Origin: a virus | Taxonomy: Duplodnaviria; Caudoviricetes | Length of the DNA stretch: 64,000 nucleotides | IMG/VR virus record: IMGVR_UViG_3300005080_000001 | Span: 32,001-96,000 of that record | Strand: one strand, 5' to 3' | Part shown: in pieces, positions 1-64,000 of the stretch | Layout: every line of letters starts with the position of its first letter | Position numbering within the stretch: the first letter of the stretch is position 1 | The notes under the pieces: generated by a model | Database searches by the model: none | Seen by the model: only the letters and a program-made list of their open reading frames with translations | Told to the model about the DNA's origin: nothing | Program-made: the position numbers and the translations under genes

Positions 1-241
1 GTGCTTCCAATAGGTAAAGCACAAACAATACTCGATTATATCGTATTCCCTAGCAAGGAGGTGGCAGTAGTGCCGTAGATATAATGTGAGGACTAAGCCA
101 AACCGTTTACCACATAAGGTAATCGCTAGGTGGGGTTAAATGCCAATGTAAACCAATTATTATAAATATCACTTGAATATCTAACATTTGTTGGATTTTG
201 AAGTGATATTTATAACTAAACAATGAATTGGAGAGATTAAC

Positions 242-991
242 ATGACATTATTAACAACTCAAAACGCAAAAACAATCAAAGGTGAGAAGAAAGGTTTTAA
301 CACTGGTATTGTTTACCTTGCACCATTCACAAACGGTGGAATGGCTAACTTATGTCCGATGGCTGAACAAGCACAATGTAACAAGGCTTGCTTATACACT
401 GCAGGACGTGGAGCATTTGACAACGTAAAGGCAGGACGTATTCGTAAAGCGGTTTACTTCCAAACAGATTACAACGGATTCATGAATGAACTGGCTTGGG
501 ACATCAACCGACATGTGAACAAATCTCGCAAGGCAGGTAGCACACCACTGATCCGTCTAAACGGGACATCTGACATTATTTGGGAACGAAAAGGATTTAC
601 TCTGGACGAGAAGCATGCTAAACGCATCAACAAACCTGCAGGCTACTACGAAAACATGATGGCTCTGTTCCCAGATGTACAGTTCTACGACTACACGAAA
701 ATTGCAGGTCGCTTCAATGGAAAACTACCTGCGAACTACGACTTAACATTCTCGTACAGTGGTGTTGAGGGCTACCAAAAACAAGTACAGCATGCAATGA
801 AGAAAGGCGCACGTATTGCGGTTGTGTTTCGTGACAGAGAAAAAATTCCTACGGAGTTTATGGGGATGGAATGTGTAGACGGTGACGACACGGATATCAG
901 ACACATTGAACCACAAGGCGTAGTGGTTGCGCTGTATGCAAAAGGTCAAGCGGTAAAAGATAAATCTGGCTTCGTTGTAGACATCGCTTAA
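242..991 (+). CDS. Phage Gp88-like protein (Cys-motif, radical-SAM-like)
   Basis: RBS GGAGAG; CPxAxxxxCxxxCLY, RLNGTSD, FYDYTK, LTFS and DGDxxDxR motifs match the phage gene-product-88 family as I recall it. Confidence 0.65.
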   Translation: MTLLTTQNAKTIKGEKKGFNTGIVYLAPFTNGGMANLCPMAEQAQCNKACLYTAGRGAFDNVKAGRIRKAVYFQTDYNGFMNELAWDINRHVNKSRKAGSTPLIRLNGTSDIIWERKGFTLDEKHAKRINKPAGYYENMMALFPDVQFYDYTKIAGRFNGKLPANYDLTFSYSGVEGYQKQVQHAMKKGARIAVVFRDREKIPTEFMGMECVDGDDTDIRHIEPQGVVVALYAKGQAVKDKSGFVVDIA

Positions 992-1090
992 ACAAAAGTA
1001 TTGCAATTTCTTGAGAGCGCTGATACGATGTTATTGGCGTTCGATTGGATTATTGCAATCCACAAAAAAAATAAAGGTAGGTCATTAAAC

Positions 1091-1657
1091 ATGAAAAACT
1101 TAAAAAAATTAATCGTAAATACTTTGGTAGTAGCAAGCGTGGCACTGTTGCCATCTGTAGCATTCGTAACGGCTTATGAAGGTCACCAAGAAAAGAAAAA
1201 AGTTCAAATCGTACAAGATGGCGACTTGATGGTCGTAAAGGATAGCGACAAAGAAAAATCTACGGTGGCTACACAAGTGAACGTGGTAGACAAGGAAGGC
1301 AATGTGGAAGTAACAAACCTGTTCGACAAGGACGACACGTTCACTCTCGACAAGTCAGAGGTGAAAGAAAAATTACGCAAAGGTGACAACGTCTATGTGA
1401 CTTTCAAAGGTGACTGGGTAGAGAGTGAGAAAAAATTCAACACGGATGACGTGGCATTCTCGGTAGAAAAAAATCACACAACGTTCGTCACTGTCCAATC
1501 GGTGAGCGACAAGGATGCGTTTGCACTAGATATGACAGACCCTCACAGCAGTGAGTACGCTCTTGACCCAACTGGGCTAAAGGTAGGCGACATCTTGGAA
1601 CTGAAAGAAAATAAGTACGGAGAGGTGCTTGAGCAACACGTAGTAGCACCTCAGTAA
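1091..1657 (+). CDS. Secreted/membrane-anchored hypothetical protein
   Basis: RBS AAGGTAGG before ATG 1091; basic N-terminus and hydrophobic signal/anchor. Confidence 0.7.
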   Translation: MKNLKKLIVNTLVVASVALLPSVAFVTAYEGHQEKKKVQIVQDGDLMVVKDSDKEKSTVATQVNVVDKEGNVEVTNLFDKDDTFTLDKSEVKEKLRKGDNVYVTFKGDWVESEKKFNTDDVAFSVEKNHTTFVTVQSVSDKDAFALDMTDPHSSEYALDPTGLKVGDILELKENKYGEVLEQHVVAPQ

Positions 1658-1727
1658 TAAGCGAAAAATTTACAGGCAAAGAAATGTTTTAAGGCAAACC
1701 AAAAAAAATAAAGGTAGGTAATTTAAA

Positions 1728-2297
1728 ATGACAAACTTAACAGCAAACACAACGGTAGCAGTGGATGAATTAACAGTGGCGGTAGAAGAGAAAAAATATT
1801 GGCTAGTAGATTTACAAGACCACGAGAACACTCGTGAGTCTACGCTTGATGATGCAAAAGAATTTTTGAAAGGTCACTTCGATGAAGAGGATTACGATGT
1901 ATGCGATGACTGCGAGGACTTCGATAAAACTAGCGAGGAGTTAATGGACGAACACTTCGAGCAAATTGACAACGCTGACTTTGACGAACTGCACGAATTT
2001 CTTAGTTGCATCGGTTGGACAATCTTCGAAGACAAAGAAGAACTTCGTGAACATGTGGAGTGGGAAGCGCTGAAATGGAGCGTTGAGAAGGCGCTGAAAA
2101 AAGAAGGTTACGACCACATGCTTTGCACAAGTGGCTTGATAGAAGATACTTTGCTCTGGTATGCAGTCAAGGACAATGAAAAATTAACAGTGAGAGTAGT
2201 ATTCACAGAAGGTGAAGAGGCAGGGAAAATTTCCATCGAGGACACGATAGAAGGCAAAGAGGATTGGGTGTTCAGAAAGAATACGAATACCCTTTAA
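1728..2297 (+). CDS. Acidic hypothetical protein
   Basis: ORF with RBS; very D/E rich; CxxC. Confidence 0.75.
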   Translation: MTNLTANTTVAVDELTVAVEEKKYWLVDLQDHENTRESTLDDAKEFLKGHFDEEDYDVCDDCEDFDKTSEELMDEHFEQIDNADFDELHEFLSCIGWTIFEDKEELREHVEWEALKWSVEKALKKEGYDHMLCTSGLIEDTLLWYAVKDNEKLTVRVVFTEGEEAGKISIEDTIEGKEDWVFRKNTNTL

Positions 2298-2357
2298 GCG
2301 AAAAAAATTAGGCAAAGAAATGTTCTGAGTTAGACCAAAAAAACAATTAAGGGAGTT

Positions 2358-2645
2358 TTGAAAATGATAGCAAGTTTACCAGATGTAAAAAAATCTTTGA
2401 AGGGAAAAGCAAAGAAGGGACACCTAATTGCTAAAATCCACGTTGGTATTCAAGAATTTGGCGAAGGGTTTGACGTTTGTGTGGATGCTTGGATGTTTGA
2501 TAAATGGATGAATGATGATTTTGAAAGCTACCAGATGTCAGAGGAAGAAAAGTTTCCAAAGGCAGAGGCAAGAGCAAAAAGAATTGCAGAGTCATTGGTG
2601 AGTGCAGGATACAAAGCAAAATATACTGGCTTAGAAAATTGTTAG
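2358..2645 (+). CDS. Hypothetical protein
   Basis: ORF after repeat B with GGGAG RBS. Confidence 0.7.
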   Translation: MKMIASLPDVKKSLKGKAKKGHLIAKIHVGIQEFGEGFDVCVDAWMFDKWMNDDFESYQMSEEEKFPKAEARAKRIAESLVSAGYKAKYTGLENC

Positions 2646-2657
2646 GAGGAAAAGAAA

Positions 2658-2750
2658 ATGGTGAAAGAATTCGTTGGTGTAGGTGTTGTCATAGCTTTTC
2701 TGTACGGTGTTATGTGTCTTCTCTCTCTGGGTATCACAGCTAGTATGTAA
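2658..2750 (+). CDS. Small single-TM peptide (30 aa), not in ORF track
   Basis: AGGAGG RBS; MVKEFVGVGVVIAFLYGVMCLLSLGITASM; followed by repeat B. Confidence 0.6.
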   Translation: MVKEFVGVGVVIAFLYGVMCLLSLGITASM

Positions 2751-2820
2751 AGCGAAAATTTTACAGGTCAAGAAATGTTTTAATGTCTAAACTAAAAAAA
2801 ATACTGGAGCGTGTTCAAAA

Positions 2821-3795
2821 ATGAAAATTGTAAAATCTATCGTAAATGCATTAACAAAGGCAGAAGCAAAAAGAGGCGTAGCAAGTGTGGCAACTGTTCG
2901 CCAAGATACAGTAAGAAAAGCAATTGAGCGTGGAGAGTTCGAAAAAATAAAATGTGCATACAGCATGACTGATGACTACGCTTGGGATGCTGTAAACAAT
3001 AACGGTTGGAAAGATAATGTAGGTCAAGAAACAATGGCAAGAGAATACAGCATCTTAACGCCTAGCTGTTGGGTGTCACCAAAAAAATTCATCATCAATG
3101 GGATTGAGTGCTACGAAATTAGTATCAGCTTCCATAGTAATCTAGCGTATGACATGTATGTCCCAGTTGACGGAAAAAAATCTGAGCCAGTAGTGAAAGA
3201 GGAGGAGAAGAAAGTGGAAGCTGTAAAAGAAGTAGAGCAAGTTGAGGTGGTTGAAGAAAAAAATTACATCGTCATGAATGCCCAAGATACTTGCGATTGG
3301 TCTGAGGGCAACATTGAGCATGTAAGGCAAGTTGTGCTAGACAATTGGGATAAGGTTGAATGCGATACTCTTGAAGAGTACGATGCACTGCTAAAACATA
3401 TTCCAACTGCTGACATTGACGACTTGGATTTGGAAATGTGTCTAGAACAAATTGAACACAGAGTGTTCTGTAGCTACGAAGAAATGCTTGATTGGCGCAG
3501 AGAGTTAGGGATGGAAGTAGATGAAGACGAAGAACCAGAAGAAAATAAATGTACCTTCTGCGGTAAAACTGATACTTGTGATACAAAAAATGTAGGTGGC
3601 TATGAGGTTTTAGAATCCTGCACAGACTGCGAGAAAGAAATTTTGGAAGGCAATGAAGAAGATGAAGTGCCAGAAGAACTCTACCTGTGCAATGGTTGCG
3701 ATGAAATGTATCACGAAGAAATGTCAGAGGGTGAATGTTGTGAAGGAAAAGATTTTAGAATCGTAAGCAAAGGCGACATGGGATTCCACGATTGA
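2821..3795 (+). CDS. Hypothetical protein with acidic, Cys-rich C-terminus
   Basis: ORF with GGAG RBS; several CxxC pairs. Confidence 0.75.
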   Translation: MKIVKSIVNALTKAEAKRGVASVATVRQDTVRKAIERGEFEKIKCAYSMTDDYAWDAVNNNGWKDNVGQETMAREYSILTPSCWVSPKKFIINGIECYEISISFHSNLAYDMYVPVDGKKSEPVVKEEEKKVEAVKEVEQVEVVEEKNYIVMNAQDTCDWSEGNIEHVRQVVLDNWDKVECDTLEEYDALLKHIPTADIDDLDLEMCLEQIEHRVFCSYEEMLDWRRELGMEVDEDEEPEENKCTFCGKTDTCDTKNVGGYEVLESCTDCEKEILEGNEEDEVPEELYLCNGCDEMYHEEMSEGECCEGKDFRIVSKGDMGFHD

Positions 3796-3888
3796 GCCGT
3801 GGCATCCTTCATTAGTTAAAGCAAAAATTTACTGATCAAGAAATGTTTTAAGGCAAGACAAAAATAAAAATTAAGGGAGTTTTGAAAA

Positions 3889-4269
3889 ATGTTAAACAAT
3901 GTATCTCGTACTGTTGGTGAAGAATTACTAAGCCGTATGCAAGGAAATGACGTTGTGGGAGTGCTAAGAATGGACTTAGTTCACTCATACAATCATGATA
4001 TGGAGCAGGTAAAAAAAATGTCTGACGATGAGGTTTGCTCATTAATGGACAGATATGAAGCAATGGAAAAAGGTTACGATGATGAATTCGATGAAGGAAA
4101 ACTTCCGCATCATATCGCTCATGTGAAATGTGAATGTAGTGCAGAATTGGTAGTTGTACACGTAGATTGTGAGACTCGTGGAGATTGTGAAATATATGTC
4201 TGCGAGTGTAAAAATCCTGCGTGTGATAAGGAGACATCAATGTGTTATGCGGAAGAATGGTATGAGTAA
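3889..4269 (+). CDS. Hypothetical Cys-rich acidic protein
   Basis: ORF between two B repeats; GGGAG RBS. Confidence 0.7.
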   Translation: MLNNVSRTVGEELLSRMQGNDVVGVLRMDLVHSYNHDMEQVKKMSDDEVCSLMDRYEAMEKGYDDEFDEGKLPHHIAHVKCECSAELVVVHVDCETRGDCEIYVCECKNPACDKETSMCYAEEWYE

Positions 4270-4337
4270 GCGAAAAAAACTATGCCAAGAAATGTTTTAA
4301 TGTCTTTTTGAAAATAAAAATTAAGGGAGTTTTAAAA

Positions 4338-4511
4338 ATGAATAAAGAACTTATGGAAAAAGCAATTAAAGCGATTGGGCAATTAGTAAATGAAGCGCAC
4401 AATGTAGACTGTGAAGAAAAGGACAATGCAGTCAAAGAAGGTTGGGAAGTACTTGAGCAACTAATCAAGAGTGAAGGCACTGACAAATTTAAATTCTGGA
4501 TTGAACAATAA
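4338..4511 (+). CDS. Hypothetical protein
   Basis: RBS AAGGGAG before ATG 4338. Confidence 0.65.
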   Translation: MNKELMEKAIKAIGQLVNEAHNVDCEEKDNAVKEGWEVLEQLIKSEGTDKFKFWIEQ

Positions 4512-4539
4512 AAAAACTTTATGAAGGCAGGTAATTAAC

Positions 4540-4848
4540 ATGGAAAAAACTTTTCAGCAAGAACTTGAGGAACTAATTGCAAAGCATGCTATTCGCCAAG
4601 AGGACACAGGCTCTGGCTACTTAGTTGAATTAAAAAATAATGAGTGTATCCAAATTGATTTAATCAATGAATCTAACGAGTTAGAAAGATTCGAGGAAGA
4701 AGGCGAAGAGAAAGACGAATGGGTTTATGTCTGTGCCGACTGCCTAGAGTCACACGATGAAGAAGTGGAGAAATGCTTTGGATGCGGTAGTGATTCAATA
4801 TCTAGCATGACAAAAAGCGATGAACAGTTGTTCAAGTACGGTAAATAA
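4540..4848 (+). CDS. Acidic Zn-ribbon-like hypothetical protein
   Basis: CxxC...CxxC; RBS present. Confidence 0.65.
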   Translation: MEKTFQQELEELIAKHAIRQEDTGSGYLVELKNNECIQIDLINESNELERFEEEGEEKDEWVYVCADCLESHDEEVEKCFGCGSDSISSMTKSDEQLFKYGK

Positions 4849-4933
4849 TAGCGAAAAAAAAATATAGTCAGCCTATTAATTTTATAGGTTGACTTCAATA
4901 CTATTACAGTGATAAAGTAAAGGGGAAATAAAA

Positions 4934-5176
4934 ATGATTAGATTATTAATGGATTGGTTAGAAGATGGAGTAAGCAAGGAAAAAATTACAGGGTATGCGT
5001 TATTATTCAAGAAGCAAGTGTCATGCGAAATGAACCTAAACAGCAAGCTGAGACTGTATTCAGCATTTATTGAGCATGTTTCACTAGGACAAGCAGAACT
5101 TCATGTAGTAATCCAAGAAACAGAAGTTTTAATACATCACGAGGGAAGAATGATTAAGCGCTTATTGAGTATCTAA
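4934..5176 (+). CDS. Hypothetical protein
   Basis: ORF with AGGGG RBS. Confidence 0.6.
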   Translation: MIRLLMDWLEDGVSKEKITGYALLFKKQVSCEMNLNSKLRLYSAFIEHVSLGQAELHVVIQETEVLIHHEGRMIKRLLSI

Positions 5177-5228
5177 AGGGAAAAATTTTATGATCAAGAA
5201 ATGTTTTAAGGTAAAGGGGAGAAAGAGT

Positions 5229-5453
5229 ATGGCAGTCAACTATAAAGATAAGTTCGTAGGAATAAAAATTTATGGCTTTTGCAATGGCTATTTTGGTAGA
5301 GACGATTATGATGATAAAGTTATTATTGCAAGTGGTAATGATTGGATTGTAGGAGTAGATAACCAAGGAATAAATTGCTTTGCATCGTTCCGAGGGGAAG
5401 AGGATAGCATGGAAGAACTGATAGGCAAGTGGAGTAAAGAAGAAGATTGTTAA
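5229..5453 (+). CDS. Hypothetical phage protein
   Basis: ORF after repeat B; GFCNGYFGRD motif. Confidence 0.65.
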   Translation: MAVNYKDKFVGIKIYGFCNGYFGRDDYDDKVIIASGNDWIVGVDNQGINCFASFRGEEDSMEELIGKWSKEEDC

Positions 5454-5496
5454 TACTTGCTCTGGTAACTAAAAAAATATGAATGGAGAGATTGAT

Positions 5497-5883
5497 ATGT
5501 TAAAAATTCAATGTACTGCATGCGATGGTTTTGGGAATCAAAAATTTATTGAGGGTGAAGGATGGGTTTGTCAGTGTAAAGAATGTGACGGAGGAGATAA
5601 AGTTGCTCCAGAAGATATGAAAGTATATGTAACTGTATACAAGGTTACTAGAGAGTTTGGAGGACATGAGGAAGGCGGTTGGTGGTTTAACTGGTACACA
5701 TGCCTTGAGACAATCCCATGTAAAAATAAATTTTCAGATGAAATTAAAGCTGATTTGTTAGAAGAGTATAAGGGTATGAAGCACGGAGATATCTATTCTG
5801 TGCTAGGTGGCGCTGATGTACAAGTATGGATTGAGCGTAGACCTGCAGAGAATGAGACAAAAGAAAAACCTATGTATGAATAA
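5497..5883 (+). CDS. Hypothetical protein with CxxC pairs and GGHEEGGWW motif
   Basis: GGAGAG RBS; ORF track. Confidence 0.7.
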   Translation: MLKIQCTACDGFGNQKFIEGEGWVCQCKECDGGDKVAPEDMKVYVTVYKVTREFGGHEEGGWWFNWYTCLETIPCKNKFSDEIKADLLEEYKGMKHGDIYSVLGGADVQVWIERRPAENETKEKPMYE

Positions 5884-5907
5884 GCGGAGGGCTTCGGCTC
5901 TCCTTTA
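5884..5907 (+). terminator. Probable intrinsic terminator
   Basis: GGAGGGC-TTCG-GCTCTCC hairpin followed by TTT. Confidence 0.55.
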
Positions 5908-5977
5908 AGCAAAAATTTTATGATCAAGAAATGTTTTAATGTCTTTTTCAAAAATAAATATGGGGGCATGTTGAGAA

Positions 5978-6136
5978 ATGTTTGGTTTCCAATTAGGGCA
6001 AAAGGTTGACACAAAGCGAGGAACTGGAAGAGTTGCAGGCTTCGACCCAAAGAGTGGGTACTGCATTGCGGTTGTATTAGATTCTGACCAAGGAACAATT
6101 TGGTGGTGCAGAAGAGAAGGTTTATTAGTTAGATAG
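5978..6136 (+). CDS. Small hypothetical protein (52 aa), not in ORF track
   Basis: MFGFQLGQKVDTKRGTGRVAGFDPK...; follows repeat B. Confidence 0.5.
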   Translation: MFGFQLGQKVDTKRGTGRVAGFDPKSGYCIAVVLDSDQGTIWWCRREGLLVR

Positions 6137-6573
6137 TACATAATTAAATGAATAAAATCTGGATTTCATTAAGAGGGGGAAAATAAAAATGCCGTATCGT
6201 CATTTCAAAAAAAATATGGACACCATTAGTTATGTTTCACATCTATTTCTTCGAGGATTTAGCCACTGGGGATATATACATGAAAACGAAGAATACTCAT
6301 AGAAGATTAATTTGGAAGAGAAAAAATTTTTAACATTTTAGTTCAATACTATTACAGTATTGAAGAAAGGGAAAATCAAATGAATTTAATAATAGAAGAA
6401 GAAATGGTAAAGAAAATTCTCTTGGTCAGAGGTCATAAACCTAATGACAGAAACGTTAAAAAGATAATGAAGGAAATAAATCTTTGGTCAAATGACCTAG
6501 TAGAGAATTTGATAGATATTGCAGTAACATCAGCAAATAGAAATAAAAATATCTAATAGATGGAGAGACAATC

Positions 6574-6972
6574 ATGAAATCTACAAATAAAAAACAAAAG
6601 CTAAAGCTTCGTCCATGGGTGAAAGTTGTAATGTTATTCGTAGTAGGCGTAGCTATCACAACAAAAATTTTCTCAGTAATGAATACATCAGCATCAACAG
6701 AAGAACCGCAAAATAAAATTTATCATGGTGTCGTTCGGCTCGATAAGGATGGTAAGTATGAATTGTCTATGCTAGACGGTATGTACAAAAAAGAAATTAA
6801 GGTAGATAAGAAAAAAGATTATGAACTGGGTGGAATTGTTAGTGTTGTGACTGATGGTGATAAAGTAGTAAATGATTACTCATGCAAAGGCAAAGAACTT
6901 TACGGAGTTGTTGGTAAATATAAATTTGAGATAGACTCTGTGAGAAGAGATGTAAAAGCACAGGTTGAATAA
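6574..6972 (+). CDS. Membrane-anchored hypothetical protein
   Basis: Basic N-terminus and one TM; GGAGAG RBS. Confidence 0.7.
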   Translation: MKSTNKKQKLKLRPWVKVVMLFVVGVAITTKIFSVMNTSASTEEPQNKIYHGVVRLDKDGKYELSMLDGMYKKEIKVDKKKDYELGGIVSVVTDGDKVVNDYSCKGKELYGVVGKYKFEIDSVRRDVKAQVE

Positions 6973-6982
6973 TAATCACACC

Positions 6983-7020
6983 ATAACTACCCTTATGTGT
7001 TTAGGGGTAGTTATATTTTT
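6983..7020 (+). terminator. Intrinsic terminator
   Basis: ATAACTACCC...GGGTAGTTAT stem followed by a T tract. Confidence 0.7.
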
Positions 7021-7192
7021 ATTGTATTACTAAATTGTCAAAAATTACTTGAGAAATATTCCTAATTTATATTCATTTTAATTTTACAGATTTTTATTGT
7101 AAGCGTATAATTAACCTAGTTGAATGATTTGATAGACTTGTTAAATTATGTTAATTAATAATTATCTTTGATAGAGAGTTAGGTGTGATAAC

Positions 7193-7948
7193 TTGAAGTT
7201 TGGACAAAGATATAAAGGAAGGGGAGAAGTGTCTCCATTAGCTGATTATGTGCAATTTGACATATCTGGACTTAGTGCAATAGAGATAGTTCAGAATTAT
7301 TTTATACTAGACATTAATAATAAGCCTATTCTACTTTTAGGAGATTACTCAGACGAAGAAAAGGGATCTTCCGAGGATGATATGCTCAAGGCAGATAGAA
7401 TATACGAAATTAAAGATGCAATCAGTAGTCTTCGAGCATTTGGGGCAGAGATTATGGGTATAACCATATATCCATTCTCTAGAGAAGGGCTATATTCCCT
7501 TAGTAGGACTATAAAGTTTGATGATTTTATATTTAAACTTAAAGAAATATATGATATTCCAGTGTTGGTTAGGAACTCAAATAAAAAAGATTTGTTTTTA
7601 TCTACCTCAGAAGAGATTATTAGGTTTAGTCAAAAAAATAAAATTGCAATATCTCCTATGAGCCTTTTTGAAGCGTTAGATTATGATTTAGATAAGTATC
7701 TTGATACAGTTTTAAATATAAATCTAGAAAATATTCAAGAGATTCAAATCAGAACTACTAGTTGTTGCATGAATGAATGTGAGAGTAATTATGATAATAA
7801 TCAAGAGCATACTTTATTTAGGTTAAAGGATTTTTATAAGAAATTGAAGATAGTTCCTTGGTTTACGTTAATGCTAATGGGTTCTGGAGGTAGCGGAAAA
7901 TCATTTGAACTTAGCGTAAAAAAGATTACTGACCGTTTCGAAGATTAA
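7193..7948 (+). CDS. Hypothetical protein, possibly degenerate DUF692/TIM-barrel-like
   Basis: YDLDKYLDTVLNINLENIQEIQI resembles the DUF692 C-terminal motif; weak. Confidence 0.45.
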   Translation: MKFGQRYKGRGEVSPLADYVQFDISGLSAIEIVQNYFILDINNKPILLLGDYSDEEKGSSEDDMLKADRIYEIKDAISSLRAFGAEIMGITIYPFSREGLYSLSRTIKFDDFIFKLKEIYDIPVLVRNSNKKDLFLSTSEEIIRFSQKNKIAISPMSLFEALDYDLDKYLDTVLNINLENIQEIQIRTTSCCMNECESNYDNNQEHTLFRLKDFYKKLKIVPWFTLMLMGSGGSGKSFELSVKKITDRFED

Positions 7949-8035
7949 CTGTCAGTAATCTTCCTCTATTAAGCAAAAGTATTGCTAAAAATAGAGGGCG
8001 GTGATATAATTACCAGTAGTAAAACAGGAAGTTAG

Positions 8036-8387
8036 GTGACATTATTTTTGGAGATTCAATTATTAATAGATATGATGTTTGAGCATATCAAAAAGACCAA
8101 GTATAAAATTATTAATCTCAACGATGTATCTGAGATTTTAAAAGAAAAGCTTGGAGAAGATTATAATTCTGAGATCGGAATTTCTGTTAAATCTTCTTTG
8201 AGAGAACATGATTCCCTAGATTTTTTTTAAAGAGGGAGATTATATCAGCAATCAGAAATTTCATTATTGTGCAGGGAACTGGCTCGCTATCAAGGGAGTA
8301 TATGAGAATCCTATTGAGGCTAAAGATAAGATGGGTTGGTATTCTTGGCAAGAGACAGCAGAGATTGACTGGGATAGCTTAGATTAA
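8036..8387 (+). pseudogene. Hypothetical gene split by one extra T in a T8 run (8221-8228)
   Basis: Removing one T extends the ORF (...DFFKEGDYISNQKF...WDSLD) to TAA at 8385-8387. Confidence 0.55.
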
Positions 8388-8408
8388 ATAAATGGAGGAT
8401 AAGACATT

Positions 8409-8591
8409 ATGGCAACTATGACAGGAAGAGAATTAGCAAAAGAAATTCAATCAGTAGACAAAGGGTTTAAAGCACCACACATGTCCCGTGCAGAGTACAA
8501 CAATATGATGTATGGCGTGGGCAAAACGAAGGAAGACTTTGATAAATATTGTGAGGAAATGAGTGGAGAAGTAAAGACTTACAAACTCTAA
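8409..8591 (+). CDS. Small hypothetical protein
   Basis: GGAGG RBS; ends SGEVKTYKL. Confidence 0.65.
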   Translation: MATMTGRELAKEIQSVDKGFKAPHMSRAEYNNMMYGVGKTKEDFDKYCEEMSGEVKTYKL

Positions 8592-8722
8592 TCAAAGCAA
8601 AAGTATTGCAAAATATTTCGAGGTTAGATGGCTTAACCTTTTTTATTGACCATCTAACCTCAATACTGTTACACTATTGAAGAAATACATATGAAAAGAA
8701 TTCATTCAATGGGGGAACAGGT

Positions 8723-9340
8723 ATGAACAAGTTTAAGAAAATCGCAATTTATGTTGTAGCAGGTATTGCCGTACTCTTTATCGGAAGTGCTATTGGCTCA
8801 TCTGGAGCAAAGGCTACAATTGATAAGAAACAGGTAAGCATAGCGGACTTAGACAAGGAAATCAAAAGCAAAGAAGCTGAATTAAATAAACAGAAAGACA
8901 AGAACAAAGAAGTGCTTGATATTATTGCACATAAAGATAAGTTAGTAGCAGACACTGAAAAGGCACAAAAACAACTAGATGATAAGAATAAAGCAGTATC
9001 AGTTGCTCAAGGTGAACTAGATAAGATAAGTGCAAAGTTAAAAGAGAAGGAAGATAAGTTGGATGCTGTTACTGTTGGGCTTATAAAGGCAGAAGGCGAA
9101 CCAAAAACTCTTGGCTCTGGTGAGTATGTAGTTGGCAAAGATGTTCCTGCAGGCAGATACAAAGCAACTCCAGTTGGACAGGGGTCTAACTTCGTGGTAT
9201 ATGACAGAGATGGTATTGCAGTTGTAAATACAATCTTAGGAAGTTCAGACACTGGTGGAACTGGTGACTACACGTTCTTCTGTAAAGATGGAAATAGAAT
9301 TGAAACACATGCACCAGTTAAATTAGTACCAGTTAAGTAA
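8723..9340 (+). CDS. Membrane-anchored coiled-coil protein with C-terminal beta domain
   Basis: TM segment, coiled coil, and GEYVVGKDVPAGRY motif. Confidence 0.75.
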   Translation: MNKFKKIAIYVVAGIAVLFIGSAIGSSGAKATIDKKQVSIADLDKEIKSKEAELNKQKDKNKEVLDIIAHKDKLVADTEKAQKQLDDKNKAVSVAQGELDKISAKLKEKEDKLDAVTVGLIKAEGEPKTLGSGEYVVGKDVPAGRYKATPVGQGSNFVVYDRDGIAVVNTILGSSDTGGTGDYTFFCKDGNRIETHAPVKLVPVK

Positions 9341-9460
9341 TACAATTTAATTATGTTTAATTATAGCTGATTATCGGTTGTTGACACACGGCACATAGTC
9401 GGCTATAATTAGGCATAATTACTGGAATACTATTGAAGTAGAAATATAGGAGGAAATGAA

Positions 9461-9793
9461 ATGACTAGGCTAGAAGAGTTTGGTAAACACATCAAAGAAC
9501 TAAGGGAATTAAACGGATTTAAGAGCCAGAGAAGTCTCGCTGACACTCTTGGAGTTTCAAATGCTACGATCGCTAGAATCGAAAGAGGAGAAGTAGAGGC
9601 TAGTGTTGAGACAATCAAAAAGATGGCAGAAGTGTTTCATATGGATTATATGGATTTAGTGGCAAAGCAGGATATTGTTCTTAAGTCTGGAAGTGAATTA
9701 TTAAATGAGAAAATCCAAAAGTTAAGCAAGGCTCAAGTTGAGATAGTTAATAGCATGGTAGATGAGTTCCTTAGATTAAGCAAGAAGATATAG
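9461..9793 (+). CDS. Xre-family HTH transcriptional regulator
   Basis: IKELRE..SQRSLADTLGVSNATIARIERGE HTH; promoter TTGACA-17-TATAAT at 9381-9409. Confidence 0.9.
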   Translation: MTRLEEFGKHIKELRELNGFKSQRSLADTLGVSNATIARIERGEVEASVETIKKMAEVFHMDYMDLVAKQDIVLKSGSELLNEKIQKLSKAQVEIVNSMVDEFLRLSKKI

Positions 9794-9805
9794 GAGGGTT
9801 TAAAA

Positions 9806-10210
9806 ATGGGGATTGAAGTTGTAGAGGAAAACTTATTATTTATGATTGATATGAAAAATAAGGAATACAAGAAGCTACAAGTATTGGACATCGATGACAA
9901 TATGGATATCGAAATTGTCGAGGAGGCAGTTAAGCCTTTTGTAAATAAGTATGAAGAGCAATTAAAGCAGGGCATGTGGTTATTTACTGCAGACAAATTA
10001 TCTAATGGGGAATACGATGCTACATACAAGATATCGTATGCAGAATGGTTACTTGCATCAGAGAACTTCAAAGAGCATCCGTACTCTTACGATATTACCG
10101 ATGCTAATGAAAAAGTTGTGTTTAATCACGTTGTAAATGGAAATAGCGTGGAGTCTTATGGAATGCTTGTTTACGAAGCAATTAACCCAAAGGAAATGGA
10201 TTTACCATAA
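9806..10210 (+). CDS. Hypothetical protein
   Basis: AGGAGG RBS; ORF. Confidence 0.7.
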   Translation: MGIEVVEENLLFMIDMKNKEYKKLQVLDIDDNMDIEIVEEAVKPFVNKYEEQLKQGMWLFTADKLSNGEYDATYKISYAEWLLASENFKEHPYSYDITDANEKVVFNHVVNGNSVESYGMLVYEAINPKEMDLP

Positions 10211-10658
10211 AATTTCACGCACCATATTTAAACTTCTTAAGAAAATAAGAGAGGAGTTAGGGTATTGGAGGACTGGGAACTATTTAAGCGTTGGCTAGAA
10301 CTAGAGGGAATTGATATAATTATGCTATCTTGGGAACAAACGCAAATTCAGTTTAAGGATTTTGAAAATGAAAAAAAGCAAAACTCTTTTAGCTATAGAA
10401 GAGCATTAAATAATTAATAATATCAGAGTTTTATTAGGAGGCTAGTCTAGTGTCGGTACGAAGAGCAGGACGAAGAAGAGCAGGAGACCCATGGAGAAGT
10501 ACGAGTAGTACACAGGGCGCATCTAGAGCAAGTCAAATATACAGCTATAGTTCCCCAAAGGTATCGTTAGAATGTGAGAAATTATCCAAAGAGGAATTAG
10601 CGAATCTTAGTGGCGAAGTAAAAACTTACAAGCTAGAAGAACTGGAGGAGCGAAAGAA

Positions 10659-11324
10659 ATGACAGGAATTAAAGATAAGTTTAATCTAACGCTAGAACAA
10701 AATATCTTTCTGGCAAAGAAGACATTAGTTGAGAACGTCTATAATAGTGCAAGACTTGAGGGTGTTAACGTAACATTCCCAGAGACAAAGGTAATTATGG
10801 ATGGCATGGTTGTATCTGGTATCAGTGTTGATGATTTACAGATTATCTTAAATCTAAGAAATGCTTGGAAGCATGTACTAAATACTATTAACGAAGATAT
10901 GAGCCTTGAGTTCGCATGCAAGGTTAATGGCTTTGTATCATACAATGAGAGCCTTGACTGGGGTAAGTTGAGATATGGGAATGTTGGGATCAGTGGAGTA
11001 AGCTACAAGCCAGAGATTCCAAAAGAAGAGAATGTGCTTAAGGATATTAATGAGATACTTTCTTCTGACGATTCAATTACTCACAAAGCAATTAAATACA
11101 TGTTGTACGGAATGAGAAGTCAATTGTTCTGGGACGGTAATAAGAGAACAAGTACATTATGTGCAAACAAGATTCTAATCAAGCATGGTAAAGGATTAAT
11201 AAGCATACCAGAAGCTAAGTTGCCAGAGTTCCATGAACGACTTTCAGCATTCTATGAGACAAACGATTACAGCAAAATTGATATGTTTATATACAATGAA
11301 TGCTTATATGGAATTGAATTTTAA
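10659..11324 (+). CDS. Fic/Doc family protein (non-canonical motif)
   Basis: SARLEG N-terminal motif; QLFWDGNKRTS versus HPFxDGNGRxxR. Confidence 0.85.
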   Translation: MTGIKDKFNLTLEQNIFLAKKTLVENVYNSARLEGVNVTFPETKVIMDGMVVSGISVDDLQIILNLRNAWKHVLNTINEDMSLEFACKVNGFVSYNESLDWGKLRYGNVGISGVSYKPEIPKEENVLKDINEILSSDDSITHKAIKYMLYGMRSQLFWDGNKRTSTLCANKILIKHGKGLISIPEAKLPEFHERLSAFYETNDYSKIDMFIYNECLYGIEF

Positions 11325-11439
11325 ATTTATTGTGGATTATGTGTTGACACACGGCACGTAATCCACTATACTTTAAATTATTACCTCAATAGTAATAAAG
11401 TATTGAAGTAAATAAACTTACATAGGGGAGTTGTTATAA

Positions 11440-12381
11440 ATGGCAGATATTAAAAAGCTTGAAGATAAAGTGGTAAATGCAGAAGCAAAGGTTGAAAAGT
11501 GTAAAGGTACAATTGAAAGACATAAGAAGCAACTTGATAAGAAGATACAAAAGGTAATCAAGGAAGTAGGCTTGGACTTAACTGGTAAAAGTAAGGAAGA
11601 GATTGACGAACTTCGTGAGCCTTATAGAACAACAGAGCATTCTTGGACGATTTATGAAGTAGTTAATAAGCTTGATGATATTAAAGGTGCTGAGAAGAAG
11701 CTAGGTGAAGCTGAACATATTCTTGCAAACTGGAGAGAGAAACTTGATATCGAGGTTAACCGTGAAAAGTTCATTCAAGAGAACGCTCCAAAGGTGATCG
11801 TGGAATTCTTAGAAGAGTGGAAGAAGTTAGCATACGAGTGGTATATTAAACGATACAATGATTATCAAGAATTTAAGAATAAGCTGAGAGTAAAACATGA
11901 TAAAGAGATTATATCGTTTGTAAAATCCCATCCAGAAGATTTTGAAAGATACTTGGAAGACGGAGAGATTGCAAGTTACTGGGCGAACAGCCTAGGTAAT
12001 ATCCATGGAGCAGGATTGAAAAAGCATATGGAAGAGAAGGGCTTAGATTATAGCAGTATGAATGAGAAGAAGGCTAACTTCGCAGGTGGAGCAGTAATGT
12101 ACATGGATAGCATCTACGATGAAGAGAAACGACTAGTATGGCTAGAGGATACACTTGAGCAAGAGAGAAAGGCAAAACTATTAGACCTAATCTTCCGTAT
12201 CAGCAAAGTAGTTGGGGAGATTGAAGATGCTACATACCTAAAAATAAATGAGAAGGGTAATCTTGACGGGTTTGTAATTGGTGACAAAGGAAAGGCTCGT
12301 GTCGAAACAATTGGAGCAGGCGGTTGGAATATCCAGTGTTGGCACTACAGAACATTAGTAAAACCAGTTAAAGAGGCATAA
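11440..12381 (+). CDS. Coiled-coil hypothetical phage protein
   Basis: Long ORF; C-terminal ETIGAGGWNIQCWHYRTLV. Confidence 0.8.
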   Translation: MADIKKLEDKVVNAEAKVEKCKGTIERHKKQLDKKIQKVIKEVGLDLTGKSKEEIDELREPYRTTEHSWTIYEVVNKLDDIKGAEKKLGEAEHILANWREKLDIEVNREKFIQENAPKVIVEFLEEWKKLAYEWYIKRYNDYQEFKNKLRVKHDKEIISFVKSHPEDFERYLEDGEIASYWANSLGNIHGAGLKKHMEEKGLDYSSMNEKKANFAGGAVMYMDSIYDEEKRLVWLEDTLEQERKAKLLDLIFRISKVVGEIEDATYLKINEKGNLDGFVIGDKGKARVETIGAGGWNIQCWHYRTLVKPVKEA

Positions 12382-12474
12382 GTAAGCGATGGGTGTTGAC
12401 TTTACCGACAGCACCCATTATATTTGAAATAATACTTCAATACTATTAAAGTAAAGAGGATGAGGAGAAGCGTT

Positions 12475-13257
12475 ATGAATATTGAACAGATTTTTATGGA
12501 TTGTCACGGGGCTATTTCCATGGCAGATGTAGTTTCACTTGAAGATATCTATTTTAGCAAATCACTGGTTGAGCAGTTTGGACTCCCAGAAAGTCCAGAT
12601 GAATTTGTAGATTATCTTGGAATTAATCTATCAGATGTTTACTTAAATGAAGGAAGCTTCTTTAATCGATTTTCATATGTGAAGGGCTTTGTAATGGTTG
12701 ATATTCCTTCATTTGAGTTAGAACACTTAAAGACATTTATGGTCAAGGAACGTATTGAATATATATCTGGTGTCATGAATAAGCTACTAGACGAAGGGAA
12801 GTGGGGTTCTATTTTCTCACTCATGGAAAAGAAGCTTTTACTCCCTAAGTTTGTGGAAATTTATCGTGAGATCCCAGAAGATAAGATTGTAGATATCTTC
12901 TCAGAATTATGGGTGCGATCAGAATTCGGATTTGATATGATTACCGAGGATATAATCAAATATGTATATAGCTTTAAAGAGCAATCAGAAAGCTACAGAG
13001 AACGCAGAGAGAGACTTTTGAAGCTGGCAGATAGTAATGGGTATCTAACTGTTTATCATGGTGATACAACAGAAGGAGTTAATGATGACTTATCATGGTC
13101 ACTAAGCGAAGAGACGGCTCAATGGTTTGCTAATCGATTCGATAACAATGGCGACATTATGAGTGCGAAAGTCTTAGTAGATGATGTTATTGATTACTTC
13201 GACTGGAGAGGCGAATCAGAGGTACTTATCTTTCCAAAGGATGTAAAACGTGAGTGA
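12475..13257 (+). CDS. Hypothetical protein with C-terminal ADP-ribosyltransferase-like motifs
   Basis: LTVYHG...LSWSLSEETAQWFA...GESEVL spacing resembles the R/H-S-ExE ART fold. Confidence 0.5.
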   Translation: MNIEQIFMDCHGAISMADVVSLEDIYFSKSLVEQFGLPESPDEFVDYLGINLSDVYLNEGSFFNRFSYVKGFVMVDIPSFELEHLKTFMVKERIEYISGVMNKLLDEGKWGSIFSLMEKKLLLPKFVEIYREIPEDKIVDIFSELWVRSEFGFDMITEDIIKYVYSFKEQSESYRERRERLLKLADSNGYLTVYHGDTTEGVNDDLSWSLSEETAQWFANRFDNNGDIMSAKVLVDDVIDYFDWRGESEVLIFPKDVKRE

Positions 13258-13356
13258 TTATCACGTTGGTAAATTATTCTTGACAAACACTTAATATCGA
13301 CCTATACTGACTTTACTGTATTTCTATACTAGTATTGAAGAAGAAGGGGATATTAA

Positions 13357-13605
13357 GTGTTCTATTTCCTTATGAATCCAAAAGGATATAAAAGCGGTTA
13401 TAGACAAAGTTTCAGTTATCAACCTAGCTTCCATCAGTGGTTGGAGTTTGCAAACCTATTTGTCTTTATGATGTGGATGGTTGATATATTATGTATGCTA
13501 TTTATGGTCAGTGGTTCTTTTAGAGCATTCTTGATATTGACTGTAGCGCAGATTGTAACTGGAGTTATATGTGCGTTCTTTGACCCAGAATATTACTACT
13601 GGTAG
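13357..13605 (+). CDS. Small two-TM membrane protein
   Basis: Two hydrophobic stretches; AAGGGG RBS. Confidence 0.6.
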   Translation: MFYFLMNPKGYKSGYRQSFSYQPSFHQWLEFANLFVFMMWMVDILCMLFMVSGSFRAFLILTVAQIVTGVICAFFDPEYYYW

Positions 13606-13682
13606 GGTGGTAATATTTTTATTGACTATCTACTTCAATACTATTATAGTAATGAATATAAAATATAGAGGAGTTGTTACAT

Positions 13683-14702
13683 ATGTTAGCAATGAGCAAT
13701 AAGATTACTCATATCAATGAAGACCAATTGGAGGTAGCAGAGGTGTATGAATCATTTTTAACATCTAATGCACGTAATTCTGAAAAGACAGCAGTCGAAT
13801 ACCAAAATAGGGTAGAAGAGTTCTTTCGTATCGTAATTTCTAAGGACATTAAATTTGTAACACTGGAAGATATCCAGAAAATCAAACATAGCCACGTTAA
13901 GATGTATGTAGGAGAATTAACTGATCGTGGGAATTCAGATAAGACAATCTCATCAAAGTTGTATACGGTAAAGAGTTTCTATAACGAAATGCTAAAGAAT
14001 GAGTTAAAAGTTAACCCAACAATCTTTAAGATTAAGCTGAATATAGAAGAGAAGCACCATGAGGCACTTTCGTTTGAGGAACTAGATGAGTTGTATCGAT
14101 TTATGTTAGAAGATGAAAAAGAGAAGAACCTTGAGAAGTATTTGCTCCTTAAAACACTATTCACTACTGGCAATCGTAGAAGCGCAACGTTCAAAATGAC
14201 TTGGAAAGATAGCTTCATGCAGAAGAGAGATGTTAGTACTGGTCAACAGGTTTGGGTTATTAGAATTCAAGATAAAGGGAAGAAGTGGTCTGAGAAGCCA
14301 ATCCCAGATGAGTTCTATGAGGAACTACAACAATTGAATCAAGGTCAAGATAAAGTATTCTCAATGTCTCCTATAACTATTGAGAGGGCATTAGAGAGGT
14401 TTTCTGAGAAGTTAGGTAAGAAGATTACAATGCATTCAATGAAAGCTACGGGAGTAACCTTAGGATATCAATTAACAAAAGACATCAATCTTTGTAAGCA
14501 ATATGCTTCTCACGCTGATATATCAACTACGGCAATCTACCTAAGAGAAGAGAAGTCATATGTAAATCAGTTAAGTTATAACATGTCCAGAAAACTTGAT
14601 GAGTCTAAATTACTAAATATGTCTCGTGACGAATTAATTGAGTTCATCATGAATAAAGATAATACAGACATCAAGAATTCAATCCTCTTGAGATTGGGTT
14701 AA
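13683..14702 (+). CDS. Tyrosine recombinase/integrase-family protein (SPbeta YopP-like position)
   Basis: SAM-like N-domain; TGNR, HSMK (HxxR variant) and SHADISTTAIY motifs. Confidence 0.88.
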   Translation: MLAMSNKITHINEDQLEVAEVYESFLTSNARNSEKTAVEYQNRVEEFFRIVISKDIKFVTLEDIQKIKHSHVKMYVGELTDRGNSDKTISSKLYTVKSFYNEMLKNELKVNPTIFKIKLNIEEKHHEALSFEELDELYRFMLEDEKEKNLEKYLLLKTLFTTGNRRSATFKMTWKDSFMQKRDVSTGQQVWVIRIQDKGKKWSEKPIPDEFYEELQQLNQGQDKVFSMSPITIERALERFSEKLGKKITMHSMKATGVTLGYQLTKDINLCKQYASHADISTTAIYLREEKSYVNQLSYNMSRKLDESKLLNMSRDELIEFIMNKDNTDIKNSILLRLG

Positions 14703-14849
14703 ATCCTAATTTCAAGAGGTTCAAAAGTTTGTTAAACAAAAGTATTGACAATTATATTGTATTTAACTATACTTAGAGTATAAATAATTGTTGATTCGAA
14801 AGCTTATGTTTAAGCAAAAGTTTTGCATTTATTTTAAGGAGGCTACAAA

Positions 14850-15089
14850 TTGAATATCGAGATCAGTAAGAAATGGCAGTTAGACATTGTAGATGGCGGT
14901 CACGGTTCGTTAACTGAAAGCCTCCGTACTGGAGGAAAGCAGATATATGAGGTGTTCGTTGGATATGACAATTATGTCTATGTATCAGAGGCAAACAAAA
15001 GCAACATTGGTCACGGGATTATGCCTAAGACAGTCCGCAGTAAAATTGGTTCAGCATTTAAAAAATATCGTAAAAATAGAGGGAGTTAA
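14850..15089 (+). CDS. Hypothetical protein
   Basis: AAGGAGG RBS; preceded by paired family A motifs. Confidence 0.65.
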   Translation: MNIEISKKWQLDIVDGGHGSLTESLRTGGKQIYEVFVGYDNYVYVSEANKSNIGHGIMPKTVRSKIGSAFKKYRKNRGS

Positions 15090-15094
15090 TAACA

Positions 15095-15511
15095 ATGAGA
15101 GACATTCTAAATTTAAAGACTTTAAAACGTAGCAAATTACCAAAGCATAAAACAATTTATAAAAAGGCTCACCGATTAATAAATGAAGATTATGCAACTC
15201 CAGATTTAACTGACGAAGAGATTCTTGAGATTGCAAAAGATTTTCCAACATTATCAGTTAATATACTCGTTGGTGGGGATATTAGTATTAAGAGTATTGT
15301 CGACAGTTGGATCATTAGAGATGAGGGAAGATTCTATACTCTTTATCATAGTGCGATGGTATCTGACAATGGACGATACAAAGAGCGTTTTCATCTGCAA
15401 GATGTGTTTAAGGACTTAAACTATATTTTTGCAAGTGTCGTTAGCCATGATGATTTTGCAATGGGAATTCAGAGGCGAAATGAATACGATGTCTTGGATA
15501 TGATATCGTAA
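15095..15511 (+). CDS. Hypothetical protein
   Basis: GGGAG RBS; ORF. Confidence 0.7.
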   Translation: MRDILNLKTLKRSKLPKHKTIYKKAHRLINEDYATPDLTDEEILEIAKDFPTLSVNILVGGDISIKSIVDSWIIRDEGRFYTLYHSAMVSDNGRYKERFHLQDVFKDLNYIFASVVSHDDFAMGIQRRNEYDVLDMIS

Positions 15512-15727
15512 AAACGTTGATATAACAATATTTATGAAGGAGTTGACAAAAATGAGAAAGACAAGAAAAAAATAACAATTTATTAAAAAAAAGTGTTGCA
15601 ATTAACCATTTTATGTATTAATATTAGAGGCAGATAGGGAATACGAGTTGTCCAAAAAAGAATGACATACATAAGTAATTATAGAAAATATCATAGCAAA
15701 CTTATAATTCACAGGGGGAGATTTATA

Positions 15728-17044
15728 ATGACGACTAATATTAATTTTGAAAAGGTTGAAGAGGTATCTGCTAAACTTGATTCCACATTAAATGGGATCA
15801 GCCATATATCAGTATTAAAAGATAGGTTCGAAAATGCTTTGAATGAAGTAATTAGTTCTGATAAAGTTAAAGAAATTCTAGATAGTAAATCAATTAAAAA
15901 CTTAAATCCAGATGAGACAATATCTTTCTTTAGAGTTATATTTAATCAAATCAAAGACGAATCATTTAATCCAACTAATTTTATAATAGAAGAAAAACCT
16001 AAAACTATAAAGAAACCTAAAAATGAATCAGAAGCTGAAAAGAATAGATTAAAGAAACTAAAAGCAATTAATAACTCAAATGTATTTCATCCTAAATTTA
16101 AAGACAAATTCTTAGCTGAACATCGCAATGCTGATGGTAATCCATATGCTGATGAGACAAAAAGGGTAGCGGTTATCCTTTTTGGTAAAGTAGGCGTTAT
16201 TGAAAAACATTATAATAAAGATATCTATGACTTTAATGCAGACCAATTCGAAGAGGTTTTAGTATCTCTTAAGGCAAGTACAATTAGAAGCCTTCAAAAT
16301 TCTATCTCTACTTTAGAACAATATATAGACTTTGCAATTGCAAATGATAAAACTAAAAAAGGCAATGTAGCTACTCAATATAATAATAGGAAAGAAATAT
16401 CACAATTCTTAAATAAACAAGCAGAAGAGAATATGTTCTTCTCAAAACATGATATTAATACACTTGCTGAATATGCTGAAAATGCTCAAGATGGAGTAAT
16501 ACTTAACTTAATTTTTGATGGAATTAGCCATAAGAATAAATTTATTGAATTAATCAACCTTAAAATTGATGATGTAGACTTTGATAACATGGTTATTAAT
16601 GTACCAGAATTAACAGATACAGTAACTGGAGAGATTTTCCCTCCAAGACAAGTTCCTATGTCTGAGTCTACAGCTAGAACAATTAGACAGGCAATGAACT
16701 TTGAAGAGAAGTATGTGAGTCTTAATGGTAACTCTAGCCGTAGATATGCGATTGCTCAAAGTGAATATATCTTAAGAGGTCTTCGTAAGAACTACCAGAT
16801 TAAATGGGAAAATGTTAACCAAAGAATACTTCGTATCGCAAATATAAATGATGAAGAGTTTTTAAATGCAACTAATATTGCATATAGTGGTCAAGTTCAT
16901 TATGCTAAAGAGCAAATGCAAGCAGGTTACAGCATGGATGAAGCAATTAGATATGTTATTAATCGTTTTAATATGAGTGACAATACATCAACTTATTTCT
17001 ACATTAAGCATCGCCTAGAAACTGCAAATAAAGTGCTTTCTTAA
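15728..17044 (+). CDS. MrpR/YopR-like phage repressor (catalytically degenerate tyrosine-recombinase fold)
   Basis: KDIYDFN...STIRSL..SISTLEQYIDFAI and NAQDGVILNLIFDGI..ELINLK match SPbeta YopR/MrpR as recalled; catalytic R and HxxR absent; an Xre gene follows, as with yopR-yopS. Confidence 0.75.
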   Translation: MTTNINFEKVEEVSAKLDSTLNGISHISVLKDRFENALNEVISSDKVKEILDSKSIKNLNPDETISFFRVIFNQIKDESFNPTNFIIEEKPKTIKKPKNESEAEKNRLKKLKAINNSNVFHPKFKDKFLAEHRNADGNPYADETKRVAVILFGKVGVIEKHYNKDIYDFNADQFEEVLVSLKASTIRSLQNSISTLEQYIDFAIANDKTKKGNVATQYNNRKEISQFLNKQAEENMFFSKHDINTLAEYAENAQDGVILNLIFDGISHKNKFIELINLKIDDVDFDNMVINVPELTDTVTGEIFPPRQVPMSESTARTIRQAMNFEEKYVSLNGNSSRRYAIAQSEYILRGLRKNYQIKWENVNQRILRIANINDEEFLNATNIAYSGQVHYAKEQMQAGYSMDEAIRYVINRFNMSDNTSTYFYIKHRLETANKVLS

Positions 17045-17338
17045 TATAATATTGGATTTCTATAATCATCCCTACACGGTTACATCCTAGCCTGTAGGGA
17101 TTACTACTTTATATGGTTTATTTTACAATACAAGGATGTAACACCATTAATTACAATGGAAATAATTACATTAAAAATATGACGGATATTCTATTGAATA
17201 TTGTTTCTTACAATAGTATAGTGAAAAAGTGGTCAACATCCAGTTTATTTTTTCTCAATGAGTCATCTCGGAGATGAATTATTCATCTGACAGATGGGCA
17301 TACTGCAAATGCGCTAGAGCAAGAATTGAGTTAAGGAT

Positions 17339-17713
17339 GTGTTATTGTTGAAGGTTGAAATTGGTGAGTATCTCAGATTGAAGAGATTAGAAAAGAGACG
17401 AACCCTTGGAGATATAGCTTCCAAAGTCGGTGTTTCAGCTAATTACATCTCAGAAATCGAAAAGGGGATGAAGAACAACCCTTCCGATGAAATCATCGTA
17501 AAATTAGCCGAAATTTTCAATATCAATGAAGATGACTTGTTCCAAGGTTTTGATAGAACACCGTTGTCTGTAAGAAATGAAATTAAGGCACATCCTAGTT
17601 TAGCCAAGGCACTGTCTGAATTAAACCATGACGATACCATTGACCAAAAGCAGAAAGAGGAATTTTATAATAAACTGGTCTACTGGTATAAGAAAATAAC
17701 AGAAGACAGCTAG
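17339..17713 (+). CDS. Xre-family HTH regulator (YopS-like position)
   Basis: TLGDIASKVGVSANYISEIEKG..NPSD. Confidence 0.9.
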   Translation: MLLLKVEIGEYLRLKRLEKRRTLGDIASKVGVSANYISEIEKGMKNNPSDEIIVKLAEIFNINEDDLFQGFDRTPLSVRNEIKAHPSLAKALSELNHDDTIDQKQKEEFYNKLVYWYKKITEDS

Positions 17714-17733
17714 GAAGAGGTGTATTGTAAATA

Positions 17734-18126
17734 ATGTCTGTTCTAGAAATTATAGAAGCTAGGCACTTCGCAATCGCAGTAGCGTACTTCCTTTTGGGAG
17801 GACTTGGATTCGCTTATTTTTTAACATGGTTACTTAGAAATAAGATTAAAATAGATCATGAACTAAATAGTGGCGATACTATTCGTTTAACCGATAAACT
17901 CGGTAGAATATGGATTATTTGCAATCCTTCAAATTTAGTACAGCTTACAAACGCTATAATATTGTCATTCAGCAAAAACGGTAGTGGAAAGGTCATCGAC
18001 AAGCAGACCAAGAGGAGAACAAGAGTCATAGCGATGCTTATTTTCTGGTCGTTGGCATTGTTACTAACATTGGCACTGTGGTTTACATTGGATGCAATAG
18101 AGTATGATGACCCTAACATACCGTGA
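17734..18126 (+). CDS. Two-TM membrane protein
   Basis: Hydrophobic helices at N- and C-termini. Confidence 0.65.
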   Translation: MSVLEIIEARHFAIAVAYFLLGGLGFAYFLTWLLRNKIKIDHELNSGDTIRLTDKLGRIWIICNPSNLVQLTNAIILSFSKNGSGKVIDKQTKRRTRVIAMLIFWSLALLLTLALWFTLDAIEYDDPNIP

Positions 18127-18156
18127 TTAGCTTTACATATAAATAGCACTACACTT

Positions 18157-18203
18157 CCTTTATAAATGGCTTGTTCGACATGCAACAAGCCATTTATAAA
18201 GGA
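18157..18203. terminator. Long hairpin, probable terminator
   Basis: CCTTTATAAATGGCTTGTT...AACAAGCCATTTTATAAAGG. Confidence 0.55.
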
Positions 18204-18267
18204 GTCTAAAGCAAAAGTTTTAAAATACGTAATTTTTCGTAACATTAATGTAATAAATAAAAGAAAA

Positions 18268-18339
18268 TGCAAAACTTTTGTTTGACATTTAGGCGGATTT
18301 AGAAGTATAATAAGATACCGAAACAAGAACAGATGTTCT
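18268..18339 (+). promoter_or_regulatory. Consensus sigmaA promoter with LexA (Cheo) box and inverted family A motif
   Basis: TTGACA 18282-87, TATAAT 18306-11; AGAACAGATGTTCT 18326-39; TGCAAAACTTTTGTTT at 18268-83 is the reverse complement of motif A. Confidence 0.75.
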
Positions 18340-18404
18340 GTTTCTATCGAATACATATATAAAAATAAGAGGTTTGTAAAACATTGAAGAGGGGAAAATT
18401 AAAT

Positions 18405-18893
18405 ATGAAAAACTTCACAATTAGCAACGTTAAAGGCATGGAAGGCTTCGAGGCATTAACACAGGAGAAAGTAAGTGTTGAAAATTTATTGGTTCAAAAG
18501 TGCAATGAGCAACAAAGCAAGATCTCTGGTTTTATTGAAACCAGACGTGAAGTATTGCATACAGAGTTCGATAGACAAGCATGTCGTGAGTATCTTGAAT
18601 TAGTACCCTCATATGTTCAAGGAAATGAGTTTTTCCGAAAGATGATGCGTGTCATTATGCAGAAGATTTCCCGTGATTTCGTCCGTGAAGGATGGGTAGA
18701 TAGCTTGGTGGAAAATGCAAAAATGAAGCTAGAGATATTTGGCGGTGACATCACGAAGACGATTGACCATTATGAAGCGTACTACACATGCGGAAAGCTT
18801 TGCCCAGTAGCGCAAACATGGCGAGAAAGATTAGAAGAATTAGAGAAAGGTATGGTAATTTACAATGAACCAAATCCAAGCAAAGCAGTATGA
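18405..18893 (+). CDS. Hypothetical protein, first gene after the LexA-box promoter
   Basis: GAGGGG RBS; ORF. Confidence 0.75.
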   Translation: MKNFTISNVKGMEGFEALTQEKVSVENLLVQKCNEQQSKISGFIETRREVLHTEFDRQACREYLELVPSYVQGNEFFRKMMRVIMQKISRDFVREGWVDSLVENAKMKLEIFGGDITKTIDHYEAYYTCGKLCPVAQTWRERLEELEKGMVIYNEPNPSKAV

Positions 18894-19176
18894 TCTCGAT
18901 GCATTAGAAGAACTAGATGATATGATTGAAAATGCAAAACTAGAATTGCAAAAATCTATCTCTCTAGTAATTCTCAATGTAAATGTTGAAGAAGCATTTG
19001 CAGGCACATTGTCTGCGATGAGTGAAATTAAAGCAATTGCACAGAGAATTAAGTCTAGTGATGTGATGACTATAGCATCTGAAAAGATTGCTTTATACTC
19101 AATTCACTTCGATGAGACAATCAAACAGGTACAAGTTGCAAACATTAAACTAAAACAATTTGGAGGCATTCTATGA
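18865..19176 (+). CDS. Hypothetical helical protein
   Basis: Overlaps both neighbours (translational coupling). Confidence 0.65.
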   Translation: MNQIQAKQYDLDALEELDDMIENAKLELQKSISLVILNVNVEEAFAGTLSAMSEIKAIAQRIKSSDVMTIASEKIALYSIHFDETIKQVQVANIKLKQFGGIL

Positions 19177-20495
19177 AAAACATCGCTGAAATATTATTGC
19201 AAGTAAACTCAACTTCTAGTAAGAAAGAGAAAGAGCATATTATTGGAACGTATAAAGACAACCCTCTGTTCAAGGAGGTGTTGAATCAAATTTATAACCC
19301 GTTTTTAAAAACGAATATCGCCAAGAAGAAACTAGCAAAGAAAATTAAAACGATACCTTCTGAGATATTTGGAAGTGACAAAGAGTACATCTATTACCTT
19401 CAAAACAAATGTACTGGTAAGGATATTGATATCGTGAATATCCAGTATTTCATCAGCCAACAGCCAGAAGAAATAAGATGGTTGTATGAGGCGATGGCAA
19501 TTAAAACACTTAAATTCGGATTCACTGAATCTACAATTAATAAAGCGTTTGGATATGATTTCATTCCTACATTCGATGTGATGCTTGCTGAAAAATACGT
19601 GGAAACAAAACGTGACAGCAAAGGCGTTAAGAAGGTGAAGAAGAACTTCCTTCGATACGTTGGATATAATGTTATCGCAACGCCAAAGCTTGATGGTAAT
19701 CGATGCGTTATCTTTACCAATGACAATGGTGAGATTGAATTACTATCCAGAAGCGGACAAGTTTTAGAAGGGTATACAGAGATCGTAGAAGCATTTAAAG
19801 CCTTTCCTAAAGGTATTGTATACGATGGCGAGTTACTTGCTATAAATAATGAGGGATTAAATTCTAAAGAATTGTTCCAGAAGACACAAAAGATAGTTCG
19901 TACCAAGGGAGAAAAGACTGGTGTTATGTTCCATGCCTTTGACATGTTGCCAATTGAGGACTTTAAAAAAGGCGGTTGCTCGACTCCGTGTCTATTACGT
20001 AAAAATGCGCTAGAAAGTATAGTTGAAAAGTATGGCAACGAACTTGTAGCATATGTTAAACCGTTATACATTGGAATGTTTGATGAAGAGATTATTCAGA
20101 AGCTTTCAGAAGATGCATGTGAGCAAGAAGAAGAAGGTATCATGGTTCAGCTTGCAGATGCTCCTTATCAATTAAAACGAACATTCGATATTCTTAAGGT
20201 AAAAGTATTTGAGTCAGCAGACTTACGAGTAATTGACGTATACGAAGGCGAAGGACAGAACGTTGGAAAGCTTGGCGGTGTAATCGTTGACTACAGAGGG
20301 TATACAGTAAGAGTTGGCGGTGGATATACGAAAGAAGAGCGAGAAGATATCTGGTCTAATCCAAAAAAGGTAATGGATAAAATCGTTGAAGTCCAATATT
20401 TCAAGGAATCAGAAGACCAGTACGGTAATCTTTCACTACGTTTCCCAGTATTTAAAACAATTCGAGAAGACAAAACAGAACCGAGTTATTATTAA
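19173..20495 (+). CDS. ligB: ATP-dependent DNA ligase
   Basis: KLDGNR adenylation motif, YDGEL, EGIMV, LKVK, SLRFPVF. Confidence 0.95.
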   Translation: MKNIAEILLQVNSTSSKKEKEHIIGTYKDNPLFKEVLNQIYNPFLKTNIAKKKLAKKIKTIPSEIFGSDKEYIYYLQNKCTGKDIDIVNIQYFISQQPEEIRWLYEAMAIKTLKFGFTESTINKAFGYDFIPTFDVMLAEKYVETKRDSKGVKKVKKNFLRYVGYNVIATPKLDGNRCVIFTNDNGEIELLSRSGQVLEGYTEIVEAFKAFPKGIVYDGELLAINNEGLNSKELFQKTQKIVRTKGEKTGVMFHAFDMLPIEDFKKGGCSTPCLLRKNALESIVEKYGNELVAYVKPLYIGMFDEEIIQKLSEDACEQEEEGIMVQLADAPYQLKRTFDILKVKVFESADLRVIDVYEGEGQNVGKLGGVIVDYRGYTVRVGGGYTKEEREDIWSNPKKVMDKIVEVQYFKESEDQYGNLSLRFPVFKTIREDKTEPSYY

Positions 20496-20588
20496 TCTCG
20501 TTTGTAACACTTTTGTAAAACAAAAGTATTGCAAATTATGATATAATATTCAATGTAGCGCTATTGGCTACAGAAGGGAATTGATATT

Positions 20589-21340
20589 ATGAAAACAAAT
20601 TTATTTAAGAGAGGAAGTGTCATCGGTACAGCACTACGTCCAGTAATCACTATCGCACTTGCAGGTTCATTAGCTTATGGATCGCATTTATACGTAGTAC
20701 AAAGTCACGCACTGGACAAGGCAAAAGATAAAATTGTTCAACATGAGTCATCGTTAAAACATCAGAAAAGTATAATTACAGGTCTTGAAAAAGACAAAGC
20801 TGATTTAGAATCCAAGAACGATAGCTTGCTCAAGGACAATGCCACGCTGAACCAACAGTTGAAGTCTGATGCAGATAATAAGGCACAGCTTGAACAGAAG
20901 TTAAAGCAGACAGAGTTAGAGTTGCAAGAACTAAAAAAGTAACAAGCCCTACAGCTTCAAAAGAGCCTGTTAAAACAAGTAGCGCTCCTAAACAGCCTAC
21001 TGATAACACAGGTAGCAGTAGTGGCGGTTACTCCAATTGGAGTAAAATCACGGTTAGAGCAACGGCATACAGTACATACGAAAATGGTGATGAACTGGGA
21101 GGTCGTCAATGGGGTAATAAAACCGCAACAGGAACTGTGGTACACTGGGGAACGATTGCTGTAGACAGGAATGTCATTCCGCTTGGTTCTAAGGTGTATA
21201 TACCAAAATTCAATATGGTATTTACTGCAGAGGATACTGGCTCGGCTATTAATGGTAATCGTATCGATATATTCTTTGATTCTGTTGCCCAATGTGACCA
21301 ATTTGGTGTGCAACAACTCGAAGTATATGTACAGCCTTAA
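20589..21340 (+). CDS. Membrane-anchored coiled-coil plus 3D-domain murein hydrolase, joined by a -1 frameshift at 20933-20939
   Basis: The 0-frame ends CTA AAA AAG TAA; the -1 frame is open from 20939 to 21340 with RATAYS..TATG..IAVDRNVIPLGSKV..AEDTGSAINGNRIDIF. Confidence 0.8.
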
Positions 21341-21450
21341 TTTTCTAACGCCTACGCACATTTACTACGCCTAACCTAACGCATAACAAAAACATGAAGG
21401 AAGTGAGAAAACATGCCGTATGGCAAATATTAAACTGGAGGATTATTATT

Positions 21451-22011
21451 ATGGCACAATTAACACCTATTAAGCTAAGTCTTAATAATTACATCGCAGG
21501 TAGCGGTAAAAGTACTATCGCATCGTATTTAGTAGAGAAGCATGGATTTGTCGTATACAATTTTGCTGATAAAATCTATGAGTTAGCAGAAGAACTTTTT
21601 GGAATGAAGATTAAGGACAGAAATCTTCTAATTGCTATTGGAGAAAAGCTTCGAGAGATTGATAAAATGGTATGGATTAAGGAAACTTTAAAGCGCATTG
21701 AAGCAGAAGGGAATCCTAGAATCGTAATTGCTGATACAAGAAAGCTTATTGAGTTTGCTTACCTATTGGAGCATGGATATGAACAGGCTATGGTCTTCTG
21801 TTCAGAGGAAGTTGCTTTACAACGACTTAGAGAACGTGACGGGGAAGATAATGTCAATGAAGACGTAGTTCTTAATGGTGCAACAGAGAATCAATTGCGA
21901 CCTCTCATTGATACAATGAAGGTATTTAATACAAGTACTCCGCTTGAAGAAACACTGTCAGAAGTTGACATTTATATTAAATCATTAGAACGAAAAATTT
22001 CTAAAAAATAA
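21451..22011 (+). CDS. P-loop kinase (dNMP kinase/dephospho-CoA kinase-like)
   Basis: AGSGKST Walker A, FAD, IADTR; GGAGG RBS. Confidence 0.8.
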   Translation: MAQLTPIKLSLNNYIAGSGKSTIASYLVEKHGFVVYNFADKIYELAEELFGMKIKDRNLLIAIGEKLREIDKMVWIKETLKRIEAEGNPRIVIADTRKLIEFAYLLEHGYEQAMVFCSEEVALQRLRERDGEDNVNEDVVLNGATENQLRPLIDTMKVFNTSTPLEETLSEVDIYIKSLERKISKK

Positions 22012-22105
22012 TTAAACAAAAGTATTGCAAAAGACTAAATGATTTGCTATTATAATAACAGAAGGTAGCAATTGAAAAAGCTATCGGATAGGAGAAAGAA
22101 GCGAA

Positions 22106-22303
22106 ATGATATTTTTCAAAAAGAAAAAGAAGAAAAAGCTTCGGAAACTCGACCTTAATGAAAAGACTTGGGTGATGATCGGTGAGATTTACTCAAGATT
22201 ACTTGTCAATAGAGAAGTTTCCATGGAAAACGAGGAAATTATTGAAATGGCAGTAACGCTCATGCACAGCAGAGTGGTCAAGAAGGGTATGCTTGACCGA
22301 TAA
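22106..22303 (+). CDS. Small hypothetical protein
   Basis: AGGAG RBS. Confidence 0.55.
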   Translation: MIFFKKKKKKKLRKLDLNEKTWVMIGEIYSRLLVNREVSMENEEIIEMAVTLMHSRVVKKGMLDR

Positions 22304-22381
22304 GCGGTTTACTTCATTGAATAACAATTAATAATATTCATCTTTTATTAAGGTGAGGGAAAGATTTTGGAGGCGACTTAA

Positions 22382-22735
22382 TTGAGAGAATCTGAAATTG
22401 CCGTAGAAAAAGTAACTGGTGAGATTAGCATGATTGATCCAATTACTACTGTAGCAATAGTGTCTGGCGGTGGTGTCGGAATAGACTTATCTCGCTTGCG
22501 ACAATCAGTGGAGTCAGAAGAGTGGATTAAATACCATCCATTAGAAGGCGAAGAATTGTGGAAGACAATTAATGACGTTATGGCAAGTCCGTACAGAAAA
22601 ATTGGAGCGCACTTTGATAGTCTAGCCAGTCTAGAAGCAATGTATCAGAGAGAAAAAGTATCTCCAAAAGAACAGAAAAGACGTTATCGTGAAGGTGTTA
22701 AAAATCTTCATGGTAGACGAAAGTTCTATGAGTAA
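22382..22735 (+). CDS. Hypothetical protein
   Basis: GGAGG RBS with TTG start. Confidence 0.6.
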   Translation: MRESEIAVEKVTGEISMIDPITTVAIVSGGGVGIDLSRLRQSVESEEWIKYHPLEGEELWKTINDVMASPYRKIGAHFDSLASLEAMYQREKVSPKEQKRRYREGVKNLHGRRKFYE

Positions 22736-22791
22736 GTAAATAGAACACAAAACACAATAGAGATAATTAAAATATGGGGGCAAAATAGCTT

Positions 22792-23220
22792 ATGACAAAC
22801 GAAAGAAATATTGTTGATGAATTAGTAGTGTTAGCAGAAGGTGTCCAATTCTTAAGTTTACTAAATTTCTTAGAAGATGTTGATATGGCAACTGTTGTCG
22901 TAGTAGAAGAAGTAGAAGTAGAAATCGTCCATGCGACTGGGTTCTGCACAACTGAGGATGAAGAATTATTTCAATCTGTTGTTGCTCTAAATGAACTTAG
23001 CAATGATCTTGGTAGTGATAGCGAAGTATACAAAGGTCTTCAAAAATCGCTTACAAATATTGTACGTGAGAAAATCGGTATCACAAGTGTTATCAGCTTT
23101 CATGTGAATATGAAGAATAAAGTTCTACTAGTATTTGAATATGATCGTGAAGCATCTGACGATGACCACTACAAAGTAGGATTCGATAAAAAGCTTCAAC
23201 GTCCATATATCATTCTATAA
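22792..23220 (+). CDS. Acidic hypothetical protein
   Basis: ORF; shares DDxHYKxGFD with the next gene. Confidence 0.7.
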   Translation: MTNERNIVDELVVLAEGVQFLSLLNFLEDVDMATVVVVEEVEVEIVHATGFCTTEDEELFQSVVALNELSNDLGSDSEVYKGLQKSLTNIVREKIGITSVISFHVNMKNKVLLVFEYDREASDDDHYKVGFDKKLQRPYIIL

Positions 23221-23288
23221 ATAGTAATTTGAAGTAAAAATTTTAAAAATAAACTAAAGCAAAAGTATTGCACAGGAGGAAGATTATT

Positions 23289-23834
23289 ATGACAAAAACA
23301 ACTAAATTATACGCAGATGGTATTTTCGTGAGCAAGGATGAAAACTTAATTGAAGACCTTAAGATGGTTATGGAAGCTAAGAATTATATTCCAGAAGAGC
23401 AACATGATGTACTTTACAAACAGTTCTGTGACAAAATTCGTAAATCACTAGATATTGAGAATGTTATTGGTGTTGTGTTAAGCGATGATGAGACAGAAGT
23501 ATACGTTCCATACTTTTCTATCGATGCAACAGACGATAATCATTACAAGATGGGATATGACTTTGAAGAATTTGAAGAGGGTAACTTCTACATGGTATTA
23601 GAACAGCATCCTGCTTTAGAAATGATTGACTTAGAAATTAAAGAGTGTACGAAGGGTCTTGTATCAGCTGTTAATTTTGATGATGCAAAAGAAAATTTCG
23701 AATCACTTTGTGGATTATATGAATTAAGACGTTCTATTGAGTCTTATATCAAACTACAAGAAGAAGTAGAAGAGTTTGTTAAATACATGCTTGGAGCAAC
23801 ACCTGTTGGATTTGGAATCTTGTCGAGAGCATAG
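23289..23834 (+). CDS. Acidic hypothetical protein
   Basis: AGGAGG RBS. Confidence 0.7.
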   Translation: MTKTTKLYADGIFVSKDENLIEDLKMVMEAKNYIPEEQHDVLYKQFCDKIRKSLDIENVIGVVLSDDETEVYVPYFSIDATDDNHYKMGYDFEEFEEGNFYMVLEQHPALEMIDLEIKECTKGLVSAVNFDDAKENFESLCGLYELRRSIESYIKLQEEVEEFVKYMLGATPVGFGILSRA

Positions 23835-23846
23835 GAGTGATATCTG

Positions 23847-24035
23847 ATGAAGATTATCTGTGTAGACAATTTTAATAGAGAGACACACGATGACAAGTTA
23901 GTGTGCGAGAATATCGACAAGCACTATGGCGAAATTGTTGTTAATGCTCTTAATGACAGGCTATCGAACGAGCATAGCGATGCTTACTTTAGGATAGTTG
24001 AAGATGATTATGTATTGTATAAATTTGAGTTTTAA
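23847..24035 (+). CDS. Small conserved phage protein
   Basis: MKIICVDNFNRE...; AGGAG RBS. Confidence 0.7.
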   Translation: MKIICVDNFNRETHDDKLVCENIDKHYGEIVVNALNDRLSNEHSDAYFRIVEDDYVLYKFEF

Positions 24036-24070
24036 CCAAACTAAATTAAATCGAAAAGAGGACAACTATT

Positions 24071-25477
24071 ATGTTAAAAAATATTCTTTCAAATCCAGTA
24101 ATGCTTACAGATGCTTATAATTTATCTCATCAACGCCTTAAAGTAAACACAGATTGGGAAGTGTCTCATATCTACAATCGTAAAGAAGGAATGATTTTGT
24201 ACGGGTTTGCTGAAATGGCAAATAGAATCCTAGAAATTCAGATTACAAATGAGATGATTCAACAAGCCAAAGATGCTTCTGAGATGATGGGTATTATCTT
24301 TCCAACAGAATTATTTGAACGTGTAGTAAAAGAATGTAACGGCTATGTTCCAATTCAAGTACAATCACTTGCGGAAGGTACATGGTGTCCTGCAGGAACT
24401 CCGTTTGCACAAGTTAGCAATACAGAAGAAGGATTTGGTGAATTAGTAACTTGGTACGAGGGGATTTTCTTACACGCATCATTCCCTTGCGGAACAGCTA
24501 CAGAAGCATTCCATATGCGCAGATATCTAGAAGACATGAAAGAAGAAAATGGATTTGATGAAAGCTTCCTAATTCGATTGCACTCATTTGGATTCCGTGG
24601 ACATCGTGGTCTAGAGGATGGTTACTGGGCAGGAACTTCTTGGAACATGTTCTTACATGGTACAGATGATTTCCATACAATGATTCACACTCCAAACGCT
24701 AAAATGGGTTCTATCAGCGCACTGGCTCACAAAGTAACTCAACAATATGATGTGGAATACGATGGATACATTCATACTATTGATGCGACAGCAGAGGCAG
24801 GAGAGAAAGTGGTAGCGATTGTTATTGATACTTATGATGCAAATCGCTTCATTGCAGAGTACTTAGTTCCACTTGCAGGATATGCAAAAGAAAAAGGTGT
24901 TCACATTGTTATCCGTCCAGACTCTGGTGACGTAAATGAGCAAGTTGTAGATGTCTACAAGAAGGTTCAAGAGCATGGTATTACAAACGTTACAGCAATT
25001 ATTGGAGAGGGAATGAGTTTCAAAAATGTAATGCGTACAGACTTCTTCTTTAAGATGCGACAAGTTCCACTTACATTTGTTAGCTATGGCGTTGGTGGTG
25101 GATTCTACAATCATATTGATCGTGATACATTAGGATTCGCTATGAAAACAGCATTCTCAAATGGCGCACCAAGAATGAAATTCGGCATGAATCCACTTAA
25201 ACGTTCAATACCAGATGCAGTAAATGTTCTATTAGCAGAAGATGGCAAGACAATGGTAGCTGTTCGTAGAAGTTTACAAAATATTGGCAAGTGCTTATAT
25301 ACTTTAGTTTATCACCATGACAGTGCAATGAAAGAGCCAATTGTAAGATATCCAAAGTGGGAAGAAACTCAAGCACGAGCAATGTCATACATCAATGAAG
25401 AGAAGCTTCAAGAGCATATTGTTCTAGGTGAAGACATTCAAGAACTTGTGAAAGAGTTCGAATTAAAATATTCTTAA
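24071..25477 (+). CDS. nadV: Nicotinamide phosphoribosyltransferase (NAMPT)
   Basis: TDAYxxSH, HxFGFRG, GTD (nicotinamide-selective Asp), VIDTYD, IRPDSGD, RDTLGFAMK. Confidence 0.88.
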   Translation: MLKNILSNPVMLTDAYNLSHQRLKVNTDWEVSHIYNRKEGMILYGFAEMANRILEIQITNEMIQQAKDASEMMGIIFPTELFERVVKECNGYVPIQVQSLAEGTWCPAGTPFAQVSNTEEGFGELVTWYEGIFLHASFPCGTATEAFHMRRYLEDMKEENGFDESFLIRLHSFGFRGHRGLEDGYWAGTSWNMFLHGTDDFHTMIHTPNAKMGSISALAHKVTQQYDVEYDGYIHTIDATAEAGEKVVAIVIDTYDANRFIAEYLVPLAGYAKEKGVHIVIRPDSGDVNEQVVDVYKKVQEHGITNVTAIIGEGMSFKNVMRTDFFFKMRQVPLTFVSYGVGGGFYNHIDRDTLGFAMKTAFSNGAPRMKFGMNPLKRSIPDAVNVLLAEDGKTMVAVRRSLQNIGKCLYTLVYHHDSAMKEPIVRYPKWEETQARAMSYINEEKLQEHIVLGEDIQELVKEFELKYS

Positions 25478-25509
25478 GCAAAAGTATTGCTAATATTTAG
25501 GAGGAAGCT

Positions 25510-26121
25510 ATGAGTACATTTAAACTAGGTTTTGTAGTAGGGAGATTTCAACATCTTCATAAGCAACATGTCAGAATGATTAACACTGCTTTAGATATCT
25601 GCGACAGAGTCATCCTTATGGTCGGCTCTTCGCAGGAGAGTTGTACTAAACGAAATCCATTTAATCTTTACACACGAATGAATTTAATTAGAGACGTATT
25701 TGGTCATGAAATTGAAGAAGAGAAGCTTATTCTCGCTCATACGGATGACATGACTCATGAAGATGATCATAGTACAGCTTGGGGAGACTTTCTTCTTAAA
25801 AAGATTGATATGTGGCGTGGTCACTACGGCATTGAAGATAAGGTTGATTGCTTCATTTACGGGAATGACGAAGAGCGATCTGCTTGGTTTAACCCAGAAG
25901 ATATTACGATGGTTAGCCATGTTGTTATTGCAAGAGACAGTGTATCAGCAACGAATGTTAGAAAGTGCTTAGTGGAAAACGATAAGACAGAGTGGAAGAG
26001 AAATACTCCGTCTGAAATACACAAAGAATACAATTCGCTTAGATCAGAATTAATGCAAATACCATCATATGGAATTTTAAACGTAGAATCTACAATAACT
26101 GTTGCAAAGGAGAGAATTTAA
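25510..26121 (+). CDS. NMN adenylyltransferase (NadM-like)
   Basis: VVGRFQxxHxxH, GSSQE..RNPF, SATNVR. Confidence 0.88.
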   Translation: MSTFKLGFVVGRFQHLHKQHVRMINTALDICDRVILMVGSSQESCTKRNPFNLYTRMNLIRDVFGHEIEEEKLILAHTDDMTHEDDHSTAWGDFLLKKIDMWRGHYGIEDKVDCFIYGNDEERSAWFNPEDITMVSHVVIARDSVSATNVRKCLVENDKTEWKRNTPSEIHKEYNSLRSELMQIPSYGILNVESTITVAKERI

Positions 26122-26123
26122 TT

Positions 26124-26675
26124 ATGACAGAAGTTAAAGAACTATTTCATTCAAAATGGCTTGCCCTACAGGAGAAGACTTTAGATAATGGCGGTAAATA
26201 CATCTACACGACAGCACCATGGTGTAATAGCGAAGGTGTAGCAATTCTTCCTTACAAACGTGTAGTTGTGAATAACTGGGGCTTTACAGAAATGCAATTC
26301 CTTGGACGATATGAACTATGTCCTGCACACTCAGAAGAACTTGAATTAGGTGCTATTATGGGTGGTATGGATAAAGAAGGAGAAGCACCTGTCATTACAG
26401 CTTGGCGTGAGTTGATTGAAGAGGGCGGTATTAAAGTACCTACAGAAAACATTATCTATCTAGGAACGTCACGACCTAGCAAAGCCTCTGATAACATTAT
26501 GCATCTGTATGCCGTAGATATCGACAAAGGGTTTGAAGAGGTAGAGGCTACTGGTGACGGCACTCTAATTGAAGAGGGCGGTTATTCAAAGTGGATCTCA
26601 TTGGATGAGTTAGTCAACTCAAAAGAGCCTTTATTACAAACTATGTATCTTCGAATGATGCAACAAAAAGGTTGA
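26124..26675 (+). CDS. Nudix hydrolase
   Basis: GGMDKEGEAPVITAWRELIEEGG Nudix box. Confidence 0.85.
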   Translation: MTEVKELFHSKWLALQEKTLDNGGKYIYTTAPWCNSEGVAILPYKRVVVNNWGFTEMQFLGRYELCPAHSEELELGAIMGGMDKEGEAPVITAWRELIEEGGIKVPTENIIYLGTSRPSKASDNIMHLYAVDIDKGFEEVEATGDGTLIEEGGYSKWISLDELVNSKEPLLQTMYLRMMQQKG

Positions 26676-26770
26676 TAAGTATTCAAATATTTTTTTAAAA
26701 ACAATTAAACAAAAGTATTGCAAATTAAATCGTAATGAGTTAAAATAATTAAGTAGCAAATGACGAAAGG

Positions 26771-27352
26771 GTGTTGAAATTGAAAGGGATTATTACACTA
26801 GAAGTAGAGATTGATTATGCAACAATGTTAAGCGAGGAAAACTTACAGGGAGTGCATTTATTCACTGGTGCAACGAGTGTTGAAGATATGATTAAAGCAC
26901 ACATGAACAACTTAAGCACTCAATTAACATCTGTATTAGATGGCAAGCCGTTGGTAAGATATAGTCTTGATGGACGTTTACGAAAAGATATTGTTCAAGA
27001 GCAGGAGCAAATTGAACATGGCGCTGAATTATTGCCAGAACACCCACAAGCTTTTGCAGAAGTTATTGATTTAGTTCCTGCGGACAGTGAAGAATCTGTT
27101 GATCTAATCAATAAACTTGATAAAGATATCGATGAAGTGTCTATTAACTTAGGTATCCCACAAGCAATTAAAGTAACACAAAAAACGCTTGAAGCAATTC
27201 ATCTTAAATCTGGAGATCATGAAGGTGATGCATCTAGTATCACAGAATATCGTGGATTCCCAGTTCAATTAGAAGGAATGGATTCACAATATATCATCGT
27301 TTATAAAACATATGGTGGAACTGAAATTAAGTTCTTTGAACCACAGGAATAA
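26771..27352 (+). CDS. Hypothetical protein
   Basis: ORF after a family A promoter. Confidence 0.65.
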   Translation: MLKLKGIITLEVEIDYATMLSEENLQGVHLFTGATSVEDMIKAHMNNLSTQLTSVLDGKPLVRYSLDGRLRKDIVQEQEQIEHGAELLPEHPQAFAEVIDLVPADSEESVDLINKLDKDIDEVSINLGIPQAIKVTQKTLEAIHLKSGDHEGDASSITEYRGFPVQLEGMDSQYIIVYKTYGGTEIKFFEPQE

Positions 27353-27369
27353 GAAAGGAATATGAAAAA

Positions 27370-28008
27370 TTGACAACATTAATTACTTTAGGACTTGTCC
27401 TTCAAACATTAGGTAGTGTATTACTACTAGGAGGATATGCGCCACAAATTGTGAAATTACACAAAACACGAATCCCAACTGGCATCTCATTGCTATTCTG
27501 GACGATGATTGGAACAGGATGTACGACAATCCTAGTAAACATGATTATTCATCACACATCAATTGAAGTTATTATCACACAGGCTTTAAATGCAATTGGT
27601 GCATGGTACACTCTTGGATTAGTAATCTATTGCAAGAAGCTTAAGGGCGAAGCAATTAAAGTGAACAAATACATCGTAATTGTTTATCTGGCACTAGCAT
27701 TCTCTATCGTATATGATTTACGAGTGAATGAATTAACAGTAGTAGGGGATCATATTCAGCTTGTAGGAAGTATCGCTCTTTTAACAGCTTACCTTCCACA
27801 AATCTTCCACCTTAACCGTGTGAAGGATGCTACAGGGATTAGCCGTTGGTTATTCATCGTACTTGGTACGGGGCTTCTAGCGGTCACTGGTAATATGATT
27901 ATCACTGGTACAAACGTATGGATTATCGCAACAGAATTCTTAAATATTGCCTTGATTTTCGTACAATTTGGTATGACTGTTTATTACCAAAACAAAAAAC
28001 TTTCTTAA
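27370..28008 (+). CDS. PQ-loop/SemiSWEET-repeat membrane transporter
   Basis: Two repeats YAPQIVKL..TGIS and YLPQIFHL..TGIS; ~7 TM. Confidence 0.85.
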   Translation: MTTLITLGLVLQTLGSVLLLGGYAPQIVKLHKTRIPTGISLLFWTMIGTGCTTILVNMIIHHTSIEVIITQALNAIGAWYTLGLVIYCKKLKGEAIKVNKYIVIVYLALAFSIVYDLRVNELTVVGDHIQLVGSIALLTAYLPQIFHLNRVKDATGISRWLFIVLGTGLLAVTGNMIITGTNVWIIATEFLNIALIFVQFGMTVYYQNKKLS

Positions 28009-28235
28009 ACAAATGTATTGCAAATACGATTGAAAAATGTTAGAATAGAATATGTGACTCTGAGAGGAGTAGCGGTGGAAATCACATCCTCTCAGATCAC
28101 TTTATGATTAAAGTAATTAAGTCAATAATTTAAAGATTTACATTAAGCAAAAGTATTGCGATTGTTGACTTAACGAGGGTAATCACTTCTATCAAGAAGG
28201 CAAAATAAACTAAAATCAGAAAGAGGTATTTAATT

Positions 28236-29429
28236 ATGACACAACAACAAACAGAAAAACAGAAGTTACAAAAAGGTAAAAGCTACATCACAGTGGTTGG
28301 TAAAGCAAAAATTGGGGAAAACACTTTCAGTGGCGATAAAACTTCTAAAACATCTGACTACCAATATAAGCGTGTAAATATCGGAATCGAAACGCAAGAA
28401 GGAAATAACATTTATGGAGAAATGATGGGTGGATTCAGTCCTTCTCAAAACTATCCTATCAAGGCTCGTACTAAAGAAGGCGAAAATGTTGATATCGCTT
28501 GGGCAGACCGCTTCAATGAATCTATCATCGACACATTAAACAGCTTCTCTACATTCAATATTGGTCTTATCCGTGACGGTGAAGAGCCAGAAGAAGGTGC
28601 AGAAGATAAACGTAAATTAGTAGTAAAACGATTCTTATCAGCCTTTGACGCTCACGACTATATCAAAGAACATCTTAAAGACGGTATGATGATTATGGCT
28701 AAAGGTTCATATTCATTCAATGAACACAACGATGATACGAAACGTAAATTCCAAGTTCAAGACATTTACTTAAGCCGTTCAGAAGAAGGTTTTGCTAACT
28801 TCGTACAAACTGTAATTCTTGATCAAGACTCTATTACAAAAGACTCTGTCAAGAATGCTAAAACAACTGGCGAAATCGTTGTTAATGCTCGTGCAGTCGA
28901 TTATGTTGGTAAGATTGATGGCAAGAAAATCGGTAAAAACATGCTGTTCGACTTCCCAATTACTATCAAGGTAAATGAAGAAGATCCGACTATTACTGAG
29001 AAAATCATTGCAAACTTGTTCAAAGTTAAGAAAGGTAAAGTTCGTGAAATTGCTATTGCAGGTCAAATCTTTGAAGGATACGAACAACAAAAAGTAAGCG
29101 AAAAAGACATTCAAATCACAAAAGATGTTCAAGAATTGATTGCTATGGGACTTTACTCAAAAGAAGAGGCAATGGAGAAGATGACTGTTCGTGGAAACAA
29201 GATTTCTAAACTAGTATTCACTCGCCCGTTCATTCTTAAAGATAAAGACGATGCTACAAAAATCAAAATGGACGTTAATGATGAGAAGTATGTACCAGAA
29301 GATTTAATCGTTAACATTGAAGAAGAGAAAAAAGAAGATCCAATTGATCTGTCTAAATTAGCAGAAGAAGAGACTTCTAACGCTAAAGGCGACAACTCTT
29401 GGTTAGCAGGACTAGGATTAGGAAACTAA
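28236..29429 (+). CDS. Putative phage ssDNA-binding/replication protein
   Basis: Beta-rich with acidic tail; first gene of the SSB-AAA-loader-DnaB block. Confidence 0.55.
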   Translation: MTQQQTEKQKLQKGKSYITVVGKAKIGENTFSGDKTSKTSDYQYKRVNIGIETQEGNNIYGEMMGGFSPSQNYPIKARTKEGENVDIAWADRFNESIIDTLNSFSTFNIGLIRDGEEPEEGAEDKRKLVVKRFLSAFDAHDYIKEHLKDGMMIMAKGSYSFNEHNDDTKRKFQVQDIYLSRSEEGFANFVQTVILDQDSITKDSVKNAKTTGEIVVNARAVDYVGKIDGKKIGKNMLFDFPITIKVNEEDPTITEKIIANLFKVKKGKVREIAIAGQIFEGYEQQKVSEKDIQITKDVQELIAMGLYSKEEAMEKMTVRGNKISKLVFTRPFILKDKDDATKIKMDVNDEKYVPEDLIVNIEEEKKEDPIDLSKLAEEETSNAKGDNSWLAGLGLGN

Positions 29430-29572
29430 TAGATTAGTTACCATAACATTATTATTTCAAACTGTATGGCAGAATTTATATAAGGGAGCAAGAGTAATCT
29501 ATAAGACTCCCTTTAAACAAAAGTATTGCAAAACAAACTAAAAAACAGATAAGAGAAAGAGGTAATCATACT

Positions 29573-30544
29573 ATGGCATTTCGTAAACCATCAACTAAAA
29601 AAATCGGTCTTAAAGTTCTTGTAACAGGTCAAACAGGAGCAGGTAAATCAGTATTCGGATTGAGTTTTCCTAAAATTGCGGCACTAGATTCAGAGGCAGG
29701 TTTAGCGCTATATGAAGGCGATTCAGTATACGGTGCGAACATCGTAGCTATCCAAAATACAATGTCAGTATCAGAAATGGAAGAGGCATTCGAAGAAGTA
29801 GAGGAAATGGTAGAAGATACTCCAGATGAAATTAATACGCTTATTATCGACTCTGAAACTAAATTCTATCAAAACCTTCAACATTCATGCCTAGAAACAG
29901 AGGAGAAACGTGCAAGACGTAAGGGTGGAGATATTAACGATACGAATCTATCAGTACGTTCATGGGGTCGCATCAAGCAAGTATCTACTAAGCTACAAAA
30001 CTTAAAAATCGACTTATCTGCTAAAGGTATTCACGTAATCTCTGTATCTCAAGTTGATGATGTGAAGCAAAAAGTAGGAGAGCAATTCGTAAAAGTAGGC
30101 GAGAAGCCTGTAATGGCAAAGAATGCCGAGTACGACTATGACATTATCATCAACTTAGTAAAAGAAGAAGATGGCAAGGGTGGTATGAAGTATAAAGGTG
30201 AGATCAAAAAAGACCGTACAAACGTTACTAAAGCAGGTATGGTTATCGATAATCCTTCATACTTAATCTGGAAAGATTACTACGAAGGTCGTAAAGGTGC
30301 AGATACTCTTGATTCAAATCTTGCAAAAGATATGAGCAAAGACATGGATGCTCTTGAGAAAGAAGATGCTGAAAAGGAAAAAACAATTGTTGAACGCTTA
30401 AAAGAAGTAATGGCTAAGTCTCCAGAGGCGCAAGCTAAAGCTGTTGAACTTATCCAAGAGAAGAAGATTAAAAATCCATTACAGCCTACTGCAAGTGAAT
30501 TAAAGGCTCTTGAAGAGATTATTGAAACAGTAAACGCCCTTTAA
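29573..30544 (+). CDS. AAA_24/Sak4-like ATPase
   Basis: GQTGAGKS, LDSE, LIIDS. Confidence 0.85.
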   Translation: MAFRKPSTKKIGLKVLVTGQTGAGKSVFGLSFPKIAALDSEAGLALYEGDSVYGANIVAIQNTMSVSEMEEAFEEVEEMVEDTPDEINTLIIDSETKFYQNLQHSCLETEEKRARRKGGDINDTNLSVRSWGRIKQVSTKLQNLKIDLSAKGIHVISVSQVDDVKQKVGEQFVKVGEKPVMAKNAEYDYDIIINLVKEEDGKGGMKYKGEIKKDRTNVTKAGMVIDNPSYLIWKDYYEGRKGADTLDSNLAKDMSKDMDALEKEDAEKEKTIVERLKEVMAKSPEAQAKAVELIQEKKIKNPLQPTASELKALEEIIETVNAL

Positions 30545-30660
30545 ACAAAAGTATTGCAAGATTTTCGATAAACAATTATAATAAACCAGTAAATGAAAAG
30601 GGAAGCTGATTTTTTATCACTTCCCTTTAAACAAATGTATTGCAATGAGGTGGATTTGAA

Positions 30661-31380
30661 ATGACTGAGAAAAAGAAGAGAACGAAGAAATCAATATATG
30701 AAGCTGTTAAATGTTATTACTGCGGAAATATGATCGAAAGAGCAAACGATCTTGTTATAAAGAAAGTTCCATTGACAGGTAAAAATGGTGTAGTTAGAAA
30801 CTGGAACAGAAAGCTACATCTTGATTGTGTTAGTAAATATAATGAGGGACTTGAAGATTATGAGTTAAGAGCAGTTGAAAATACTGCATGGGATAATGTT
30901 TATCAATATTTTAAGAACGATATTCTTGATATGAAAGATAACAAGATTGACGACAAAGATAGTCATTTAGCCAAGAGATTACTTGGCTTGCGTGTCGGAA
31001 GCTACTACCCATCTGCCAATAATACTAGAGTTCTGCCACGAGGGTATAGTTTTGAAACTATACTTATCGCATTAAAAGTAGTTAATCCAAAGCTTCAATC
31101 ATACTTAAAAACTGCGAACTTCGCTAACTTCAAACACAAGATTGATGGATGTATGAGATTCGTTGTAAGCGAAATCCCAGACGTAGCAAAACGCCTTGAT
31201 ACACAAAGAAAAGCAAATGCAAAGCTTGATGAAGAAGTTACAAAAGCACTTCCTGTATTTGATTACAAAGATGCTCTTAAGAAACAGCGTGAAGAACAAA
31301 AGCGCCAAGAAGAACAGAAAAAGCAAAACAACAATGAAATCAATGACGATATTTCGGCATTACTTGGAGGCTCACTATGA
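30661..31380 (+). CDS. Putative helicase loader/replication protein
   Basis: CxxC...HxxC Zn motif; overlaps the start of dnaB. Confidence 0.55.
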   Translation: MTEKKKRTKKSIYEAVKCYYCGNMIERANDLVIKKVPLTGKNGVVRNWNRKLHLDCVSKYNEGLEDYELRAVENTAWDNVYQYFKNDILDMKDNKIDDKDSHLAKRLLGLRVGSYYPSANNTRVLPRGYSFETILIALKVVNPKLQSYLKTANFANFKHKIDGCMRFVVSEIPDVAKRLDTQRKANAKLDEEVTKALPVFDYKDALKKQREEQKRQEEQKKQNNNEINDDISALLGGSL

Positions 31381-32846
31381 TAGATACGGTACAAGAAACA
31401 GATGCTAAGAAAGAGTTTAGAGATATGCTTAAGAAGACGAAGAATACGGCTGAGTCGTATGTCGTACTAAGCATCTATCGCAATACTGAATTATATTTTG
31501 ACAGTTCATTAACAGCTGACGATTTTCACGATCCAATTTGGAAGATGTATTTTGCAATTGCAGACCAATTAATTAACTCTGGTAAAAAGGTGCTAGATGA
31601 TATCGTTGTAGGTCTTCGTGTGTCAGAGAACGAAGCACTTTCAAAGATGTTTGAAGAGTGTGGTGGATACCAAACAATTGCAAATGGTATAGCATTCGTA
31701 CAGGAAGAGAACTTTGATAGCTACCTGTTAGATATTAAGAAGTATAATGCTTTAATCAAACTACACGACCTCGGATTCCCAGTAATGGAGAAGTTCGATA
31801 ACTATAAATTAATGAGCGTTGACAAGGTTCAAAGTACACTGCAAAGCGTTCTAGATAGCATCTTTGCTGATGTGTACGTTGAAGAGAAAGTAACTGATCT
31901 TAGTGATAACTTATGGAAAACTGTAATGGATGCTCATGAAGGGGTAATGAGAGGATTCCCTTATCAATCTGCAATGCTTACAGAGCATGTTAACGGCATG
32001 GCGTTGGGTAATATCACGATGCTTAGTGCGAATAGTGGTATCGGTAAATCGTTCTTAACTCTGGCTCAGATTCTTCCTAATATGATTGAATTCGATGAGA
32101 AACTATTAATAATCGCAAATGAAGAGGGAGAGCAGAAGTGGAAACGGGAAATTATTATCTGGGCAGTTAACAACGTTATTGAATCTGGCGACTTTGAAAA
32201 GGGACGTTTCAACCAAGGTAACTTTAGCAAAGATGAGCTTACTCTTCTTAAAAAGGGTGTAGACTGGCTTGATGCTGAAATGAAGAAGGGAACTATTTCA
32301 TTTATCAACTTCAACTCTTTCAGTATGGATAAAGCCCTTAGAACGATGAAGAAACAGAACTCTATTAATGGTGTTCGTTATTTTGTTATTGATACACTTA
32401 AACTGGATTCTGATGCTCTTAATGAGAACTCACAGGCATGGTTAAGCTTGATGCAAAACATGGTTAAACTTGACGATCTATGTAAACCATCGAACCGTAA
32501 TATTCACTGTTGGGTTACGTTCCAATTAGGGAAATCGGCTTTAATGACAAGATACTTAAGCCAGAATAGTCTGGGTATGTCTAAAAATACAGCTGATGTT
32601 GTAACAACATTACTCTTAGTTCGTAAAGCCCTAGAATCAGAAAAAGAAGGCGGTAAGAACGAAGTAGAGGTTAAAGGTCATCATGACGGCAAGAACAAGA
32701 AGATGAAGCCAGATAAGGACTATTTCATTATGTTCCTTGGCAAGAACCGTAACGGACAGACTACAAGACAGCTTGTGTTTGAGGTGGATATCTCTCGAAA
32801 TAGAATCACCGACTTTGGCACATGCTTGATTCCGCAAGATATCTAG
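31377..32846 (+). CDS. DnaB-like replicative helicase
   Basis: ANSGIGKS, IANEE, VIDTLK, TFQL, KNRNG. Confidence 0.9.
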   Translation: MIDTVQETDAKKEFRDMLKKTKNTAESYVVLSIYRNTELYFDSSLTADDFHDPIWKMYFAIADQLINSGKKVLDDIVVGLRVSENEALSKMFEECGGYQTIANGIAFVQEENFDSYLLDIKKYNALIKLHDLGFPVMEKFDNYKLMSVDKVQSTLQSVLDSIFADVYVEEKVTDLSDNLWKTVMDAHEGVMRGFPYQSAMLTEHVNGMALGNITMLSANSGIGKSFLTLAQILPNMIEFDEKLLIIANEEGEQKWKREIIIWAVNNVIESGDFEKGRFNQGNFSKDELTLLKKGVDWLDAEMKKGTISFINFNSFSMDKALRTMKKQNSINGVRYFVIDTLKLDSDALNENSQAWLSLMQNMVKLDDLCKPSNRNIHCWVTFQLGKSALMTRYLSQNSLGMSKNTADVVTTLLLVRKALESEKEGGKNEVEVKGHHDGKNKKMKPDKDYFIMFLGKNRNGQTTRQLVFEVDISRNRITDFGTCLIPQDI

Positions 32847-33128
32847 GAGGATTATTATGTCAATGATTAAATTTGTACTATATTTTAAACTTATTGAAAT
32901 GATGCTAGGCATTGTACTTTCACTTGGATTTATAGCGTTCGTTGCAGTCGCATCAATGATTGCGAGTCGAGATAAAATAAATAAAAAATAATTAAACAAA
33001 AGTATTGCAAAAGTATAAGAGTCCTGTTATTATGATAGCAGGACATACTTATTGGAGGAAAACATTGGTGAATAACCAATTTAACATAAATCATAAAACA
33101 AAAGTATTGCATTGGTGGTGGATTTAAA

Positions 33129-33506
33129 TTGATCTTAATCAAAGCTGTTGTAGCAGGTTCAAGAGGGTTTTCTGATTATGAATTACTAAAGAAAACGTTG
33201 AATGAAGCATTTGTTAAATACAAGCCCAGTGAGGTTGAAATTGTATCTGGCGGTGCAGATGGTGGAGACAAGCTAGGCGAGAAGTACCAAGAGGAATATG
33301 GATGTGTCTTAAAGCAATTCATTCCAGATTGGGATCGCTTTGGAGACTCTGCAGGTCATAGAAGAAATGTTGACATGGCTCACTACACAGACTGGGTATT
33401 CTGCTTCTGGGATGGAAAGAGCAAGGGTACGAAAGGAATGATTGATGTTTCACGAAGACTAGGCAAGAGAGTTGAGGTAATTATGTATGAGGAGGAGTCG
33501 ATGTGA
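33129..33506 (+). CDS. SLOG (YspA/DUF2493-like) protein
   Basis: VAGSR, IVSGGADGGD, AG..RN..MA, FWDGKSKGT. Confidence 0.85.
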   Translation: MILIKAVVAGSRGFSDYELLKKTLNEAFVKYKPSEVEIVSGGADGGDKLGEKYQEEYGCVLKQFIPDWDRFGDSAGHRRNVDMAHYTDWVFCFWDGKSKGTKGMIDVSRRLGKRVEVIMYEEESM

Positions 33507-33826
33507 AGTACGGACTTAAAAACGTAGCAGACGTTACGTTCTTTGACATTAACACTGGAAAGCCAGTTATTTTTGGAGATGCGATATCAAGTGCTGAAAT
33601 CGTAAAGCAATTAAAGCCAGTATATTTTCTGGTTACATTATCAACAAATGTAAGTCAAGACATCTTAGATTACTTCAAGGGAAAGGGTCTATTAGTTGTT
33701 TTAAGTGAAATTGATGAACATCCTAACTGGATAGTAGTTAGATTCAGACATCCACTTGTCAAGCAAGCAATTAGACAAATGGATTATGTCGAAGATGTTA
33801 TGAATGTAGAGTTGAAATTATCATAA
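33503..33826 (+). CDS. Hypothetical protein
   Basis: Coupled ORF with GAGGAG RBS. Confidence 0.6.
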   Translation: MKYGLKNVADVTFFDINTGKPVIFGDAISSAEIVKQLKPVYFLVTLSTNVSQDILDYFKGKGLLVVLSEIDEHPNWIVVRFRHPLVKQAIRQMDYVEDVMNVELKLS

Positions 33827-33844
33827 GAAAAGGGGATTAAGATT

Positions 33845-34519
33845 ATGGATTTTATTATTAGTTTATTCACAGTTATCATGGTTAACATCATTCTAAGTGG
33901 AGACAATGCAGTGGTAATTGCGATGGCTTCCAGAAACTTAAAGGAAGAACAGCGAAAGAAAGCAGTGTTTCTAGGAAGCTTTGGTGCAATCTTCTTACGA
34001 GTAGTCCTTACATTCGTAGCAGTTGAGTTAATGCAAATACCGTATTTCCAAGTTATAGGTGGATTGATGCTTCTATGGATCGCAATAAACTTACTTAAAG
34101 AAGAGGAAGAGAGTAGCGAAATCAAAGGTAGTAATGGACTGGTAAATGCAATTCTAACAATTATCGTTGCAGATTTAGTTATGAGTCTTGACAATGTTGT
34201 AGCAATCGCAGGTGTAGCAGATGGCAATATTACACTTATCACAATCGGATTATTAGTAAGTATACCTTTAATTATCTTTTGTAGTCAGATTCTTATGAAA
34301 ATTATGGAAAGATTCCCGATTATCGTAATCATTGGTTCAGCATTACTTGGATACACTGCAGGCGAGATGATATTAAAGGACAAGGCAGTTGGATATACAC
34401 TTAGCCACAGCTTTTTCCTAGCGGATTTAATCATCCCAATCTTAACAGCAATTCTAGTCGTAGTAATTGGAAAGAAAATAGGGTATAAACCAAAACATGC
34501 ACAAGGGAGAGCATCTTAA
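33845..34519 (+). CDS. TerC/YjbE-family membrane protein
   Basis: LSGDNAVVIAMA and ADLVMSLDNVVAIAG. Confidence 0.92.
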   Translation: MDFIISLFTVIMVNIILSGDNAVVIAMASRNLKEEQRKKAVFLGSFGAIFLRVVLTFVAVELMQIPYFQVIGGLMLLWIAINLLKEEEESSEIKGSNGLVNAILTIIVADLVMSLDNVVAIAGVADGNITLITIGLLVSIPLIIFCSQILMKIMERFPIIVIIGSALLGYTAGEMILKDKAVGYTLSHSFFLADLIIPILTAILVVVIGKKIGYKPKHAQGRAS

Positions 34520-34521
34520 TT

Positions 34522-35175
34522 ATGAAATTAAAAGCGTTTCTATCATTCATTCTTGCATTAGGGCTATTAATACCATCAACAATTACAGCACAAGCAGGAG
34601 GGTTTAGCGGAGGTTCTTCGGCTAGATCATCAGTAAGTTCTAGTTCTGTTTCACGATCATCGTCATCATTTAGTTCAAGTAGACCATCATCAAGTTCAAG
34701 CGGTAGCAAAGTGTCATTGAGTAAATCAAGTTCATCATCTAGCAAATCAAGTTCAAGCGGTACGTTTTCTGGAAAGACATCTACTAAGAGCAGTAGTAGT
34801 TCATCGTCTGGGTCATTCTCTGGTAAAACATCGACAAAGGCATCGACTTCAACGATTAGAGGGAAGACATATACAAGCGCACCTACTAGAACATATGTAA
34901 ATGGTCGCTCTGTAACAGTTAATCATTATTATCATGCAGGATATTCACCGTCTGGTTGGTTTGGCTACTACAGTGGATTCACAACTGGAATGTTCATGGG
35001 AAGCCTAATGCATCCTTGGGGACATACGTATCCAGTCCGTGGAACATATACGACATACGGTGCATCACCGATCGCTTGGATTGTAGATATCATCCTATTA
35101 ATTATCATTCTTATCATTGTAATCGCAACTATCAAGGCATTAAAGCCTTCTAAAACATACACAAGGAGATTTTAG
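34522..35175 (+). CDS. Secreted Ser-rich protein with C-terminal TM
   Basis: Signal peptide (AQA), poly-Ser linker, Gly/aromatic region, TM. Confidence 0.75.
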   Translation: MKLKAFLSFILALGLLIPSTITAQAGGFSGGSSARSSVSSSSVSRSSSSFSSSRPSSSSSGSKVSLSKSSSSSSKSSSSGTFSGKTSTKSSSSSSSGSFSGKTSTKASTSTIRGKTYTSAPTRTYVNGRSVTVNHYYHAGYSPSGWFGYYSGFTTGMFMGSLMHPWGHTYPVRGTYTTYGASPIAWIVDIILLIIILIIVIATIKALKPSKTYTRRF

Positions 35176-35177
35176 TT

Positions 35178-35480
35178 ATGAGACTATTTTTAAATGAACA
35201 AGAAATTACAGATGGAATTTGCGTTTATGTGGCTAACGAATTTAATCAAATGCCACAAAGTATTCACGTTGTTGAGATAGGATATAACGAGATTAATGGA
35301 TTCACGGCAGTTGCAAAAACTGGAATGTATGATACAGCTTACTTACGTACAGGTGATATCGTAAATGGGATTATGCAATTTCTAAATGAGTACCACAACT
35401 TTAATGCAAATCTTATGTCAGTAGAATTGAAGTTTGATAAGAAACATGGGTTCTCAGCAGAGGTAGCAGTTAACGAATAG
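35178..35480 (+). CDS. YxcD/DUF2653-like protein
   Basis: LNEQEITDGICVYVA...GFTA and GFSA pattern. Confidence 0.6.
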   Translation: MRLFLNEQEITDGICVYVANEFNQMPQSIHVVEIGYNEINGFTAVAKTGMYDTAYLRTGDIVNGIMQFLNEYHNFNANLMSVELKFDKKHGFSAEVAVNE

Positions 35481-35513
35481 TTGACTGCTACTAATAAACA
35501 AGGAGGATGGAAA

Positions 35514-35828
35514 ATGGCTAAGAAGAAAGGCATGGATGCTACAGGTTGGGCAGATGCTATTACTAAAAGTTGGGACAGACAAAGAGAGATTGATGCAACG
35601 TTATCCCCAAGCAAAGGTGAAATGAGATACGTGACTGACTATGCAAGAAACATAGATAAACTGGCACAGCTTATGAATAATGCTTCTGAAATGGCGCACC
35701 AAGGAATTATTGACTTTGAAATGGGTCAAAAGATTATGGATGTTCAAAAGGAAAATATCAAAAAGGATCTTAAATTCCTTCTAGTGTATTTAGGAGACGA
35801 GTCTGAACAGGAGAATGTTTTAAAATGA
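35514..35828 (+). CDS. Hypothetical protein
   Basis: AGGAGG RBS. Confidence 0.65.
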   Translation: MAKKKGMDATGWADAITKSWDRQREIDATLSPSKGEMRYVTDYARNIDKLAQLMNNASEMAHQGIIDFEMGQKIMDVQKENIKKDLKFLLVYLGDESEQENVLK

Positions 35829-36064
35829 TGAAACCAACTAAACGTTTATATAATTGTAGTAGTAGAAGAGATGGAGATATTTATGCGGTTTTCCAAGATG
35901 CTATTGGCAAGTTTAGAGTAGGAGAATTTAGCAAAGGTGAGACAAATCCTTATCATGTATTTGAAGGTGAGTTTGATGATTTACTTCTAGCGATTGCTGT
36001 GTGTAGAATGATGTATGAGGCGTATGAAGATGGTCATCAACAAGGTCAATGTGATAGTCATTAA
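35825..36064 (+). CDS. Hypothetical protein
   Basis: Coupled ORF. Confidence 0.6.
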   Translation: MMKPTKRLYNCSSRRDGDIYAVFQDAIGKFRVGEFSKGETNPYHVFEGEFDDLLLAIAVCRMMYEAYEDGHQQGQCDSH

Positions 36065-36159
36065 ATTAGGTTTATTTAAACAAAAGTATTGACACTAACA
36101 GAGGTGTCAACTATACTAAGTACATAAGCAAAAGTATTGCAATTAGGAGAGGTTGTCAT

Positions 36160-36477
36160 ATGATTCAATGCACAGACGGTTCACGATTTAACGGTGTCTT
36201 AAAAGAAGGTCAAATCTGGGTAAAAGGTAGCAGAACTGTTCGAGTGATAATCAGATTTGACGAGGATGTAATGGTCTACAAATCCAAGACAGATTTCAAG
36301 AACAATACAGTTACTACTGTTCGAAGAAGTGTATTCCGAAGGTGGTTACACAGTGGAGAGAAAGCAATGCTATATGTGTTTCCAAAAGCTAACTGCTCTA
36401 GCTGTGATAATGAAGTAGAATTAAGAAGTCATATCAACAGATGCGAATGTGGAGCTGTACTAAAGGTACTAGAATAG
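36160..36477 (+). CDS. Hypothetical protein with C-terminal Zn ribbon
   Basis: CxxC...CxC; follows paired family A motifs. Confidence 0.65.
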   Translation: MIQCTDGSRFNGVLKEGQIWVKGSRTVRVIIRFDEDVMVYKSKTDFKNNTVTTVRRSVFRRWLHSGEKAMLYVFPKANCSSCDNEVELRSHINRCECGAVLKVLE

Positions 36478-36488
36478 GAGGAAGGCTT

Positions 36489-37160
36489 GTGTTATGTGAT
36501 GAAATTAGCTTTATTGATTTGAATAAACTAGACTCTGTAGCGACTACCTTGGAGAAGGAGAAGGATAAACTCATTTCTCTTCTTCCTAAAAGATTTTCAG
36601 AAAGATTAAAACGAGATTTGTTTATAAGTGGTGGATGTATATATAGCCTATATAACAATCAAACTCCAAAGGATATTGATACATTTATCCAAGACAAACA
36701 TCTTGTAGATGAAGTTATAGATTTCTTTTCAAAACAGAGGTTGTTTATGGGGAGAAGTAATGGAGTCAAAAGAGGAATGTATAGAAATTTAAATCTTATA
36801 GTAACAGATAATGCAATCTCTATTGGGAAATATCAGATAATAACAAAGTGGGTAGGTACTCCACAGGAAGTTGTCTCCCAATTCGACTTTAAGCATAATA
36901 TGTTCTACCTTCAAGATGGGGTTATAAAGGCAATGACAGATTTAAAACACTTGACTAGTAATAAGCTGTCTTACAACGAAGGCAGGGCAAGGGATATCTG
37001 TGGGACTATTATACGAGTATCTAAGTTTGTAAAACGTGGGATGGAAGTTACGAACGAAGAGGTTGCAAAAATGCTTTTAAAACTTAATGAAGTTGGATTC
37101 AATGATAGAGAACTAGAGATATTGTCTAGCCATCAATATGATAGAGGTTTTGGTTCATAA
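36489..37160 (+). CDS. Pol-beta superfamily nucleotidyltransferase (CCA/poly(A)-polymerase-head-like)
   Basis: ISGGCIYS...PKDIDTF and FDF motifs; AGGAGG RBS. Confidence 0.7.
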   Translation: MLCDEISFIDLNKLDSVATTLEKEKDKLISLLPKRFSERLKRDLFISGGCIYSLYNNQTPKDIDTFIQDKHLVDEVIDFFSKQRLFMGRSNGVKRGMYRNLNLIVTDNAISIGKYQIITKWVGTPQEVVSQFDFKHNMFYLQDGVIKAMTDLKHLTSNKLSYNEGRARDICGTIIRVSKFVKRGMEVTNEEVAKMLLKLNEVGFNDRELEILSSHQYDRGFGS

Positions 37161-37203
37161 ACTAATAAAATCATCATTTTATCAATTCTTAGGAGGAATA
37201 GAA

Positions 37204-37830
37204 ATGAAAGTAACTGACGAGTTAAAAACTGAATTGATTTACTCTTTACCAAGCAGACGCATATTGGATGTTGTAAGTAATTTAGCTGTAAGAAATCCAT
37301 ATACAAAAGAGTTGATTTTTCTAAAGCAACGACCATATTACGAGAATACTCCAATAGAAGAGTATATCGAATACAATGAGAAACATGATATGCATCATGA
37401 CTACAGAGAGTTGATTTCAAAGCATGTAATCATAGACATTTCACTGTTGCATCGAAGAGCAAGGGCATTGCTATTTAAAGAACTTATAAAAGCAAACCCA
37501 CCAAAATGCAACACTTGTAACACTGTACTAACTATTGGCTTATCAGCGATTATGAGCAAAGCGACTCAAAGGTTAACAGATGTTGACGGCGAGAAAGTTA
37601 AAGGGTTTTATTGCAAGTGTTGTGCTGAGCAGGCTTACAAAGACTTGATAGAAAGTAGACTATTTGAAGAATATAAGGGTAACAAAATCTACCGCAAAGA
37701 TGATATGTATTTTCCCTACTGGAACTGCGCTTATCATTTCAAAACAGTTGAGGAATGTAGAATTAGAATCGATGCCAATATTTCGATTGCGAAGAGTGGG
37801 ATGATTAATTTAAAAGAGGTTTTCTCATGA
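37204..37830 (+). CDS. Hypothetical Zn-finger protein
   Basis: CxxC...CxxC; AGGAGG RBS. Confidence 0.65.
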   Translation: MKVTDELKTELIYSLPSRRILDVVSNLAVRNPYTKELIFLKQRPYYENTPIEEYIEYNEKHDMHHDYRELISKHVIIDISLLHRRARALLFKELIKANPPKCNTCNTVLTIGLSAIMSKATQRLTDVDGEKVKGFYCKCCAEQAYKDLIESRLFEEYKGNKIYRKDDMYFPYWNCAYHFKTVEECRIRIDANISIAKSGMINLKEVFS

Positions 37831-37945
37831 GAAGAATCGATATGGTCAAAAACAAGAAGATGAAGAACATAAAGCATGCAGAGATTCTTGATAAGAAGAG
37901 AATCAAGATTGTATTCCAAAACAACGAAGAGATTGTCTTGGAAGC

Positions 37946-38266
37946 AAGACTCCTACTGAAAAGCCAACTGTACCTACATTAGTATTCTTTGTAACAGATG
38001 GTGATAACTTCGACAAGGCAGAGGCTGAAAAGATTATTCGTGAATCATCTAATCAAGCAATCTTTTGGCAGTTTGTAGGAGTTGGTAGAGCAAGCTTTGA
38101 CTTCTTGCAGAAGCTTGATGATATGAATGGAAGATTCCTAGACAACGCAAACTTCTTCCATGTTAATGACCTTCGTCAAATCAGTGACGAAGAGTTTATG
38201 GACAGAGTATTAAATGAGTTTCCGCAGTGGATTAAGGAGGCAAGAGCGAAAGGGGTATTAGCATGA
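37946..38266 (+). pseudogene. 5'-truncated vWA-TerF-like gene
   Basis: Start-less frame PTLVFFVTDGDN..ESSNQAIFWQFVGVG..FDFLQKLDDM.GRFLDNANFF..EFPQW. Confidence 0.75.
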
Positions 38267-38760
38267 ACATGACAAAACAAACATTATTTAAAGTGCCTGT
38301 AGGAGACTGGTCAAAAGATGGTCATAACGTTTCAGAAAATTACTATGTGTACAGCAATTATCCTTTAGAGAAAATGCAACAGGCGTATAAGGATACATGT
38401 AAGAAGATTGGACTACAAATGAATGATAGCTCAACAAATTATACAGGTTTAGACGATGGGGTGGGGACAAGACGTGGATGGAGATGTTTATTGACTGAAT
38501 ATGAAGAGACTACAATCAATAATGAAGCTATTCATATTCTAGCTGAACATGGTTTTGACTTTAATAGTGTTTTCAAGGACGAGAGTGATGGAACTATGTA
38601 TTTCACATCCAAGGATGTATTCAAACTATTCATGTGGTTTATCTCCTATAGCATGCCAAAAGATTTCGAGTGGAAAGAACTGAGTCTTGACGCAGAGGCA
38701 ATTGTTGGATATTGGTCAGAATCTTTAAACCATCAAATTGGATATGGAGTATTTTGCTAG
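38263..38760 (+). CDS. Hypothetical phage protein
   Basis: GDWSKDGH and IGYG motifs. Confidence 0.7.
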   Translation: MNMTKQTLFKVPVGDWSKDGHNVSENYYVYSNYPLEKMQQAYKDTCKKIGLQMNDSSTNYTGLDDGVGTRRGWRCLLTEYEETTINNEAIHILAEHGFDFNSVFKDESDGTMYFTSKDVFKLFMWFISYSMPKDFEWKELSLDAEAIVGYWSESLNHQIGYGVFC

Positions 38761-38772
38761 GAGGTTATTCTG

Positions 38773-39057
38773 ATGTGCGAGACTACAGTAGTTAACAAGT
38801 ATCACAAATTACCATATGACGTGTATATTGGTCGTGGCTCGAAATGGGGAAACCCTTTCAGCCATCTACCTAATACACAAGCTATATTCAAAGAAGAAGC
38901 TATTGAGATGTATCGAAAATGGATTATGTATAAACCAAATCTATTAGCAGAGTTGCATGAGCTGAAAGGAAAGACGCTTGGATGTTTCTGTAAACCCAAG
39001 TCATGTCATGGCGATGTATTAATAGAGTTAATAGATAGATTAGTTAAGGAGGAGTAA
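38773..39057 (+). CDS. DUF4326 family protein
   Basis: VYIGRGSKWGNPF...LGCFCKP..CHGDVL. Confidence 0.88.
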   Translation: MCETTVVNKYHKLPYDVYIGRGSKWGNPFSHLPNTQAIFKEEAIEMYRKWIMYKPNLLAELHELKGKTLGCFCKPKSCHGDVLIELIDRLVKEE

Positions 39058-39059
39058 TA

Positions 39060-39494
39060 GTGAAACTGTTAAAAGAAGGATTCCATTATGTATATCAAAA
39101 GAAGAATAAAGGAAAATATGTATCATTGCCATGGAATATCATTGACCATCAGCGCAGTGAGCTAAGTGAAAAGATTAGAATTCTACTAAGAGAGTGGGAT
39201 TGTCCATATATTATTCAAAGCGACGATGACGCAGAAGGTTTATTAGATGATATTAGTGATAGCGTGAAGTCTTACGATGGTCATTCAGATTGGCTAAATA
39301 TGCCTTCTGATGGAAGTGATGATTATCTACTTCAAGCGTCAGAGAATGTAATAGTCCATGTTTCGGCAAGCGATGAGTATCATGGTAGAGGAGAGACTGA
39401 AATATTCGCATGTATCTCAGGCATTATCGTTACAGATGAGGTAACAAATGGAGAAATTAAAGCAGTTGTTGATTGGATTAAGTCATTTGAATAG
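39060..39494 (+). CDS. Hypothetical protein
   Basis: AGGAGG RBS with GTG start. Confidence 0.6.
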   Translation: MKLLKEGFHYVYQKKNKGKYVSLPWNIIDHQRSELSEKIRILLREWDCPYIIQSDDDAEGLLDDISDSVKSYDGHSDWLNMPSDGSDDYLLQASENVIVHVSASDEYHGRGETEIFACISGIIVTDEVTNGEIKAVVDWIKSFE

Positions 39495-39506
39495 GAGGAA
39501 GATAAA

Positions 39507-40223
39507 ATGTTAAATTTTATCGGTTGTGGAAGTGCGTTTAATACTAAATTAGGAAATAATGGGGCGTTTATAAGAGATAACGACATGTTGTTTTTAATAG
39601 ATTGTGGAAGCAGTACCTTTGAGAGAATCCAAAGAGCAGGGCTATTAGAAGGAGTTAATCATATAACGGTGCTGTTGACGCATACACACCCCGACCATGT
39701 AGGCTCTTTAGGAGATTTAATCTTCTATGGATACTATTCGATGGGAGAACCTATGCAACCAAACGTAACTGTATTTGCGCCATATGATTTAAAAATTCGC
39801 CATTTATTAGAAATGATGGGGGTAGAGAAAAAGACATATAGCTTATCTCAGTTTTATGAGAATGGTGGCGTTCATTATGGCGATTTCCATATAAACTTCA
39901 AGGCGATACCTATATCGCATGTTACAGAATTAGACTGTTTTGGATATCTAATAAGCTACCAAAATAAATTGGTCTACTATAGTGGGGACTCCAATGATAT
40001 ACCACAGCATATTCTACATGATTTTGATAAAGGTAAAATCGATTTATTTTATCAAGATACTTGTAAAGCTGATTACGAAGGCAACGTACATCTATCTTTA
40101 AGAAAACTAAATGATTTAATTTGGGTTAATCGAGATAGGGTTTATTGCATGCACCTAGATAATGGATTTGACGTAAAGGAAGCAGAAGAGTTAGGGTTCA
40201 ATGTTGTAAAACCGATTATCTAA
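39507..40223 (+). CDS. MBL-fold metallohydrolase (Apyc1-like/RNase Z-like)
   Basis: GCGSAF, LIDCG, THTHPDH, YSGD, VH, MHL. Confidence 0.85.
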   Translation: MLNFIGCGSAFNTKLGNNGAFIRDNDMLFLIDCGSSTFERIQRAGLLEGVNHITVLLTHTHPDHVGSLGDLIFYGYYSMGEPMQPNVTVFAPYDLKIRHLLEMMGVEKKTYSLSQFYENGGVHYGDFHINFKAIPISHVTELDCFGYLISYQNKLVYYSGDSNDIPQHILHDFDKGKIDLFYQDTCKADYEGNVHLSLRKLNDLIWVNRDRVYCMHLDNGFDVKEAEELGFNVVKPII

Positions 40224-40439
40224 AGGGAGGAATCGTAGTGATTTATTGCAATCTTTATAACACTAAGTGTGATGTTGAGAAATCAAATGCAGATGAATAT
40301 CCAACCCCATGTCACTGGTGCAATAGTGGTAAGGGAGACTCTCATAAAGAGTATTTCGTAAAAGTGGATAAACAAGATTTTTACGAATCAGAACGTCAAG
40401 ATTCAATCAATGAATAAAAACTACATTTTATGAAGAAGG

Positions 40440-40667
40440 GTGTCTTGTATGAGAAAAGAATTGAACGATTTACTTAGACAGTCAAAGAAAGAGAATCCAT
40501 GTTTAGAGCCTACTCATATTATCATATTCGGAAACAAGGAGGATGAGCAGTTTGAATATGCATTTTGTTTCGAGGAGCAAATTGACCATGCATTAAGTAT
40601 TTTATATGGAAAAGTTGAGTTTGCTATTGTTAGAGAAGTTGGGAAAATAGTAGCTAGAATTCAATAA
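40440..40667 (+). CDS. Hypothetical protein
   Basis: ORF track; follows a family D site. Confidence 0.55.
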   Translation: MSCMRKELNDLLRQSKKENPCLEPTHIIIFGNKEDEQFEYAFCFEEQIDHALSILYGKVEFAIVREVGKIVARIQ

Positions 40668-40693
40668 GGCTACATTTATAAAGGAGGATTACT

Positions 40694-41267
40694 ATGAAGA
40701 CATTTTTTTACAAGTGACACACATGCTTGGCATAAGAACATCTTAAACTTTGAAAAAAGACCATATGCATCTGTTGAAGAGATGACAAAGGATATGATTA
40801 AAAAGTGGAATGAGCAAGTTAGCAATGAGGATATTGTCTACCATTTAGGCGACCTATGTCTAGGAAACTATGACCCAACAGTTGATGTATTAAAACAACT
40901 TAATGGAAAGATTATTCTAATTAAAGGCAACCACGACCATTCAAAATATTACAAGAAAATCGTTGAAATGGGATTACTACATGAGTATCACGAAGTTGGG
41001 ATTACCTTAAATTACAACAAACATCAGATGTGGCTAACCCATTATCCATTTGAGATTGGATTACGCCCACGTAAATGGTCAATTCATGGTCATATCCATG
41101 GAATGGAGTCAACTTGGGATAATCAGATTAACGTTGGGGTAGATAGTCCACACTTCAAGCACAAGCCATTTGGCGAGCTAATTACAATTGATGAGCTGTT
41201 TGAAGTAATGGAACAGCGACTACCTTCAATTGAAGAGAGATATGTGAATCAAAAATGGGATCGATGA
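40694..41267 (+). pseudogene. Calcineurin-like metallophosphoesterase with one extra T in a T7 run near the start
   Basis: ATG AAG ACA TTTTTTT ACA AGT GAC ACA CAT: removing one T gives MKTFFTSDTH; downstream GD, GNHD and HGHIH intact. Confidence 0.8.
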
Positions 41268-41282
41268 GAGGAGACATGTACG

Positions 41283-41657
41283 ATGGAAGGATTAAAATTG
41301 TATTCACGTTTATTTGGGGATTATGCGCCTTACGAACTAGAGGATCACGATGAAGTATCTTGCTACGAGGAAGATTTATCCTGTCATGATGGTTGGTATA
41401 TCATAACTGACATTTCATTTAGATACAGAGGAAAGAAATACATTCTTCAAAGAAAAGACCATTCATCTGACAATGTGTCCGACACAGAGTATCTTATGGA
41501 CGGCTTCCGTGAGGTTGTTTCGACAAACGAATTGGAAAAAGAGATAGATGAAATCATTAGAAATATCGAAAATGAGATGCACTATGATTCGTTTGAAGAG
41601 ATTATTCAAGACCTAGAAGGTTTAAAGAAGAAGTTCAATCATCTAATTGAAGTCTAG
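41283..41657 (+). CDS. Acidic hypothetical protein
   Basis: GAGGAG RBS. Confidence 0.65.
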   Translation: MEGLKLYSRLFGDYAPYELEDHDEVSCYEEDLSCHDGWYIITDISFRYRGKKYILQRKDHSSDNVSDTEYLMDGFREVVSTNELEKEIDEIIRNIENEMHYDSFEEIIQDLEGLKKKFNHLIEV

Positions 41658-41668
41658 GAGGCAATAGA

Positions 41669-41863
41669 ATGGCAGAGATATATAAGGAATTAAAGCCAGT
41701 ACAGGTTGATTATGTTTGTGACACATGTGGAGAAGGCAAGCTAAAGTCTACAGGAGCGATGAAATTATCGTATCCTCCTCTATACACTCATAAATGCAGT
41801 AAGTGTAATGAGGTATTTGACTTGAAGAAGACATATCCTTCGATTGAATATATTACAGAATAA
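41669..41863 (+). CDS. Small Zn-ribbon protein
   Basis: CxxC...CxxC; AGGAGG RBS. Confidence 0.7.
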   Translation: MAEIYKELKPVQVDYVCDTCGEGKLKSTGAMKLSYPPLYTHKCSKCNEVFDLKKTYPSIEYITE

Positions 41864-41879
41864 TAGGAGGTACATTTCA

Positions 41880-42176
41880 ATGAATAAATATGTGAAAGCA
41901 TTGCTATCGCTATCGGTAGCAGTGACATTATTAGCAGGATGCGAAGAAGAACAGCCTGTAGCAAAAATAGAAAACGTTACAGTCATTAATAAATCTACGA
42001 AAGATTACAGCAGAGCAGGTAGTGAATATTTTGTCACAGTACAAAAGAATGAGAATACAGCTACATTTGAAGTAGATCAAGAAGTATTTAATGCCGTTAC
42101 TAACGGAACAATAATCAGTGGCAATCAGTATCGAACTAATCAGCTGAAAGATGTTACATTCCCTAAATTAAAGTAA
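41880..42176 (+). CDS. Lipoprotein
   Basis: Signal peptide with LAGC lipobox. Confidence 0.8.
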   Translation: MNKYVKALLSLSVAVTLLAGCEEEQPVAKIENVTVINKSTKDYSRAGSEYFVTVQKNENTATFEVDQEVFNAVTNGTIISGNQYRTNQLKDVTFPKLK

Positions 42177-42196
42177 TCAATTAATAGGAGGCAGTT

Positions 42197-42406
42197 ATGA
42201 GACATAAAGAGTATAGATTAGTAGTTTCACGAATTGATGGCAATAAACTTGAATTCTACTATGATACAAAGGTTGAATTAACAGTTGCAGAAATGATGAT
42301 AGCAAAAGGTCTTAATGGATTTGCAGGTGCTACTGCTCAACAATGGATTGACGAAAATCATGTCCGTTACTGCGGAGAGTCAAAGTATATGCACATTATT
42401 CTATAA
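42197..42406 (+). CDS. Hypothetical protein
   Basis: AGGAGG RBS. Confidence 0.6.
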   Translation: MRHKEYRLVVSRIDGNKLEFYYDTKVELTVAEMMIAKGLNGFAGATAQQWIDENHVRYCGESKYMHIIL

Positions 42407-42561
42407 CAAGGAGTGTTAGTATGGATCGTTGGGATTTAGCAGTTGAAATAGTAGAAAGCCTTGATGCGTTTATAAAAGAAGAAGTACCAAGACAAGAACT
42501 TGTTGAGATTACTTACAAGCAAATCAATGAACATATAGAAAAATACTAGGAGGCATAACAG

Positions 42562-43332
42562 ATGGAAAGAGAAGTGTTATTAAAGGCTAATACAGGAAGT
42601 TGGAATTACAATCTACAGCAGACATTACAGGATTTGATCTTACTTGGACTAGAGAATCATACACCGTCCGATAAAGATTACAAGGTGTTTGTTCCCCCAA
42701 CATTTGAAGAATTATACAAGGGTAAAACCTATCATCAAGCGATCATCACAAAGGTTGAAGACCAAGATATCCATGATATCCGCAAGCTTCCAGACTTACT
42801 TTACAAGTCTAATATCGCTTACCTAGAATTGCTGTTCTCTCAAGATATTGTATTTAAAGATTGTGAGGAGTTAAACTTCCTATATTCCGTTAGACATGAG
42901 ATTGCTAGAATGAATCTTCCACAGCTATTCAAGTCTACAGGCGGTATGTTTAATCAGCGCATGAAGAAGCTAGACCATGCGACAGAAGGTACACAGCATT
43001 TAGTAGATGCCTATGGTTGGAATACAAAGGAAGGTTTACATACTTTTAGATCGGCACAGCTACTTGTAAGATACGAAGAAACTGATTTTAAAGACTTCGA
43101 AAAGGCACTACGCTATGAAGACTATGAGAGACAAGCATTGCTTGATATCAAGAATGGGTCAATGACAAAGGAGGAATTCATTCGTTTTGTTACACAGTAT
43201 CACGATAATGTATTTACTCCTTTAAAAGAGAAGTACTGTAGCTATAAACCAAATGAAGAATTGAAGCAAGCGATTGATTACAACATCATGAATCTTGTTG
43301 AAAAATCTGTATTAAGCAAAAGTATTGCATAG
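42562..43332 (+). CDS. Pol-beta superfamily nucleotidyltransferase (RlaP-like)
   Basis: GSxxYNL...SDKDYK, N..YLELLFS, helical C-terminus. Confidence 0.78.
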   Translation: MEREVLLKANTGSWNYNLQQTLQDLILLGLENHTPSDKDYKVFVPPTFEELYKGKTYHQAIITKVEDQDIHDIRKLPDLLYKSNIAYLELLFSQDIVFKDCEELNFLYSVRHEIARMNLPQLFKSTGGMFNQRMKKLDHATEGTQHLVDAYGWNTKEGLHTFRSAQLLVRYEETDFKDFEKALRYEDYERQALLDIKNGSMTKEEFIRFVTQYHDNVFTPLKEKYCSYKPNEELKQAIDYNIMNLVEKSVLSKSIA

Positions 43333-43341
43333 GAGGATATT

Positions 43342-43794
43342 ATGAGCAAATTTATTATTTACTGTAACGGTGGATGCCGTGGGAATCAATCTGACGAAAA
43401 TATTGGTGGTTGGGGTGCATTATTAAGTTACAATGACAACGAAAAGGAACTATATGAAGGCGTTCGTAATACAACCAATAATAAGATGGAGTTAACAGCT
43501 TGTATAAAGGCGCTTGAAGCTATTCATGGCAATACAGCAATTCCAGTTGAGATTTATGTTGATTCTGCGTATGTTTGCAATGGCATGAACTCTTGGGTAA
43601 AAGGTTGGATAGCAAGAGGTTGGAAGAAGGCAGATAAGAAGCCAGTAGAGAATCAAGACTTATGGAAACGACTTGTTCATCTAGCTTCAACACACGATGA
43701 TATCAAGTTTTTAAAAGTCAAAGGTCATGCTGATAATGAAGGTAATAACCGAGCAGATGCATTGGCAAATAAGGCTATGGATGAAATATCATAA
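43342..43794 (+). CDS. rnhA: Ribonuclease HI with first catalytic Asp replaced by Asn
   Basis: TTNNKMEL, YVDSAYV, VENQDLW, KVKGH..GNNRADALA; YCNG in place of YxDG. Confidence 0.9.
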   Translation: MSKFIIYCNGGCRGNQSDENIGGWGALLSYNDNEKELYEGVRNTTNNKMELTACIKALEAIHGNTAIPVEIYVDSAYVCNGMNSWVKGWIARGWKKADKKPVENQDLWKRLVHLASTHDDIKFLKVKGHADNEGNNRADALANKAMDEIS

Positions 43795-43869
43795 AACAAA
43801 AGTATTGCAATTAAGTTAACGATTTAGTATAATAAAGTAGTTAACAAATTGTATTTATGGGTGATAAAA

Positions 43870-44943
43870 ATGAATGCACAATCTCTTAAGGAATATCTTA
43901 TCGAGGACATCGGTAGAATTAAAAAGGTTCTTGAGGCAGTTGGCGTTCATAGAATTTGGGAAACGGGATCAGAACTGAGGGGAGCGCCTGCAGATTCTGA
44001 GAATCACACGGCAATAAGCGTTGATGTTAATACGCTTTTTTGCCGTTATTACAAGCGTGATGAGACTTTCAGAGGAGACATTTTAGAGTTAATTAAACTT
44101 CTCCGTGATGAATCATTCTCTGATAGTTTCAAGTTTGTAAAGTCTTTATTCGGTCTTGGCGGTAAGTTCGTCAAGGAAAACAAGATTGATCCCCTTGCAA
44201 AGTTTAAAGGAATCAGAAAGCAACATAAGCCAATTACTAATTTAGATGACGTAGAAGTACCTAAGTTTGGCATGGAAGCGCTGAGTGATTTCATTATGAT
44301 ACCGCATATCAACCTGTTCTATGAAGGAATTATGCCTCAGACAGCAGAGTTATTTAAAGTTTGCTACGATCCAAAGTTGGATAGAATTCTATTCCCACAT
44401 TTCAACTACAATGATAAAAACGCAATTGTTGGGATTACAGGACGTACAACACGTAGTAAAGAGGAGATAGACCAGTTTCTTATTCCTAAGTACTGGAACT
44501 ACATTTCTGGATATAAGAAAATGTATAACTTATATGGACTGGCACATGCTCTCGAATTTGTTAAAAAGTATGGAATGCTTGTTATATTCGAGGCAGAAAA
44601 GTCAGTGTTAAAGAACTTCACGCAAACTAGAAATGAAGGTTACTCATGTAGTGTGGGTGGACACGAAATTAGCGATGTGCAAGTACAGATGTTAATGAGA
44701 CTTTTACCAACTGACGTAGAAGTAGTCATAGCATTTGATAGCGATGTTATGAGAATGACAGATAAGAAGACTGGTGAGCATGTTGGTGAAAAGTACTTAA
44801 TCAGACAGGCTCAAAAGTTCTCGAAATATCGTAAAGCTAGTTATATTTATGATGAAAACAAGTTACTTGGAGACTTTGAATCTCCCATTGACAGGGGATA
44901 TAAGGTATTCCATGAGTTATTAGAAAGCAGGAGAATAGTATAA
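43870..44943 (+). CDS. DNA primase (TOPRIM)
   Basis: ILFP..IVGITGR, LYGL, IFEAEKS, IAFDSD. Confidence 0.88.
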   Translation: MNAQSLKEYLIEDIGRIKKVLEAVGVHRIWETGSELRGAPADSENHTAISVDVNTLFCRYYKRDETFRGDILELIKLLRDESFSDSFKFVKSLFGLGGKFVKENKIDPLAKFKGIRKQHKPITNLDDVEVPKFGMEALSDFIMIPHINLFYEGIMPQTAELFKVCYDPKLDRILFPHFNYNDKNAIVGITGRTTRSKEEIDQFLIPKYWNYISGYKKMYNLYGLAHALEFVKKYGMLVIFEAEKSVLKNFTQTRNEGYSCSVGGHEISDVQVQMLMRLLPTDVEVVIAFDSDVMRMTDKKTGEHVGEKYLIRQAQKFSKYRKASYIYDENKLLGDFESPIDRGYKVFHELLESRRIV

Positions 44944-45308
44944 TGAACATTAAGATTGAGAAAATGGAAGATTTATTGTATTGGTATAAAGGTCACATTG
45001 ACAGAGTAATAGATGGAGATACTGTTGTATTTTCAGAATTGGATCTAGGATTCAATCTTTCTCTCAAAAATCCGCATGGTCGATTACTAGGGATTAATGC
45101 TCCAGAATTGCATGCAAAAGAAGCAGATGTCCGCTTTAAAGCAGAGCAGTCGAAAGAGTATCTTGCATCACGATTAACAGGTCAAGATGTAATCATTCGT
45201 AGCAAAGAAGTAGATAGCTTTGGTCGTATCCTATGTGAAGTGTACTTACAAGATGAATTTGTAAACCAAACGATTCTTGCAGAAGGATATGCTGTAGTGT
45301 TTGAATAA
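44943..45308 (+). CDS. Thermonuclease (SNase-like)
   Basis: RVIDGDT, RLLGINAPE, DSFGRIL. Confidence 0.9.
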   Translation: MNIKIEKMEDLLYWYKGHIDRVIDGDTVVFSELDLGFNLSLKNPHGRLLGINAPELHAKEADVRFKAEQSKEYLASRLTGQDVIIRSKEVDSFGRILCEVYLQDEFVNQTILAEGYAVVFE

Positions 45309-45342
45309 ATAAAACAAAAGTATTGCAATAAGGAGTGATATT

Positions 45343-45981
45343 ATGGCGAAGATTTATTTCCGCTATGGAACAATGGACTCATCCAAGACAGCACGTCTGT
45401 GTATGGATGCTTATGAATATCAACAACGTGGAGAATTTGTATTGCCAATGAAGCCAGTAATCGACACTCGTTCTGCAACGGGCTACATCGAAAGCAGAGC
45501 AGGGTTAAAAGTTAAGTGTCTTGACGTAGAGAAGGGATATAACGTCTTTGCTCATGTCAGCATGCTAGTAAACAATGGAATCAATTTAGCTTGTGTATTC
45601 GTAGATGAAGCACAGTTCTTAACATATTCACAAGTATTACAGTTGCGAATGATTGCTACAGAACTTGATATCCCAGTTATGTGCTACGGCTTGCGTACAG
45701 ATTTCACGGGACAAATGTTTGAAGGTTCAAAGACATTATTTGAACTGGCAGAGGTGTTTGAAGAAGTAAAAACAATCTGCCGAGAGGAAGGATGTCGTCA
45801 TAAGGCTATGTTTAATGTGCGTTATGAAAATGGCAAACCAACATTTAAAGGTGACTCTGTTAAGATTGGCGACACAAAAGAAGAAGAGAGCAAGGATTAT
45901 TATGTTGTAAAATGTGCAACTCATTTCCTTCACGACTTCCAACAATTCACAAAGGAGCATGCAGATGAGATTAACGTATGA
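45343..45981 (+). CDS. tdk: Thymidine kinase
   Basis: YGTMDSSKT, VDEAQF, YGLRTDF..FEGS. Confidence 0.92.
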   Translation: MAKIYFRYGTMDSSKTARLCMDAYEYQQRGEFVLPMKPVIDTRSATGYIESRAGLKVKCLDVEKGYNVFAHVSMLVNNGINLACVFVDEAQFLTYSQVLQLRMIATELDIPVMCYGLRTDFTGQMFEGSKTLFELAEVFEEVKTICREEGCRHKAMFNVRYENGKPTFKGDSVKIGDTKEEESKDYYVVKCATHFLHDFQQFTKEHADEINV

Positions 45982-47260
45982 GCAACTTAATTTAATAAAG
46001 GAAAAGATGGGCGTAGAAAATCTTTGGTCATTCTCCAAAGTGGGAACTTACGATCAATGTAGTTGGCTATATAAGTTAAAGTATATTGATAAGATTCGTG
46101 TCAAAGGTGACAACTGCTATACTTATTTTGGTTCGATTGCCCATGAAATCATACAGGATTTCTATGACGGCAAGCATGAATTTGGTGGGATGTTGCCTAC
46201 ATTTGATGCAAAAGTTGTAGAATGGCAAATGAAAGATGATCCGAAGCTTAAATTCAACTCCGATAAGGAACGTGATGGATATATTGAAAATCTTCGTCAT
46301 TACTTTAAGTTTGTTCAAACAATCCCTTATAAAGTAATGAATGAAAGAGCCGTATTAGCTGTATTCCATGGATTAGAGAAGTATGTATTCCAAGGCTATA
46401 TCGACTCGGAATTTTTGGACTCCGATGGAAATTTAGTTATCATGGACTACAAAACGTCTAGTATGTCTGGATTTACTGGCAAAGACTTACTCAAAAAGGC
46501 TCGTCAGCTTATTATCTATGCTATTGGCATCACTCAGCACGGTCGTATGATTGGTGACGAAATGCGTAAGTTTACTATGGACAAGATTAAAATCCGTTAC
46601 GATATGATGAAGTATTGCAATATCACATACACACAGAAGAATGGCAAAGAAACAGTTACCAAAGCAGAACGAAGACTATGGGTGGCTCATTTAGCTAATA
46701 AGCTTCGTAAAGACTTAGAAGACGTAGCTAAAGACATTGAGAAGCTTGAAAAAGAGATTGCCAAGCTAGTCAAGAAAATGAATATGAAGAAGACTACTCC
46801 AGAAGATGCAGAAGGATATAGTGTGGGAATTGGCGACATTGAACTCGAAATCGAACAGCTTCGTCTCGTAAATTTTGACCCTATTAAAATTAATGAGTTA
46901 ATTGAGAGCGCAATTGCTGAGAACAACCTTTCTGTAATGCCTCAATTCATTCAAGATAAGTATGTTGTAACGAATTGTATTATTGATGTGCCATTGACAG
47001 ATGAAGTAGTAGAAGAGTGCAAGCAGATACTAGTGGCTACACTTGATACTATTGTTACGAAAAGCAAGGAAGAGGATAAAGAAGAAGCGTTTAACCGCTC
47101 TCGTATCGACAATTCTGACTCCTATTATTGTGTAAACCTTTGTGATATGAAGGATTACTGTAGTTTCTATAAAGAGTTTAAAGAGCATAATGAAATGTTT
47201 GCTACAAAGAAAGAACAGCCTTCACAGGCAGAAGTACTAGCAATGTTTGGTTTATCTTAA
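45965..47260 (+). CDS. PD-(D/E)XK Cas4/AddB-like nuclease
   Basis: WSFS..C, FGSIAH, GYID..MDYKTS, QLxxY, C-terminal CxxxC-x5-C. Confidence 0.85.
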   Translation: MRLTYEQLNLIKEKMGVENLWSFSKVGTYDQCSWLYKLKYIDKIRVKGDNCYTYFGSIAHEIIQDFYDGKHEFGGMLPTFDAKVVEWQMKDDPKLKFNSDKERDGYIENLRHYFKFVQTIPYKVMNERAVLAVFHGLEKYVFQGYIDSEFLDSDGNLVIMDYKTSSMSGFTGKDLLKKARQLIIYAIGITQHGRMIGDEMRKFTMDKIKIRYDMMKYCNITYTQKNGKETVTKAERRLWVAHLANKLRKDLEDVAKDIEKLEKEIAKLVKKMNMKKTTPEDAEGYSVGIGDIELEIEQLRLVNFDPIKINELIESAIAENNLSVMPQFIQDKYVVTNCIIDVPLTDEVVEECKQILVATLDTIVTKSKEEDKEEAFNRSRIDNSDSYYCVNLCDMKDYCSFYKEFKEHNEMFATKKEQPSQAEVLAMFGLS

Positions 47261-47278
47261 AGCAAATGTTTTGCAATG

Positions 47279-47305
47279 AAGCGTAGAATTTTCTACGCTT
47301 TTTTC
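47279..47305 (+). terminator. Intrinsic terminator
   Basis: AAGCGTAGAA/TTCTACGCTT stem followed by a T tract. Confidence 0.75.
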
Positions 47306-47601
47306 TTTACATATCTTTTCTTAAATAGTAGTATAGTATTAAAGTACATACTCTTAAAAACGAGGTATCATTATGAGAATGAAGCATGTTCTGTTTATTA
47401 TCGCCATGCTTATATGCGGTTTTTTGTTTGGATCAGTTGGGATTGGAAGTTGAAAAAACTTTCTTTCCAAAAAAAATAAACAAAAGTATTGCAATTACAA
47501 AAGGTTCATGATATCTTATAAGAGTAGCAAGTGGCAGTAAGCCATTAAAAATAAATAACAAAACAAAAGTATTGCAATGACTTATGAGGAGGATTAGGAA
47601 A

Positions 47602-50600
47602 TTGACAACAGTATCAATTAAAACATCAGATTTACCATCCAATGTATTTAGCGATATGTTCTACACGGCAATTCATTTACACACAGACTTATCAAACCAA
47701 AACATGGTTGAGGTAGTTAATACCTATAAGCAATATATCGACAAAGCAGTTGAAATGGGGCATAAAGCTATCGCCTTCACAGAACACGGTAATGTACTAA
47801 GTTGGTATAATAAGAAGAAGTATGCTGAGTCCAAAGGGTTAAAGTACATTCATGGTTGTGAAGTTTACGTAACACTGACTCTTGAAGAGAAGAAGCGCGA
47901 CAACTTCCATATGATCTTACTTGCCAAGAACCATGAAGGGTTCAAAGAATTAAACAAGATGGTATCAACTGGATTCGATAGAAAGGGCAACAACTTCTAT
48001 TACAATCCACGTATTTCATGGGAAGATATTCAGAACACATCTGACAATATTATCATTTCAACAGCTTGTTTGGGCGGTATTGTCTGGCAGTTACACATGA
48101 ACCGTGCAGGCAGTGTCTATTCAGAAAGGGAACTTGCAAAAGTTATTAAATGGTTTTCTGAGAACAAGCATCGTGTTTTCTTAGAAATTCAGCCTCATAG
48201 ACATCTTGAACAGATTCAATACAACAGATTATTGAAGAAGATTTCTGAACAGACTGGAATCCGCTTAGTAGCAGGATCTGACACACATGCTTTAAATGAA
48301 GAGTACGATAAGGCTCGTAAGGTACTTCAAAAGGCAAAACGTATTACATTCACGGATGAGGACAGTTTTGATTTAAGCTTCCATTCATATGAGAAGATGT
48401 TTAAAATGTTCCAAGCGCAATATACATTTACTGATGAAGAGATTCACCAAGCAATGCAAATGACAAACGTAATTGCAGATATGATTGAGCCATGGGACAT
48501 TGATTACAGTAAGAAGTATCCGCAGTTATACGATAATCCAGAGGAAGTATTCCAACAAAAGATTGCAGAAGGTATCAAGTATCGTGGATTGGATAAGAAG
48601 TCTTTAGAAGTAAGAAAGGCAAATGCAGAACGAATTCAGCATGAATATGAAGTATATAAAGCGAATGAAGCAATTAACTATCTTCTACTTGAGGATGCTG
48701 TTAAGTCATATGCACGTAGCCAAGGTGTACGATATGGATTTGGTCGTGGTTCGGTTTCTGGAAGCCAAATAGCTTATTTACTCCGCATAACTGAAATGAA
48801 TGCCATTGATAGAAACTTAAACTTTGCACGTTTCATGTCAAAAGAGCGTATTTCTCTTGCGGATATTGATACTGACTTCCCACCAAATAAGCGACATATT
48901 GTACAAGAATGGCTGTTAAATCATGAAAAGCTACACTGCGCTCACATTATCACCTATAATACAATTGCCCTCAAGGGATGTATCCGTGATGTTGGTCGAG
49001 GACTAGATATACCGTTAGATGTAGTAGATGAGATTGCAAAAGGTGTAGAGGATAACGAAATGTACTGGAGAGAACGTCATCCAGAACTATTCCATTATGT
49101 TGACCTTATTCAAGGAACAGTAGTTTCAATTGGCGCTCATGCTTGCGGTATTGCCGTATCTCCAATTCCATTGGATGAAAACATGGGTACAATTACTACA
49201 ATTGATGCAGAAACTAAGCAACCAGTTGTATTAACACAAATCAACATGAAAGAAATTGATGCTCAAAACTTCGTAAAACTTGATGTTCTAGGTCTTGATA
49301 CAGTTGAGTTAATTAGTGAAGCCGTTGATTTAGCAGGTTTAAAATGGGAAAGTATTCTTCCAGAAAACCTTGATTCAGAAGACAGCGCAGTATGGGAGAG
49401 TGTCCTAGATAACAATATTGGTATTTTCCAATGGGAATCAGACTTCGCTCATCAGATTTATAAAGACCTATTCAGCAAAGAAACGATTGAAAAGATTAAA
49501 CAGGTTCATCCTAAGTTCTCATATATGGACTTATTCTCGCTTGGTAATGCGATTATCCGTCCTGCAGGTGCTTCTTATCGTGATGATGTAGTACAAGGTA
49601 ACTTCTATGACAATGGTCACGAAGTATTAAATAAATTCCTTTCTCCTACACTTGGACGACTTGCTTATCAAGAGCAAATTATCGACTTCCTTGTACAGTT
49701 CTGTGGTTACACAGGCGGTGAAGCGGACGTAATTCGTAGATCGATAGGTAAAAAGGATCGTGAAACATTAGAGAGACTACTACCAGAGATTAAGCAACGA
49801 TTTATTGATACAATGATTGAGAAGTACGAGACTCGTAATGTAACGGCAGAGCAAATCTCTGAGCCTTTCATTCAAGTAATCCTTGATGCTAGTAACTACG
49901 GTTTCAGTATTAATCACTCAGATGCGTATAGTTGGTTAGGATATGCTTGTGCATGGTTACGTTATTACTATCCATTGGAGTTCATTACAGCCAATTTAAA
50001 CGTAAATATCAGTAAACAGGAGAAGACTGCTAAGTTAGTAGAATATATGAAGTCTAAAGGCATTACTCTAAACGGTATTAAATTCCGTTATTCAAGAGCA
50101 GGTTACATGTTTGATAAAGAAACAAACTCTATTTACCAAGGTGTCGAGCCTATTAAGTTCTTAAATGCTCAAGTAGCAGAAGGACTATATAGCTTAAGAG
50201 GTAACCATTATGCAAGCTTTACAGACTTATTGATTGATATTAAAGATGGTATTACCATTATGATTGATGGCGATCCAGAACGTGTTGCAAGAATCAGAGA
50301 TGTTTTCACGATCGATCATGAAGATTTTAATCCAAAAGTATTGCAAAAGTTAGAGAAGGATGGTAAGATAGAATACGTGGAAGATAGAAGCGTTACTATC
50401 AACTCCAGACAAATGAATATACTAATCTCTTTAGGATATTTCAGCGAATTTGGTGGCAACAAAAAACTTCTAAGAATCTTTGAATTCTTCGAGAAGAACT
50501 ACAAGAAGACACTTAAGCTGAAATCTAAAAAAGAACGTTATGCAAAAGTATTGCAATTTGAATTAGAACAAGTAGAGGAAAGTCTTTCATTGGTAGAACA

Positions 50601-50934
50601 ATGTGAGTGTGAGTTAGCTTATCTCGGACATATCGAGACAAAGGATGTCAAAATGCTACCAAACATTATGATGCTTGTAGAAACACAAAAGAACAAGACG
50701 TACACTCGTGCAAAAGCTTATCAGTTTGCAACTGGTGAAGTTCGTGAATTCAAGATTGGTAGCCGTACATATGCTAACGTGCCATTTGAAGAAAGAGATG
50801 TTATCCAGATTATTAATGCCGAGGTTAAGCCGAAGAAGAAGAAGATTAACGGAGTATGGCAGAATTCAAATGAACAAGAATTATGGTTGAAAGAAGTTAA
50901 ATTCATTCGAAAAGGTGGAGTAATTGGTGAGTAG
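47602..50934 (+). CDS. dnaE: DNA polymerase III alpha subunit (DnaE-type)
   Basis: PHP domain HLHT, TEHG, SDTH; GRGSVSGS; ADIDTD; KLDVLGL; YQEQ; YGFSINHS. Confidence 0.96.
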   Translation: MTTVSIKTSDLPSNVFSDMFYTAIHLHTDLSNQNMVEVVNTYKQYIDKAVEMGHKAIAFTEHGNVLSWYNKKKYAESKGLKYIHGCEVYVTLTLEEKKRDNFHMILLAKNHEGFKELNKMVSTGFDRKGNNFYYNPRISWEDIQNTSDNIIISTACLGGIVWQLHMNRAGSVYSERELAKVIKWFSENKHRVFLEIQPHRHLEQIQYNRLLKKISEQTGIRLVAGSDTHALNEEYDKARKVLQKAKRITFTDEDSFDLSFHSYEKMFKMFQAQYTFTDEEIHQAMQMTNVIADMIEPWDIDYSKKYPQLYDNPEEVFQQKIAEGIKYRGLDKKSLEVRKANAERIQHEYEVYKANEAINYLLLEDAVKSYARSQGVRYGFGRGSVSGSQIAYLLRITEMNAIDRNLNFARFMSKERISLADIDTDFPPNKRHIVQEWLLNHEKLHCAHIITYNTIALKGCIRDVGRGLDIPLDVVDEIAKGVEDNEMYWRERHPELFHYVDLIQGTVVSIGAHACGIAVSPIPLDENMGTITTIDAETKQPVVLTQINMKEIDAQNFVKLDVLGLDTVELISEAVDLAGLKWESILPENLDSEDSAVWESVLDNNIGIFQWESDFAHQIYKDLFSKETIEKIKQVHPKFSYMDLFSLGNAIIRPAGASYRDDVVQGNFYDNGHEVLNKFLSPTLGRLAYQEQIIDFLVQFCGYTGGEADVIRRSIGKKDRETLERLLPEIKQRFIDTMIEKYETRNVTAEQISEPFIQVILDASNYGFSINHSDAYSWLGYACAWLRYYYPLEFITANLNVNISKQEKTAKLVEYMKSKGITLNGIKFRYSRAGYMFDKETNSIYQGVEPIKFLNAQVAEGLYSLRGNHYASFTDLLIDIKDGITIMIDGDPERVARIRDVFTIDHEDFNPKVLQKLEKDGKIEYVEDRSVTINSRQMNILISLGYFSEFGGNKKLLRIFEFFEKNYKKTLKLKSKKERYAKVLQFELEQVEESLSLVEQCECELAYLGHIETKDVKMLPNIMMLVETQKNKTYTRAKAYQFATGEVREFKIGSRTYANVPFEERDVIQIINAEVKPKKKKINGVWQNSNEQELWLKEVKFIRKGGVIGE

Positions 50935-51172
50935 AAGACCAGTCATGTTTATCCCTTTGGGATTTACAATTGATAGCAATACGTCAATCGTGTTTAAAGA
51001 TTGTAAAATCTTCATGCACGAAGGGTGGAATATGCTTCATGCAAATGTATTCAAGGATCACTTTCAAGGTAATGTTGAACTAAAAGGTTGGGACATTTAT
51101 ACGGAAGAGAATCCAATAACATTCTTAGATAAAATTGAATCTTTTACAAAACAGGAGGAGCGATTAGTATGA
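50924..51172 (+). CDS. Hypothetical protein
   Basis: Coupled ORF. Confidence 0.55.
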   Translation: MVSRRPVMFIPLGFTIDSNTSIVFKDCKIFMHEGWNMLHANVFKDHFQGNVELKGWDIYTEENPITFLDKIESFTKQEERLV

Positions 51173-51531
51173 CAGTTACTACTATTAAATTAAATAAAGA
51201 ACTACAGGTTACAGAAATTCAGAAAGGTACAATCCTTAAGAAGAATGACGATATGTTTATTGTAGCAAAGATATCAGAAGCACAGTTTAACAGCGTAGTT
51301 GAAGAAAGCTTATTTGGTACAAACTACAACAACTCTCATAATGCAAGACAAACATTCTTACCAAAGAGTCAAGCAGTGCGCAATCCAAGCGAGGCTAAAT
51401 ATGTTTTAATCAGCCTAGCAACAGGATTGAAATTCTATCCAGAATTCTTAACTCTACAAGATTTGTTTATGCGCATCAGCAAGGCAGGCTTTAAAATTGT
51501 AAACAGAATTGAAATTACAGAGATCCGATAG
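51169..51531 (+). CDS. Hypothetical protein
   Basis: AGGAGG RBS. Confidence 0.65.
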   Translation: MTVTTIKLNKELQVTEIQKGTILKKNDDMFIVAKISEAQFNSVVEESLFGTNYNNSHNARQTFLPKSQAVRNPSEAKYVLISLATGLKFYPEFLTLQDLFMRISKAGFKIVNRIEITEIR

Positions 51532-51543
51532 GAGGAAAATACA

Positions 51544-51768
51544 TTGAAAAAACGTATTGAAAAGAAGTTTCTTAAGAAGAAGTATGGCAACGAGTATAAA
51601 AAGGGATATGGCGTAATCATAGGAAACGAGAACCGCTTTCACGGATTTAAAATAGGCGACATCGTTAAGATTGTAGGTACTGAGTACGGTACTTTGAAGT
51701 GTACTAAAAAAGATGGCGAACTCGAACTTATGCAGTACGTAGAACGCAAACATATTAAACAATTATAA
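51544..51768 (+). CDS. Small SH3-like hypothetical protein
   Basis: FKIGDIVKIV; AGGAGG RBS. Confidence 0.6.
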   Translation: MKKRIEKKFLKKKYGNEYKKGYGVIIGNENRFHGFKIGDIVKIVGTEYGTLKCTKKDGELELMQYVERKHIKQL

Positions 51769-51794
51769 AACAAAAGTATTGCAACGAGGAGCGA

Positions 51795-52049
51795 TTGACT
51801 TTGACAAGGGAAGAAGTTGCTGACCAAATAGGCGAAGAAGCTATGTTTGCTGACGGCTTTGACGATGCTCTAATTGGACATATTCAGCGATGTGGCACAC
51901 TAGTTGCCTTATATGATGCAGAAAAGTGTATTGAAATCTTAATTACAGTTGAGGGAATGAGCGAAGAAGATGCACGAGAACACTTTGATCAGAATGTTCT
52001 TCAATCATGGGTAGGAGATATGACTCCTGCCTTCGCTTTCCTATCATAA
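51795..52049 (+). CDS. Conserved phage protein
   Basis: ADGFDDALIG...YD..KCIEIL..GMSEEDARE..TP. Confidence 0.75.
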   Translation: MTLTREEVADQIGEEAMFADGFDDALIGHIQRCGTLVALYDAEKCIEILITVEGMSEEDAREHFDQNVLQSWVGDMTPAFAFLS

Positions 52050-52070
52050 TTACAAAGGAGAATAATTACT

Positions 52071-52649
52071 ATGACTAAACAGGTATATATCGCAGGAGAC
52101 ATGCTTCCGAAAGGTTCTCAAATGCTTCGTGCATTAGAGCGTGAACAAATCAAAGAGATTGGCTTAGATTTCTATAATCCAATGGATAATAAGGAAATCA
52201 ATTCGAAAGAAGAAGTAAGCAACGATGGACTAGCTGAACGAATTGTTAAAGCTGATACAGATGCAATTGAATCAAGTGATGTTATTGTAATCGAGCCACA
52301 ACCATTCGCTTTAGGAACAATGGTCGAACTTGGGCAGGTAAAAGGTCGCAAAGACCTTGCCAAACAAATAATCGCCATGGCTGACGATTTCAATGGTTCT
52401 GTCTCAGAATTACTAAACCAAATTATTGAATTAGCTGAACAAGTTGATAACCAAAAGGTATTTCCTCATTACGAAGATATTCGTAGATTCCCAAATGCAG
52501 GAGCAGATGAAGTAGGGGATCGTAGAAGCCTAGGAATCAACCAGTATGTATATGGCGTATGCTTAGACCTCACAGATGGCAAGGGCTTCTATGATTGGGA
52601 TGAAGTATTGGCAGAACTTAAGAAAATCAAGAATGACCCAACAATATAA
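52071..52649 (+). CDS. Nucleoside 2-deoxyribosyltransferase-like protein
   Basis: VYIAG, YNP, D..AIESSD, GTMVELG, NQYVYG. Confidence 0.8.
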   Translation: MTKQVYIAGDMLPKGSQMLRALEREQIKEIGLDFYNPMDNKEINSKEEVSNDGLAERIVKADTDAIESSDVIVIEPQPFALGTMVELGQVKGRKDLAKQIIAMADDFNGSVSELLNQIIELAEQVDNQKVFPHYEDIRRFPNAGADEVGDRRSLGINQYVYGVCLDLTDGKGFYDWDEVLAELKKIKNDPTI

Positions 52650-52717
52650 AACAAAAGTATTGCAATTAATATTTGTAGGTGCTACAATGTACCTACAAAT
52701 ATTATAGGGGTGAAAGT

Positions 52718-53398
52718 ATGATCGTTACAGTTAAAGGAATTAACTTCATCATCGATGATGAAGATGCTCACTTATTAGAGAAGTATAAATGGTACGTAGA
52801 TAGCAAGGGATATCTATGTCGAAGCGTAAATGAAACACAAGGTAAAATTATGTTTCATAGACAAGTAATGAGCGTTAGTGATAGCAATATATTTGTTGAC
52901 CACATTGATACAAATCCTAGAAACAATAGTAAAAGTAATCTTAGGGTAACAAATGTAGTGGGTAATTCACAAAACAGAAACAGAAATAAAAACAAGATTT
53001 CATCAAAATACAAAGGGGTATATCGCAAGCCCAATAATATGTTTCAAGTATTCATACAAGCCAATGGTAACAAGATGGCTTTGGGTACGTTTAATAACGA
53101 AGATGTGGCAGGGTATGTGTATAACATTAACGCCATTAAATACTTTGGAGAGTTTGCATTGCTTAACGATGTAAAATCATTTACAGATGAGCAAATTGAA
53201 TCACATAGATGCGTTAAAAGAAGTGCATCGTCAGAATACAAGGGTGTCAATTTTAATAAAACAAAAGGGAAATATCAAGGTAATTTTTATCACAATAAGA
53301 AGAGATGTTTCACTAAATGTTTTGATACAGCTAAAGAAGCTTACGATGATTTAATAAATATGAAAAGAAAATTGGAGGAAGACAGTGATGACAAATAA
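52718..53398 (+). mobile_element. Free-standing HNH/AP2 homing endonuclease
   Basis: MFHR..VDHIDTNPRNN..SNLR..NSQN; two SKYKGV/SEYKGV AP2-like repeats. Confidence 0.88.
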
Positions 53399-54071
53399 CA
53401 ACAATACGACAACTACGATTTTAAAGAAAGAGGACGAGGTAGTCCTTGTAGCAAACCGCAATAAACTATTTAATTATGGTATGTTAGAGTTCCAAGGAGT
53501 TACATCTGATGAGAGTCTAGTAGATACAATCATGTATCATTTAGATATGTATTACAAATCTATGCGTAGAGGTAGTAAAGATGAAGTAAATACACCTGTA
53601 GGCAAGAATGCAGAGTTAAACTTCGACTACAAACAACCAATTCCGTACATCGTAATCCGTAGAGGAGACGAGTTCTTTGTAACTGAGCGACTACAAGGCG
53701 GTGGGGAATCTCGATTACATGGCAAGTTAGCTATGGGCGCAGGCGGTCATATGAATCCATTGAGTGAAACTGAGGAAGAGCCATTCACAAAGGTATTAGA
53801 AGAGAATACTAAGCGAGAACTGGAAGAAGAACTTGAAATTAATCGTAAAATTGAGATTAAACCAATTGGCTTAATCAATGACGATTCTGATACTACTGGC
53901 AAGGTTCACATTGGAATTCTAGGCATTATTGACTTAGATGTTGAAGCTACTGTTGCTGTAAAAGAAGTGGAGCAATTAGCAGGACACTGGATGACACTAG
54001 ATGTTCTAAAATCAAAAGAGATTTACGATCGTTTAGAAAACTGGGGAAAAATTGTAGTAGATATGATGTAA
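53385..54071 (+). CDS. Nudix-like phosphoesterase
   Basis: YKQPIPY, ESRLH..GAGGHMN, RELEEEL, VHIG. Confidence 0.82.
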   Translation: MMTNNNNTTTTILKKEDEVVLVANRNKLFNYGMLEFQGVTSDESLVDTIMYHLDMYYKSMRRGSKDEVNTPVGKNAELNFDYKQPIPYIVIRRGDEFFVTERLQGGGESRLHGKLAMGAGGHMNPLSETEEEPFTKVLEENTKRELEEELEINRKIEIKPIGLINDDSDTTGKVHIGILGIIDLDVEATVAVKEVEQLAGHWMTLDVLKSKEIYDRLENWGKIVVDMM

Positions 54072-54077
54072 TAACAG

Positions 54078-54103
54078 GTAGCCAAGAAATTGGCTACTTT
54101 TTT
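54078..54103 (+). terminator. Intrinsic terminator
   Basis: GTAGCCAA/TTGGCTAC stem followed by T6. Confidence 0.8.
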
Positions 54104-54179
54104 ATTGACTTTCTATTTTTACTATAATACTATTGAAGTATTAAAGTTAGTATTCAATAACTAGGGAGTGTAGTGTATA

Positions 54180-54350
54180 ATGGAAAAGTATTGGTATGAG
54201 TATCGTTTAAGAGGGTTAAGCCTTGGCGCACAACCAAAAGGATTCGTTGATTCAGATGATACATATGGAAGGTTTGGGGCGGTCGCATATGACAGACCTC
54301 TTACTGAAAAGGAAATAAACGACTATGAGTTAAGGGTGATTGATAAATGA
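54180..54350 (+). CDS. Small protein (56 aa), DarA-related-like; not in ORF track
   Basis: YWYEYRLRG.S.GAQPKG...FG.VAYDRPLT..E...YEL; GGGAG RBS. Confidence 0.6.
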   Translation: MEKYWYEYRLRGLSLGAQPKGFVDSDDTYGRFGAVAYDRPLTEKEINDYELRVIDK

Positions 54351-54703
54351 TTAATGTAACTTTGACAAACAAAGAAAAGATATACGAGATTAGTGATATG
54401 GACTTTATCACAACGGTAGCAATTGCTACAGATGTATATGTACAGTTGGTAGAAGAGGCGCAATTAGAATCACAAGTTCCAGACTTTGCCTTTTCGATAA
54501 GAGATAGCTATCCAAGATTTATAAATGCACTAGAACAGGCAAGAGAAGAATTAGAGGTAGATGGCAAGGAAGTAGAGGAAAATGCGTTTATTCGCTTTTG
54601 GTTTGAGAAGTTGATCTTTGAGGAATTTAACCTACATGAGAAAACAAATAAAAAAGGGAAGCCGTTAAAACCATTCTTCAAAGCAAAAGATTATATACTA
54701 TAG
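54347..54703 (+). CDS. Hypothetical protein
   Basis: Coupled ORF. Confidence 0.6.
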   Translation: MINVTLTNKEKIYEISDMDFITTVAIATDVYVQLVEEAQLESQVPDFAFSIRDSYPRFINALEQAREELEVDGKEVEENAFIRFWFEKLIFEEFNLHEKTNKKGKPLKPFFKAKDYIL

Positions 54704-54752
54704 GTATTAGTCTTTTATTATATAAAAATTACATACAAAGGGGATTACGAAA

Positions 54753-55055
54753 ATGGGAGAGCGTAAAAAGAAAGTGTTTCATCATTTATACGGGTTTATT
54801 GAAATCAAACGCCAAGGAGAGATTGAAGTCCATCAATTGTTTGCAAGCGAAGAAGCACTAGAGGCAGAAGAGAAACGATTAGAAGTAAAGTATGGACGTA
54901 GCCCTAACTTATTAAATTTCGATCTTCACCGTGACACATATTCACTTCAAGATTTATTTGGGTTATTTACAGTCAATCAAATATGTGAAGTTGACAAAGG
55001 TTTTAAAACTTTTATTGAATCAAATCTAGACTTACTTTCTTTAGAAGAATATTAA
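54753..55055 (+). CDS. Hypothetical protein
   Basis: AGGGGG RBS. Confidence 0.6.
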   Translation: MGERKKKVFHHLYGFIEIKRQGEIEVHQLFASEEALEAEEKRLEVKYGRSPNLLNFDLHRDTYSLQDLFGLFTVNQICEVDKGFKTFIESNLDLLSLEEY

Positions 55056-55087
55056 TAAAAGCCATATTTTATTACTTACAGGAACGA

Positions 55088-55372
55088 GTGTTGAAGATGA
55101 CAAAACAGATGAAGGCTATGCCTTATGCAATTAAGCAGAAGCTACGCCAGATAGATAAGTATAATCATAAGGTAATGGCTCTACATCAAGAAGTTGCTGA
55201 TATGATAGAGGAACATGAAGTACCGTATGACCATCTAACGGCACAAGCAGATGTATTCAGTAACGAGCCAAAAACAGAGGCGTTAGCTTTTGTTCACAAC
55301 TGTGAAGGGAATATCGAAGAGAACATTAAGGAAATTGAAGAGGTATTCCTGTACTTTGCAAATAAACGTTAG
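55088..55372 (+). CDS. Hypothetical protein
   Basis: ORF after a family D site. Confidence 0.6.
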   Translation: MLKMTKQMKAMPYAIKQKLRQIDKYNHKVMALHQEVADMIEEHEVPYDHLTAQADVFSNEPKTEALAFVHNCEGNIEENIKEIEEVFLYFANKR

Positions 55373-55383
55373 GAGATTACAAA

Positions 55384-55662
55384 ATGGGACTGTCAACCGA
55401 TCTAGGAGTCAAGCTATTTGGTAATGTATCAACCTTATTAGTTATCGTTGGATTTATTTATGGTGGATGGAAAGTCTATCATTCAAGATTCTACAGAGAG
55501 TCTTTAGAATCAGAGTTTCGTGGTGGCGGTTATTCAGCAGGATTCAATCTATTCATTGCTATAATATTGTTTTTAGTGTATACCTTTGTATTCGCAGTCG
55601 TAACCGTTCTCCTTCCTTTGATCGCTCTTTATATCATATGGGGAGTACTTTTCGGATTTTAA
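55384..55662 (+). CDS. Membrane protein
   Basis: 2-3 TM segments. Confidence 0.65.
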   Translation: MGLSTDLGVKLFGNVSTLLVIVGFIYGGWKVYHSRFYRESLESEFRGGGYSAGFNLFIAIILFLVYTFVFAVVTVLLPLIALYIIWGVLFGF

Positions 55663-55688
55663 AAGGGCTAAATATTTAGTCCTTTTTT
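55661..55688 (+). terminator. Intrinsic terminator
   Basis: AAGGGCTAA/TTAGTCCTT stem followed by a T tract. Confidence 0.7.
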
Positions 55689-55802
55689 CATTAAACAAAA
55701 GTATTGACATTAATCTAGTCAATTGCTACAATGATAAAGTATTAAGTTAGGAATTTACTAAAAAATATACTTAAACAAAAGTATTGCATAGGAGGAAATG
55801 AA

Positions 55803-58088
55803 TTGGGAAACATCATTAAAGGAACAGCTAAACTAAAGCGAATCTTATTTCCAAAGGGTGTATATACAACAGATGGTGGATTTACTATAGCATCATTTGA
55901 ACCTATCAATGTAGATGAAGGGGAGTTGGAAGTAAACTCTAGCTACGGCACATTCACAATTAAAGGTGAACTGCCTCCACTTGATCCTAAAGCAACATAT
56001 TACTTCACTATTGAAGAAGGCGATCGCCATCCAACATTCGGAGTAAGTTATGAAAATATCTTCATGCGACAAGATGTTAATCTTGATACAAATGATAAAG
56101 AATCAGTTAAGAACTTCTTGCGAATCATCATGACAGAAAAGCAAGTAAAGGCTCTATATGAAGCTTTCGATAACCCAATGGAGATTATTGAATCCAGAGA
56201 CATCGAGAAGCTTACAGAAGCAAAGGGTATTGGATATAGAACAGCAGAACGTATCATTAATCACTATGAGTCTCAAAAGGATTATACGTTTGCCTATATG
56301 GAACTAGGAGAATATGAATTGTCTCCAAAGACGATCAGAAAGATTGTTACTTTCTACGGCAGTCCAGAACTAGCTGTACAAAAGATAAAAGAGAATCCAT
56401 ACGAACTAATGAAGATTGATGGCTACGGATTTAAGAAGTGCGATGAAATCTTCTTTAAAACTGGTGGAACTCCAAATGCTCCTATCCGCATTCTTTCATT
56501 CCTTGTACATACATTACAAGAAGAAGCAGGTAAAGGTCATACATGGTCTTCTCCAAATGACATTCTGAATGCTACATTTGAGAAGATTCCTACTGCAGAC
56601 AAGACTGAAGTAGGTAAAATGCTGATTAGTAATCCAGATATATTCTTCTTAAACGAAGATAAGAGCAGAATCTCTCTTAAATCATTTGTGCTACTTGAGG
56701 GTCTAGTTTCTACTCAACTACATCGTATTCTTAACACTGAAAACACATTTGAATATGAAGGTTGGGAAGAGGATGTCCTAAAGACAGAGGAACACCAAGG
56801 TTGGAGTTTTACTGACCAACAAAAAGATGGTATGAGTATGATGCTCGACAATAACATATCTATTCTTCAAGGTTATGGCGGTACTGGTAAAACAACTACT
56901 CTTAAAGCAGTTCTTGATGTATTAGAAGAAAAAGGTTATCTGTATGCACAGTGCGCACTTTCTGGGAAGGCATCAAACAATTTAACATTGGTAACTGGTA
57001 AAGATGGCAGTACAATTCACCGCTTACTAGGCTTCAATCCATTAGAAGGCAAGTTTATGTATGATCAAAATAACCCGTTGCCCTACGACATTGTCATTGT
57101 CGATGAGATTTCAATGGTAGATGCACGTTTATTTGCTCACTTATTACTTGCTATACGTACTGGTGCAAAGTTAATCATGTTAGGAGATAGTCAACAGTTA
57201 GAATCAATTGGTATTCCAGTTATGATTCCTATGATTACTTCTGGATTAATTCCTACATTAACATTAACTCAGATTCATAGACAGGCTCAAAAGTCTGCTG
57301 TGGTAACAGACTCTATTGCAATTCGTAAAGGTCTACAGGTAGTTAAGGAATCAAAGGGTCGTGTAATCCATGGGGAACTGCAGGACTTGGAGTATGAATT
57401 GGTAGAGAATGATGAAGAAATCTTTGTCCATGTTCTGAGAGAATTTTATAAGTATATGAAGAATGAGGACATTAAAGACATTCAAATTCTTACACAGGTT
57501 CGTACTAAAGGCGCTAACTCATGTCTAGCAATTAACCGTGCATGTCAGAAGATTTACAATCCTCATGGAGAAGGACAGAAGCAAGTAGAGATTGGTAATA
57601 AGGAAAAGGGTACTGATTACTTCCTTCGTGAAAGAGATAAAGTTATCAATATCCGAAACAACTATGACTCTGTTGATGAGTATGGAAGAATATGTCCTGT
57701 ATTCAATGGCAACGTAGGTATTTTAGAGTCATTTGGCAGTGACGATGATGGCAAATACATGCTGATTGATTTTGAGGGAATTGGTAAAGTTAAGATTTAT
57801 GAGGACAACTACAATTCTATTGAATTAGCATATTGTATCACCGTGCATAAGAGCCAAGGTTCATCAAGCAAGATCATTATCATTGCATTCCCATATCACT
57901 ATTTACTTAATAGCCGTCAGCTTATTTACACAGCAATTACTCGTACCAGAGAGCATTGTGTTGTTGTAGCGAGCAAGAAAACGCTTGTACAGGCTATTAA
58001 CAAGGATGATGTATCCAATAAGCGTACTTATTTAGCAGATTACTTAAAAGAACTTGAGGAATCAAGCGTTGCCTCTAATTCAAAATGA
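55803..58088 (+). CDS. recD2: RecD2-like SF1B helicase
   Basis: HhH KGIG, ENPY, GYGGTGKT, TIHRLLG, VDEISMVD, HRQA, ITVHKSQGS, YTAITR. Confidence 0.93.
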   Translation: MGNIIKGTAKLKRILFPKGVYTTDGGFTIASFEPINVDEGELEVNSSYGTFTIKGELPPLDPKATYYFTIEEGDRHPTFGVSYENIFMRQDVNLDTNDKESVKNFLRIIMTEKQVKALYEAFDNPMEIIESRDIEKLTEAKGIGYRTAERIINHYESQKDYTFAYMELGEYELSPKTIRKIVTFYGSPELAVQKIKENPYELMKIDGYGFKKCDEIFFKTGGTPNAPIRILSFLVHTLQEEAGKGHTWSSPNDILNATFEKIPTADKTEVGKMLISNPDIFFLNEDKSRISLKSFVLLEGLVSTQLHRILNTENTFEYEGWEEDVLKTEEHQGWSFTDQQKDGMSMMLDNNISILQGYGGTGKTTTLKAVLDVLEEKGYLYAQCALSGKASNNLTLVTGKDGSTIHRLLGFNPLEGKFMYDQNNPLPYDIVIVDEISMVDARLFAHLLLAIRTGAKLIMLGDSQQLESIGIPVMIPMITSGLIPTLTLTQIHRQAQKSAVVTDSIAIRKGLQVVKESKGRVIHGELQDLEYELVENDEEIFVHVLREFYKYMKNEDIKDIQILTQVRTKGANSCLAINRACQKIYNPHGEGQKQVEIGNKEKGTDYFLRERDKVINIRNNYDSVDEYGRICPVFNGNVGILESFGSDDDGKYMLIDFEGIGKVKIYEDNYNSIELAYCITVHKSQGSSSKIIIIAFPYHYLLNSRQLIYTAITRTREHCVVVASKKTLVQAINKDDVSNKRTYLADYLKELEESSVASNSK

Positions 58089-58199
58089 TTTAAAACAAAA
58101 GTATTGCAACTAAAATTAAAAGGTGGTATAATTGATTTTGTGAGGCACTAAATTTATTTATACCACTTAAAACAAAAGTATTGCAAAGAAGGCGAGAAA

Positions 58200-58574
58200 A
58201 TGATTATTGCATACGCATCATTGACAGGGAAAGTAAAGAACTTCACGGAACGGCTACATAAGCAGTTCCCAGACAGTGAAATCATCCATGTCAGAAAAGA
58301 CACTAAGATAAACGAACCTTTTGTTCTAATCACTTACACATTTGGCTCTGGAGATATTCCAGTAGAAGTCAAGTCATTCCTAGCTAATAACAGTGATCAT
58401 ATCATTGCTGTAGCAGGAAGTGGAGAACGGAATTGGGGCGCACATCGATTTTGTAAAGCCTCGATTGATATATCAAAGCAATTCAATGTACCACTGCTTC
58501 ATACGTTTGAAAAGATGGGCTTTGATTCTGATGTAGATATCGTGGCAAATAAGCTTAGAGAATTGAAAGGATGA
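58200..58574 (+). CDS. nrdI: Class Ib RNR flavodoxin NrdI
   Basis: YASLTG, TYTFG.G..P, GSGERNWG. Confidence 0.93.
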   Translation: MIIAYASLTGKVKNFTERLHKQFPDSEIIHVRKDTKINEPFVLITYTFGSGDIPVEVKSFLANNSDHIIAVAGSGERNWGAHRFCKASIDISKQFNVPLLHTFEKMGFDSDVDIVANKLRELKG

Positions 58575-58578
58575 TATA

Positions 58579-60672
58579 ATGTCACGTTGGATAGAACTAA
58601 ATAATGAAGTAAAAATTAAAGATGAGAATGGTCAATTCCAGTTTCATAAAGATAAAGAGGCTGTTAAATCATACTTTGTCGATCATATAAACCAGAACAT
58701 GCAATTCTTCCATGACTTAGAAGAGAAGATTGATTACATGTTCAAGCATGATTACTACGACAAAGAAACGTTTAACAAGTACAAATTCCGTCAAGTTAAG
58801 GAATTATTTAAGATGATTTACGCTGAGAAATTCCGCTTCAAATCATTTATGTCTGCATTTAAATTCTATAATAACTATGCTTTAAAAACGAATGATGGGA
58901 AACGTTATCTAGAACGATATGAAGATCGATTAGCTGTTAACGCATTGTTCTTAGCAGATGGAAATTATGAACTAGCTAAACGTATTGCTAGACAACTAAT
59001 TAAGCAGAACTATCAACCTGCAACTCCAACATTCTTGAATGCAGGTCGTGCTAGAGCAGGGCGATTAGTATCTTGTTTCTTACTAGAAATGCCAGATAGT
59101 ACAGAAGGAATTATGTATGTAAATGAAGCAATAGCACAATTAAGCCGTTTTGGTGGCGGTGTAGCTGTCAATCTATCAAAACTGCGTGGAGCAGGGGAAT
59201 CGATTAAAGGGATCGAAGGAGCATCAACATCAATTGTTGGAATTGCGAAGATTATCGAAAACATCCTTTCTAAATTTAATCAGCTTGGACAACGAGAAGG
59301 TGCAGGGGCTGTATACATTAATGCATTCCACTCTGACTCAAAAGCAATGTTGGCAACGAAGAAAATCAATGCCGATGAAAAAGAGCGTCTTAAGACACTA
59401 TCTCTTGGATTAATTATCCCTAGCAAACTATATGAACTAGCTGAATTAGGCGAGAACTGGTTCTCATTCTACCCTTACTCAGTATACAAAGAATATGGCG
59501 TTTACTTAGACGACATGGACATGAGCCAATGGTATGAAACTCTATTAAACAACCCTAATGTACGTAAGAAATCAATGGGTAGCGCTCGTGAATTCTTAGA
59601 AGAAATCGGTCGTACTCAAATTGAGTCTGGTTATCCATATATCATGAACCGTGACGTAGCAAACAAAGTTCATATTTTACAAGACGTGGGCAACGTAAAA
59701 ATGTCGAATTTATGTGTGGAAATCATTCAAATTCAGCTTCCATCAGATGTTCAATCATACAAAGGTGTAGATACGTTTGGATACGATATCAGCTGTAACC
59801 TTGGATCATTAAACATTGCAGGAGTAATGAACAGTAAAGAGTTTGAAGAGGCTGTAACAGTAGCAGTAGATGCTCTTACAACAGTTACATTAAAAACTGA
59901 AATCTCAGAAGTTCCTACTGTAAAGAACGGTAATGATGCTTTCCATTCTATAGGCCTTGGCGCAATGAACCTTCATGGATACCTTGCAAGCAAAAAGATC
60001 TCTTATGAAAGCAAAGAAGCACTAGACTTCGCTAATACATTCTTTATGATGATGCGATACTATGCATTAAAACGTAGTAATGAAATTGCTATGGAGCATG
60101 GAGCATTCAAGTTCTTCGAGAAATCAGAGTATGCAAAAGGTACAGCTTTACTTAAATATATTGAGAAAAGCTACGCCCCTAAACGACCAAAGGTACAAAA
60201 GCTATTTGAAGGTATTTATGTACCTACACAAGAAGACTGGGCTAAATTAAATGAATCTATCATGAAACATGGTATTTTCTCAGCTTACTTGATGGCTATC
60301 GCTCCTACAGGAAGCATTTCATACGTATTAAACAGTACACCATCAGTTATGCCCATCACAGAAAAAATAGAAACGAGAACGTACGGAGATTCAACAACGC
60401 ATTATCCAATGCCTATGATGGATGCTTCAAACTTCTTCTACTTCAAAGAAGCGTACGATATGGACATGTTCAAATTAATAGACTTAATGTCTGTTATTCA
60501 AGAGCATGTGGATCAGTCGATTTCAACAACGTTATTCGTTGATGGCGACAGTATTACTGACGGTGACTTAGCACGTTATTACATCTACGCTCATAAGCGT
60601 AAACTTAAGACATTGTATTACACAAGAACACGATTAACATCTCAAGATGAGTGTTTATCTTGCACAGTTTAA
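58579..60672 (+). CDS. nrdE: Class Ib ribonucleotide reductase alpha subunit
   Basis: QPATPTF, VSCFL, SNLCVE, APTGSIS, KTLYY, C-terminal CLSC; uninterrupted. Confidence 0.97.
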   Translation: MSRWIELNNEVKIKDENGQFQFHKDKEAVKSYFVDHINQNMQFFHDLEEKIDYMFKHDYYDKETFNKYKFRQVKELFKMIYAEKFRFKSFMSAFKFYNNYALKTNDGKRYLERYEDRLAVNALFLADGNYELAKRIARQLIKQNYQPATPTFLNAGRARAGRLVSCFLLEMPDSTEGIMYVNEAIAQLSRFGGGVAVNLSKLRGAGESIKGIEGASTSIVGIAKIIENILSKFNQLGQREGAGAVYINAFHSDSKAMLATKKINADEKERLKTLSLGLIIPSKLYELAELGENWFSFYPYSVYKEYGVYLDDMDMSQWYETLLNNPNVRKKSMGSAREFLEEIGRTQIESGYPYIMNRDVANKVHILQDVGNVKMSNLCVEIIQIQLPSDVQSYKGVDTFGYDISCNLGSLNIAGVMNSKEFEEAVTVAVDALTTVTLKTEISEVPTVKNGNDAFHSIGLGAMNLHGYLASKKISYESKEALDFANTFFMMMRYYALKRSNEIAMEHGAFKFFEKSEYAKGTALLKYIEKSYAPKRPKVQKLFEGIYVPTQEDWAKLNESIMKHGIFSAYLMAIAPTGSISYVLNSTPSVMPITEKIETRTYGDSTTHYPMPMMDASNFFYFKEAYDMDMFKLIDLMSVIQEHVDQSISTTLFVDGDSITDGDLARYYIYAHKRKLKTLYYTRTRLTSQDECLSCTV

Positions 60673-60782
60673 TTTAAAACAAAAGTATTGCAAAAATAAT
60701 CAAGCTATGCTATTATTAAGGGGTCGATAATTTTATATTATCACCTCTTAAACAAAAGTATTGCATATCGGAGGAATAAACA

Positions 60783-61241
60783 TTGAAAATAAACAAAAGA
60801 GGTCAATCATTTGACATTATAAACAGATTCCAATTACAGGACGAAGACGGTAAGGTAGTACCATATTGCCGAGTTAAATTCTATCAAACAGGTCATGAAG
60901 CTGTATTTAAAAACTCAGTTATTGAGTCACTAAACTTCGAAGATCCTTCTTTAAAATATGAAAATGCTCCAGTAGTCGAGGTAGTTGAACCAACTCCAGA
61001 ACCAGAACCAGAGCAAGAATCTAAAACAGTTCTTGTTATGCCAGTTGTTGAAGAAGTGGCAGAAGAAGTCGTTGAAGATAAAAAGCCTGTAATCATGGCT
61101 CACTCTCCAAAAGGTGAAGACATTGAAGTAACAGACCTTGAAGAGTTCGTAGCTGAACATGACTTAGACATGGAAGCTGTTGAGAGTGTTCTTGAAGGGA
61201 AGCAAAAGACTCACAAAAAATGGGGGTTCACTAGAGCATGA
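60783..61241 (+). CDS. Acidic hypothetical protein with homing-endonuclease-like accessory motifs
   Basis: GGAGG RBS; C-terminal SPKGE..DL..F..E.DL....V..VL.GK.K.HK.W resembles a NUMOD1-type HTH. Confidence 0.6.
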   Translation: MKINKRGQSFDIINRFQLQDEDGKVVPYCRVKFYQTGHEAVFKNSVIESLNFEDPSLKYENAPVVEVVEPTPEPEPEQESKTVLVMPVVEEVAEEVVEDKKPVIMAHSPKGEDIEVTDLEEFVAEHDLDMEAVESVLEGKQKTHKKWGFTRA

Positions 61242-62281
61242 CAAAAACAAAACCTACATTGAAAGAATTAAGTGACAACATTAACAGCCGTATCAAGGGT
61301 GTCTCGGTTCACAAGGCTGTTAACTGGAATCGACAAGTAGACGGCTTTACATTAGCTTTCTGGGATCAAAACATCAAACAAATGTGGGTTGATACAGAAT
61401 TCGTACCTAGTAAAGACCGCAGTGTATGGGAGCGATTAGATCCAAAGGTACAAGAGGCTTATAAGAAAGTACTTGGTGGATTAACTCTATTAGATACGAA
61501 ACAGGGTACGATTGGAATGCCTAAGATTGCTGAACAAGTAGAGGAATTACAGCGTAAAGCGGTTCTATCATTCATGGGAATGATGGAGAATATCCACGCA
61601 AAATCTTATTCTACGATCTTCACAACCTTGTTAACTGAGGTTGAGATTGATGAAGTTTTTGATTGGGTAGAGCAAAACCAGTATTTACAATTCAAAGCAG
61701 ATCAAGTTACTTATTACTATGAAAATATTAAAGATGATAAGACTCTATATCTTGCTATGATGGCATCTGTTTTCCTAGAGTCATTCTTATTCTACAGTGG
61801 CTTCTTCTTACCTCTATACCTAGCAGGTCAAGGCAAAATGGTTGCAAGCGGAGAGATTATTAAGAAGATTATCATCGATGAATCCATTCATGGTGTATAC
61901 GTTGGATTACTTGCACAAGAACTATATGCAAAATTAACTCCAGAAGAGCAGGAAGAAGTAGATTACGAAACTGCTAGTCTAATGGACGAACTAATGGAGA
62001 ATGAGTTCAAATACACAGAAGAGGTTTACTCTGAGATTGAACTAGATCATGATGTTAAGAGTTTCCTATATTACAATGCTAATAAAGCACTTATGAACCT
62101 TGGCAAAGAGCCTAGATTCGAAGAAAAACGTATCAACCCAATCGTAGAGAACGGACTAAGCACTGAAACTGCTACACATGATTTCTTCTCTACTAAAGGA
62201 TCAAGCTATCAAAAGGCTAAACATCGTAGCTTAGTAGATGAGGACTTTGTATTCCCTAACATTGAAGAGCCATTAGTATAA
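61238..62281 (+). CDS. nrdF: Class Ib ribonucleotide reductase beta subunit
   Basis: GLTLLD, MENIHAKSY, LESFLFYSGF, DESIH, HDFFS. Confidence 0.97.
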   Translation: MTKTKPTLKELSDNINSRIKGVSVHKAVNWNRQVDGFTLAFWDQNIKQMWVDTEFVPSKDRSVWERLDPKVQEAYKKVLGGLTLLDTKQGTIGMPKIAEQVEELQRKAVLSFMGMMENIHAKSYSTIFTTLLTEVEIDEVFDWVEQNQYLQFKADQVTYYYENIKDDKTLYLAMMASVFLESFLFYSGFFLPLYLAGQGKMVASGEIIKKIIIDESIHGVYVGLLAQELYAKLTPEEQEEVDYETASLMDELMENEFKYTEEVYSEIELDHDVKSFLYYNANKALMNLGKEPRFEEKRINPIVENGLSTETATHDFFSTKGSSYQKAKHRSLVDEDFVFPNIEEPLV

Positions 62282-62329
62282 ACCAAAAGTATTGCAATAA
62301 ACTATAAAACGAAAAGAGGATTTCTTACT

Positions 62330-62656
62330 ATGCACACTCCTATGAAACTAATTAAATTCGAACAAACAAACTGTACTCCATGCAAAATGCTAGGAAACTA
62401 CTTACACAACGAACTTGGTGTAGAAGTAGATGAAGTAGTAAACATCTCAGAAGGAACAATTACTGATATGAAAACTGGAACTCTTGTTAATTCAGATGAT
62501 CCAGACCAAGCTATGGAATTAGCAGGTGAGTTCGGAATCATGAAGACTCCGACAATGGTATTAGTAGATGCAGACACTGGAGAAGAATTAGATCGTTTCT
62601 CTGGCGTAGGTCAAACTGGCGTTAATGCAATCTTAACAAAACGTGGTCTTATCTAA
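62330..62656 (+). CDS. Thioredoxin/NrdH-like redoxin
   Basis: CTPC motif; follows nrdF. Confidence 0.9.
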   Translation: MHTPMKLIKFEQTNCTPCKMLGNYLHNELGVEVDEVVNISEGTITDMKTGTLVNSDDPDQAMELAGEFGIMKTPTMVLVDADTGEELDRFSGVGQTGVNAILTKRGLI

Positions 62657-62714
62657 ATAAAAGGGGAGAGTTAATCTCCCCAATTACATACAAAAAAACT
62701 AGGAGACAATACGA

Positions 62715-63113
62715 ATGAATACTGACAAAACAATTTTAAATGATGCTAAAAAGAGAACACCGACTCAAAGAGACCGTTTATTAAGCATATTACGCAAAGC
62801 AGGAAGCAATGGCGTGTTAAATATAGATTTGGTTGGCGTTTGTATTGGATACCGTTCTAGAATAGCCGAGTTGTATCAAATGGGTTATAAAATTGATGTT
62901 GAAAATGTAGATAGAGGCGTATGTATTTATACGCTAAGAGAAGAGCCAGAAGTACCAATCACCAATGTACCAACGGCAATATCTGTTCTTACAAAAGAGA
63001 TCAGTGAGAAATATAAAGGTGCAATCACTCCAGAGGCACTAGTTGAATTGCTTCAAGACATGAATTTTAACGTTGTACGAAAAAGTGGCTCTCATAAAAC
63101 AGCGACAGCGTAA
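62715..63113 (+). CDS. Winged-HTH domain protein
   Basis: TQRDRLL..L...G...YRSRIAELYQMGYKI. Confidence 0.7.
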   Translation: MNTDKTILNDAKKRTPTQRDRLLSILRKAGSNGVLNIDLVGVCIGYRSRIAELYQMGYKIDVENVDRGVCIYTLREEPEVPITNVPTAISVLTKEISEKYKGAITPEALVELLQDMNFNVVRKSGSHKTATA

Positions 63114-63181
63114 TAATAAATGAATTAAATCACTAACACAAATAAAGCAAATGTATTGCAAATAATAGGAGGCAATTAATA

Positions 63182-64000
63182 ATGACACAATCAATTTTAA
63201 ACGAAGAGACAAAGGTAAAAGTATTCTCACATAATGACTTAGATGGTATCGGATGTGGTATCGTAGCAAAACTAGCATTTCCAGATGCACATGTAACATA
63301 CTGCGGTTATAATAACATTGACGAAAAGGTAAAAGAGTTTATCGAAACAGAAGCATACAAATCTTATGATCAAATATTTATCACTGACATCTCAGTAAAC
63401 AAAGAAGTAGAAGAGTTAATCAATGCCACAATTGCTGTCGACCCTTATACAAGCATTAAGCTTTTAGACCATCATGCAACGGCTACGCACTTAAATGAAA
63501 ACTTCTGGGCATTAGTTGCTCCACGAGGCATTCATGGCAAAAATAGTGGAACGAACATGTTGTACGAATTCTTAGTAACTAATGGATTCCTTAAAGGTTA
63601 TATTTACAGCGATCCTTTAGAAATATTCGTTGAAAAGATTCGTAGATACGATTCTTGGGAGTGGAAAGAAGATTATGACGATACAGAGGCATCTTCACTT
63701 AATGATCTGCTATGGCTTCTAGGGCATAAGAATTTCGAGAAAACCTACTTAAAGAGACTTCGTTACCTTAAACATGGTATTGTAAGCTGTGGTTCTTGGA
63801 TTGGAATGTTTAGCGATGCTGACAAAGCAGTATTAGACGTTGATCGTGATAAGAAAGCAAATTATATCGATCGCAAAGAAAAGCAAATGATTATTGGTCG
63901 ATTAGTTGGCAAGAACGTTGGATATGTATTCGCAGAGCAGTACATCAGTGAACTAGGTAATGCATTATCTGAACGACATGAAGAACTTGATTTCATTGTA
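63182..64000 (+). CDS. DHH-family phosphoesterase (NrnB-like), runs off the window
   Basis: SHNDLDG, ITDIS, LLDHH, YDSWEW, SELGN; AGGAGG RBS. Confidence 0.88.
   Translation, partial: MTQSILNEETKVKVFSHNDLDGIGCGIVAKLAFPDAHVTYCGYNNIDEKVKEFIETEAYKSYDQIFITDISVNKEVEELINATIAVDPYTSIKLLDHHATATHLNENFWALVAPRGIHGKNSGTNMLYEFLVTNGFLKGYIYSDPLEIFVEKIRRYDSWEWKEDYDDTEASSLNDLLWLLGHKNFEKTYLKRLRYLKHGIVSCGSWIGMFSDADKAVLDVDRDKKANYIDRKEKQMIIGRLVGKNVGYVFAEQYISELGNALSERHEELDFIV

Follow-up and report, generated by a model that had tools for sequence, protein, structure and literature searches.

A genome-wide array of oriented asymmetric words in a phage, probably the operators of an MrpR/SroF-family repressor

A short asymmetric word, (T)TAAACAAAAGTATTGCA(A), is dispersed through the genome of this Bacillus-type, SPbeta-like phage and is probably the operator of an MrpR/SroF-family master lysogeny repressor encoded at 15728-17044, the counterpart of the SPBRE element, which is bound by MrpR in vivo and in vitro (PMC10516654). 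This reading is largely supported because SPBRE occupies the same two contexts, because the word is the sole repeat shared with three related phages and because word and repressor appear to co-vary in a prophage of B. gaemokensis.

In the window (the whole stretch of DNA analysed, 64 kb; positions refer to it unless marked as genome), 32 exact matches of AARCAAAWGTATTG were found, all on the + strand, where shuffled sequences give an expectation of 0.01. Near-exact copies of TTAAACAAAAGTATTGCAA, defined as those differing from AAACAAAAGTATTG at no more than 2 positions, number 39 on the + strand and 1 on the - strand (18283). The whole genome (132.5 kb) contains about 69 copies, 45 on + and 24 on -, and their strand switches with gene direction, the - copies tracking the leftward arms. 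The word is 17-19 bases long, reads one way only, has no fold of its own and is 97-100% conserved at its C, G and T positions. Though the genome is 83% coding, 60 of the 69 copies are intergenic, and 62 are co-oriented with the gene ahead. The remaining seven mostly involve doubtful calls of small ORFs, the real exceptions being genome 22179/22201 (-), genome 25887 (+) and window 18283 (-). The copies are non-random, intergenic and oriented, which counts for an operator.

An earlier note on this DNA had described the array, and the array is real, with all of the coordinates given there recovered. Its view of a single network of oriented copies, one class in promoters and the other at RBSs or stop codons, is supported; its placing of all copies on the coding strand holds for 62 of the 69. 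Its interpretation stands in part: the repressor family and the two site classes are retained, but the silencing would not be limited to the lytic replication region, since the network extends over the entire genome and takes in the structural arms and a sigma-like regulator.

Class 1 consists of promoter copies. In 19 of the 69 genome copies a match of at least 5/6 to TATAAT lies exactly 17 bp past TTGCAA or TTGACA; among the spacings of 5 to 40 scanned, the others give 0-3 such matches each, except for 6 at spacing 22. This geometry is exact and counts for an operator. The promoters quoted earlier at 30554, 43805 and 58104 are each a perfect TTGCAA-17-TATAAT. Promoter-associated copies in the window are as follows.

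990-1006, +, copy with a weak -10 (TACGAT) 17 bp on; begins in the TAA stop of ORF 242-991
7971-7987, +, class 1, TTGCTA-17-TATAAT
14734-14750, +, class 1, TTGACA-17-TATACT; promoter of the operon ending in the MrpR-like gene
20518-20534, +, copy within the spacer of TTGTAA-18-TATGAT
22014-22030, +, class 1, TTGCAA-17-TATTAT
26707-26723, +, class 1, TTGCAA-17-TAAAAT
28007-28023, +, class 1, TTGCAA-17-TAGAAT
30543-30559, +, class 1, perfect TTGCAA-17-TATAAT
32994-33010, +, class 1, TTGCAA-17-TATTAT
36078-36094, +, class 1, TTGACA-17-TATACT
43794-43810, +, class 1, perfect TTGCAA-17-TATAAT
47478-47494, +, copy with a weak -10 (TATCTT) 17 bp on; begins in a TAA stop
52649-52665, +, class 1, TTGCAA-17-TACAAT
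55693-55709, +, class 1, TTGACA-17-TACAAT
58093-58109, +, class 1, perfect TTGCAA-17-TATAAT
60677-60693, +, class 1, TTGCAA-17-TATTAT

Class 2 comprises 22 of the 69 copies, which end 10-26 nt 5' of a start codon with the SD in between and have no -10; several begin within the preceding TAA stop, in agreement with the RBS/stop-codon class proposed earlier. All nine pairs of copies listed at that time exist, with spacings of 48-138 bp and a mode of 78. Class 2 and other copies in the window are as follows.

8595-8611, +, solo copy directly 3' of the stop of ORF 8409-8591
14812-14828, +, class 2, GTTTTG variant, 78 bp past 14734; adjoins the RBS of ORF 14850
23257-23273, +, class 2, solo, adjoins an RBS
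25476-25492, +, class 2, solo; begins in the TAA of ORF 24071-25477
28145-28161, +, partner of 28007, 138 bp downstream, in the leader of ORF 28236
29515-29531, +, copy ending ~40 nt 5' of the start of ORF 29573
30629-30645, +, class 2 partner of 30543 (86 bp); leader hairpin 5' of the copy
33096-33112, +, class 2 partner of 32994 (102 bp)
36126-36142, +, class 2 partner of 36078 (48 bp)
43314-43330, +, class 2, solo
45312-45328, +, class 2, solo
47561-47577, +, class 2 partner of 47478 (83 bp), 5' of the DNA polymerase gene
50330-50346, +, copy within the DNA polymerase gene, co-oriented, 14/17 bases kept
50540-50556, +, second copy within the DNA polymerase gene, co-oriented
51768-51784, +, class 2, solo
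55773-55789, +, class 2 partner of 55693 (80 bp), 5' of the RecD2-like helicase gene
58170-58186, +, class 2 partner of 58093 (77 bp), 5' of nrdI/nrdE
60750-60766, +, class 2 partner of 60677 (73 bp)
62281-62297, +, copy across a stop codon, ending ~32 nt 5' of the next start
63145-63161, +, class 2, solo

The MrpR-type identity suggested earlier for the 15728-17044 protein is borne out, the protein being placed in the MrpR/SroF family by Pfam (MrpR_N_CB, 4e-15), by a PDB sequence search matching YopR/MrpR and phi3T SroF and by a fold search (Foldseek top matches 9rd5, 9rgl, 8bj6 and 8a0a). The start codon of the gene was picked by its SD. The protein model (pLDDT 84.6) predicts an extra helical N-terminal domain of ~90 aa and a disordered linker. 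The gene and its surroundings contain the following features, among them the degenerate copy that had been noticed at the candidate promoter of the MrpR-like gene and is indeed found there.

13683-14702, +, YopP-like protein with a tyrosine-recombinase fold, encoded 5' of the repressor operon (Pfam Phage_integrase and SAM-like domain; 26% identity to SPbeta yopP)
15585-15601, +, degenerate copy AAAAAAAAGTGTTGCAA in TTGCAA-17-TAATAT, closely upstream of the MrpR-like gene
15728-17044, +, MrpR/SroF-family recombinase-fold repressor candidate, 438 aa
18267-18283, -, the window's sole inverted copy (GTTTTG variant), directly next to the -35 of the LexA-box promoter
18282-18339, +, motif-less promoter TTGACA-18-TATAAT, then AGAAC-N4-GTTCT (LexA-box-like), read from the sequence; candidate SOS promoter for an antirepressor, by analogy with Sar (10.1101/2025.11.27.690993)

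Consensus promoters that do not carry the word cluster at 9.4-13.6 kb of the window and, together with the LexA-box promoter, lie beside the repressor operon. These motif-less promoters and the degenerate copy at the repressor's own promoter count for an operator. So do two overlapping copies that cover both the -35 and the -10 of the promoter driving the sigma-like late regulator (genome 17062-18102, minus strand; phrog_5767 at 8e-37). The regulator has a GerE/region-4-type HTH and is conserved in relatives.

Three related phages (~70% nucleotide identity) contain 57-60 copies each and keep the site at 60-75% of orthologous junctions; once the word was masked, no other family-wide repeat was found in them. 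The B. gaemokensis prophage, with an MrpR of 44% identity, has the word AAACAAAACCATT, and its RBS-adjacent copies do not have TTGCAA. This MrpR differs at residues aligned to the DNA-reading helices of phi3T SroF (ETKRV to ESIKN; IKWEN to INWRN). The word and the putative DNA-reading residues thus appear to change together across relatives, as judged from a handful of relatives and an alignment to a 20%-identical structure. Two observations count against an MrpR/SroF operator. The 17-base core is unchanged among phages with MrpR-like proteins of only 41-57% identity, a constancy exceeding the usual stability of immunity specificities; and the relatives G001 and G002 mix GTATTG and GATTTG variants with no clear split by class or region.

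MrpR/SroF proteins act as monomers on a repeated asymmetric element (PMC10516654; bioRxiv 10.1101/2025.11.27.690993), SroF clamping an asymmetric box of 24-26 bp (10.1101/2025.11.27.690993). By homology, a single repressor molecule would clamp a single site here. At strong sigmaA promoters, class 1 copies span the -35 hexamer and the 11 bp before it, so that a bound protein would exclude RNA polymerase (promoter occlusion). Class 2 copies, between the transcription start (or the stop of the upstream gene) and the next RBS, may provide a second barrier, either by cooperation with the promoter copy ~78 bp upstream or by a block on polymerases that arrive by readthrough; intrinsic terminators are almost lacking on the + arm. 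We infer such roadblocking, which may depend on orientation, at RBS-adjacent copies, and auxiliary or cooperative operators would fit equally well. To our knowledge, arrest of elongating polymerase has been shown for no MrpR/SroF protein. The LexA-box promoter, which follows the repressor gene at a distance of 1.2 kb, suggests that an SOS-induced antirepressor might free all copies at once.

We consider it unlikely that the word is instead recognised by the sigma-like protein or another phage transcription factor as a phage-specific promoter element, each copy starting or activating middle or late transcription shortly 5' of the RBS and class 1 representing dual sigmaA/phage promoters. The phage does encode this protein, kept in relatives, and it could read a promoter-like word, which counts against an operator. 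Dozens of oriented copies directly 5' of genes on both arms are typical of phage-specific promoters, and T4 late promoters, where a single short element can suffice, offer a precedent. However, class 1 has a near-consensus -35 and -10 at 17 bp, leaving an extra factor unneeded, no second conserved element was found 3' of class 2 copies, and the word taken as -35 puts the transcription start past the start codon. Pairs at 78 bp and two overlapping copies at the sigma-like gene itself are redundant for promoters and logical for operators, and the classes in B. gaemokensis differ in the TTGCAA part. It is no more probable that the word is the operator of another conserved protein, the YopP-like one or the 138-aa one at 15095-15511, with the MrpR-like protein binding elsewhere. 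Both are 47-65% identical in all three relatives, at least matching the MrpR-like protein, and SroE is a known second repressor in SPbeta-like phages (10.1101/2025.11.27.690993); but masking the word leaves no family-shared repeat to serve as MrpR operator, the SPbeta precedent ties the repeated element to MrpR (PMC10516654), and the apparent co-variation is with MrpR residues.

Strict co-orientation, a position 10-26 nt 5' of starts and a 5' hairpin that often directly precedes the word in leaders would fit an element acting in the mRNA 5' of the SD, as a processing-nuclease site or a translational regulator or enhancer site. This is very unlikely, as the class 1 copies, which precede the start of their own transcripts, have an unchanged sequence, complementarity between the upstream flank and the SD is absent (own pairs mean -3.4 kcal/mol vs -3.8 for random flanks), Rfam gives zero family matches and the word does not fold on itself. 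Least probable of all is a word with no dedicated protein, an UP-element-like A-tract plus -35 module spread via promoter-cassette duplication, class 2 being decayed promoters. The TTGCAA/TTGACA part is a -35 hexamer and AAACAAAAG lies at -46 to -38, where we take it to resemble the proximal UP subsite. The conservation of the C, G and T positions is nevertheless far beyond UP-element degeneracy, the 22 copies without -10 stay intact and are kept at orthologous junctions, the same genome has consensus promoters free of the word, and word-bearing junctions are not enriched for synteny breaks.

An operator array of this kind can be compared with several known systems. T4-type PeSL cassettes, in which a leader hairpin comes after a repeated early promoter, flank many small genes and are thought to drive module shuffling; promoter, hairpin and small genes recur here, whereas the junctions are without the synteny-break enrichment. 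The stoperators found in Cluster A mycobacteriophages (L5 gp71) are likewise dozens of asymmetric sites, ~1 per 2 kb, in one orientation with respect to transcription and in short intergenic gaps, some overlapping the -35 of early promoters, and are read by a monomeric repressor, as is predicted here (PMC9283540, PMC6550527). Their reader is a two-domain HTH protein unrelated to the recombinase clamp, the host here is a Firmicute, and the elongation block shown for L5 (PMC9283540, PMC6550527) is putative for our array.

SPbeta has 11 SPBRE copies, all co-oriented with genes, 8 inside promoters and 3 abutting an RBS (yonX, yopM, yopV). The present array differs in its ~69 copies, in covering the -35 and upstream bases rather than spacer and -10, in its share of non-promoter copies (22/69, about a third, vs 3/11) and in its stereotyped ~78-bp pairs. 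The MrpR-like protein has the predicted N-terminal domain and shares only ~24% identity with YopR, and a YonO homologue is absent, the sigma-like protein being present instead. The conserved block of 17-19 bp is shorter than the 24-26 bp of the phi3T box (26-bp box), which counts against an MrpR/SroF operator. Shared with SPbeta MrpR and phi3T SroF are the protein family and fold, a repressor gene downstream of a YopP-like gene, a LexA-box promoter near it, as for sar in SPbeta-like phages, and an asymmetric, A-tract-rich, genome-dispersed word co-oriented with genes in promoter-embedded and RBS-adjacent copies. The array is most likely the known MrpR/SPBRE switch of SPbeta in a denser form.

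Searching the window with the degenerate pattern AARCAAAWGTATTG gave 32 exact matches of the word, a one-way asymmetric repeat that is a candidate operator, all of them on the plus strand, as compared to 0.01 expected from dinucleotide-preserving shuffles. The oriented array that the earlier note had claimed is therefore confirmed. With up to two mismatches to AAACAAAAGTATTG, 39 copies were found on the plus strand of the window and one on the minus strand. The window corresponds to positions 32001-96000 of a single virus record of 132,518 bp, and the record as a whole contains 69 copies, 45 plus and 24 minus. The minus-strand copies are located where genes run leftward, at 1-22 kb and 104-132 kb of the genome. 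The conserved block, (T)TAAACAAAAGTATTGCA(A), is 17-19 bp long with several positions at 97-100%. Sixty of the 69 copies are intergenic in a genome which is 83% coding, and 62 point in the same direction as the gene ahead. The claim that all copies lie on the coding strand holds for these 62 and not for the remaining ones, most of which only seem misoriented owing to doubtful small ORF calls. No near-identical DNA was found in the phage collection.

The copies are present in two contexts, both of which the earlier note had described. In class 1 the word supplies the -35 of a sigmaA promoter: in 19 copies a box matching TATAAT at five or more of six positions is located exactly 17 bp after the TTGCAA/TTGACA end, while other spacings from 5 to 40 bp gave 0-3 matches each, except for 6 at a spacing of 22. 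Since a generic promoter scan performed overall no better than shuffles, the case for this class rests on the exact 17-bp spacing. These copies are strong sigmaA promoters in which the word covers the -35 and 11 bp upstream of it. Class 2 consists of 22 copies without a -10, in which 10-26 nt separate the end of the word from a start codon. The Shine-Dalgarno (SD) sequence is located in this gap, and the word often begins within the TAA stop of the preceding gene. The pairing of the two classes is borne out as well. In fourteen cases a class 2 copy is preceded by a class 1 copy, with a spacing peak of 78 bp in this genome and its relatives, and the leader between paired copies often carries a hairpin ending at the second copy. 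The remaining copies include weaker promoters, others located 33-45 nt from the start codon that follows, and a few degenerate matches. Two copies residing in a DNA polymerase III alpha-like gene are too good for chance.

Individual copies of the word in the window (position, strand, description)
20518, plus strand: copy in a promoter spacer
50330-50346 and 50540-50556, plus strand: two co-oriented copies at a distance of 210 bp in the DNA polymerase III alpha-like gene, both keeping CAAAAGTATTGCAA

Only two convincing intrinsic terminators (47278 and 54076) are present on the plus strand of the 40 kb of co-oriented genes from 20001 to 60000. Outside the window, a rightward operon closes with a copy at genome position 25887 (L151:5887-5903, L151 being a piece of the same record), across from a convergent gene. 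No -10 and no RBS are present downstream of this copy, and it is the only one for which nothing but a 'stop' role seems available.

The candidate reader of the word is the MrpR-like protein encoded at 15728-17044 on the plus strand, whose start is backed by a GGGGGAG Shine-Dalgarno. It matches Pfam MrpR_N_CB (PF22822, 4e-15), its precomputed protein cluster carries PF22822 and PF22823, and its database relatives are named 'phage lytic cycle repressor MrpR family'. Sequence matches in the PDB are YopR/MrpR (2e-13) and phi3T SroF (3e-9). An AlphaFold model (pLDDT 84.6) used in Foldseek returned SroF, YopR or MrpR structures as all of its top 7 hits, the best being SroF-DNA (9rd5), SroF-Sar (9rgl), YopR and MrpR. 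The protein has the core-binding and catalytic-like domains of MrpR in a tyrosine-recombinase fold. Its Pfam score for Phage_integrase falls short of the cut-off (19.9 vs 27.1 bits), which may hint at a loss of the recombinase catalytic residues. It also contains an extra helical N-terminal domain of ~90 residues which has no match to any known family. A single-protein scan found no close relatives in viral contigs. The gene is the last of a co-oriented set formed by a YopP-like integrase-fold gene (13683-14702), two small ORFs and the repressor, which is the order of an sro-like operon with the YopP-like gene included. Upstream of such an operon an arbitrium module (AimR/AimP) would be expected; the ORFs in 11440-13605 gave no Pfam hit. 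Besides MrpR, the SPbeta homologues include YopP just upstream, YonN, YonF/G, YorI/J/L, NrdI/E/F and the tape measure protein, and tblastn with SPbeta proteins found no homologue of the YonO-type phage polymerase.

Several observations tie the word to this protein. As in the MrpR/SroF system with SPBRE, the repeated element bound by MrpR in SPbeta, an asymmetric element is repeated at many promoters; here, 19 of its 69 copies have the exact promoter geometry. The promoter of the MrpR-like gene itself carries a degenerate copy, as the earlier note had proposed. Word-free consensus sigmaA promoters cluster beside the repressor operon (9381, 11344, 12396, 13280 and 13622), and another, TTGACA-18-TATAAT followed by AGAAC-N4-GTTCT, is located at 18282-18339. 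At the promoter of the operon for a sigma-like regulator, two copies overlap and together extend over the -35 and the -10 (L150:18336-18371, L150 being another piece of the record outside the window). Three related IMG/VR phages of 126-132 kb (~70% nucleotide identity across 40-50% of the genome) have retained 57-60 copies, the site being kept at 60-75% of orthologous junctions, and no other repeat common to the family was found after masking the word. We therefore consider an MrpR-type operator the best explanation for the word and a fairly likely one, with the MrpR-like protein as its candidate reader.

Relatives with variant words bear on this assignment. Two distant relatives carry AAAATAAAGTATTGCAA (MrpR 44% identical) and AAGCAAAAGTATTGACA (MrpR 36% identical), and a B. 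gaemokensis prophage carries AAACAAAACCATT (MrpR 44% identical). All three show the same two contexts, and the RBS-adjacent copies of the prophage are without TTGCAA. In the B. gaemokensis MrpR, the residues aligned to the DNA-reading helices of SroF change from ETKRV to ESIKN and from IKWEN to INWRN. Judged from these alignments, the word and the putative reading residues appear to co-vary among relatives, which is an indirect indication that the MrpR-like protein binds the word. As a counterpoint, the core word is identical between phages whose MrpR-like proteins are just 41-57% identical. Two of the relatives, G001 (IMGVR_UViG_3300003973_000001) and G002 (IMGVR_UViG_2529292751_000001), have 29-31 copies with GTATTG side by side with 14-18 copies with GATTTG. 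The two variants are mixed in both relatives, and in G001 no partition by class or region was seen.

It could also be argued that the word is a promoter element read by a phage sigma-like protein. Such a protein is encoded at L150:17062-18102 (minus strand, genome coordinates; phrog_5767 8e-37, GerE-type HTH 2e-7) and stands where SPbeta has YonO. However, the class 1 promoters are already near consensus, class 2 copies have no conserved element downstream and are too close to the start codon (10-26 nt), and paired and overlapping copies would be redundant as promoters. The copies do not show the geometry expected of a phage promoter, in which transcription would start upstream of each RBS and a second element would be conserved where a sigma factor needs one. 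A role of the word at the RNA level fails to explain class 1, whose copies are located upstream of their own transcription start, and an Rfam search of the window gave no match. Another possibility considered was that the upstream flank of class 2 copies pairs with the SD so that the word forms a loop; as the own flanks (-3.4 kcal/mol) pair on average no more strongly than swapped (-3.5) or random ones (-3.8), there is no signal of SD sequestration. Word junctions are not enriched in synteny breaks (odds ratios of 0.74 against G001 and 0.61 against G003, another relative, not significant), and a role in recombination or as a module boundary was rejected.

Another candidate for the MrpR operator, the palindrome TTCAATACT-N5-AGTATTGAA, was rejected because it is restricted to this genome (9 sites with up to 3 mismatches) and the relatives show background. 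It overlaps the spacer/-10 of word-free consensus promoters or immediately follows such promoters, and has AGTATTG in common with the main word.

Palindromic element in the window, ~23 bp at each position
4894
6342
8659
9415
11385
12436
13317
13634
47321
54123

An XRE-type HTH gene (17339-17713) adjoining the repressor is, like the palindrome, absent from the three relatives. Since both are restricted to this genome, the XRE-type protein is the likely reader of the palindrome, which probably represents a separate regulon. As a further repeat, the k-mers AAACATTTCT and AATGTTTTAA were noted at 1659-5965 of the window, with 8 occurrences in the genome.

In phage phi3T, SroF is a monomer clamping a 26-bp asymmetric box and is freed by the LexA-controlled antirepressor Sar (bioRxiv 10.1101/2025.11.27.690993). 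In our phage, the AGAAC-N4-GTTCT resembles a LexA box, and the -35 of its promoter abuts the sole inverted copy in the window, copy and promoter together spanning 18267-18339. The ORFs downstream (18405-18893 and 18865-19176), one of them acidic with a pI of 4.75, have no Pfam or other known family and are candidate genes for an antirepressor of the Sar type. In two places, a rightward word-free promoter has its -35 TTGACA directly next to an inverted copy of the GTTTTG variant, which is nearly palindromic (CAAAA-N-TTTTG).

Inverted GTTTTG-variant copies
L151:2162-2201 (genome 22162-22201): at the helicase operon promoter
18267-18283 of the window: at the LexA-box promoter

The inverted copy at 18283 (minus strand) is followed by TTGCAT-17-ATTAAT and points to a bidirectional terminator-like hairpin near 18150-18195. 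It is possible that a leftward small RNA of ~90 nt is encoded here (18150-18240, minus strand).

As for function, we entertain, as less likely than not, the idea that monomeric clamps of the MrpR/SroF type act as orientation-dependent transcription roadblocks at the ~25 RBS-adjacent sites. In a 130-kb prophage that is nearly free of terminators, such roadblocks would insulate each cistron, and cooperative trapping of the promoter would be contributed by the ~78-bp pairs together with the extra N-terminal domain. The stoperator strategy of mycobacteriophages would then be convergently reinvented with a recombinase fold. The phage and its relatives are a naturally occurring setting in which to ask if clamps of this kind are able to stop an elongating polymerase, as mycobacteriophage stoperators do. 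The co-evolution of ~70 sites with one protein becomes addressable because variant words exist in relatives. The word is also useful in annotating a family of Bacillaceae phages of ~125-145 kb, in which it flags promoters and the boundaries between cistrons.

To our knowledge, SPbeta and phi3T, with about ten sites each, are the only phages in which the recently described MrpR/SroF repressor, a dead-integrase monomer clamp, has been studied. We re-derived SPBRE from the SPbeta record and found 11 copies, all co-oriented with genes, of which 8 extend across the -35 to -10 of promoters and 3 are located directly ahead of the yonX, yopM and yopV RBS. Since both contexts are seen among these copies, the promoter/RBS dichotomy pre-exists in SPbeta at one-sixth of the scale. 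As compared to the SPbeta/phi3T switch, this phage and its relatives have ~six-fold more sites. Of the sites here, 22 of 69 (about a third) are not at promoters; polarity is strict, and one pair spacing is preferred. We did not find the stoperator idea applied to SPbeta-like phages in the literature searched. Like the stoperators of Cluster A mycobacteriophages, the sites are many, asymmetric and in one orientation (62 of 69 co-oriented, 60 of 69 intergenic, 22 RBS-adjacent), and 'stoperator-like' may be taken as a fair description of their anatomy. The candidate reader, however, has a recombinase fold and does not belong to the gp71 HTH family, and the likeness to the Cluster A stoperators is therefore one of analogy and not of membership.

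Follow-up and report, generated by a model that had tools for sequence, protein, structure and literature searches.

What the near-identical repeats between the small early genes of this phage do, and whether they move those genes, is the question raised by an array within a window of 64,000 nucleotides (positions 32,001 to 96,000 of virus record IMGVR_UViG_3300005080_000001, 132,518 bp). A sequence-only reading had seen seven copies of a repeat with a conserved core there and proposed either an integron-like gene-shuffling array or promoters for a phage-encoded sigma factor or RNA polymerase. The phage is temperate and SPbeta-style, with a genome of ~132 kb and a low-GC Gram-positive host, and the array forms a variable (hyperplastic) stretch of its rightward early arm. 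We confirmed the seven copies: a 4.3-kb block holds seven co-oriented junction units on the + strand, stop-to-start linkers of ~70 bases each, and their core (Box 2, an invariant 13-base box) is an identical 14-mer in 6/7 units, the other unit carrying a variant allele with two changes. At ≤2 mismatches, Box 2 had 12 matches in the window versus 3.3 expected, a count reached in 0/100 shuffles. The whole record contains the six exact copies and the one variant and no others, all at 1655-5977 of the window, and a sequence model built from the units separated true copies (at least 23 bits) from noise (at most 11 bits).

The conserved core described earlier thus stands, but not as a single box, since the repeat is bipartite. 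The order within a unit is stop codon, Box 1 (GC, purine, A-run, short T-run), 5–8 nt, Box 2 (AGAAATGTTYTRA), A-rich tail, strong ribosome site and ATG. The offset from Box 1 to Box 2 is fixed at 16–18 nt, and Box 2 lies 19–67 nt from the real start. The features are given below in window coordinates; motif A is a second repeated motif that resembles SPBRE, the operator of the SPbeta repressor MrpR, and variants II and III are forms of the array found in close relatives.

993..1029, + strand: motif A, which overlaps the -35 element of the array's leading promoter (TTGCAA at 1001-1006, 17-nt spacer, TACGAT at 1024-1029; read from sequence)
1091..1657, + strand: cassette ORF A, 188 aa, signal-peptide-like N-terminus, no family
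1655..1727, + strand: junction unit 1, comprising stop, Box 1, Box 2 (1679-1692), A-rich tail and Shine-Dalgarno site
1728..2297, + strand: cassette ORF B, 189 aa, no family
2295..2363, + strand: junction unit 2, with the variant Box 2 allele (TTCTGA for TTTTAA) at 2315-2328, an allele also kept in a distant lineage
2364..2750, + strand: cassette ORFs C (93 aa) and C2 (30 aa, hydrophobic)
2748..2820, + strand: junction unit 3, Box 2 at 2770-2783
2821..3795, + strand: cassette ORF D, 324 aa, acidic, with a Cys-rich C-terminal segment
3816..3888, + strand: junction unit 4, Box 2 at 3838-3851; begins ~22 nt past the TGA stop at 3793-3795
3889..4269, + strand: cassette ORF E, 126 aa; missing from array variants II and III, a clean 450-bp difference
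4267..4337, + strand: junction unit 5, Box 2 at 4287-4300
4338..4848, + strand: cassette ORFs F (57 aa) and F2 (102 aa), a block 86% identical to close relatives versus 90-96% for its flanks
4849..4862, + strand: orphan Box 1, A-run only; variants II and III have a full unit and ~800 bp here (98-aa ORF, hammerhead-like spacer, 117-aa ORF)
4889..4918, + strand: sigma-A-like promoter inside the array (TTGACT, 18-nt spacer, TAAAGT with TG); a palindromic operator-like sequence overlaps it
4934..5176, + strand: cassette ORF G, 80 aa
5174..5228, + strand: junction unit 6, Box 2 at 5196-5209; short tail, 19 nt to ATG
5229..5883, + strand: cassette ORFs H (74 aa; an unrelated 40-aa ORF instead in variant III) and H2 (128 aa, phrog_30656)
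5886..5903, + strand: GC-rich hairpin with UUCG loop, then TTT; terminator-like, directly before unit 7, the only one of the seven units with an upstream hairpin
5904..5977, + strand: junction unit 7, Box 2 at 5926-5939
5978..6136, + strand: cassette ORF I, 52 aa
6983..7014, + strand: strong intrinsic terminator closing the variable block

Much of the original description of the junctions held. Five units begin in or at the upstream stop codon and copies 4 and 7 begin ~22–25 nt past it, every unit is followed by an A-rich tract and then a Shine-Dalgarno site, and the units are always co-oriented with transcription. The separated ORFs are indeed unrelated, in that no Pfam or PHROG family is common to them and the only direct comparison, of the 189-aa with the 324-aa ORF, showed no detectable kinship. 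A consensus scan, with which hand reading agrees, found no conserved sigma-A-type hexamer pair inside the unit. The core, which the original description had aligned to palindromes, is not itself a palindrome, and no inverted repeat or dyad was found in the units on either strand. RNA folds of the units were no better than those of shuffles (z-scores −1.25 to +2.2, three of the seven well above shuffles), and single-stranded DNA folds of both strands gave −0.8 to −2.8 kcal/mol with z-scores that were all positive (above shuffles). Rfam covariance models gave no relevant hit across window 1-9000 at E ≤ 5, and over the full window no hit reached the gathering score. The tails and ribosome-site regions are near-identical among several units, a result of recent copying or conversion.

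Comparison with 10 close-relative loci (~97% identical) supported the cassette-like character of the array, which occurs in three variants among them: whole cassettes, each a unit with its ORF, have been gained, lost or replaced. Loss of the 450-bp cassette E left 23 nt shared at the junction, an extra cassette (a unit and a 65-aa ORF) is flanked by 26 identical nt, and the replacement of ORF H begins directly after Box 2. Identity differs from block to block (86%, 90%, 96% and 99%; range 86–99%) and changes at units. The breakpoints at the repeat anticipated by the earlier reading account for most of these boundaries and not for all: ~7/11 lie in units or linkers, which make up <10% of the region, and the remainder lie elsewhere. 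Junction positions also vary: one deletion junction maps to the 23-nt tail that follows Box 2, a second to the point where the Box 1 A-run stops and a third to the ATG, and some junctions fall inside ORFs. Such variation would be expected for general or microhomology-mediated recombination. The array does not represent a novel type of recombination system; its cassettes appear to be exchanged at units by ordinary homology-driven recombination and not by an integron-like enzyme.

An integron-like system, in which the tyrosine recombinase encoded at 13674-14702 would cut and rejoin the units and move cassettes as circles, is therefore already largely refuted, and we regard it as very improbable. 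It would fit single cassettes flanked by direct repeats and the differing cassette content of close relatives, and the recombinase, encoded 8 kb downstream, is Xer-like with most catalytic residues. Integron attC/IntI arrays are likewise made of co-oriented small cassettes, each bounded by a repeat and varying in content between relatives, but here IntI is missing, no site folds in the manner of attC and the crossover point is not fixed. The enzyme scores 46.2 bits against the TIGR02249 cut-off of 265, Xer models score better, and its orthologues occur also in relatives without units. Together with the variable junctions and the lack of a dyad or single-stranded fold, this leaves recombinase exchange at an identical spacer, as first suggested, unsupported. 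The contigs that carry the element in isolate assemblies are 134–135 kb, roughly as long as the element itself, which may thus be an extrachromosomal prophage; the Xer-like enzyme of such an element is ordinarily a dimer resolvase, and this possible role also counts against an integron-like one. A second possibility is that Box 2 has no function, being part of one ancestral linker copied along with the cassettes and conserved-looking because the copies are young. The recent copying or conversion seen in the tails would suit this idea, but among close relatives Box 2 changed at 0/117 sites versus 19/180 tail sites, staying invariant while the inter-box spacer and tails diverge. In addition, the two Box 2 alleles recur between unrelated ORFs in a distant lineage (L319) whose backbone proteins are 40–55% identical, which indicates that Box 2 is under selection or mobile. 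We therefore consider the absence of function quite unlikely.

We tentatively prefer, at rather less than even confidence, a reading of the units as PeSL-like portable linkers, with Box 2 as the putative site of a sequence-specific factor, most likely read on DNA. The repeats are copies of a portable stop-to-start junction unit joining independent ORFan cassettes, and Box 2 would be the recognition site of a sequence-specific trans-acting factor. It may act on DNA in transcription control, as an operator, a roadblock or a site for a transcription-restarting factor, and the shared units would serve, as a by-product, as homology for cassette shuffling. A DNA control site is suggested because Box 2 occupies the same slot (past the stop, before the ribosome site, co-oriented) as the SPBRE-like motif A elsewhere. 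Motif A has ~70 co-oriented junction copies in the genome and is absent from window ~1000-7900; in variant III and L319 a motif-A spacer stands in place of a unit-type spacer within the array, and Box 1 and motif A share their first 9–10 bases. Upstream of the published MrpR (SPBRE) peaks in SPbeta we derived a repeated motif, which immediately precedes ribosome sites or promoters, and an MrpR-like protein is encoded at 15662-17044. Several observations sit less well with a DNA site. The unit is limited to one 4.3-kb block, in contrast to the genome-wide motif A; the three recognisable promoters of the array already bear other operator-like motifs, so that an extra roadblock is not obviously needed; and two unit families stand directly after terminator hairpins (window 5886-5903; L319 ~7730-7765), a better fit to a promoter than to a roadblock. 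A role at the RNA level would fit the hammerhead-like ribozyme spacers that occupy the unit's slot in relatives.

The promoter half of the original proposal survives as a minority possibility that we rate as unlikely: each unit would be a non-sigma-A promoter (activator-dependent, or for an alternative or phage sigma) and each cassette its own transcription unit, as in T4-type PeSL cassettes. The bipartite layout with its 16–18-nt offset is compatible with this, Box 2 contains TG, one base and then TTTAAT or TTTAAG, an arrangement similar to an extended -10, and a phage sigma-like gene is present (phrog_5767, E 8e-37); a YonO-type polymerase was looked for in the phage and none was found. The hairpin before unit 7 has a counterpart in L319, where unit 5 follows a hairpin and T8 run and heads the operon that a promoter at ~6330 drives in this window. 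There is, however, no -35 at workable spacing, the -10-like hexamer is without the consensus A at its second position and misses the final T in half of the copies, and the TTCTGA allele breaks the hexamer and has nevertheless been kept in two lineages. An unbroken run of thirteen invariant bases does not resemble a sigma-type promoter, the motif is missing from the other 128 kb, and the late operons, the expected targets of a phage sigma, instead carry motif-A TTGCAA-17-TAnnnT sigma-A-like promoters. A role in the mRNA is a further, somewhat unlikely possibility. The unit would be a protein-dependent processing site (e.g. one cut by an RNase Y-type enzyme behind the Box 1 G) or a translational-regulator site, uncoupling neighbouring cistrons like the hammerhead ribozymes of relatives; in a sub-variant, the AUG-UUY-stop in Box 2 would be a re-initiation relay. 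Consistent with this are the unstructured units, in both RNA and single-stranded DNA folds, their constant orientation with transcription, the resemblance of Box 2 to the start regions of the array genes themselves and the Met-Phe-stop reading of both alleles. Equivalent junctions in L319 also hold hammerhead type II-like spacers (26.9 bits, E 0.16, with every core base present), with similar spacers in variants II and III and in another relative (G001). Against it, most copies of the mini-ORF lack a Shine-Dalgarno site, the argument from the alleles depends on one change only (chance preservation ~1 in 9), and the distance from Box 2 to the real start is beyond simple occlusion. Searches turned up neither a candidate RNA-binding protein nor a complementary RNA, and no Rfam family matched.

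A bolder version, which we put forward as speculation and think somewhat unlikely, would make Box 2 the target of an undescribed sequence-specific reader gating every cassette junction. This could be a second operator system beside the MrpR/motif-A network (e.g. with the phage's second recombinase-fold protein as reader), a protein-dependent RNA cleavage site interchangeable in function with hammerhead ribozymes, or an AUG-UUY-stop ribosome relay. The invariant 13-mer offers a handle by which a missing regulator of these early or accessory genes could be sought, and the occurrence of motif-A operators, units and hammerhead-like spacers in one junction slot amounts to a natural experiment on junction-element function.

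As portable linkers, the units are closest to the PeSL (promoter-early stem-loop) mobile cassettes of T4-type phages (PMC2839356, PMC4122927), with which they share the succession of stop codon, AT-rich stretch, Shine-Dalgarno site and ATG, the placement before ORFans in a hyperplastic early region, and repeats that bound indels or replacements between near-identical phages, homology between units driving recombination. PeSLs are defined by a consensus sigma-70 promoter and a stable stem-loop terminator (PMC2839356, PMC4122927), whereas the units here have no -35/-10 pair, are unstructured, have a hairpin upstream of copy 7 only, and carry a 13-nt invariant box instead. They add a Gram-positive, SPbeta-style example to the idea that fast-changing phage accessory regions are built from standard gene-swapping linkers, which here can be something other than a promoter with a hairpin. 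In Bacillus phage SPbeta the master repressor MrpR, which has a recombinase fold, acts at the operator SPBRE (PMC10516654). Both SPBRE and motif A resemble the units in being asymmetric, co-oriented with transcription and placed directly past a stop codon, where they immediately precede a ribosome site or coincide with a promoter, in a phage with an MrpR-like protein. The unit is twice as long, its Box 2 half is unrelated to motif A, and binding of a factor to it is only predicted; SPBRE and stoperator-type operators are spread over a silenced genome, whereas the units are confined to window 1655-5977. Cluster A mycobacteriophage stoperators (PMC6550527) and the start-associated sequences of Cluster K, which lie just upstream of starts and are of unknown function (PMC3203893), are likewise short, asymmetric, transcription-oriented repeats at many gene junctions. 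The stoperators are 13–14 bp and genome-wide and the start-associated sequences include the ribosome site itself, and both belong to other hosts, sequences and proteins than the units described here.

Direct-repeat and pattern searches verified the seven repeat copies described in the sequence-only reading, which lie co-oriented between 1655 and 5977 of the window, the window itself being bases 32001-96000 of a 132,518-bp record rated complete. Their 14-mer is identical in six of the seven copies and differs at two positions in the copy at 2315-2328. With up to two mismatches allowed, the window holds 12 matches versus 3.3 expected, a count reached in 0 of 100 shuffles, and a search of the whole genome found the exact core confined to the array positions. 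When a sequence-only model trained on 14 units was used to scan 555 kb (the window plus relatives), all true copies scored at least 23 bits and everything else at most 11 bits. Each unit is a stop-to-start linker of about 70 bases. The upstream stop codon is followed by Box 1, made of GC, one purine, a run of A and a short run of T; after a variable stretch of 5-8 bases comes Box 2 (AGAAATGTTYTRA, usually with KGT next), at an offset from Box 1 held within 16-18 nt. The linker closes with some 20 nt of A-rich tail, a strong Shine-Dalgarno site and ATG. The reported placement also stood, as the stop codon heads the units, except that copies 4 and 7 have it some 22-25 nt farther upstream. No common family was found among the ORFs between units, and in the one pair of cassette ORFs compared directly, relatedness was not detectable.

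All large ORFs of the window are on the + strand. The early and replication arm of the phage runs rightward and the late arm leftward, wrapping the record ends; a DnaE-type polymerase, a RecD2-like helicase, ribonucleotide reductase and ligase are encoded. A different repeat, motif A (the 13-mer CAAAAGTATTGCA), is present in about 70 copies genome-wide, on both arms and always co-oriented with transcription, including 993, 7974, 8598 and about 35 more places in the window. It occupies two positions: the -35 of sigma-A-like promoters (TTGCAA-17-TAnnnT) on both arms, or a spot 0-8 nt ahead of ribosome sites. For comparison, a repeated motif was derived upstream of published MrpR ChAP-seq peaks of SPbeta and taken as SPBRE, the MrpR operator. 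As this motif sits at the same two positions, motif A is a positional counterpart of SPBRE. The region of about 1000-7900 is free of motif A and is where the units are; the units fill the same slot as motif A and SPBRE. The relevant features are as follows.

Features of the block and of the surrounding genome (window coordinates unless another record is named)
1001-1029, motif-A promoter at the head of the block
4849-4862, orphan Box 1
near 4889 and near 6330, internal promoters
5886-5903, terminator-like hairpin just before unit 7
6983-7014, strong terminator at the end of the block
13674-14702, Xer-like recombinase
15662-17044, MrpR-like recombinase-fold protein
17062-18102 of the phage genome (G000; L167:1474-2514), minus strand, outside the window, sigma-like protein of 346 aa (phrog_5767, E 8e-37)

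The Sigma70_r4_2 match of the sigma-like protein is weak. Its gene sits downstream of a promoter made of two overlapping motif-A copies, and its orthologues in relatives share only 42-43% identity. Three sigma-A-like promoters each overlap an operator-like palindrome (TCAATACT and AGTATTGA around 5 bases), at 4895-4915, 6341-6362 and 8658-8680, and an XRE-type regulator gene lies at 9461-9793.

The proposal that the array is cassette-like was borne out among relatives, which gain, lose and replace genes with block boundaries mostly in units or linkers (about 7 of 11), these making up less than one tenth of the region. Close relatives, found as contigs of public runs, are ~97% identical and show two differences from the window: cassette E (3889..4269, 126 aa) is removed by a clean 450-bp difference, with 23 nt common to the two sides of the joint, and an extra unit copy plus 744 unmatched bases stand at the position of the orphan Box 1. 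Ten loci encoding an identical 132-aa flank protein comprise three array variants. Cassette E is missing from variants II and III. The crossover was placed in the tail beyond Box 2, since the relative still has copy-4 sequence past Box 2 and only afterwards the copy-5 tail. Both variants also have an added block, made up of a unit, a 98-aa ORF, a hammerhead-like spacer and a 117-aa ORF, which is joined on its left at the end of the Box 1 A-run. Variant III has an additional unit with a 65-aa ORF, with the same 26 bases, Box 2 among them, on either side, an unrelated 40-aa ORF that replaces ORF H (74 aa, the first after unit 6) and begins right after Box 2, and an inserted 152-aa ORF with a motif-A spacer, joined at the ATG. 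Pairwise blastn gave mosaic blocks of 86%, 90%, 96% and 99% identity.

A further lineage (L307, L319 and L320), with backbone proteins 40-55% identical to those of this phage, carries five units between ORFs that have no homologues here; its Box 2 is identical over up to 19 nt, and the TTCTGA allele is among its copies. Substitutions among close relatives affect 0/117 sites in Box 2 vs 19/180 in the tail. This invariance, together with the distant-lineage copies, indicates that Box 2 is under selection or moving horizontally. G001, G002 and G004, complete but distant relatives, keep synteny at 40-85% protein identity and have neither Box 2 nor the GP88 gene; in the homologous region, A/T-run elements like Box 1 immediately precede ribosome sites of G001 and G004. 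Judged from these comparisons, the cassette-like array and exchange at its repeats are both real, and the units are points of exchange.

The integron-like mechanism proposed for this exchange did not hold. The product of 13674-14702 scored 46 bits where an integron integrase needed 265, the units do not fold on either strand and were rejected as attC-like sites, and the junction positions differ from case to case. Exchange is better explained as ordinary recombination at shared linkers, which is the likeness to PeSL, the promoter-early stem-loop cassettes of T4-type phages (PMC2839356). Whereas PeSL are defined by a consensus promoter and a stem-loop, the units have neither and carry an invariant box instead; they are a structure-less, box-type linker variant in an SPbeta-style phage. 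Three isolate assemblies (L288, L291 and L292) have the element on contigs of about phage size (135,297, 135,017 and 134,188 bp), suggesting an extrachromosomal (plasmid-like) prophage, in which case the Xer-like recombinase would serve dimer resolution.

For Box 2 itself, our tentative candidate is a site read on DNA, which would act as an operator or roadblock or in factor-dependent restart. That the unit is instead an autonomous non-sigma-A promoter seems unlikely. Terminator hairpins do precede unit 7 of the window and unit 5 of L319, the latter heading an operon that is driven by a recognisable promoter in other lineages, but the motif is missing from the remaining 128 kb and the late operons run on motif-A promoters, both of which count against a phage sigma or polymerase promoter. 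A sigma-A scan of the units found no conserved hexamer pair: the sole -10-like reading in Box 2 (TG, one base, TTTAAT or TTTAAG) does not have the key A at its second position and is destroyed by the conserved TTCTGA allele, and the sole -35-like hexamer, TTTACA, occurs in 2-3 copies, 13-15 nt away. A YonO-type polymerase promoter was rejected, as no YonO homologue was found in the phage. We know of no consistent fit to the unit, offered as a lead only, among the Bacillus sigma consensuses (SigB, D, E, F, G, H, K, L, ECF) or those of CodY, Spo0A, CtsR, AbrB, LexA and ComK.

We also consider it doubtful that Box 2 works as an RNA-level element. The units are unstructured and on the transcribed strand, a hammerhead type II-like spacer takes the same junction slot in L319, and both Box 2 alleles read Met-Phe-stop, which is one allele pair only and could be chance. 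Folds of the units were equal to or worse than those of shuffles, and Rfam returned no family match for them. Also rejected were a hairpin of RNase III or terminator type, as there is no structure, an antisense partner RNA, which gave near-chance matches only, and C-terminal extension by frameshift, as the frames, read from sequence, differ among copies. Besides the site read on DNA and these two alternatives, the remainder of the probability goes to a site-specific recombination site or to no function. The hammerhead-like spacers lie in related arrays, outside the window.

Hammerhead-like spacers
L319:4499-4565
L289:7835-7937
L291:7758-7861
G001 69348-69445 (L145:9348-9445)

These spacers are intercistronic and show the order of a hammerhead type II core (GGCGAAAC, hairpin, GUC, hairpin, CUGAUGAG). 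Rfam Hammerhead_II scored the one in L319 at 26.9 bits (E 0.16), short of its gathering score, although the core bases are present. Variants II and III and G001 have similar spacers; the copy of variant II/III, in which one more U follows the CUGAUGA core, may be inactive. The window has no hammerhead-bearing cassette, and its orphan Box 1 remains.

Searches for further copies yielded one true relative, L307, among chance matches in a unit pattern scan of metagenomes. The same scan of viral contigs and GTDB genomes gave single chance matches only, and two extended Box 2 alleles gave unrelated coding matches or none in viral contigs. Megablast of the array region against phage and plasmid collections found no match, and tblastn of the cassette ORFs against phages found nothing useful. 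A word-index homologue search with the 132-aa flank protein returned nothing but that protein; an exhaustive one with the 251-aa flank protein found loci of other lineages, none with units. Two loci found through GP88 (L024 and L025) were rejected as relatives, their architecture being unrelated. Four metagenome contigs unrelated to this phage (L301, L303, L310 and L312) also contain the Box 2 14-mer. There it forms the 3' end of a conserved ORF of 15 codons (...Lys-Glu-Met-Phe-stop) that directly precedes a gene, which is probably a coincidence.

Other differences among the relatives were noted. Upstream of the GP88 gene (146-218), close relatives have 112 other bases in place of 71 bp, and their ORF 5978-6136 is longer at its end (about 6118-6124) by some 74 bases; run X14, a more distant relative, has common sequence only from 6118 onward. 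A free-standing GIY-YIG endonuclease gene (L291:15837-16496 and L293:15837-16496) is found in array variant II only, inserted between homologues of window ORFs 11440-12381 and 12460-13257. Motif A of L319 is the one-base variant GAATTGCAA.

Follow-up and report, generated by a model that had tools for sequence, protein, structure and literature searches.

Tum of coliphage 186 and Ant of the Salmonella Gifsy phages and SPC32H are the products of LexA-repressed genes, and bind and inactivate uncleavable repressors. The locus described here would follow the same logic, with host LexA over a small phage antirepressor gene; however, the repressors in those systems are HTH dimers, whereas the one here has a monomeric recombinase fold, and the antirepressor sequences are unrelated. 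The closest described system is that of SPbeta and phi3T, in which Sar/YopT, an SOS-controlled protein, was shown experimentally to be an antirepressor of SroF/MrpR, and in which its gene adjoins sroF/mrpR, one ORF downstream, behind an SOS box (bioRxiv 10.1101/2025.11.27.690993). As described in that preprint, Sar is an acidic DNA mimic of 72 to ~107 aa, whose four beta strands and three helices build an intertwined dimer, like PDB 2DLB; a Sar antirepressor should on expression suffice for prophage induction and be needed for it; and antirepressors are presented as small, diverse and hard to find. It was only in late 2025, through Sar, that the sensing of DNA damage by SPbeta-type prophages was explained (bioRxiv 10.1101/2025.11.27.690993). 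A LexA-gated antirepressor of an MrpR-like repressor has therefore already been shown, and the kind of switch considered below is a known one. MrpR itself gave peaks at 10 promoter regions in SPbeta (PMC10516654).

The window, which is the whole stretch of 64 000 nucleotides analysed, is part of a complete 132.5-kb SPbeta-like temperate phage of Bacillus type. The features of the locus are as follows.

15662-17044, plus strand: MrpR/SroF-family integrase-like repressor gene, 460 aa as the ORF is listed (PF22822 and Phage_integrase)
17339-17713, plus strand: Xre-type HTH protein gene, 124 aa, first in a cassette of HTH and membrane-protein genes (HTH_3, E 6.9e-13)
17734-18126, plus strand: gene for a 130-aa protein that has hydrophobic segments at both ends, second in the cassette
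18156-18203, unstranded: hairpin with a 20-bp stem that closes the upstream operon
18206-18257, plus strand: conserved non-coding element, with a degenerate forward motif A AAGCAAAAGTTTTAAA (18209-18224), then GTAA repeats, then GTAACATTAATGT
18268-18283, minus strand: reversed motif A, TGCAAAACTTTTGTTT (variant AAACAAAAGTTTTGCA on the minus strand), sharing 2 nt with the -35 hexamer
18282-18311, plus strand: sigma-A type promoter TTGACA-18-TATAAT, 12/12 consensus
18326-18339, unstranded: LexA (SOS/Cheo) box AGAACAGATGTTCT, AGAAC-AGAT-GTTCT, with a perfect GAAC-N4-GTTC core
18405-18893, plus strand: orfA, 162 aa, orphan with an all-helical model, the candidate antirepressor gene
18865-19176, plus strand: orfB, 103 aa, orphan, acidic three-helix bundle; coupled in translation to both its neighbours, orfA and the ligase gene
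19173-20495, plus strand: ATP-dependent DNA ligase gene, last in the operon (PF01068, E 4.3e-19; PF14743; phrog_114, E 1.4e-96)

The product of the repressor gene matched PF22822 (MrpR_N_CB) at E 4.4e-15, and PF22822 and PF22823 were both found on 101 of 101 homologues, several of which are named 'phage lytic cycle repressor MrpR family'. Among PDB sequences it matched YopR/MrpR (8bj6, 8bjv and 8a0a; E 2.5e-13) and 9rd5/9rgl (E 3.7e-9). It is thus of the same protein family (PF22822/PF22823) as the MrpR (YopR) that acts with SPBRE, and both phages carry a repeated element at many promoters. The domain search returned no S24 peptidase domain in 15662-17044, in agreement with the first-pass annotation, and as in the Sar-SroF pair the repressor is integrase-like and uncleavable. 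Comparison with relatives suggests that the true start lies near residue 23. Unlike SroF, the protein carries a clade-specific N-terminal extension of ~100-140 aa, which falls within the interface predicted below. The HTH cassette downstream has a homologue in lineages L022 and L024 that lies on the opposite strand, so that orfA is divergent from the HTH gene there, as yopT is from yopS. The hydrophobic segments of the 130-aa protein were read from the translation by eye; its homologues in L022 and L024 are longer (156-159 aa), and it gave no match in Pfam or PHROG and no similarity to YopT. For AimR the analysis covered six ORFs, located between 7193 and 12381, which were scanned against Pfam.

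There is a 29-nt overlap between orfA and orfB, and one in ATGA between orfB and the ligase gene, which bears out the earlier statement that two ORFs are coupled to the ligase. Both are orphans, with no matches in Pfam or PHROG. A PDB sequence search with orfA, orfB and the 130-aa protein returned nothing significant (best E 0.38-0.69), and Foldseek against PDB gave nothing at E <= 0.001 for the orfA/orfB pair (best E 0.16 and 0.94), 2DLB and 9rgl being absent among the matches listed. BLASTP of either protein against Goe12 YopT gave no match, and the ESM Atlas gave no usable feature match and no structure at TM 0.5 or more by query. The family of orfA is conserved (an alignment of 11 sequences; 36 clusters among 1.84 billion representatives), and Pfam scans of 22 of the 36 family representatives gave scattered sub-threshold matches only. 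The gene was seen only beside long-form repressors (407-460 aa), and had no match in 50 697 phage records, 54 of which carry an MrpR-like gene. The monomer model is all-helical (pLDDT 60.7; pI 5.8). In contrast to Sar, therefore, orfA encodes a protein of 162 aa that is all-helical and has no sequence or fold match to the YopT/Sar entry, and the Sar fold was found in neither orfA nor orfB. Searches of the literature on SroF and its antirepressor, on MrpR and SPbeta, and on SPbeta, LexA, arbitrium and SOS, Table S5 of the Sar preprint excepted, turned up no account of an orfA-like protein.

Co-prediction with the MrpR-like protein, which the first-pass annotation had proposed as a check, was performed with three chains: orfA, orfB and the repressor as scored partner. 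The runs gave ipSAE of 0.80, 0.74 and 0.63 (median 0.74), and the best of three controls, one of which replaced orfA alone by an unrelated protein, gave 0.00. The partner had a pLDDT of 79 or more, and the runs shared 40% or more of their contacts. The score mark that orfA passed is one that 116 of 157 solved complexes reach, as against 2 of 215 mismatched pairs; these counts are only rough here because our own alignments and three chains were used. When neighbour pairs were chosen blindly, 7 of 44 passed with the same tool, and the score is one of model confidence. orfA has no PDB relative and no like complex has been solved for it, which means that the pass does not simply reproduce the known SroF-Sar structure. 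In the interface listed, the contacts are made by orfA only, and they fall on the N-terminal extension and the catalytic domain of the repressor. When aligned to 9rd5, the patches at 355-357, 394-398 and 457-459 flank the DNA-reading elements of phi3T SroF, which are the beta4 loops, helix alpha13 (~378-392 in the MrpR-like protein) and alpha18; Sar-SroF and the model are alike in this placement on the catalytic domain near those elements. orfA is thus predicted, from the modelled complex, to bind the MrpR-like repressor. The proposal that the antirepressor is orfA and/or orfB can accordingly be narrowed to orfA as far as the complex prediction goes, the score being 0.00 once orfA was replaced; no orfB contacts were listed, which is not evidence against orfB binding.

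We put even chances on orfA being a non-homologous, LexA-gated antirepressor of the MrpR-like repressor. Lysogeny would be kept by the repressor encoded at 15662-17044, which is not cleavable through RecA. The first operon past the lysogeny module, orfA-orfB-ligase, would be read from the sigma-A promoter and blocked by host LexA at AGAACAGATGTTCT, just past the start site. DNA damage would remove LexA and OrfA would be made; OrfA would bind the repressor beside its DNA-reading elements, through contacts with the catalytic domain and with the N-terminal extension specific to this clade; and the repressor would leave its repeated operators, starting the lytic programme. Promoter, box, coupled genes and conservation are established at the level of sequence, and derepression would be the effect of OrfA binding. 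The original suggestion of a LexA-gated antirepressor of an uncleavable repressor is partly supported, by promoter and box architecture, gene position and the predicted orfA complex, but the Sar fold is absent and the box is not found in every lineage.

The main rival is an SOS-induced early or repair operon, in which LexA controls orfA-orfB-ligase for repair or early replication, the products take no part in repressor inactivation, and induction proceeds via another factor. We regard this as possible but rather unlikely. In its favour, the third gene encodes a bona fide ATP-dependent DNA ligase and is coupled in translation to orfB, and the orfA-orfB-ligase block was intact in every relative; a ligase as last gene fits an ordinary operon for SOS repair or early replication and counts against the switch, and the linkage of orfA to orfB and a ligase in one operon is a difference from Sar. 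SPbeta has several LexA boxes untied to induction (PMC8270828), and its LexA-controlled yolD-uvrX would be a parallel for such a repair or early replication role. Here too a second good LexA-type box, CGAACATACGTTCT, was found in the replication region, at position 20124 of the genome, and a helicase gene is driven by a reversed-motif promoter like that of orfA. Against the repair reading, orfA is predicted on the repressor (0.74 versus 0.00 for the controls), and the position and promoter architecture of the operon parallel those of sar. The order MrpR-like gene, orfA, orfB, ligase was kept in all six related lineages that hold both genes, and the longer order YopP-like gene, 138-aa gene, MrpR-like gene, a variable segment, orfA, orfB, ligase was found in 5 of 5 distinct viral loci compared. 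orfA lies two ORFs past the MrpR-like gene in the window and directly downstream of it in L003, L017, L020 and L023, so that the candidate gene adjoins the repressor module as sar does, and is likewise HTH-divergent in some relatives. Among named phages the sole DNA similarity was a 148-nt match in the ligase of PBC2 (one record, two accessions), and neither orfA nor orfB precedes the ligase there. A scan of viral contigs by single proteins gave no match for orfB or the repressor, and for orfA one locus that ends at the contig edge, without a promoter. The sole return from a scan of genome contigs, a 21-residue match in an Acidobacteriota MAG, was discarded as chance.

The promoter ahead of orfA (-35 TTGACA, 18282-18287; 18-nt spacer; -10 TATAAT, 18306-18311) was found at the coordinates first annotated. 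It is the only 12/12 consensus promoter in 17000-20700 and one of three perfect TTGACA-N16-18-TATAAT sites in the entire 132 518-bp genome. The LexA box starts 14 nt past the -10, which corresponds to ~ +8 to +21 if transcription is assumed to start 7 nt past the -10. The earlier reading, that this palindrome fits the Bacillus LexA box, held: AGAACAGATGTTCT has three mismatches to the consensus CGAACATATGTTCG and none in the core, the consensus being that of Bacillus and the motif of the host LexA being assumed alike. Its match quality equals that of the SPbeta yolC, yolD and yorB sites, for which LexA binding constants are listed (PMC8270828, Table 1). The virus record holds no lexA gene, and control of the promoter would be exerted by host LexA via AGAACAGATGTTCT. 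A single RNA run carrying the same species label gave no reads on the stretch and so says nothing on expression. An exact 17-mer around the box was found at 10 viral loci, none of them BLASTN-related, and these were set aside.

That the palindrome is no working operator, being a chance match or a leader-RNA hairpin ahead of an ordinary early promoter answering to the motif A-binding repressor only, seems highly improbable. GAAC-N4-GTTC occurs twice in the window against 0.74 expected, and at least twice in 17 of 100 shuffles, with four occurrences genome-wide; the count alone is not significant, and the significance of the box therefore rests on its placement and conservation. The palindrome also extends beyond the box, as GAAACA-box-GTTTC, and this longer form folds within the leader. 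In L020, L024 and L003 no LexA-like site with at most one core mismatch was found between the repressor gene and orfA, and L022 has only a site with one core mismatch; SOS control of orfA is thus not universal, and in this the family differs from Sar. However, a core-perfect box precedes orfA in three of seven lineages (the window, L017=L018=L019 and L023), at the same place and with a constant core, although N4 and the flanks vary and the repressors of the latter two are 57% and 44% identical to that of the window. The distance from the -10 is likewise the same in L017 (TAAGAT-14 nt-AGAACGTTTGTTCC) and within 1 nt of that in the SPbeta Goe12 yopT promoter (TATAAT-13 nt-AGAACGCACGTTCC), whose product is the YopT of PDB 2DLB, the counterpart of phi3T_99. 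L020 and L021 instead carry a tandem pair of boxes ahead of an unrelated gene of 81 aa. Phage Perkons, too, has a LexA box, 185 nt past its YopR-like gene.

It is highly improbable that OrfB is the antirepressor, as a small acidic DNA mimic like Sar with orfA as helper or unrelated, for although its family is in or near the Sar size range (86-107 aa), acidic in 10 of 10 members (pI 4.35-4.81) and confidently modelled (pLDDT 87.4), the model is a three-helix bundle and not the intertwined beta-sheet dimer of Sar, no match to 2DLB or 9rgl was found by sequence or fold, and the predicted interface lists orfA only.

The orfA promoter differs from that of sar in also carrying a repressor-type operator. 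Motif A (AAACAAAAGTATTGCA on the plus strand) matched 42 sites in the window at up to three mismatches, against 2.68 expected, and none of 100 shuffles reached 42; 40 of the 42 run with the genes. It includes the -35 hexamer and is often repeated ~77 bp downstream, right ahead of the ribosome-binding site. There are 67 copies genome-wide at up to two mismatches, many over -35 hexamers, and in comparison with SPBRE repressor binding is putative; the MrpR-like repressor would have motif A as its operator. Two window matches are reversed: that at 18268-18283, without mismatches to the query, and one at 10108, with three, which looks like chance. The description of the former as abutting the -35 is correct, with a 2-nt overlap, and its description as the only reversed copy holds within the window. 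It does not hold for the genome, since an identical composite, reversed motif A fused to TTGACA, lies outside the window at the helicase promoter (genome 22164-22183). The inverted site, which according to the first-pass annotation may regulate this promoter differently, is conserved: a 20-mer of the region, TGCAAAACTTTTGTTTGACA, is identical in L017-L019, which are one distant lineage. The reversed copy is presumably also an operator of the MrpR-like repressor, and by abutting the -35 of the orfA promoter it would place a double-negative feedback between repressor and antirepressor atop the LexA lock. If the repressor binds tightly there, cleavage of LexA would not by itself be enough to start transcription, which counts against the proposed sequence of events.

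What is new at this locus is a pair of orphan helical proteins without the Sar fold, in a conserved gene order and with a LexA box in three of seven lineages, one of which is placed on the repressor by the complex prediction. These data suggest that the same position in the switch is filled by an unrelated protein in the long-repressor phage clade, so that at a conserved regulatory node one protein would have been replaced by another that is not homologous. If so, there would be a second structural way to release a DNA-encircling repressor of recombinase fold from its operator, a natural promoter under LexA and phage repressor together, and a simple finding rule, namely the first gene past the mrpR module behind a LexA box. 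More speculatively, OrfA may found another class of MrpR/SroF antirepressors, the second, with no structural relation to the first: a helical protein of 160 aa that would clamp the catalytic domain together with an N-terminal extension that only the long forms have. The double-lock promoter, with LexA past the start site and a reversed operator fused to the -35 before it, might then form a bistable toggle, and the same fusion at the helicase promoter might define a small group of immediate-early promoters, the first to be read when the phage is induced; we hold this fuller scheme to be doubtful.

The non-coding DNA upstream of the promoter is also conserved. The element at 18206-18257 shares 83% identity with L003 across 54 nt, compared with 67-72% for the coding DNA on either side, and TAAAGCAAAAGTTTTA is invariant across the window, L017 and L003. 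Pairing of the two inverted copies of the motif in an RNA hairpin is weak (MFE -14.1 kcal/mol, z -2.19). A divergent promoter off the reversed motif A was considered and dropped, with ATTAAT (window) and TTCAAA (L017) as the best -10 sequences. The hairpin at 18156-18203 (MFE -30.9 kcal/mol on the plus strand and -36.2 kcal/mol on the minus strand) was not called by a scan for consensus terminators; it is likely to be a two-way terminator without the classic T-run. In a variant contig the indels in this hairpin are confined to the loop, at 18176-18183.

The virus record comprises 132 518 bp, is rated complete and has a G+C content of 36.4%; the window corresponds to its bases 32001-96000. The element is assigned, on its gene content, as an SPbeta-like temperate phage of a low-G+C Bacillales host, because it carries a MrpR/SroF-family repressor with YopP-like and 138-aa genes upstream and HTH and 130-aa genes downstream. 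The features concerned were as follows (window positions).

15662..17044, + strand, MrpR-like repressor
upstream of the repressor, YopP-like recombinase-fold gene and 138-aa gene
downstream of the repressor, Xre-type HTH gene and 130-aa gene with hydrophobic ends
18156..18203, hairpin with a 20-bp stem (−30.9 kcal/mol), closing the HTH and membrane-protein cassette on the + strand
18405..18893, + strand, orfA, 162 aa
18865..19176, + strand, orfB, 103 aa
19173..20495, + strand, ATP-dependent DNA ligase

ORF 15662-17044 encodes an integrase-like phage repressor of the MrpR/SroF family. It matched PF22822 (Pfam, E 4.4e-15), both PF22822 and PF22823 were present on all 101 homologues found, several of which are labelled 'phage lytic cycle repressor MrpR family', and the closest named homologue was from Viridibacillus arvi (60% identity). 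Sequence searches matched the solved YopR/MrpR structures 8bj6, 8bjv and 8a0a (E 2.5e-13) and also 9rd5/9rgl (E 3.7e-9), which we take to be SroF of phi3T because KFLVHR at positions 235-240 of that chain agrees with the K233/F234/H237/R238 helix reported for that protein (10.1101/2025.11.27.690993). The ORF as listed (460 aa) probably starts 22 codons too early (15662-15727); relatives of 407-438 aa align from approximately residue 20-23 (MTTNINFEK...). A palindromic variant of motif A, GCAAAAGTTTTGC, at 14812-14827 directly precedes a basic 79-aa ORF (14850-15089) lying between the YopP-like and 138-aa genes, and BLASTP of this ORF against the five related loci compared gave nothing at E ≤ 0.01. 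The lysogeny module is preceded by genes for a second Xre-type HTH protein (9461-9793) and a Fic/DOC-domain protein (10659-11324); a perfect consensus promoter is present at 9381.

The first-pass annotation had proposed that a LexA-controlled antirepressor is encoded by orfA and/or orfB. The idea itself is not new, as such a mechanism is described in a preprint of November 2025 (10.1101/2025.11.27.690993). There, SroF (MrpR/YopR) is a monomer that encircles DNA and binds a 26-bp box, and it is inactivated by the small antirepressor Sar (phi3T_99; in SPbeta YopT, 72 aa, PDB 2DLB), a DNA-mimicking intertwined beta-sheet dimer encoded one ORF downstream of sroF. LexA represses sar via an SOS box, as demonstrated by reporter and box mutation, and SOS boxes lay near sar-like genes in all genomes analysed by those authors.

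All coordinates in the annotation agreed with the sequence. The promoter TTGACA-18-TATAAT at 18282-18311 is the sole 12/12 match in 17000-20700 and one of three perfect sites genome-wide. In the LexA-type box at 18326-18339, AGAACAGATGTTCT, the GAAC-N4-GTTC core is perfect, and the site as a whole departs at three positions from the B. subtilis 14-mer consensus, which may not be that of this phage's host; the SPbeta yolC/yolD and yorB LexA sites, with three to four mismatches, have measured binding constants (Table 1, PMC8270828). As the operon contains the ligase, an obvious reading is one of repair, and a plain SOS early or repair operon is possible but less probable than an antirepressor encoded by orfA. 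Near-identical copies of the stretch are present in many assemblies under one coded species label and in some metagenomes; for two variant contig sets, no changes are listed in the promoter or box, and the hairpin has indels in its loop only. Copies this close are not very informative.

Motif A (AAACAAAAGTATTGCA), the presumed operator of the repressor, is strongly over-represented in the window, with 42 matches at up to three mismatches against 2.68 expected. Genome-wide (132.5 kb) there were 67 copies at up to two mismatches, 43 of them in + and 24 in − orientation. Their direction tracks the gene blocks, and nearly all are sense to local genes. Many copies provide the −35 of a sigma-A-like promoter (TTGCAA-17-TATAAT-like) and many others end a few bases ahead of a ribosome-binding site; as we read the matches, one copy of each type often forms a pair with a spacing of 73-86 bp, −35 type first (for example 55693/55773, 58093/58170 and 60677/60750). 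An RNA-level role for the second copy would likewise be compatible with this strict sense orientation. Motif A variants were present in all related loci, though their repressors are only 36-57% identical to that of the window.

The copy at 18268-83, abutting the −35, had been described as the only inverted one. It is the sole good reversed copy in the window but is not unique in the genome, since the same fusion, TGCAAAACTTTTG(G/T)TTGACA, recurs at the promoter of a UvrD-like helicase (genome 22164-22183); these two (18268-87 and the helicase promoter) are the only such fusions genome-wide. The twin, outside the window at genome 22164-22201 (10164-10201 of L014, a further stretch of this genome), reads TGCAAAACTTTTGGTTGACA, has a second reversed copy inside its spacer and lies directly before the helicase gene. 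Upstream of the orfA promoter, a conserved element (18206-18257) contains a degenerate forward motif A forming an inverted repeat with the reversed copy, which may add a second binding site; its identity to the related locus L003 is 83%, against 67-72% for flanking genes.

Five distinct viral loci were compared (L017, L020, L022, L023 and L024), and all have the order YopP-like gene, 138-aa gene, MrpR-like gene, variable segment, orfA, orfB, ligase; their orfA was 32-51% and their orfB 28-36% identical to the window proteins. In L003 orfA immediately follows the repressor gene, and in L001 orfA-orfB-ligase is present on a contig that ends before the promoter. In L022 (6030-6895) and L024 (6391-7269) a cassette of an HTH gene and a membrane-protein gene (two hydrophobic segments) is encoded on the other strand and diverges from orfA, an arrangement like that of yopS and yopT in SPbeta. 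By this synteny, orfA is the positional counterpart of sar. The cassette is absent from L003, L017 and L023; in the window (17339-18126) it is inverted relative to L022 and L024 and lies on the + strand.

LexA-type boxes and their promoters in related loci
Goe12, SPbeta-species phage (yopT): TATAAT, 13 nt, AGAACGCACGTTCC
Window: TATAAT, 14 nt, AGAACAGATGTTCT
L017, L018 and L019 (identical over the stretch; repressor 57% identical to the window's): TGCAAAACTTTTGTTTGACA, 17 nt, TAAGAT, 14 nt, AGAACGTTTGTTCC, then orfA homologue
L023 (repressor 44% identical): forward motif-A-type promoter, TAATAT hexamer, 18 nt, GGAACACACGTTCC, then orfA
L022: single site with one core mismatch, CGAACGTATGTACT
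Psychrobacillus phage Perkons (L025 5636; short repressor, no orfA): TATAAT, 7 nt, CGAACATATGTTCA, then 57-aa ORF67

A perfect-core box preceded orfA in three of seven lineages, and no LexA-like site (up to one core mismatch) was found between the repressor gene and orfA in L020, L024 or L003; for L021, a contig similar to L020, the check covered only sites with a perfect core. L017 and the window share the −10-to-box spacing and an identical 20 letters of reversed motif A plus −35. Between lineages the core is constant while spacer and flanks drift. On this comparison, LexA boxes recur directly behind the mrpR module but are not universal. The bare number of cores in the window is not above chance (two against 0.74 expected; 17 of 100 shuffles reach two), and the second, at 4822, looks fortuitous, lying at the 3′ end of a coding frame approximately 60 nt ahead of the next −35. 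With a recurrent position and a constant core, a non-functional box before orfA seems improbable. The Perkons box lies 185 nt past the YopR-like repressor gene and, with ORF67, is a candidate Sar-type switch in an isolated phage.

OrfA and OrfB are conserved orphans (family alignments A5 and A6), with nothing above threshold in Pfam, PHROG, PDB-sequence, Foldseek or Atlas searches and no matches among 50 697 phage records. A profile search with orfA against 1.84 billion representatives gave 36 clusters, only two of which fall outside 137-182 aa. The predicted OrfA model is all-helical and of low confidence (pLDDT 60.7); OrfB, acidic in all 10 family members, is modelled as a confident three-helix bundle (pLDDT 87.4). 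Sar homology was considered and ruled out for both, as the beta-rich fold of Sar is seen in neither model and a BLASTP comparison with YopT gave no match.

Binding of OrfA to the repressor was predicted in a single three-chain job (OrfA, OrfB and full repressor, each with its own alignment, the repressor being the scored partner). The ipSAE scores were 0.80, 0.74 and 0.63 (median 0.74), against 0.00 for the best of three controls (two with the repressor replaced, one with only OrfA replaced and OrfB kept); the partner had a pLDDT of 79 or higher, and agreement between runs was at least 40% of contacts. Among solved complexes 116 of 157 attain the score mark, as do 2 of 215 mismatched pairs, counts that are only a rough guide here because own alignments and three chains were used. 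As OrfA has no solved relative, the score cannot derive from the solved SroF-Sar structure. The predicted interface comprises OrfA residues 1-2, 8-16, 36-44, 66-83, 92-97, 133-143 and 160-162, and repressor residues 41-52 and 95-99 of the N-terminal extension and 261-274, 343-357, 394-398 and 457-459 of the catalytic domain. Three of the interface patches on the repressor would flank the DNA-binding face, given where the phi3T DNA-reading residues map (helix alpha13 at ~378-392, beta4 loops near 358-362 and alpha18 near 449-453) by pairwise HMMER alignment rather than structural superposition. The proposal is partly supported, in silico and for orfA only; no OrfB residues are listed in the interface, and an antirepressor encoded by orfB is very unlikely.

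In a lysogen, LexA would be bound immediately past the start site of a very strong promoter (start assumed ~7 nt past the −10), and the repressor, if motif A is its operator, would occupy the reversed copy abutting the −35. Following DNA damage and removal of LexA, residual firing would yield OrfA, which would bind the repressor and free its own promoter and other motif A promoters. A tight repressor operator would defeat SOS induction, and the LexA box is absent in three lineages; we give the antirepressor reading of orfA about an even chance. Systems of this kind have been described in SPbeta and phi3T, and orfA in this role would be a new, non-homologous variant of antirepressor.

Boxes were also found elsewhere. 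In L020 (10624-10956) and L021 (10613-10700) two LexA boxes in tandem, AGAACAAATGTTCT and CGAACAAGCGTTCG, come immediately after a forward motif A and precede an orphan basic 81-aa gene located after a dNMP kinase gene. This gene, with no homologue in the window's genome, may be the point of SOS signal entry for that lineage. In the present genome, a 1-kb non-coding region between divergent genes (genome 19580-20575; L014 7580-8575), outside the window, carries repeated hairpins (AGTGTCTGAAATGAGACACTTTTTT) as well as a tandem duplication. At genome 20124 within this region is CGAACATACGTTCT, the genome's best LexA box, 9 nt ahead of a TTGACT-17-TATATT promoter approximately 400 nt upstream of a RepA_N replication-initiator gene.
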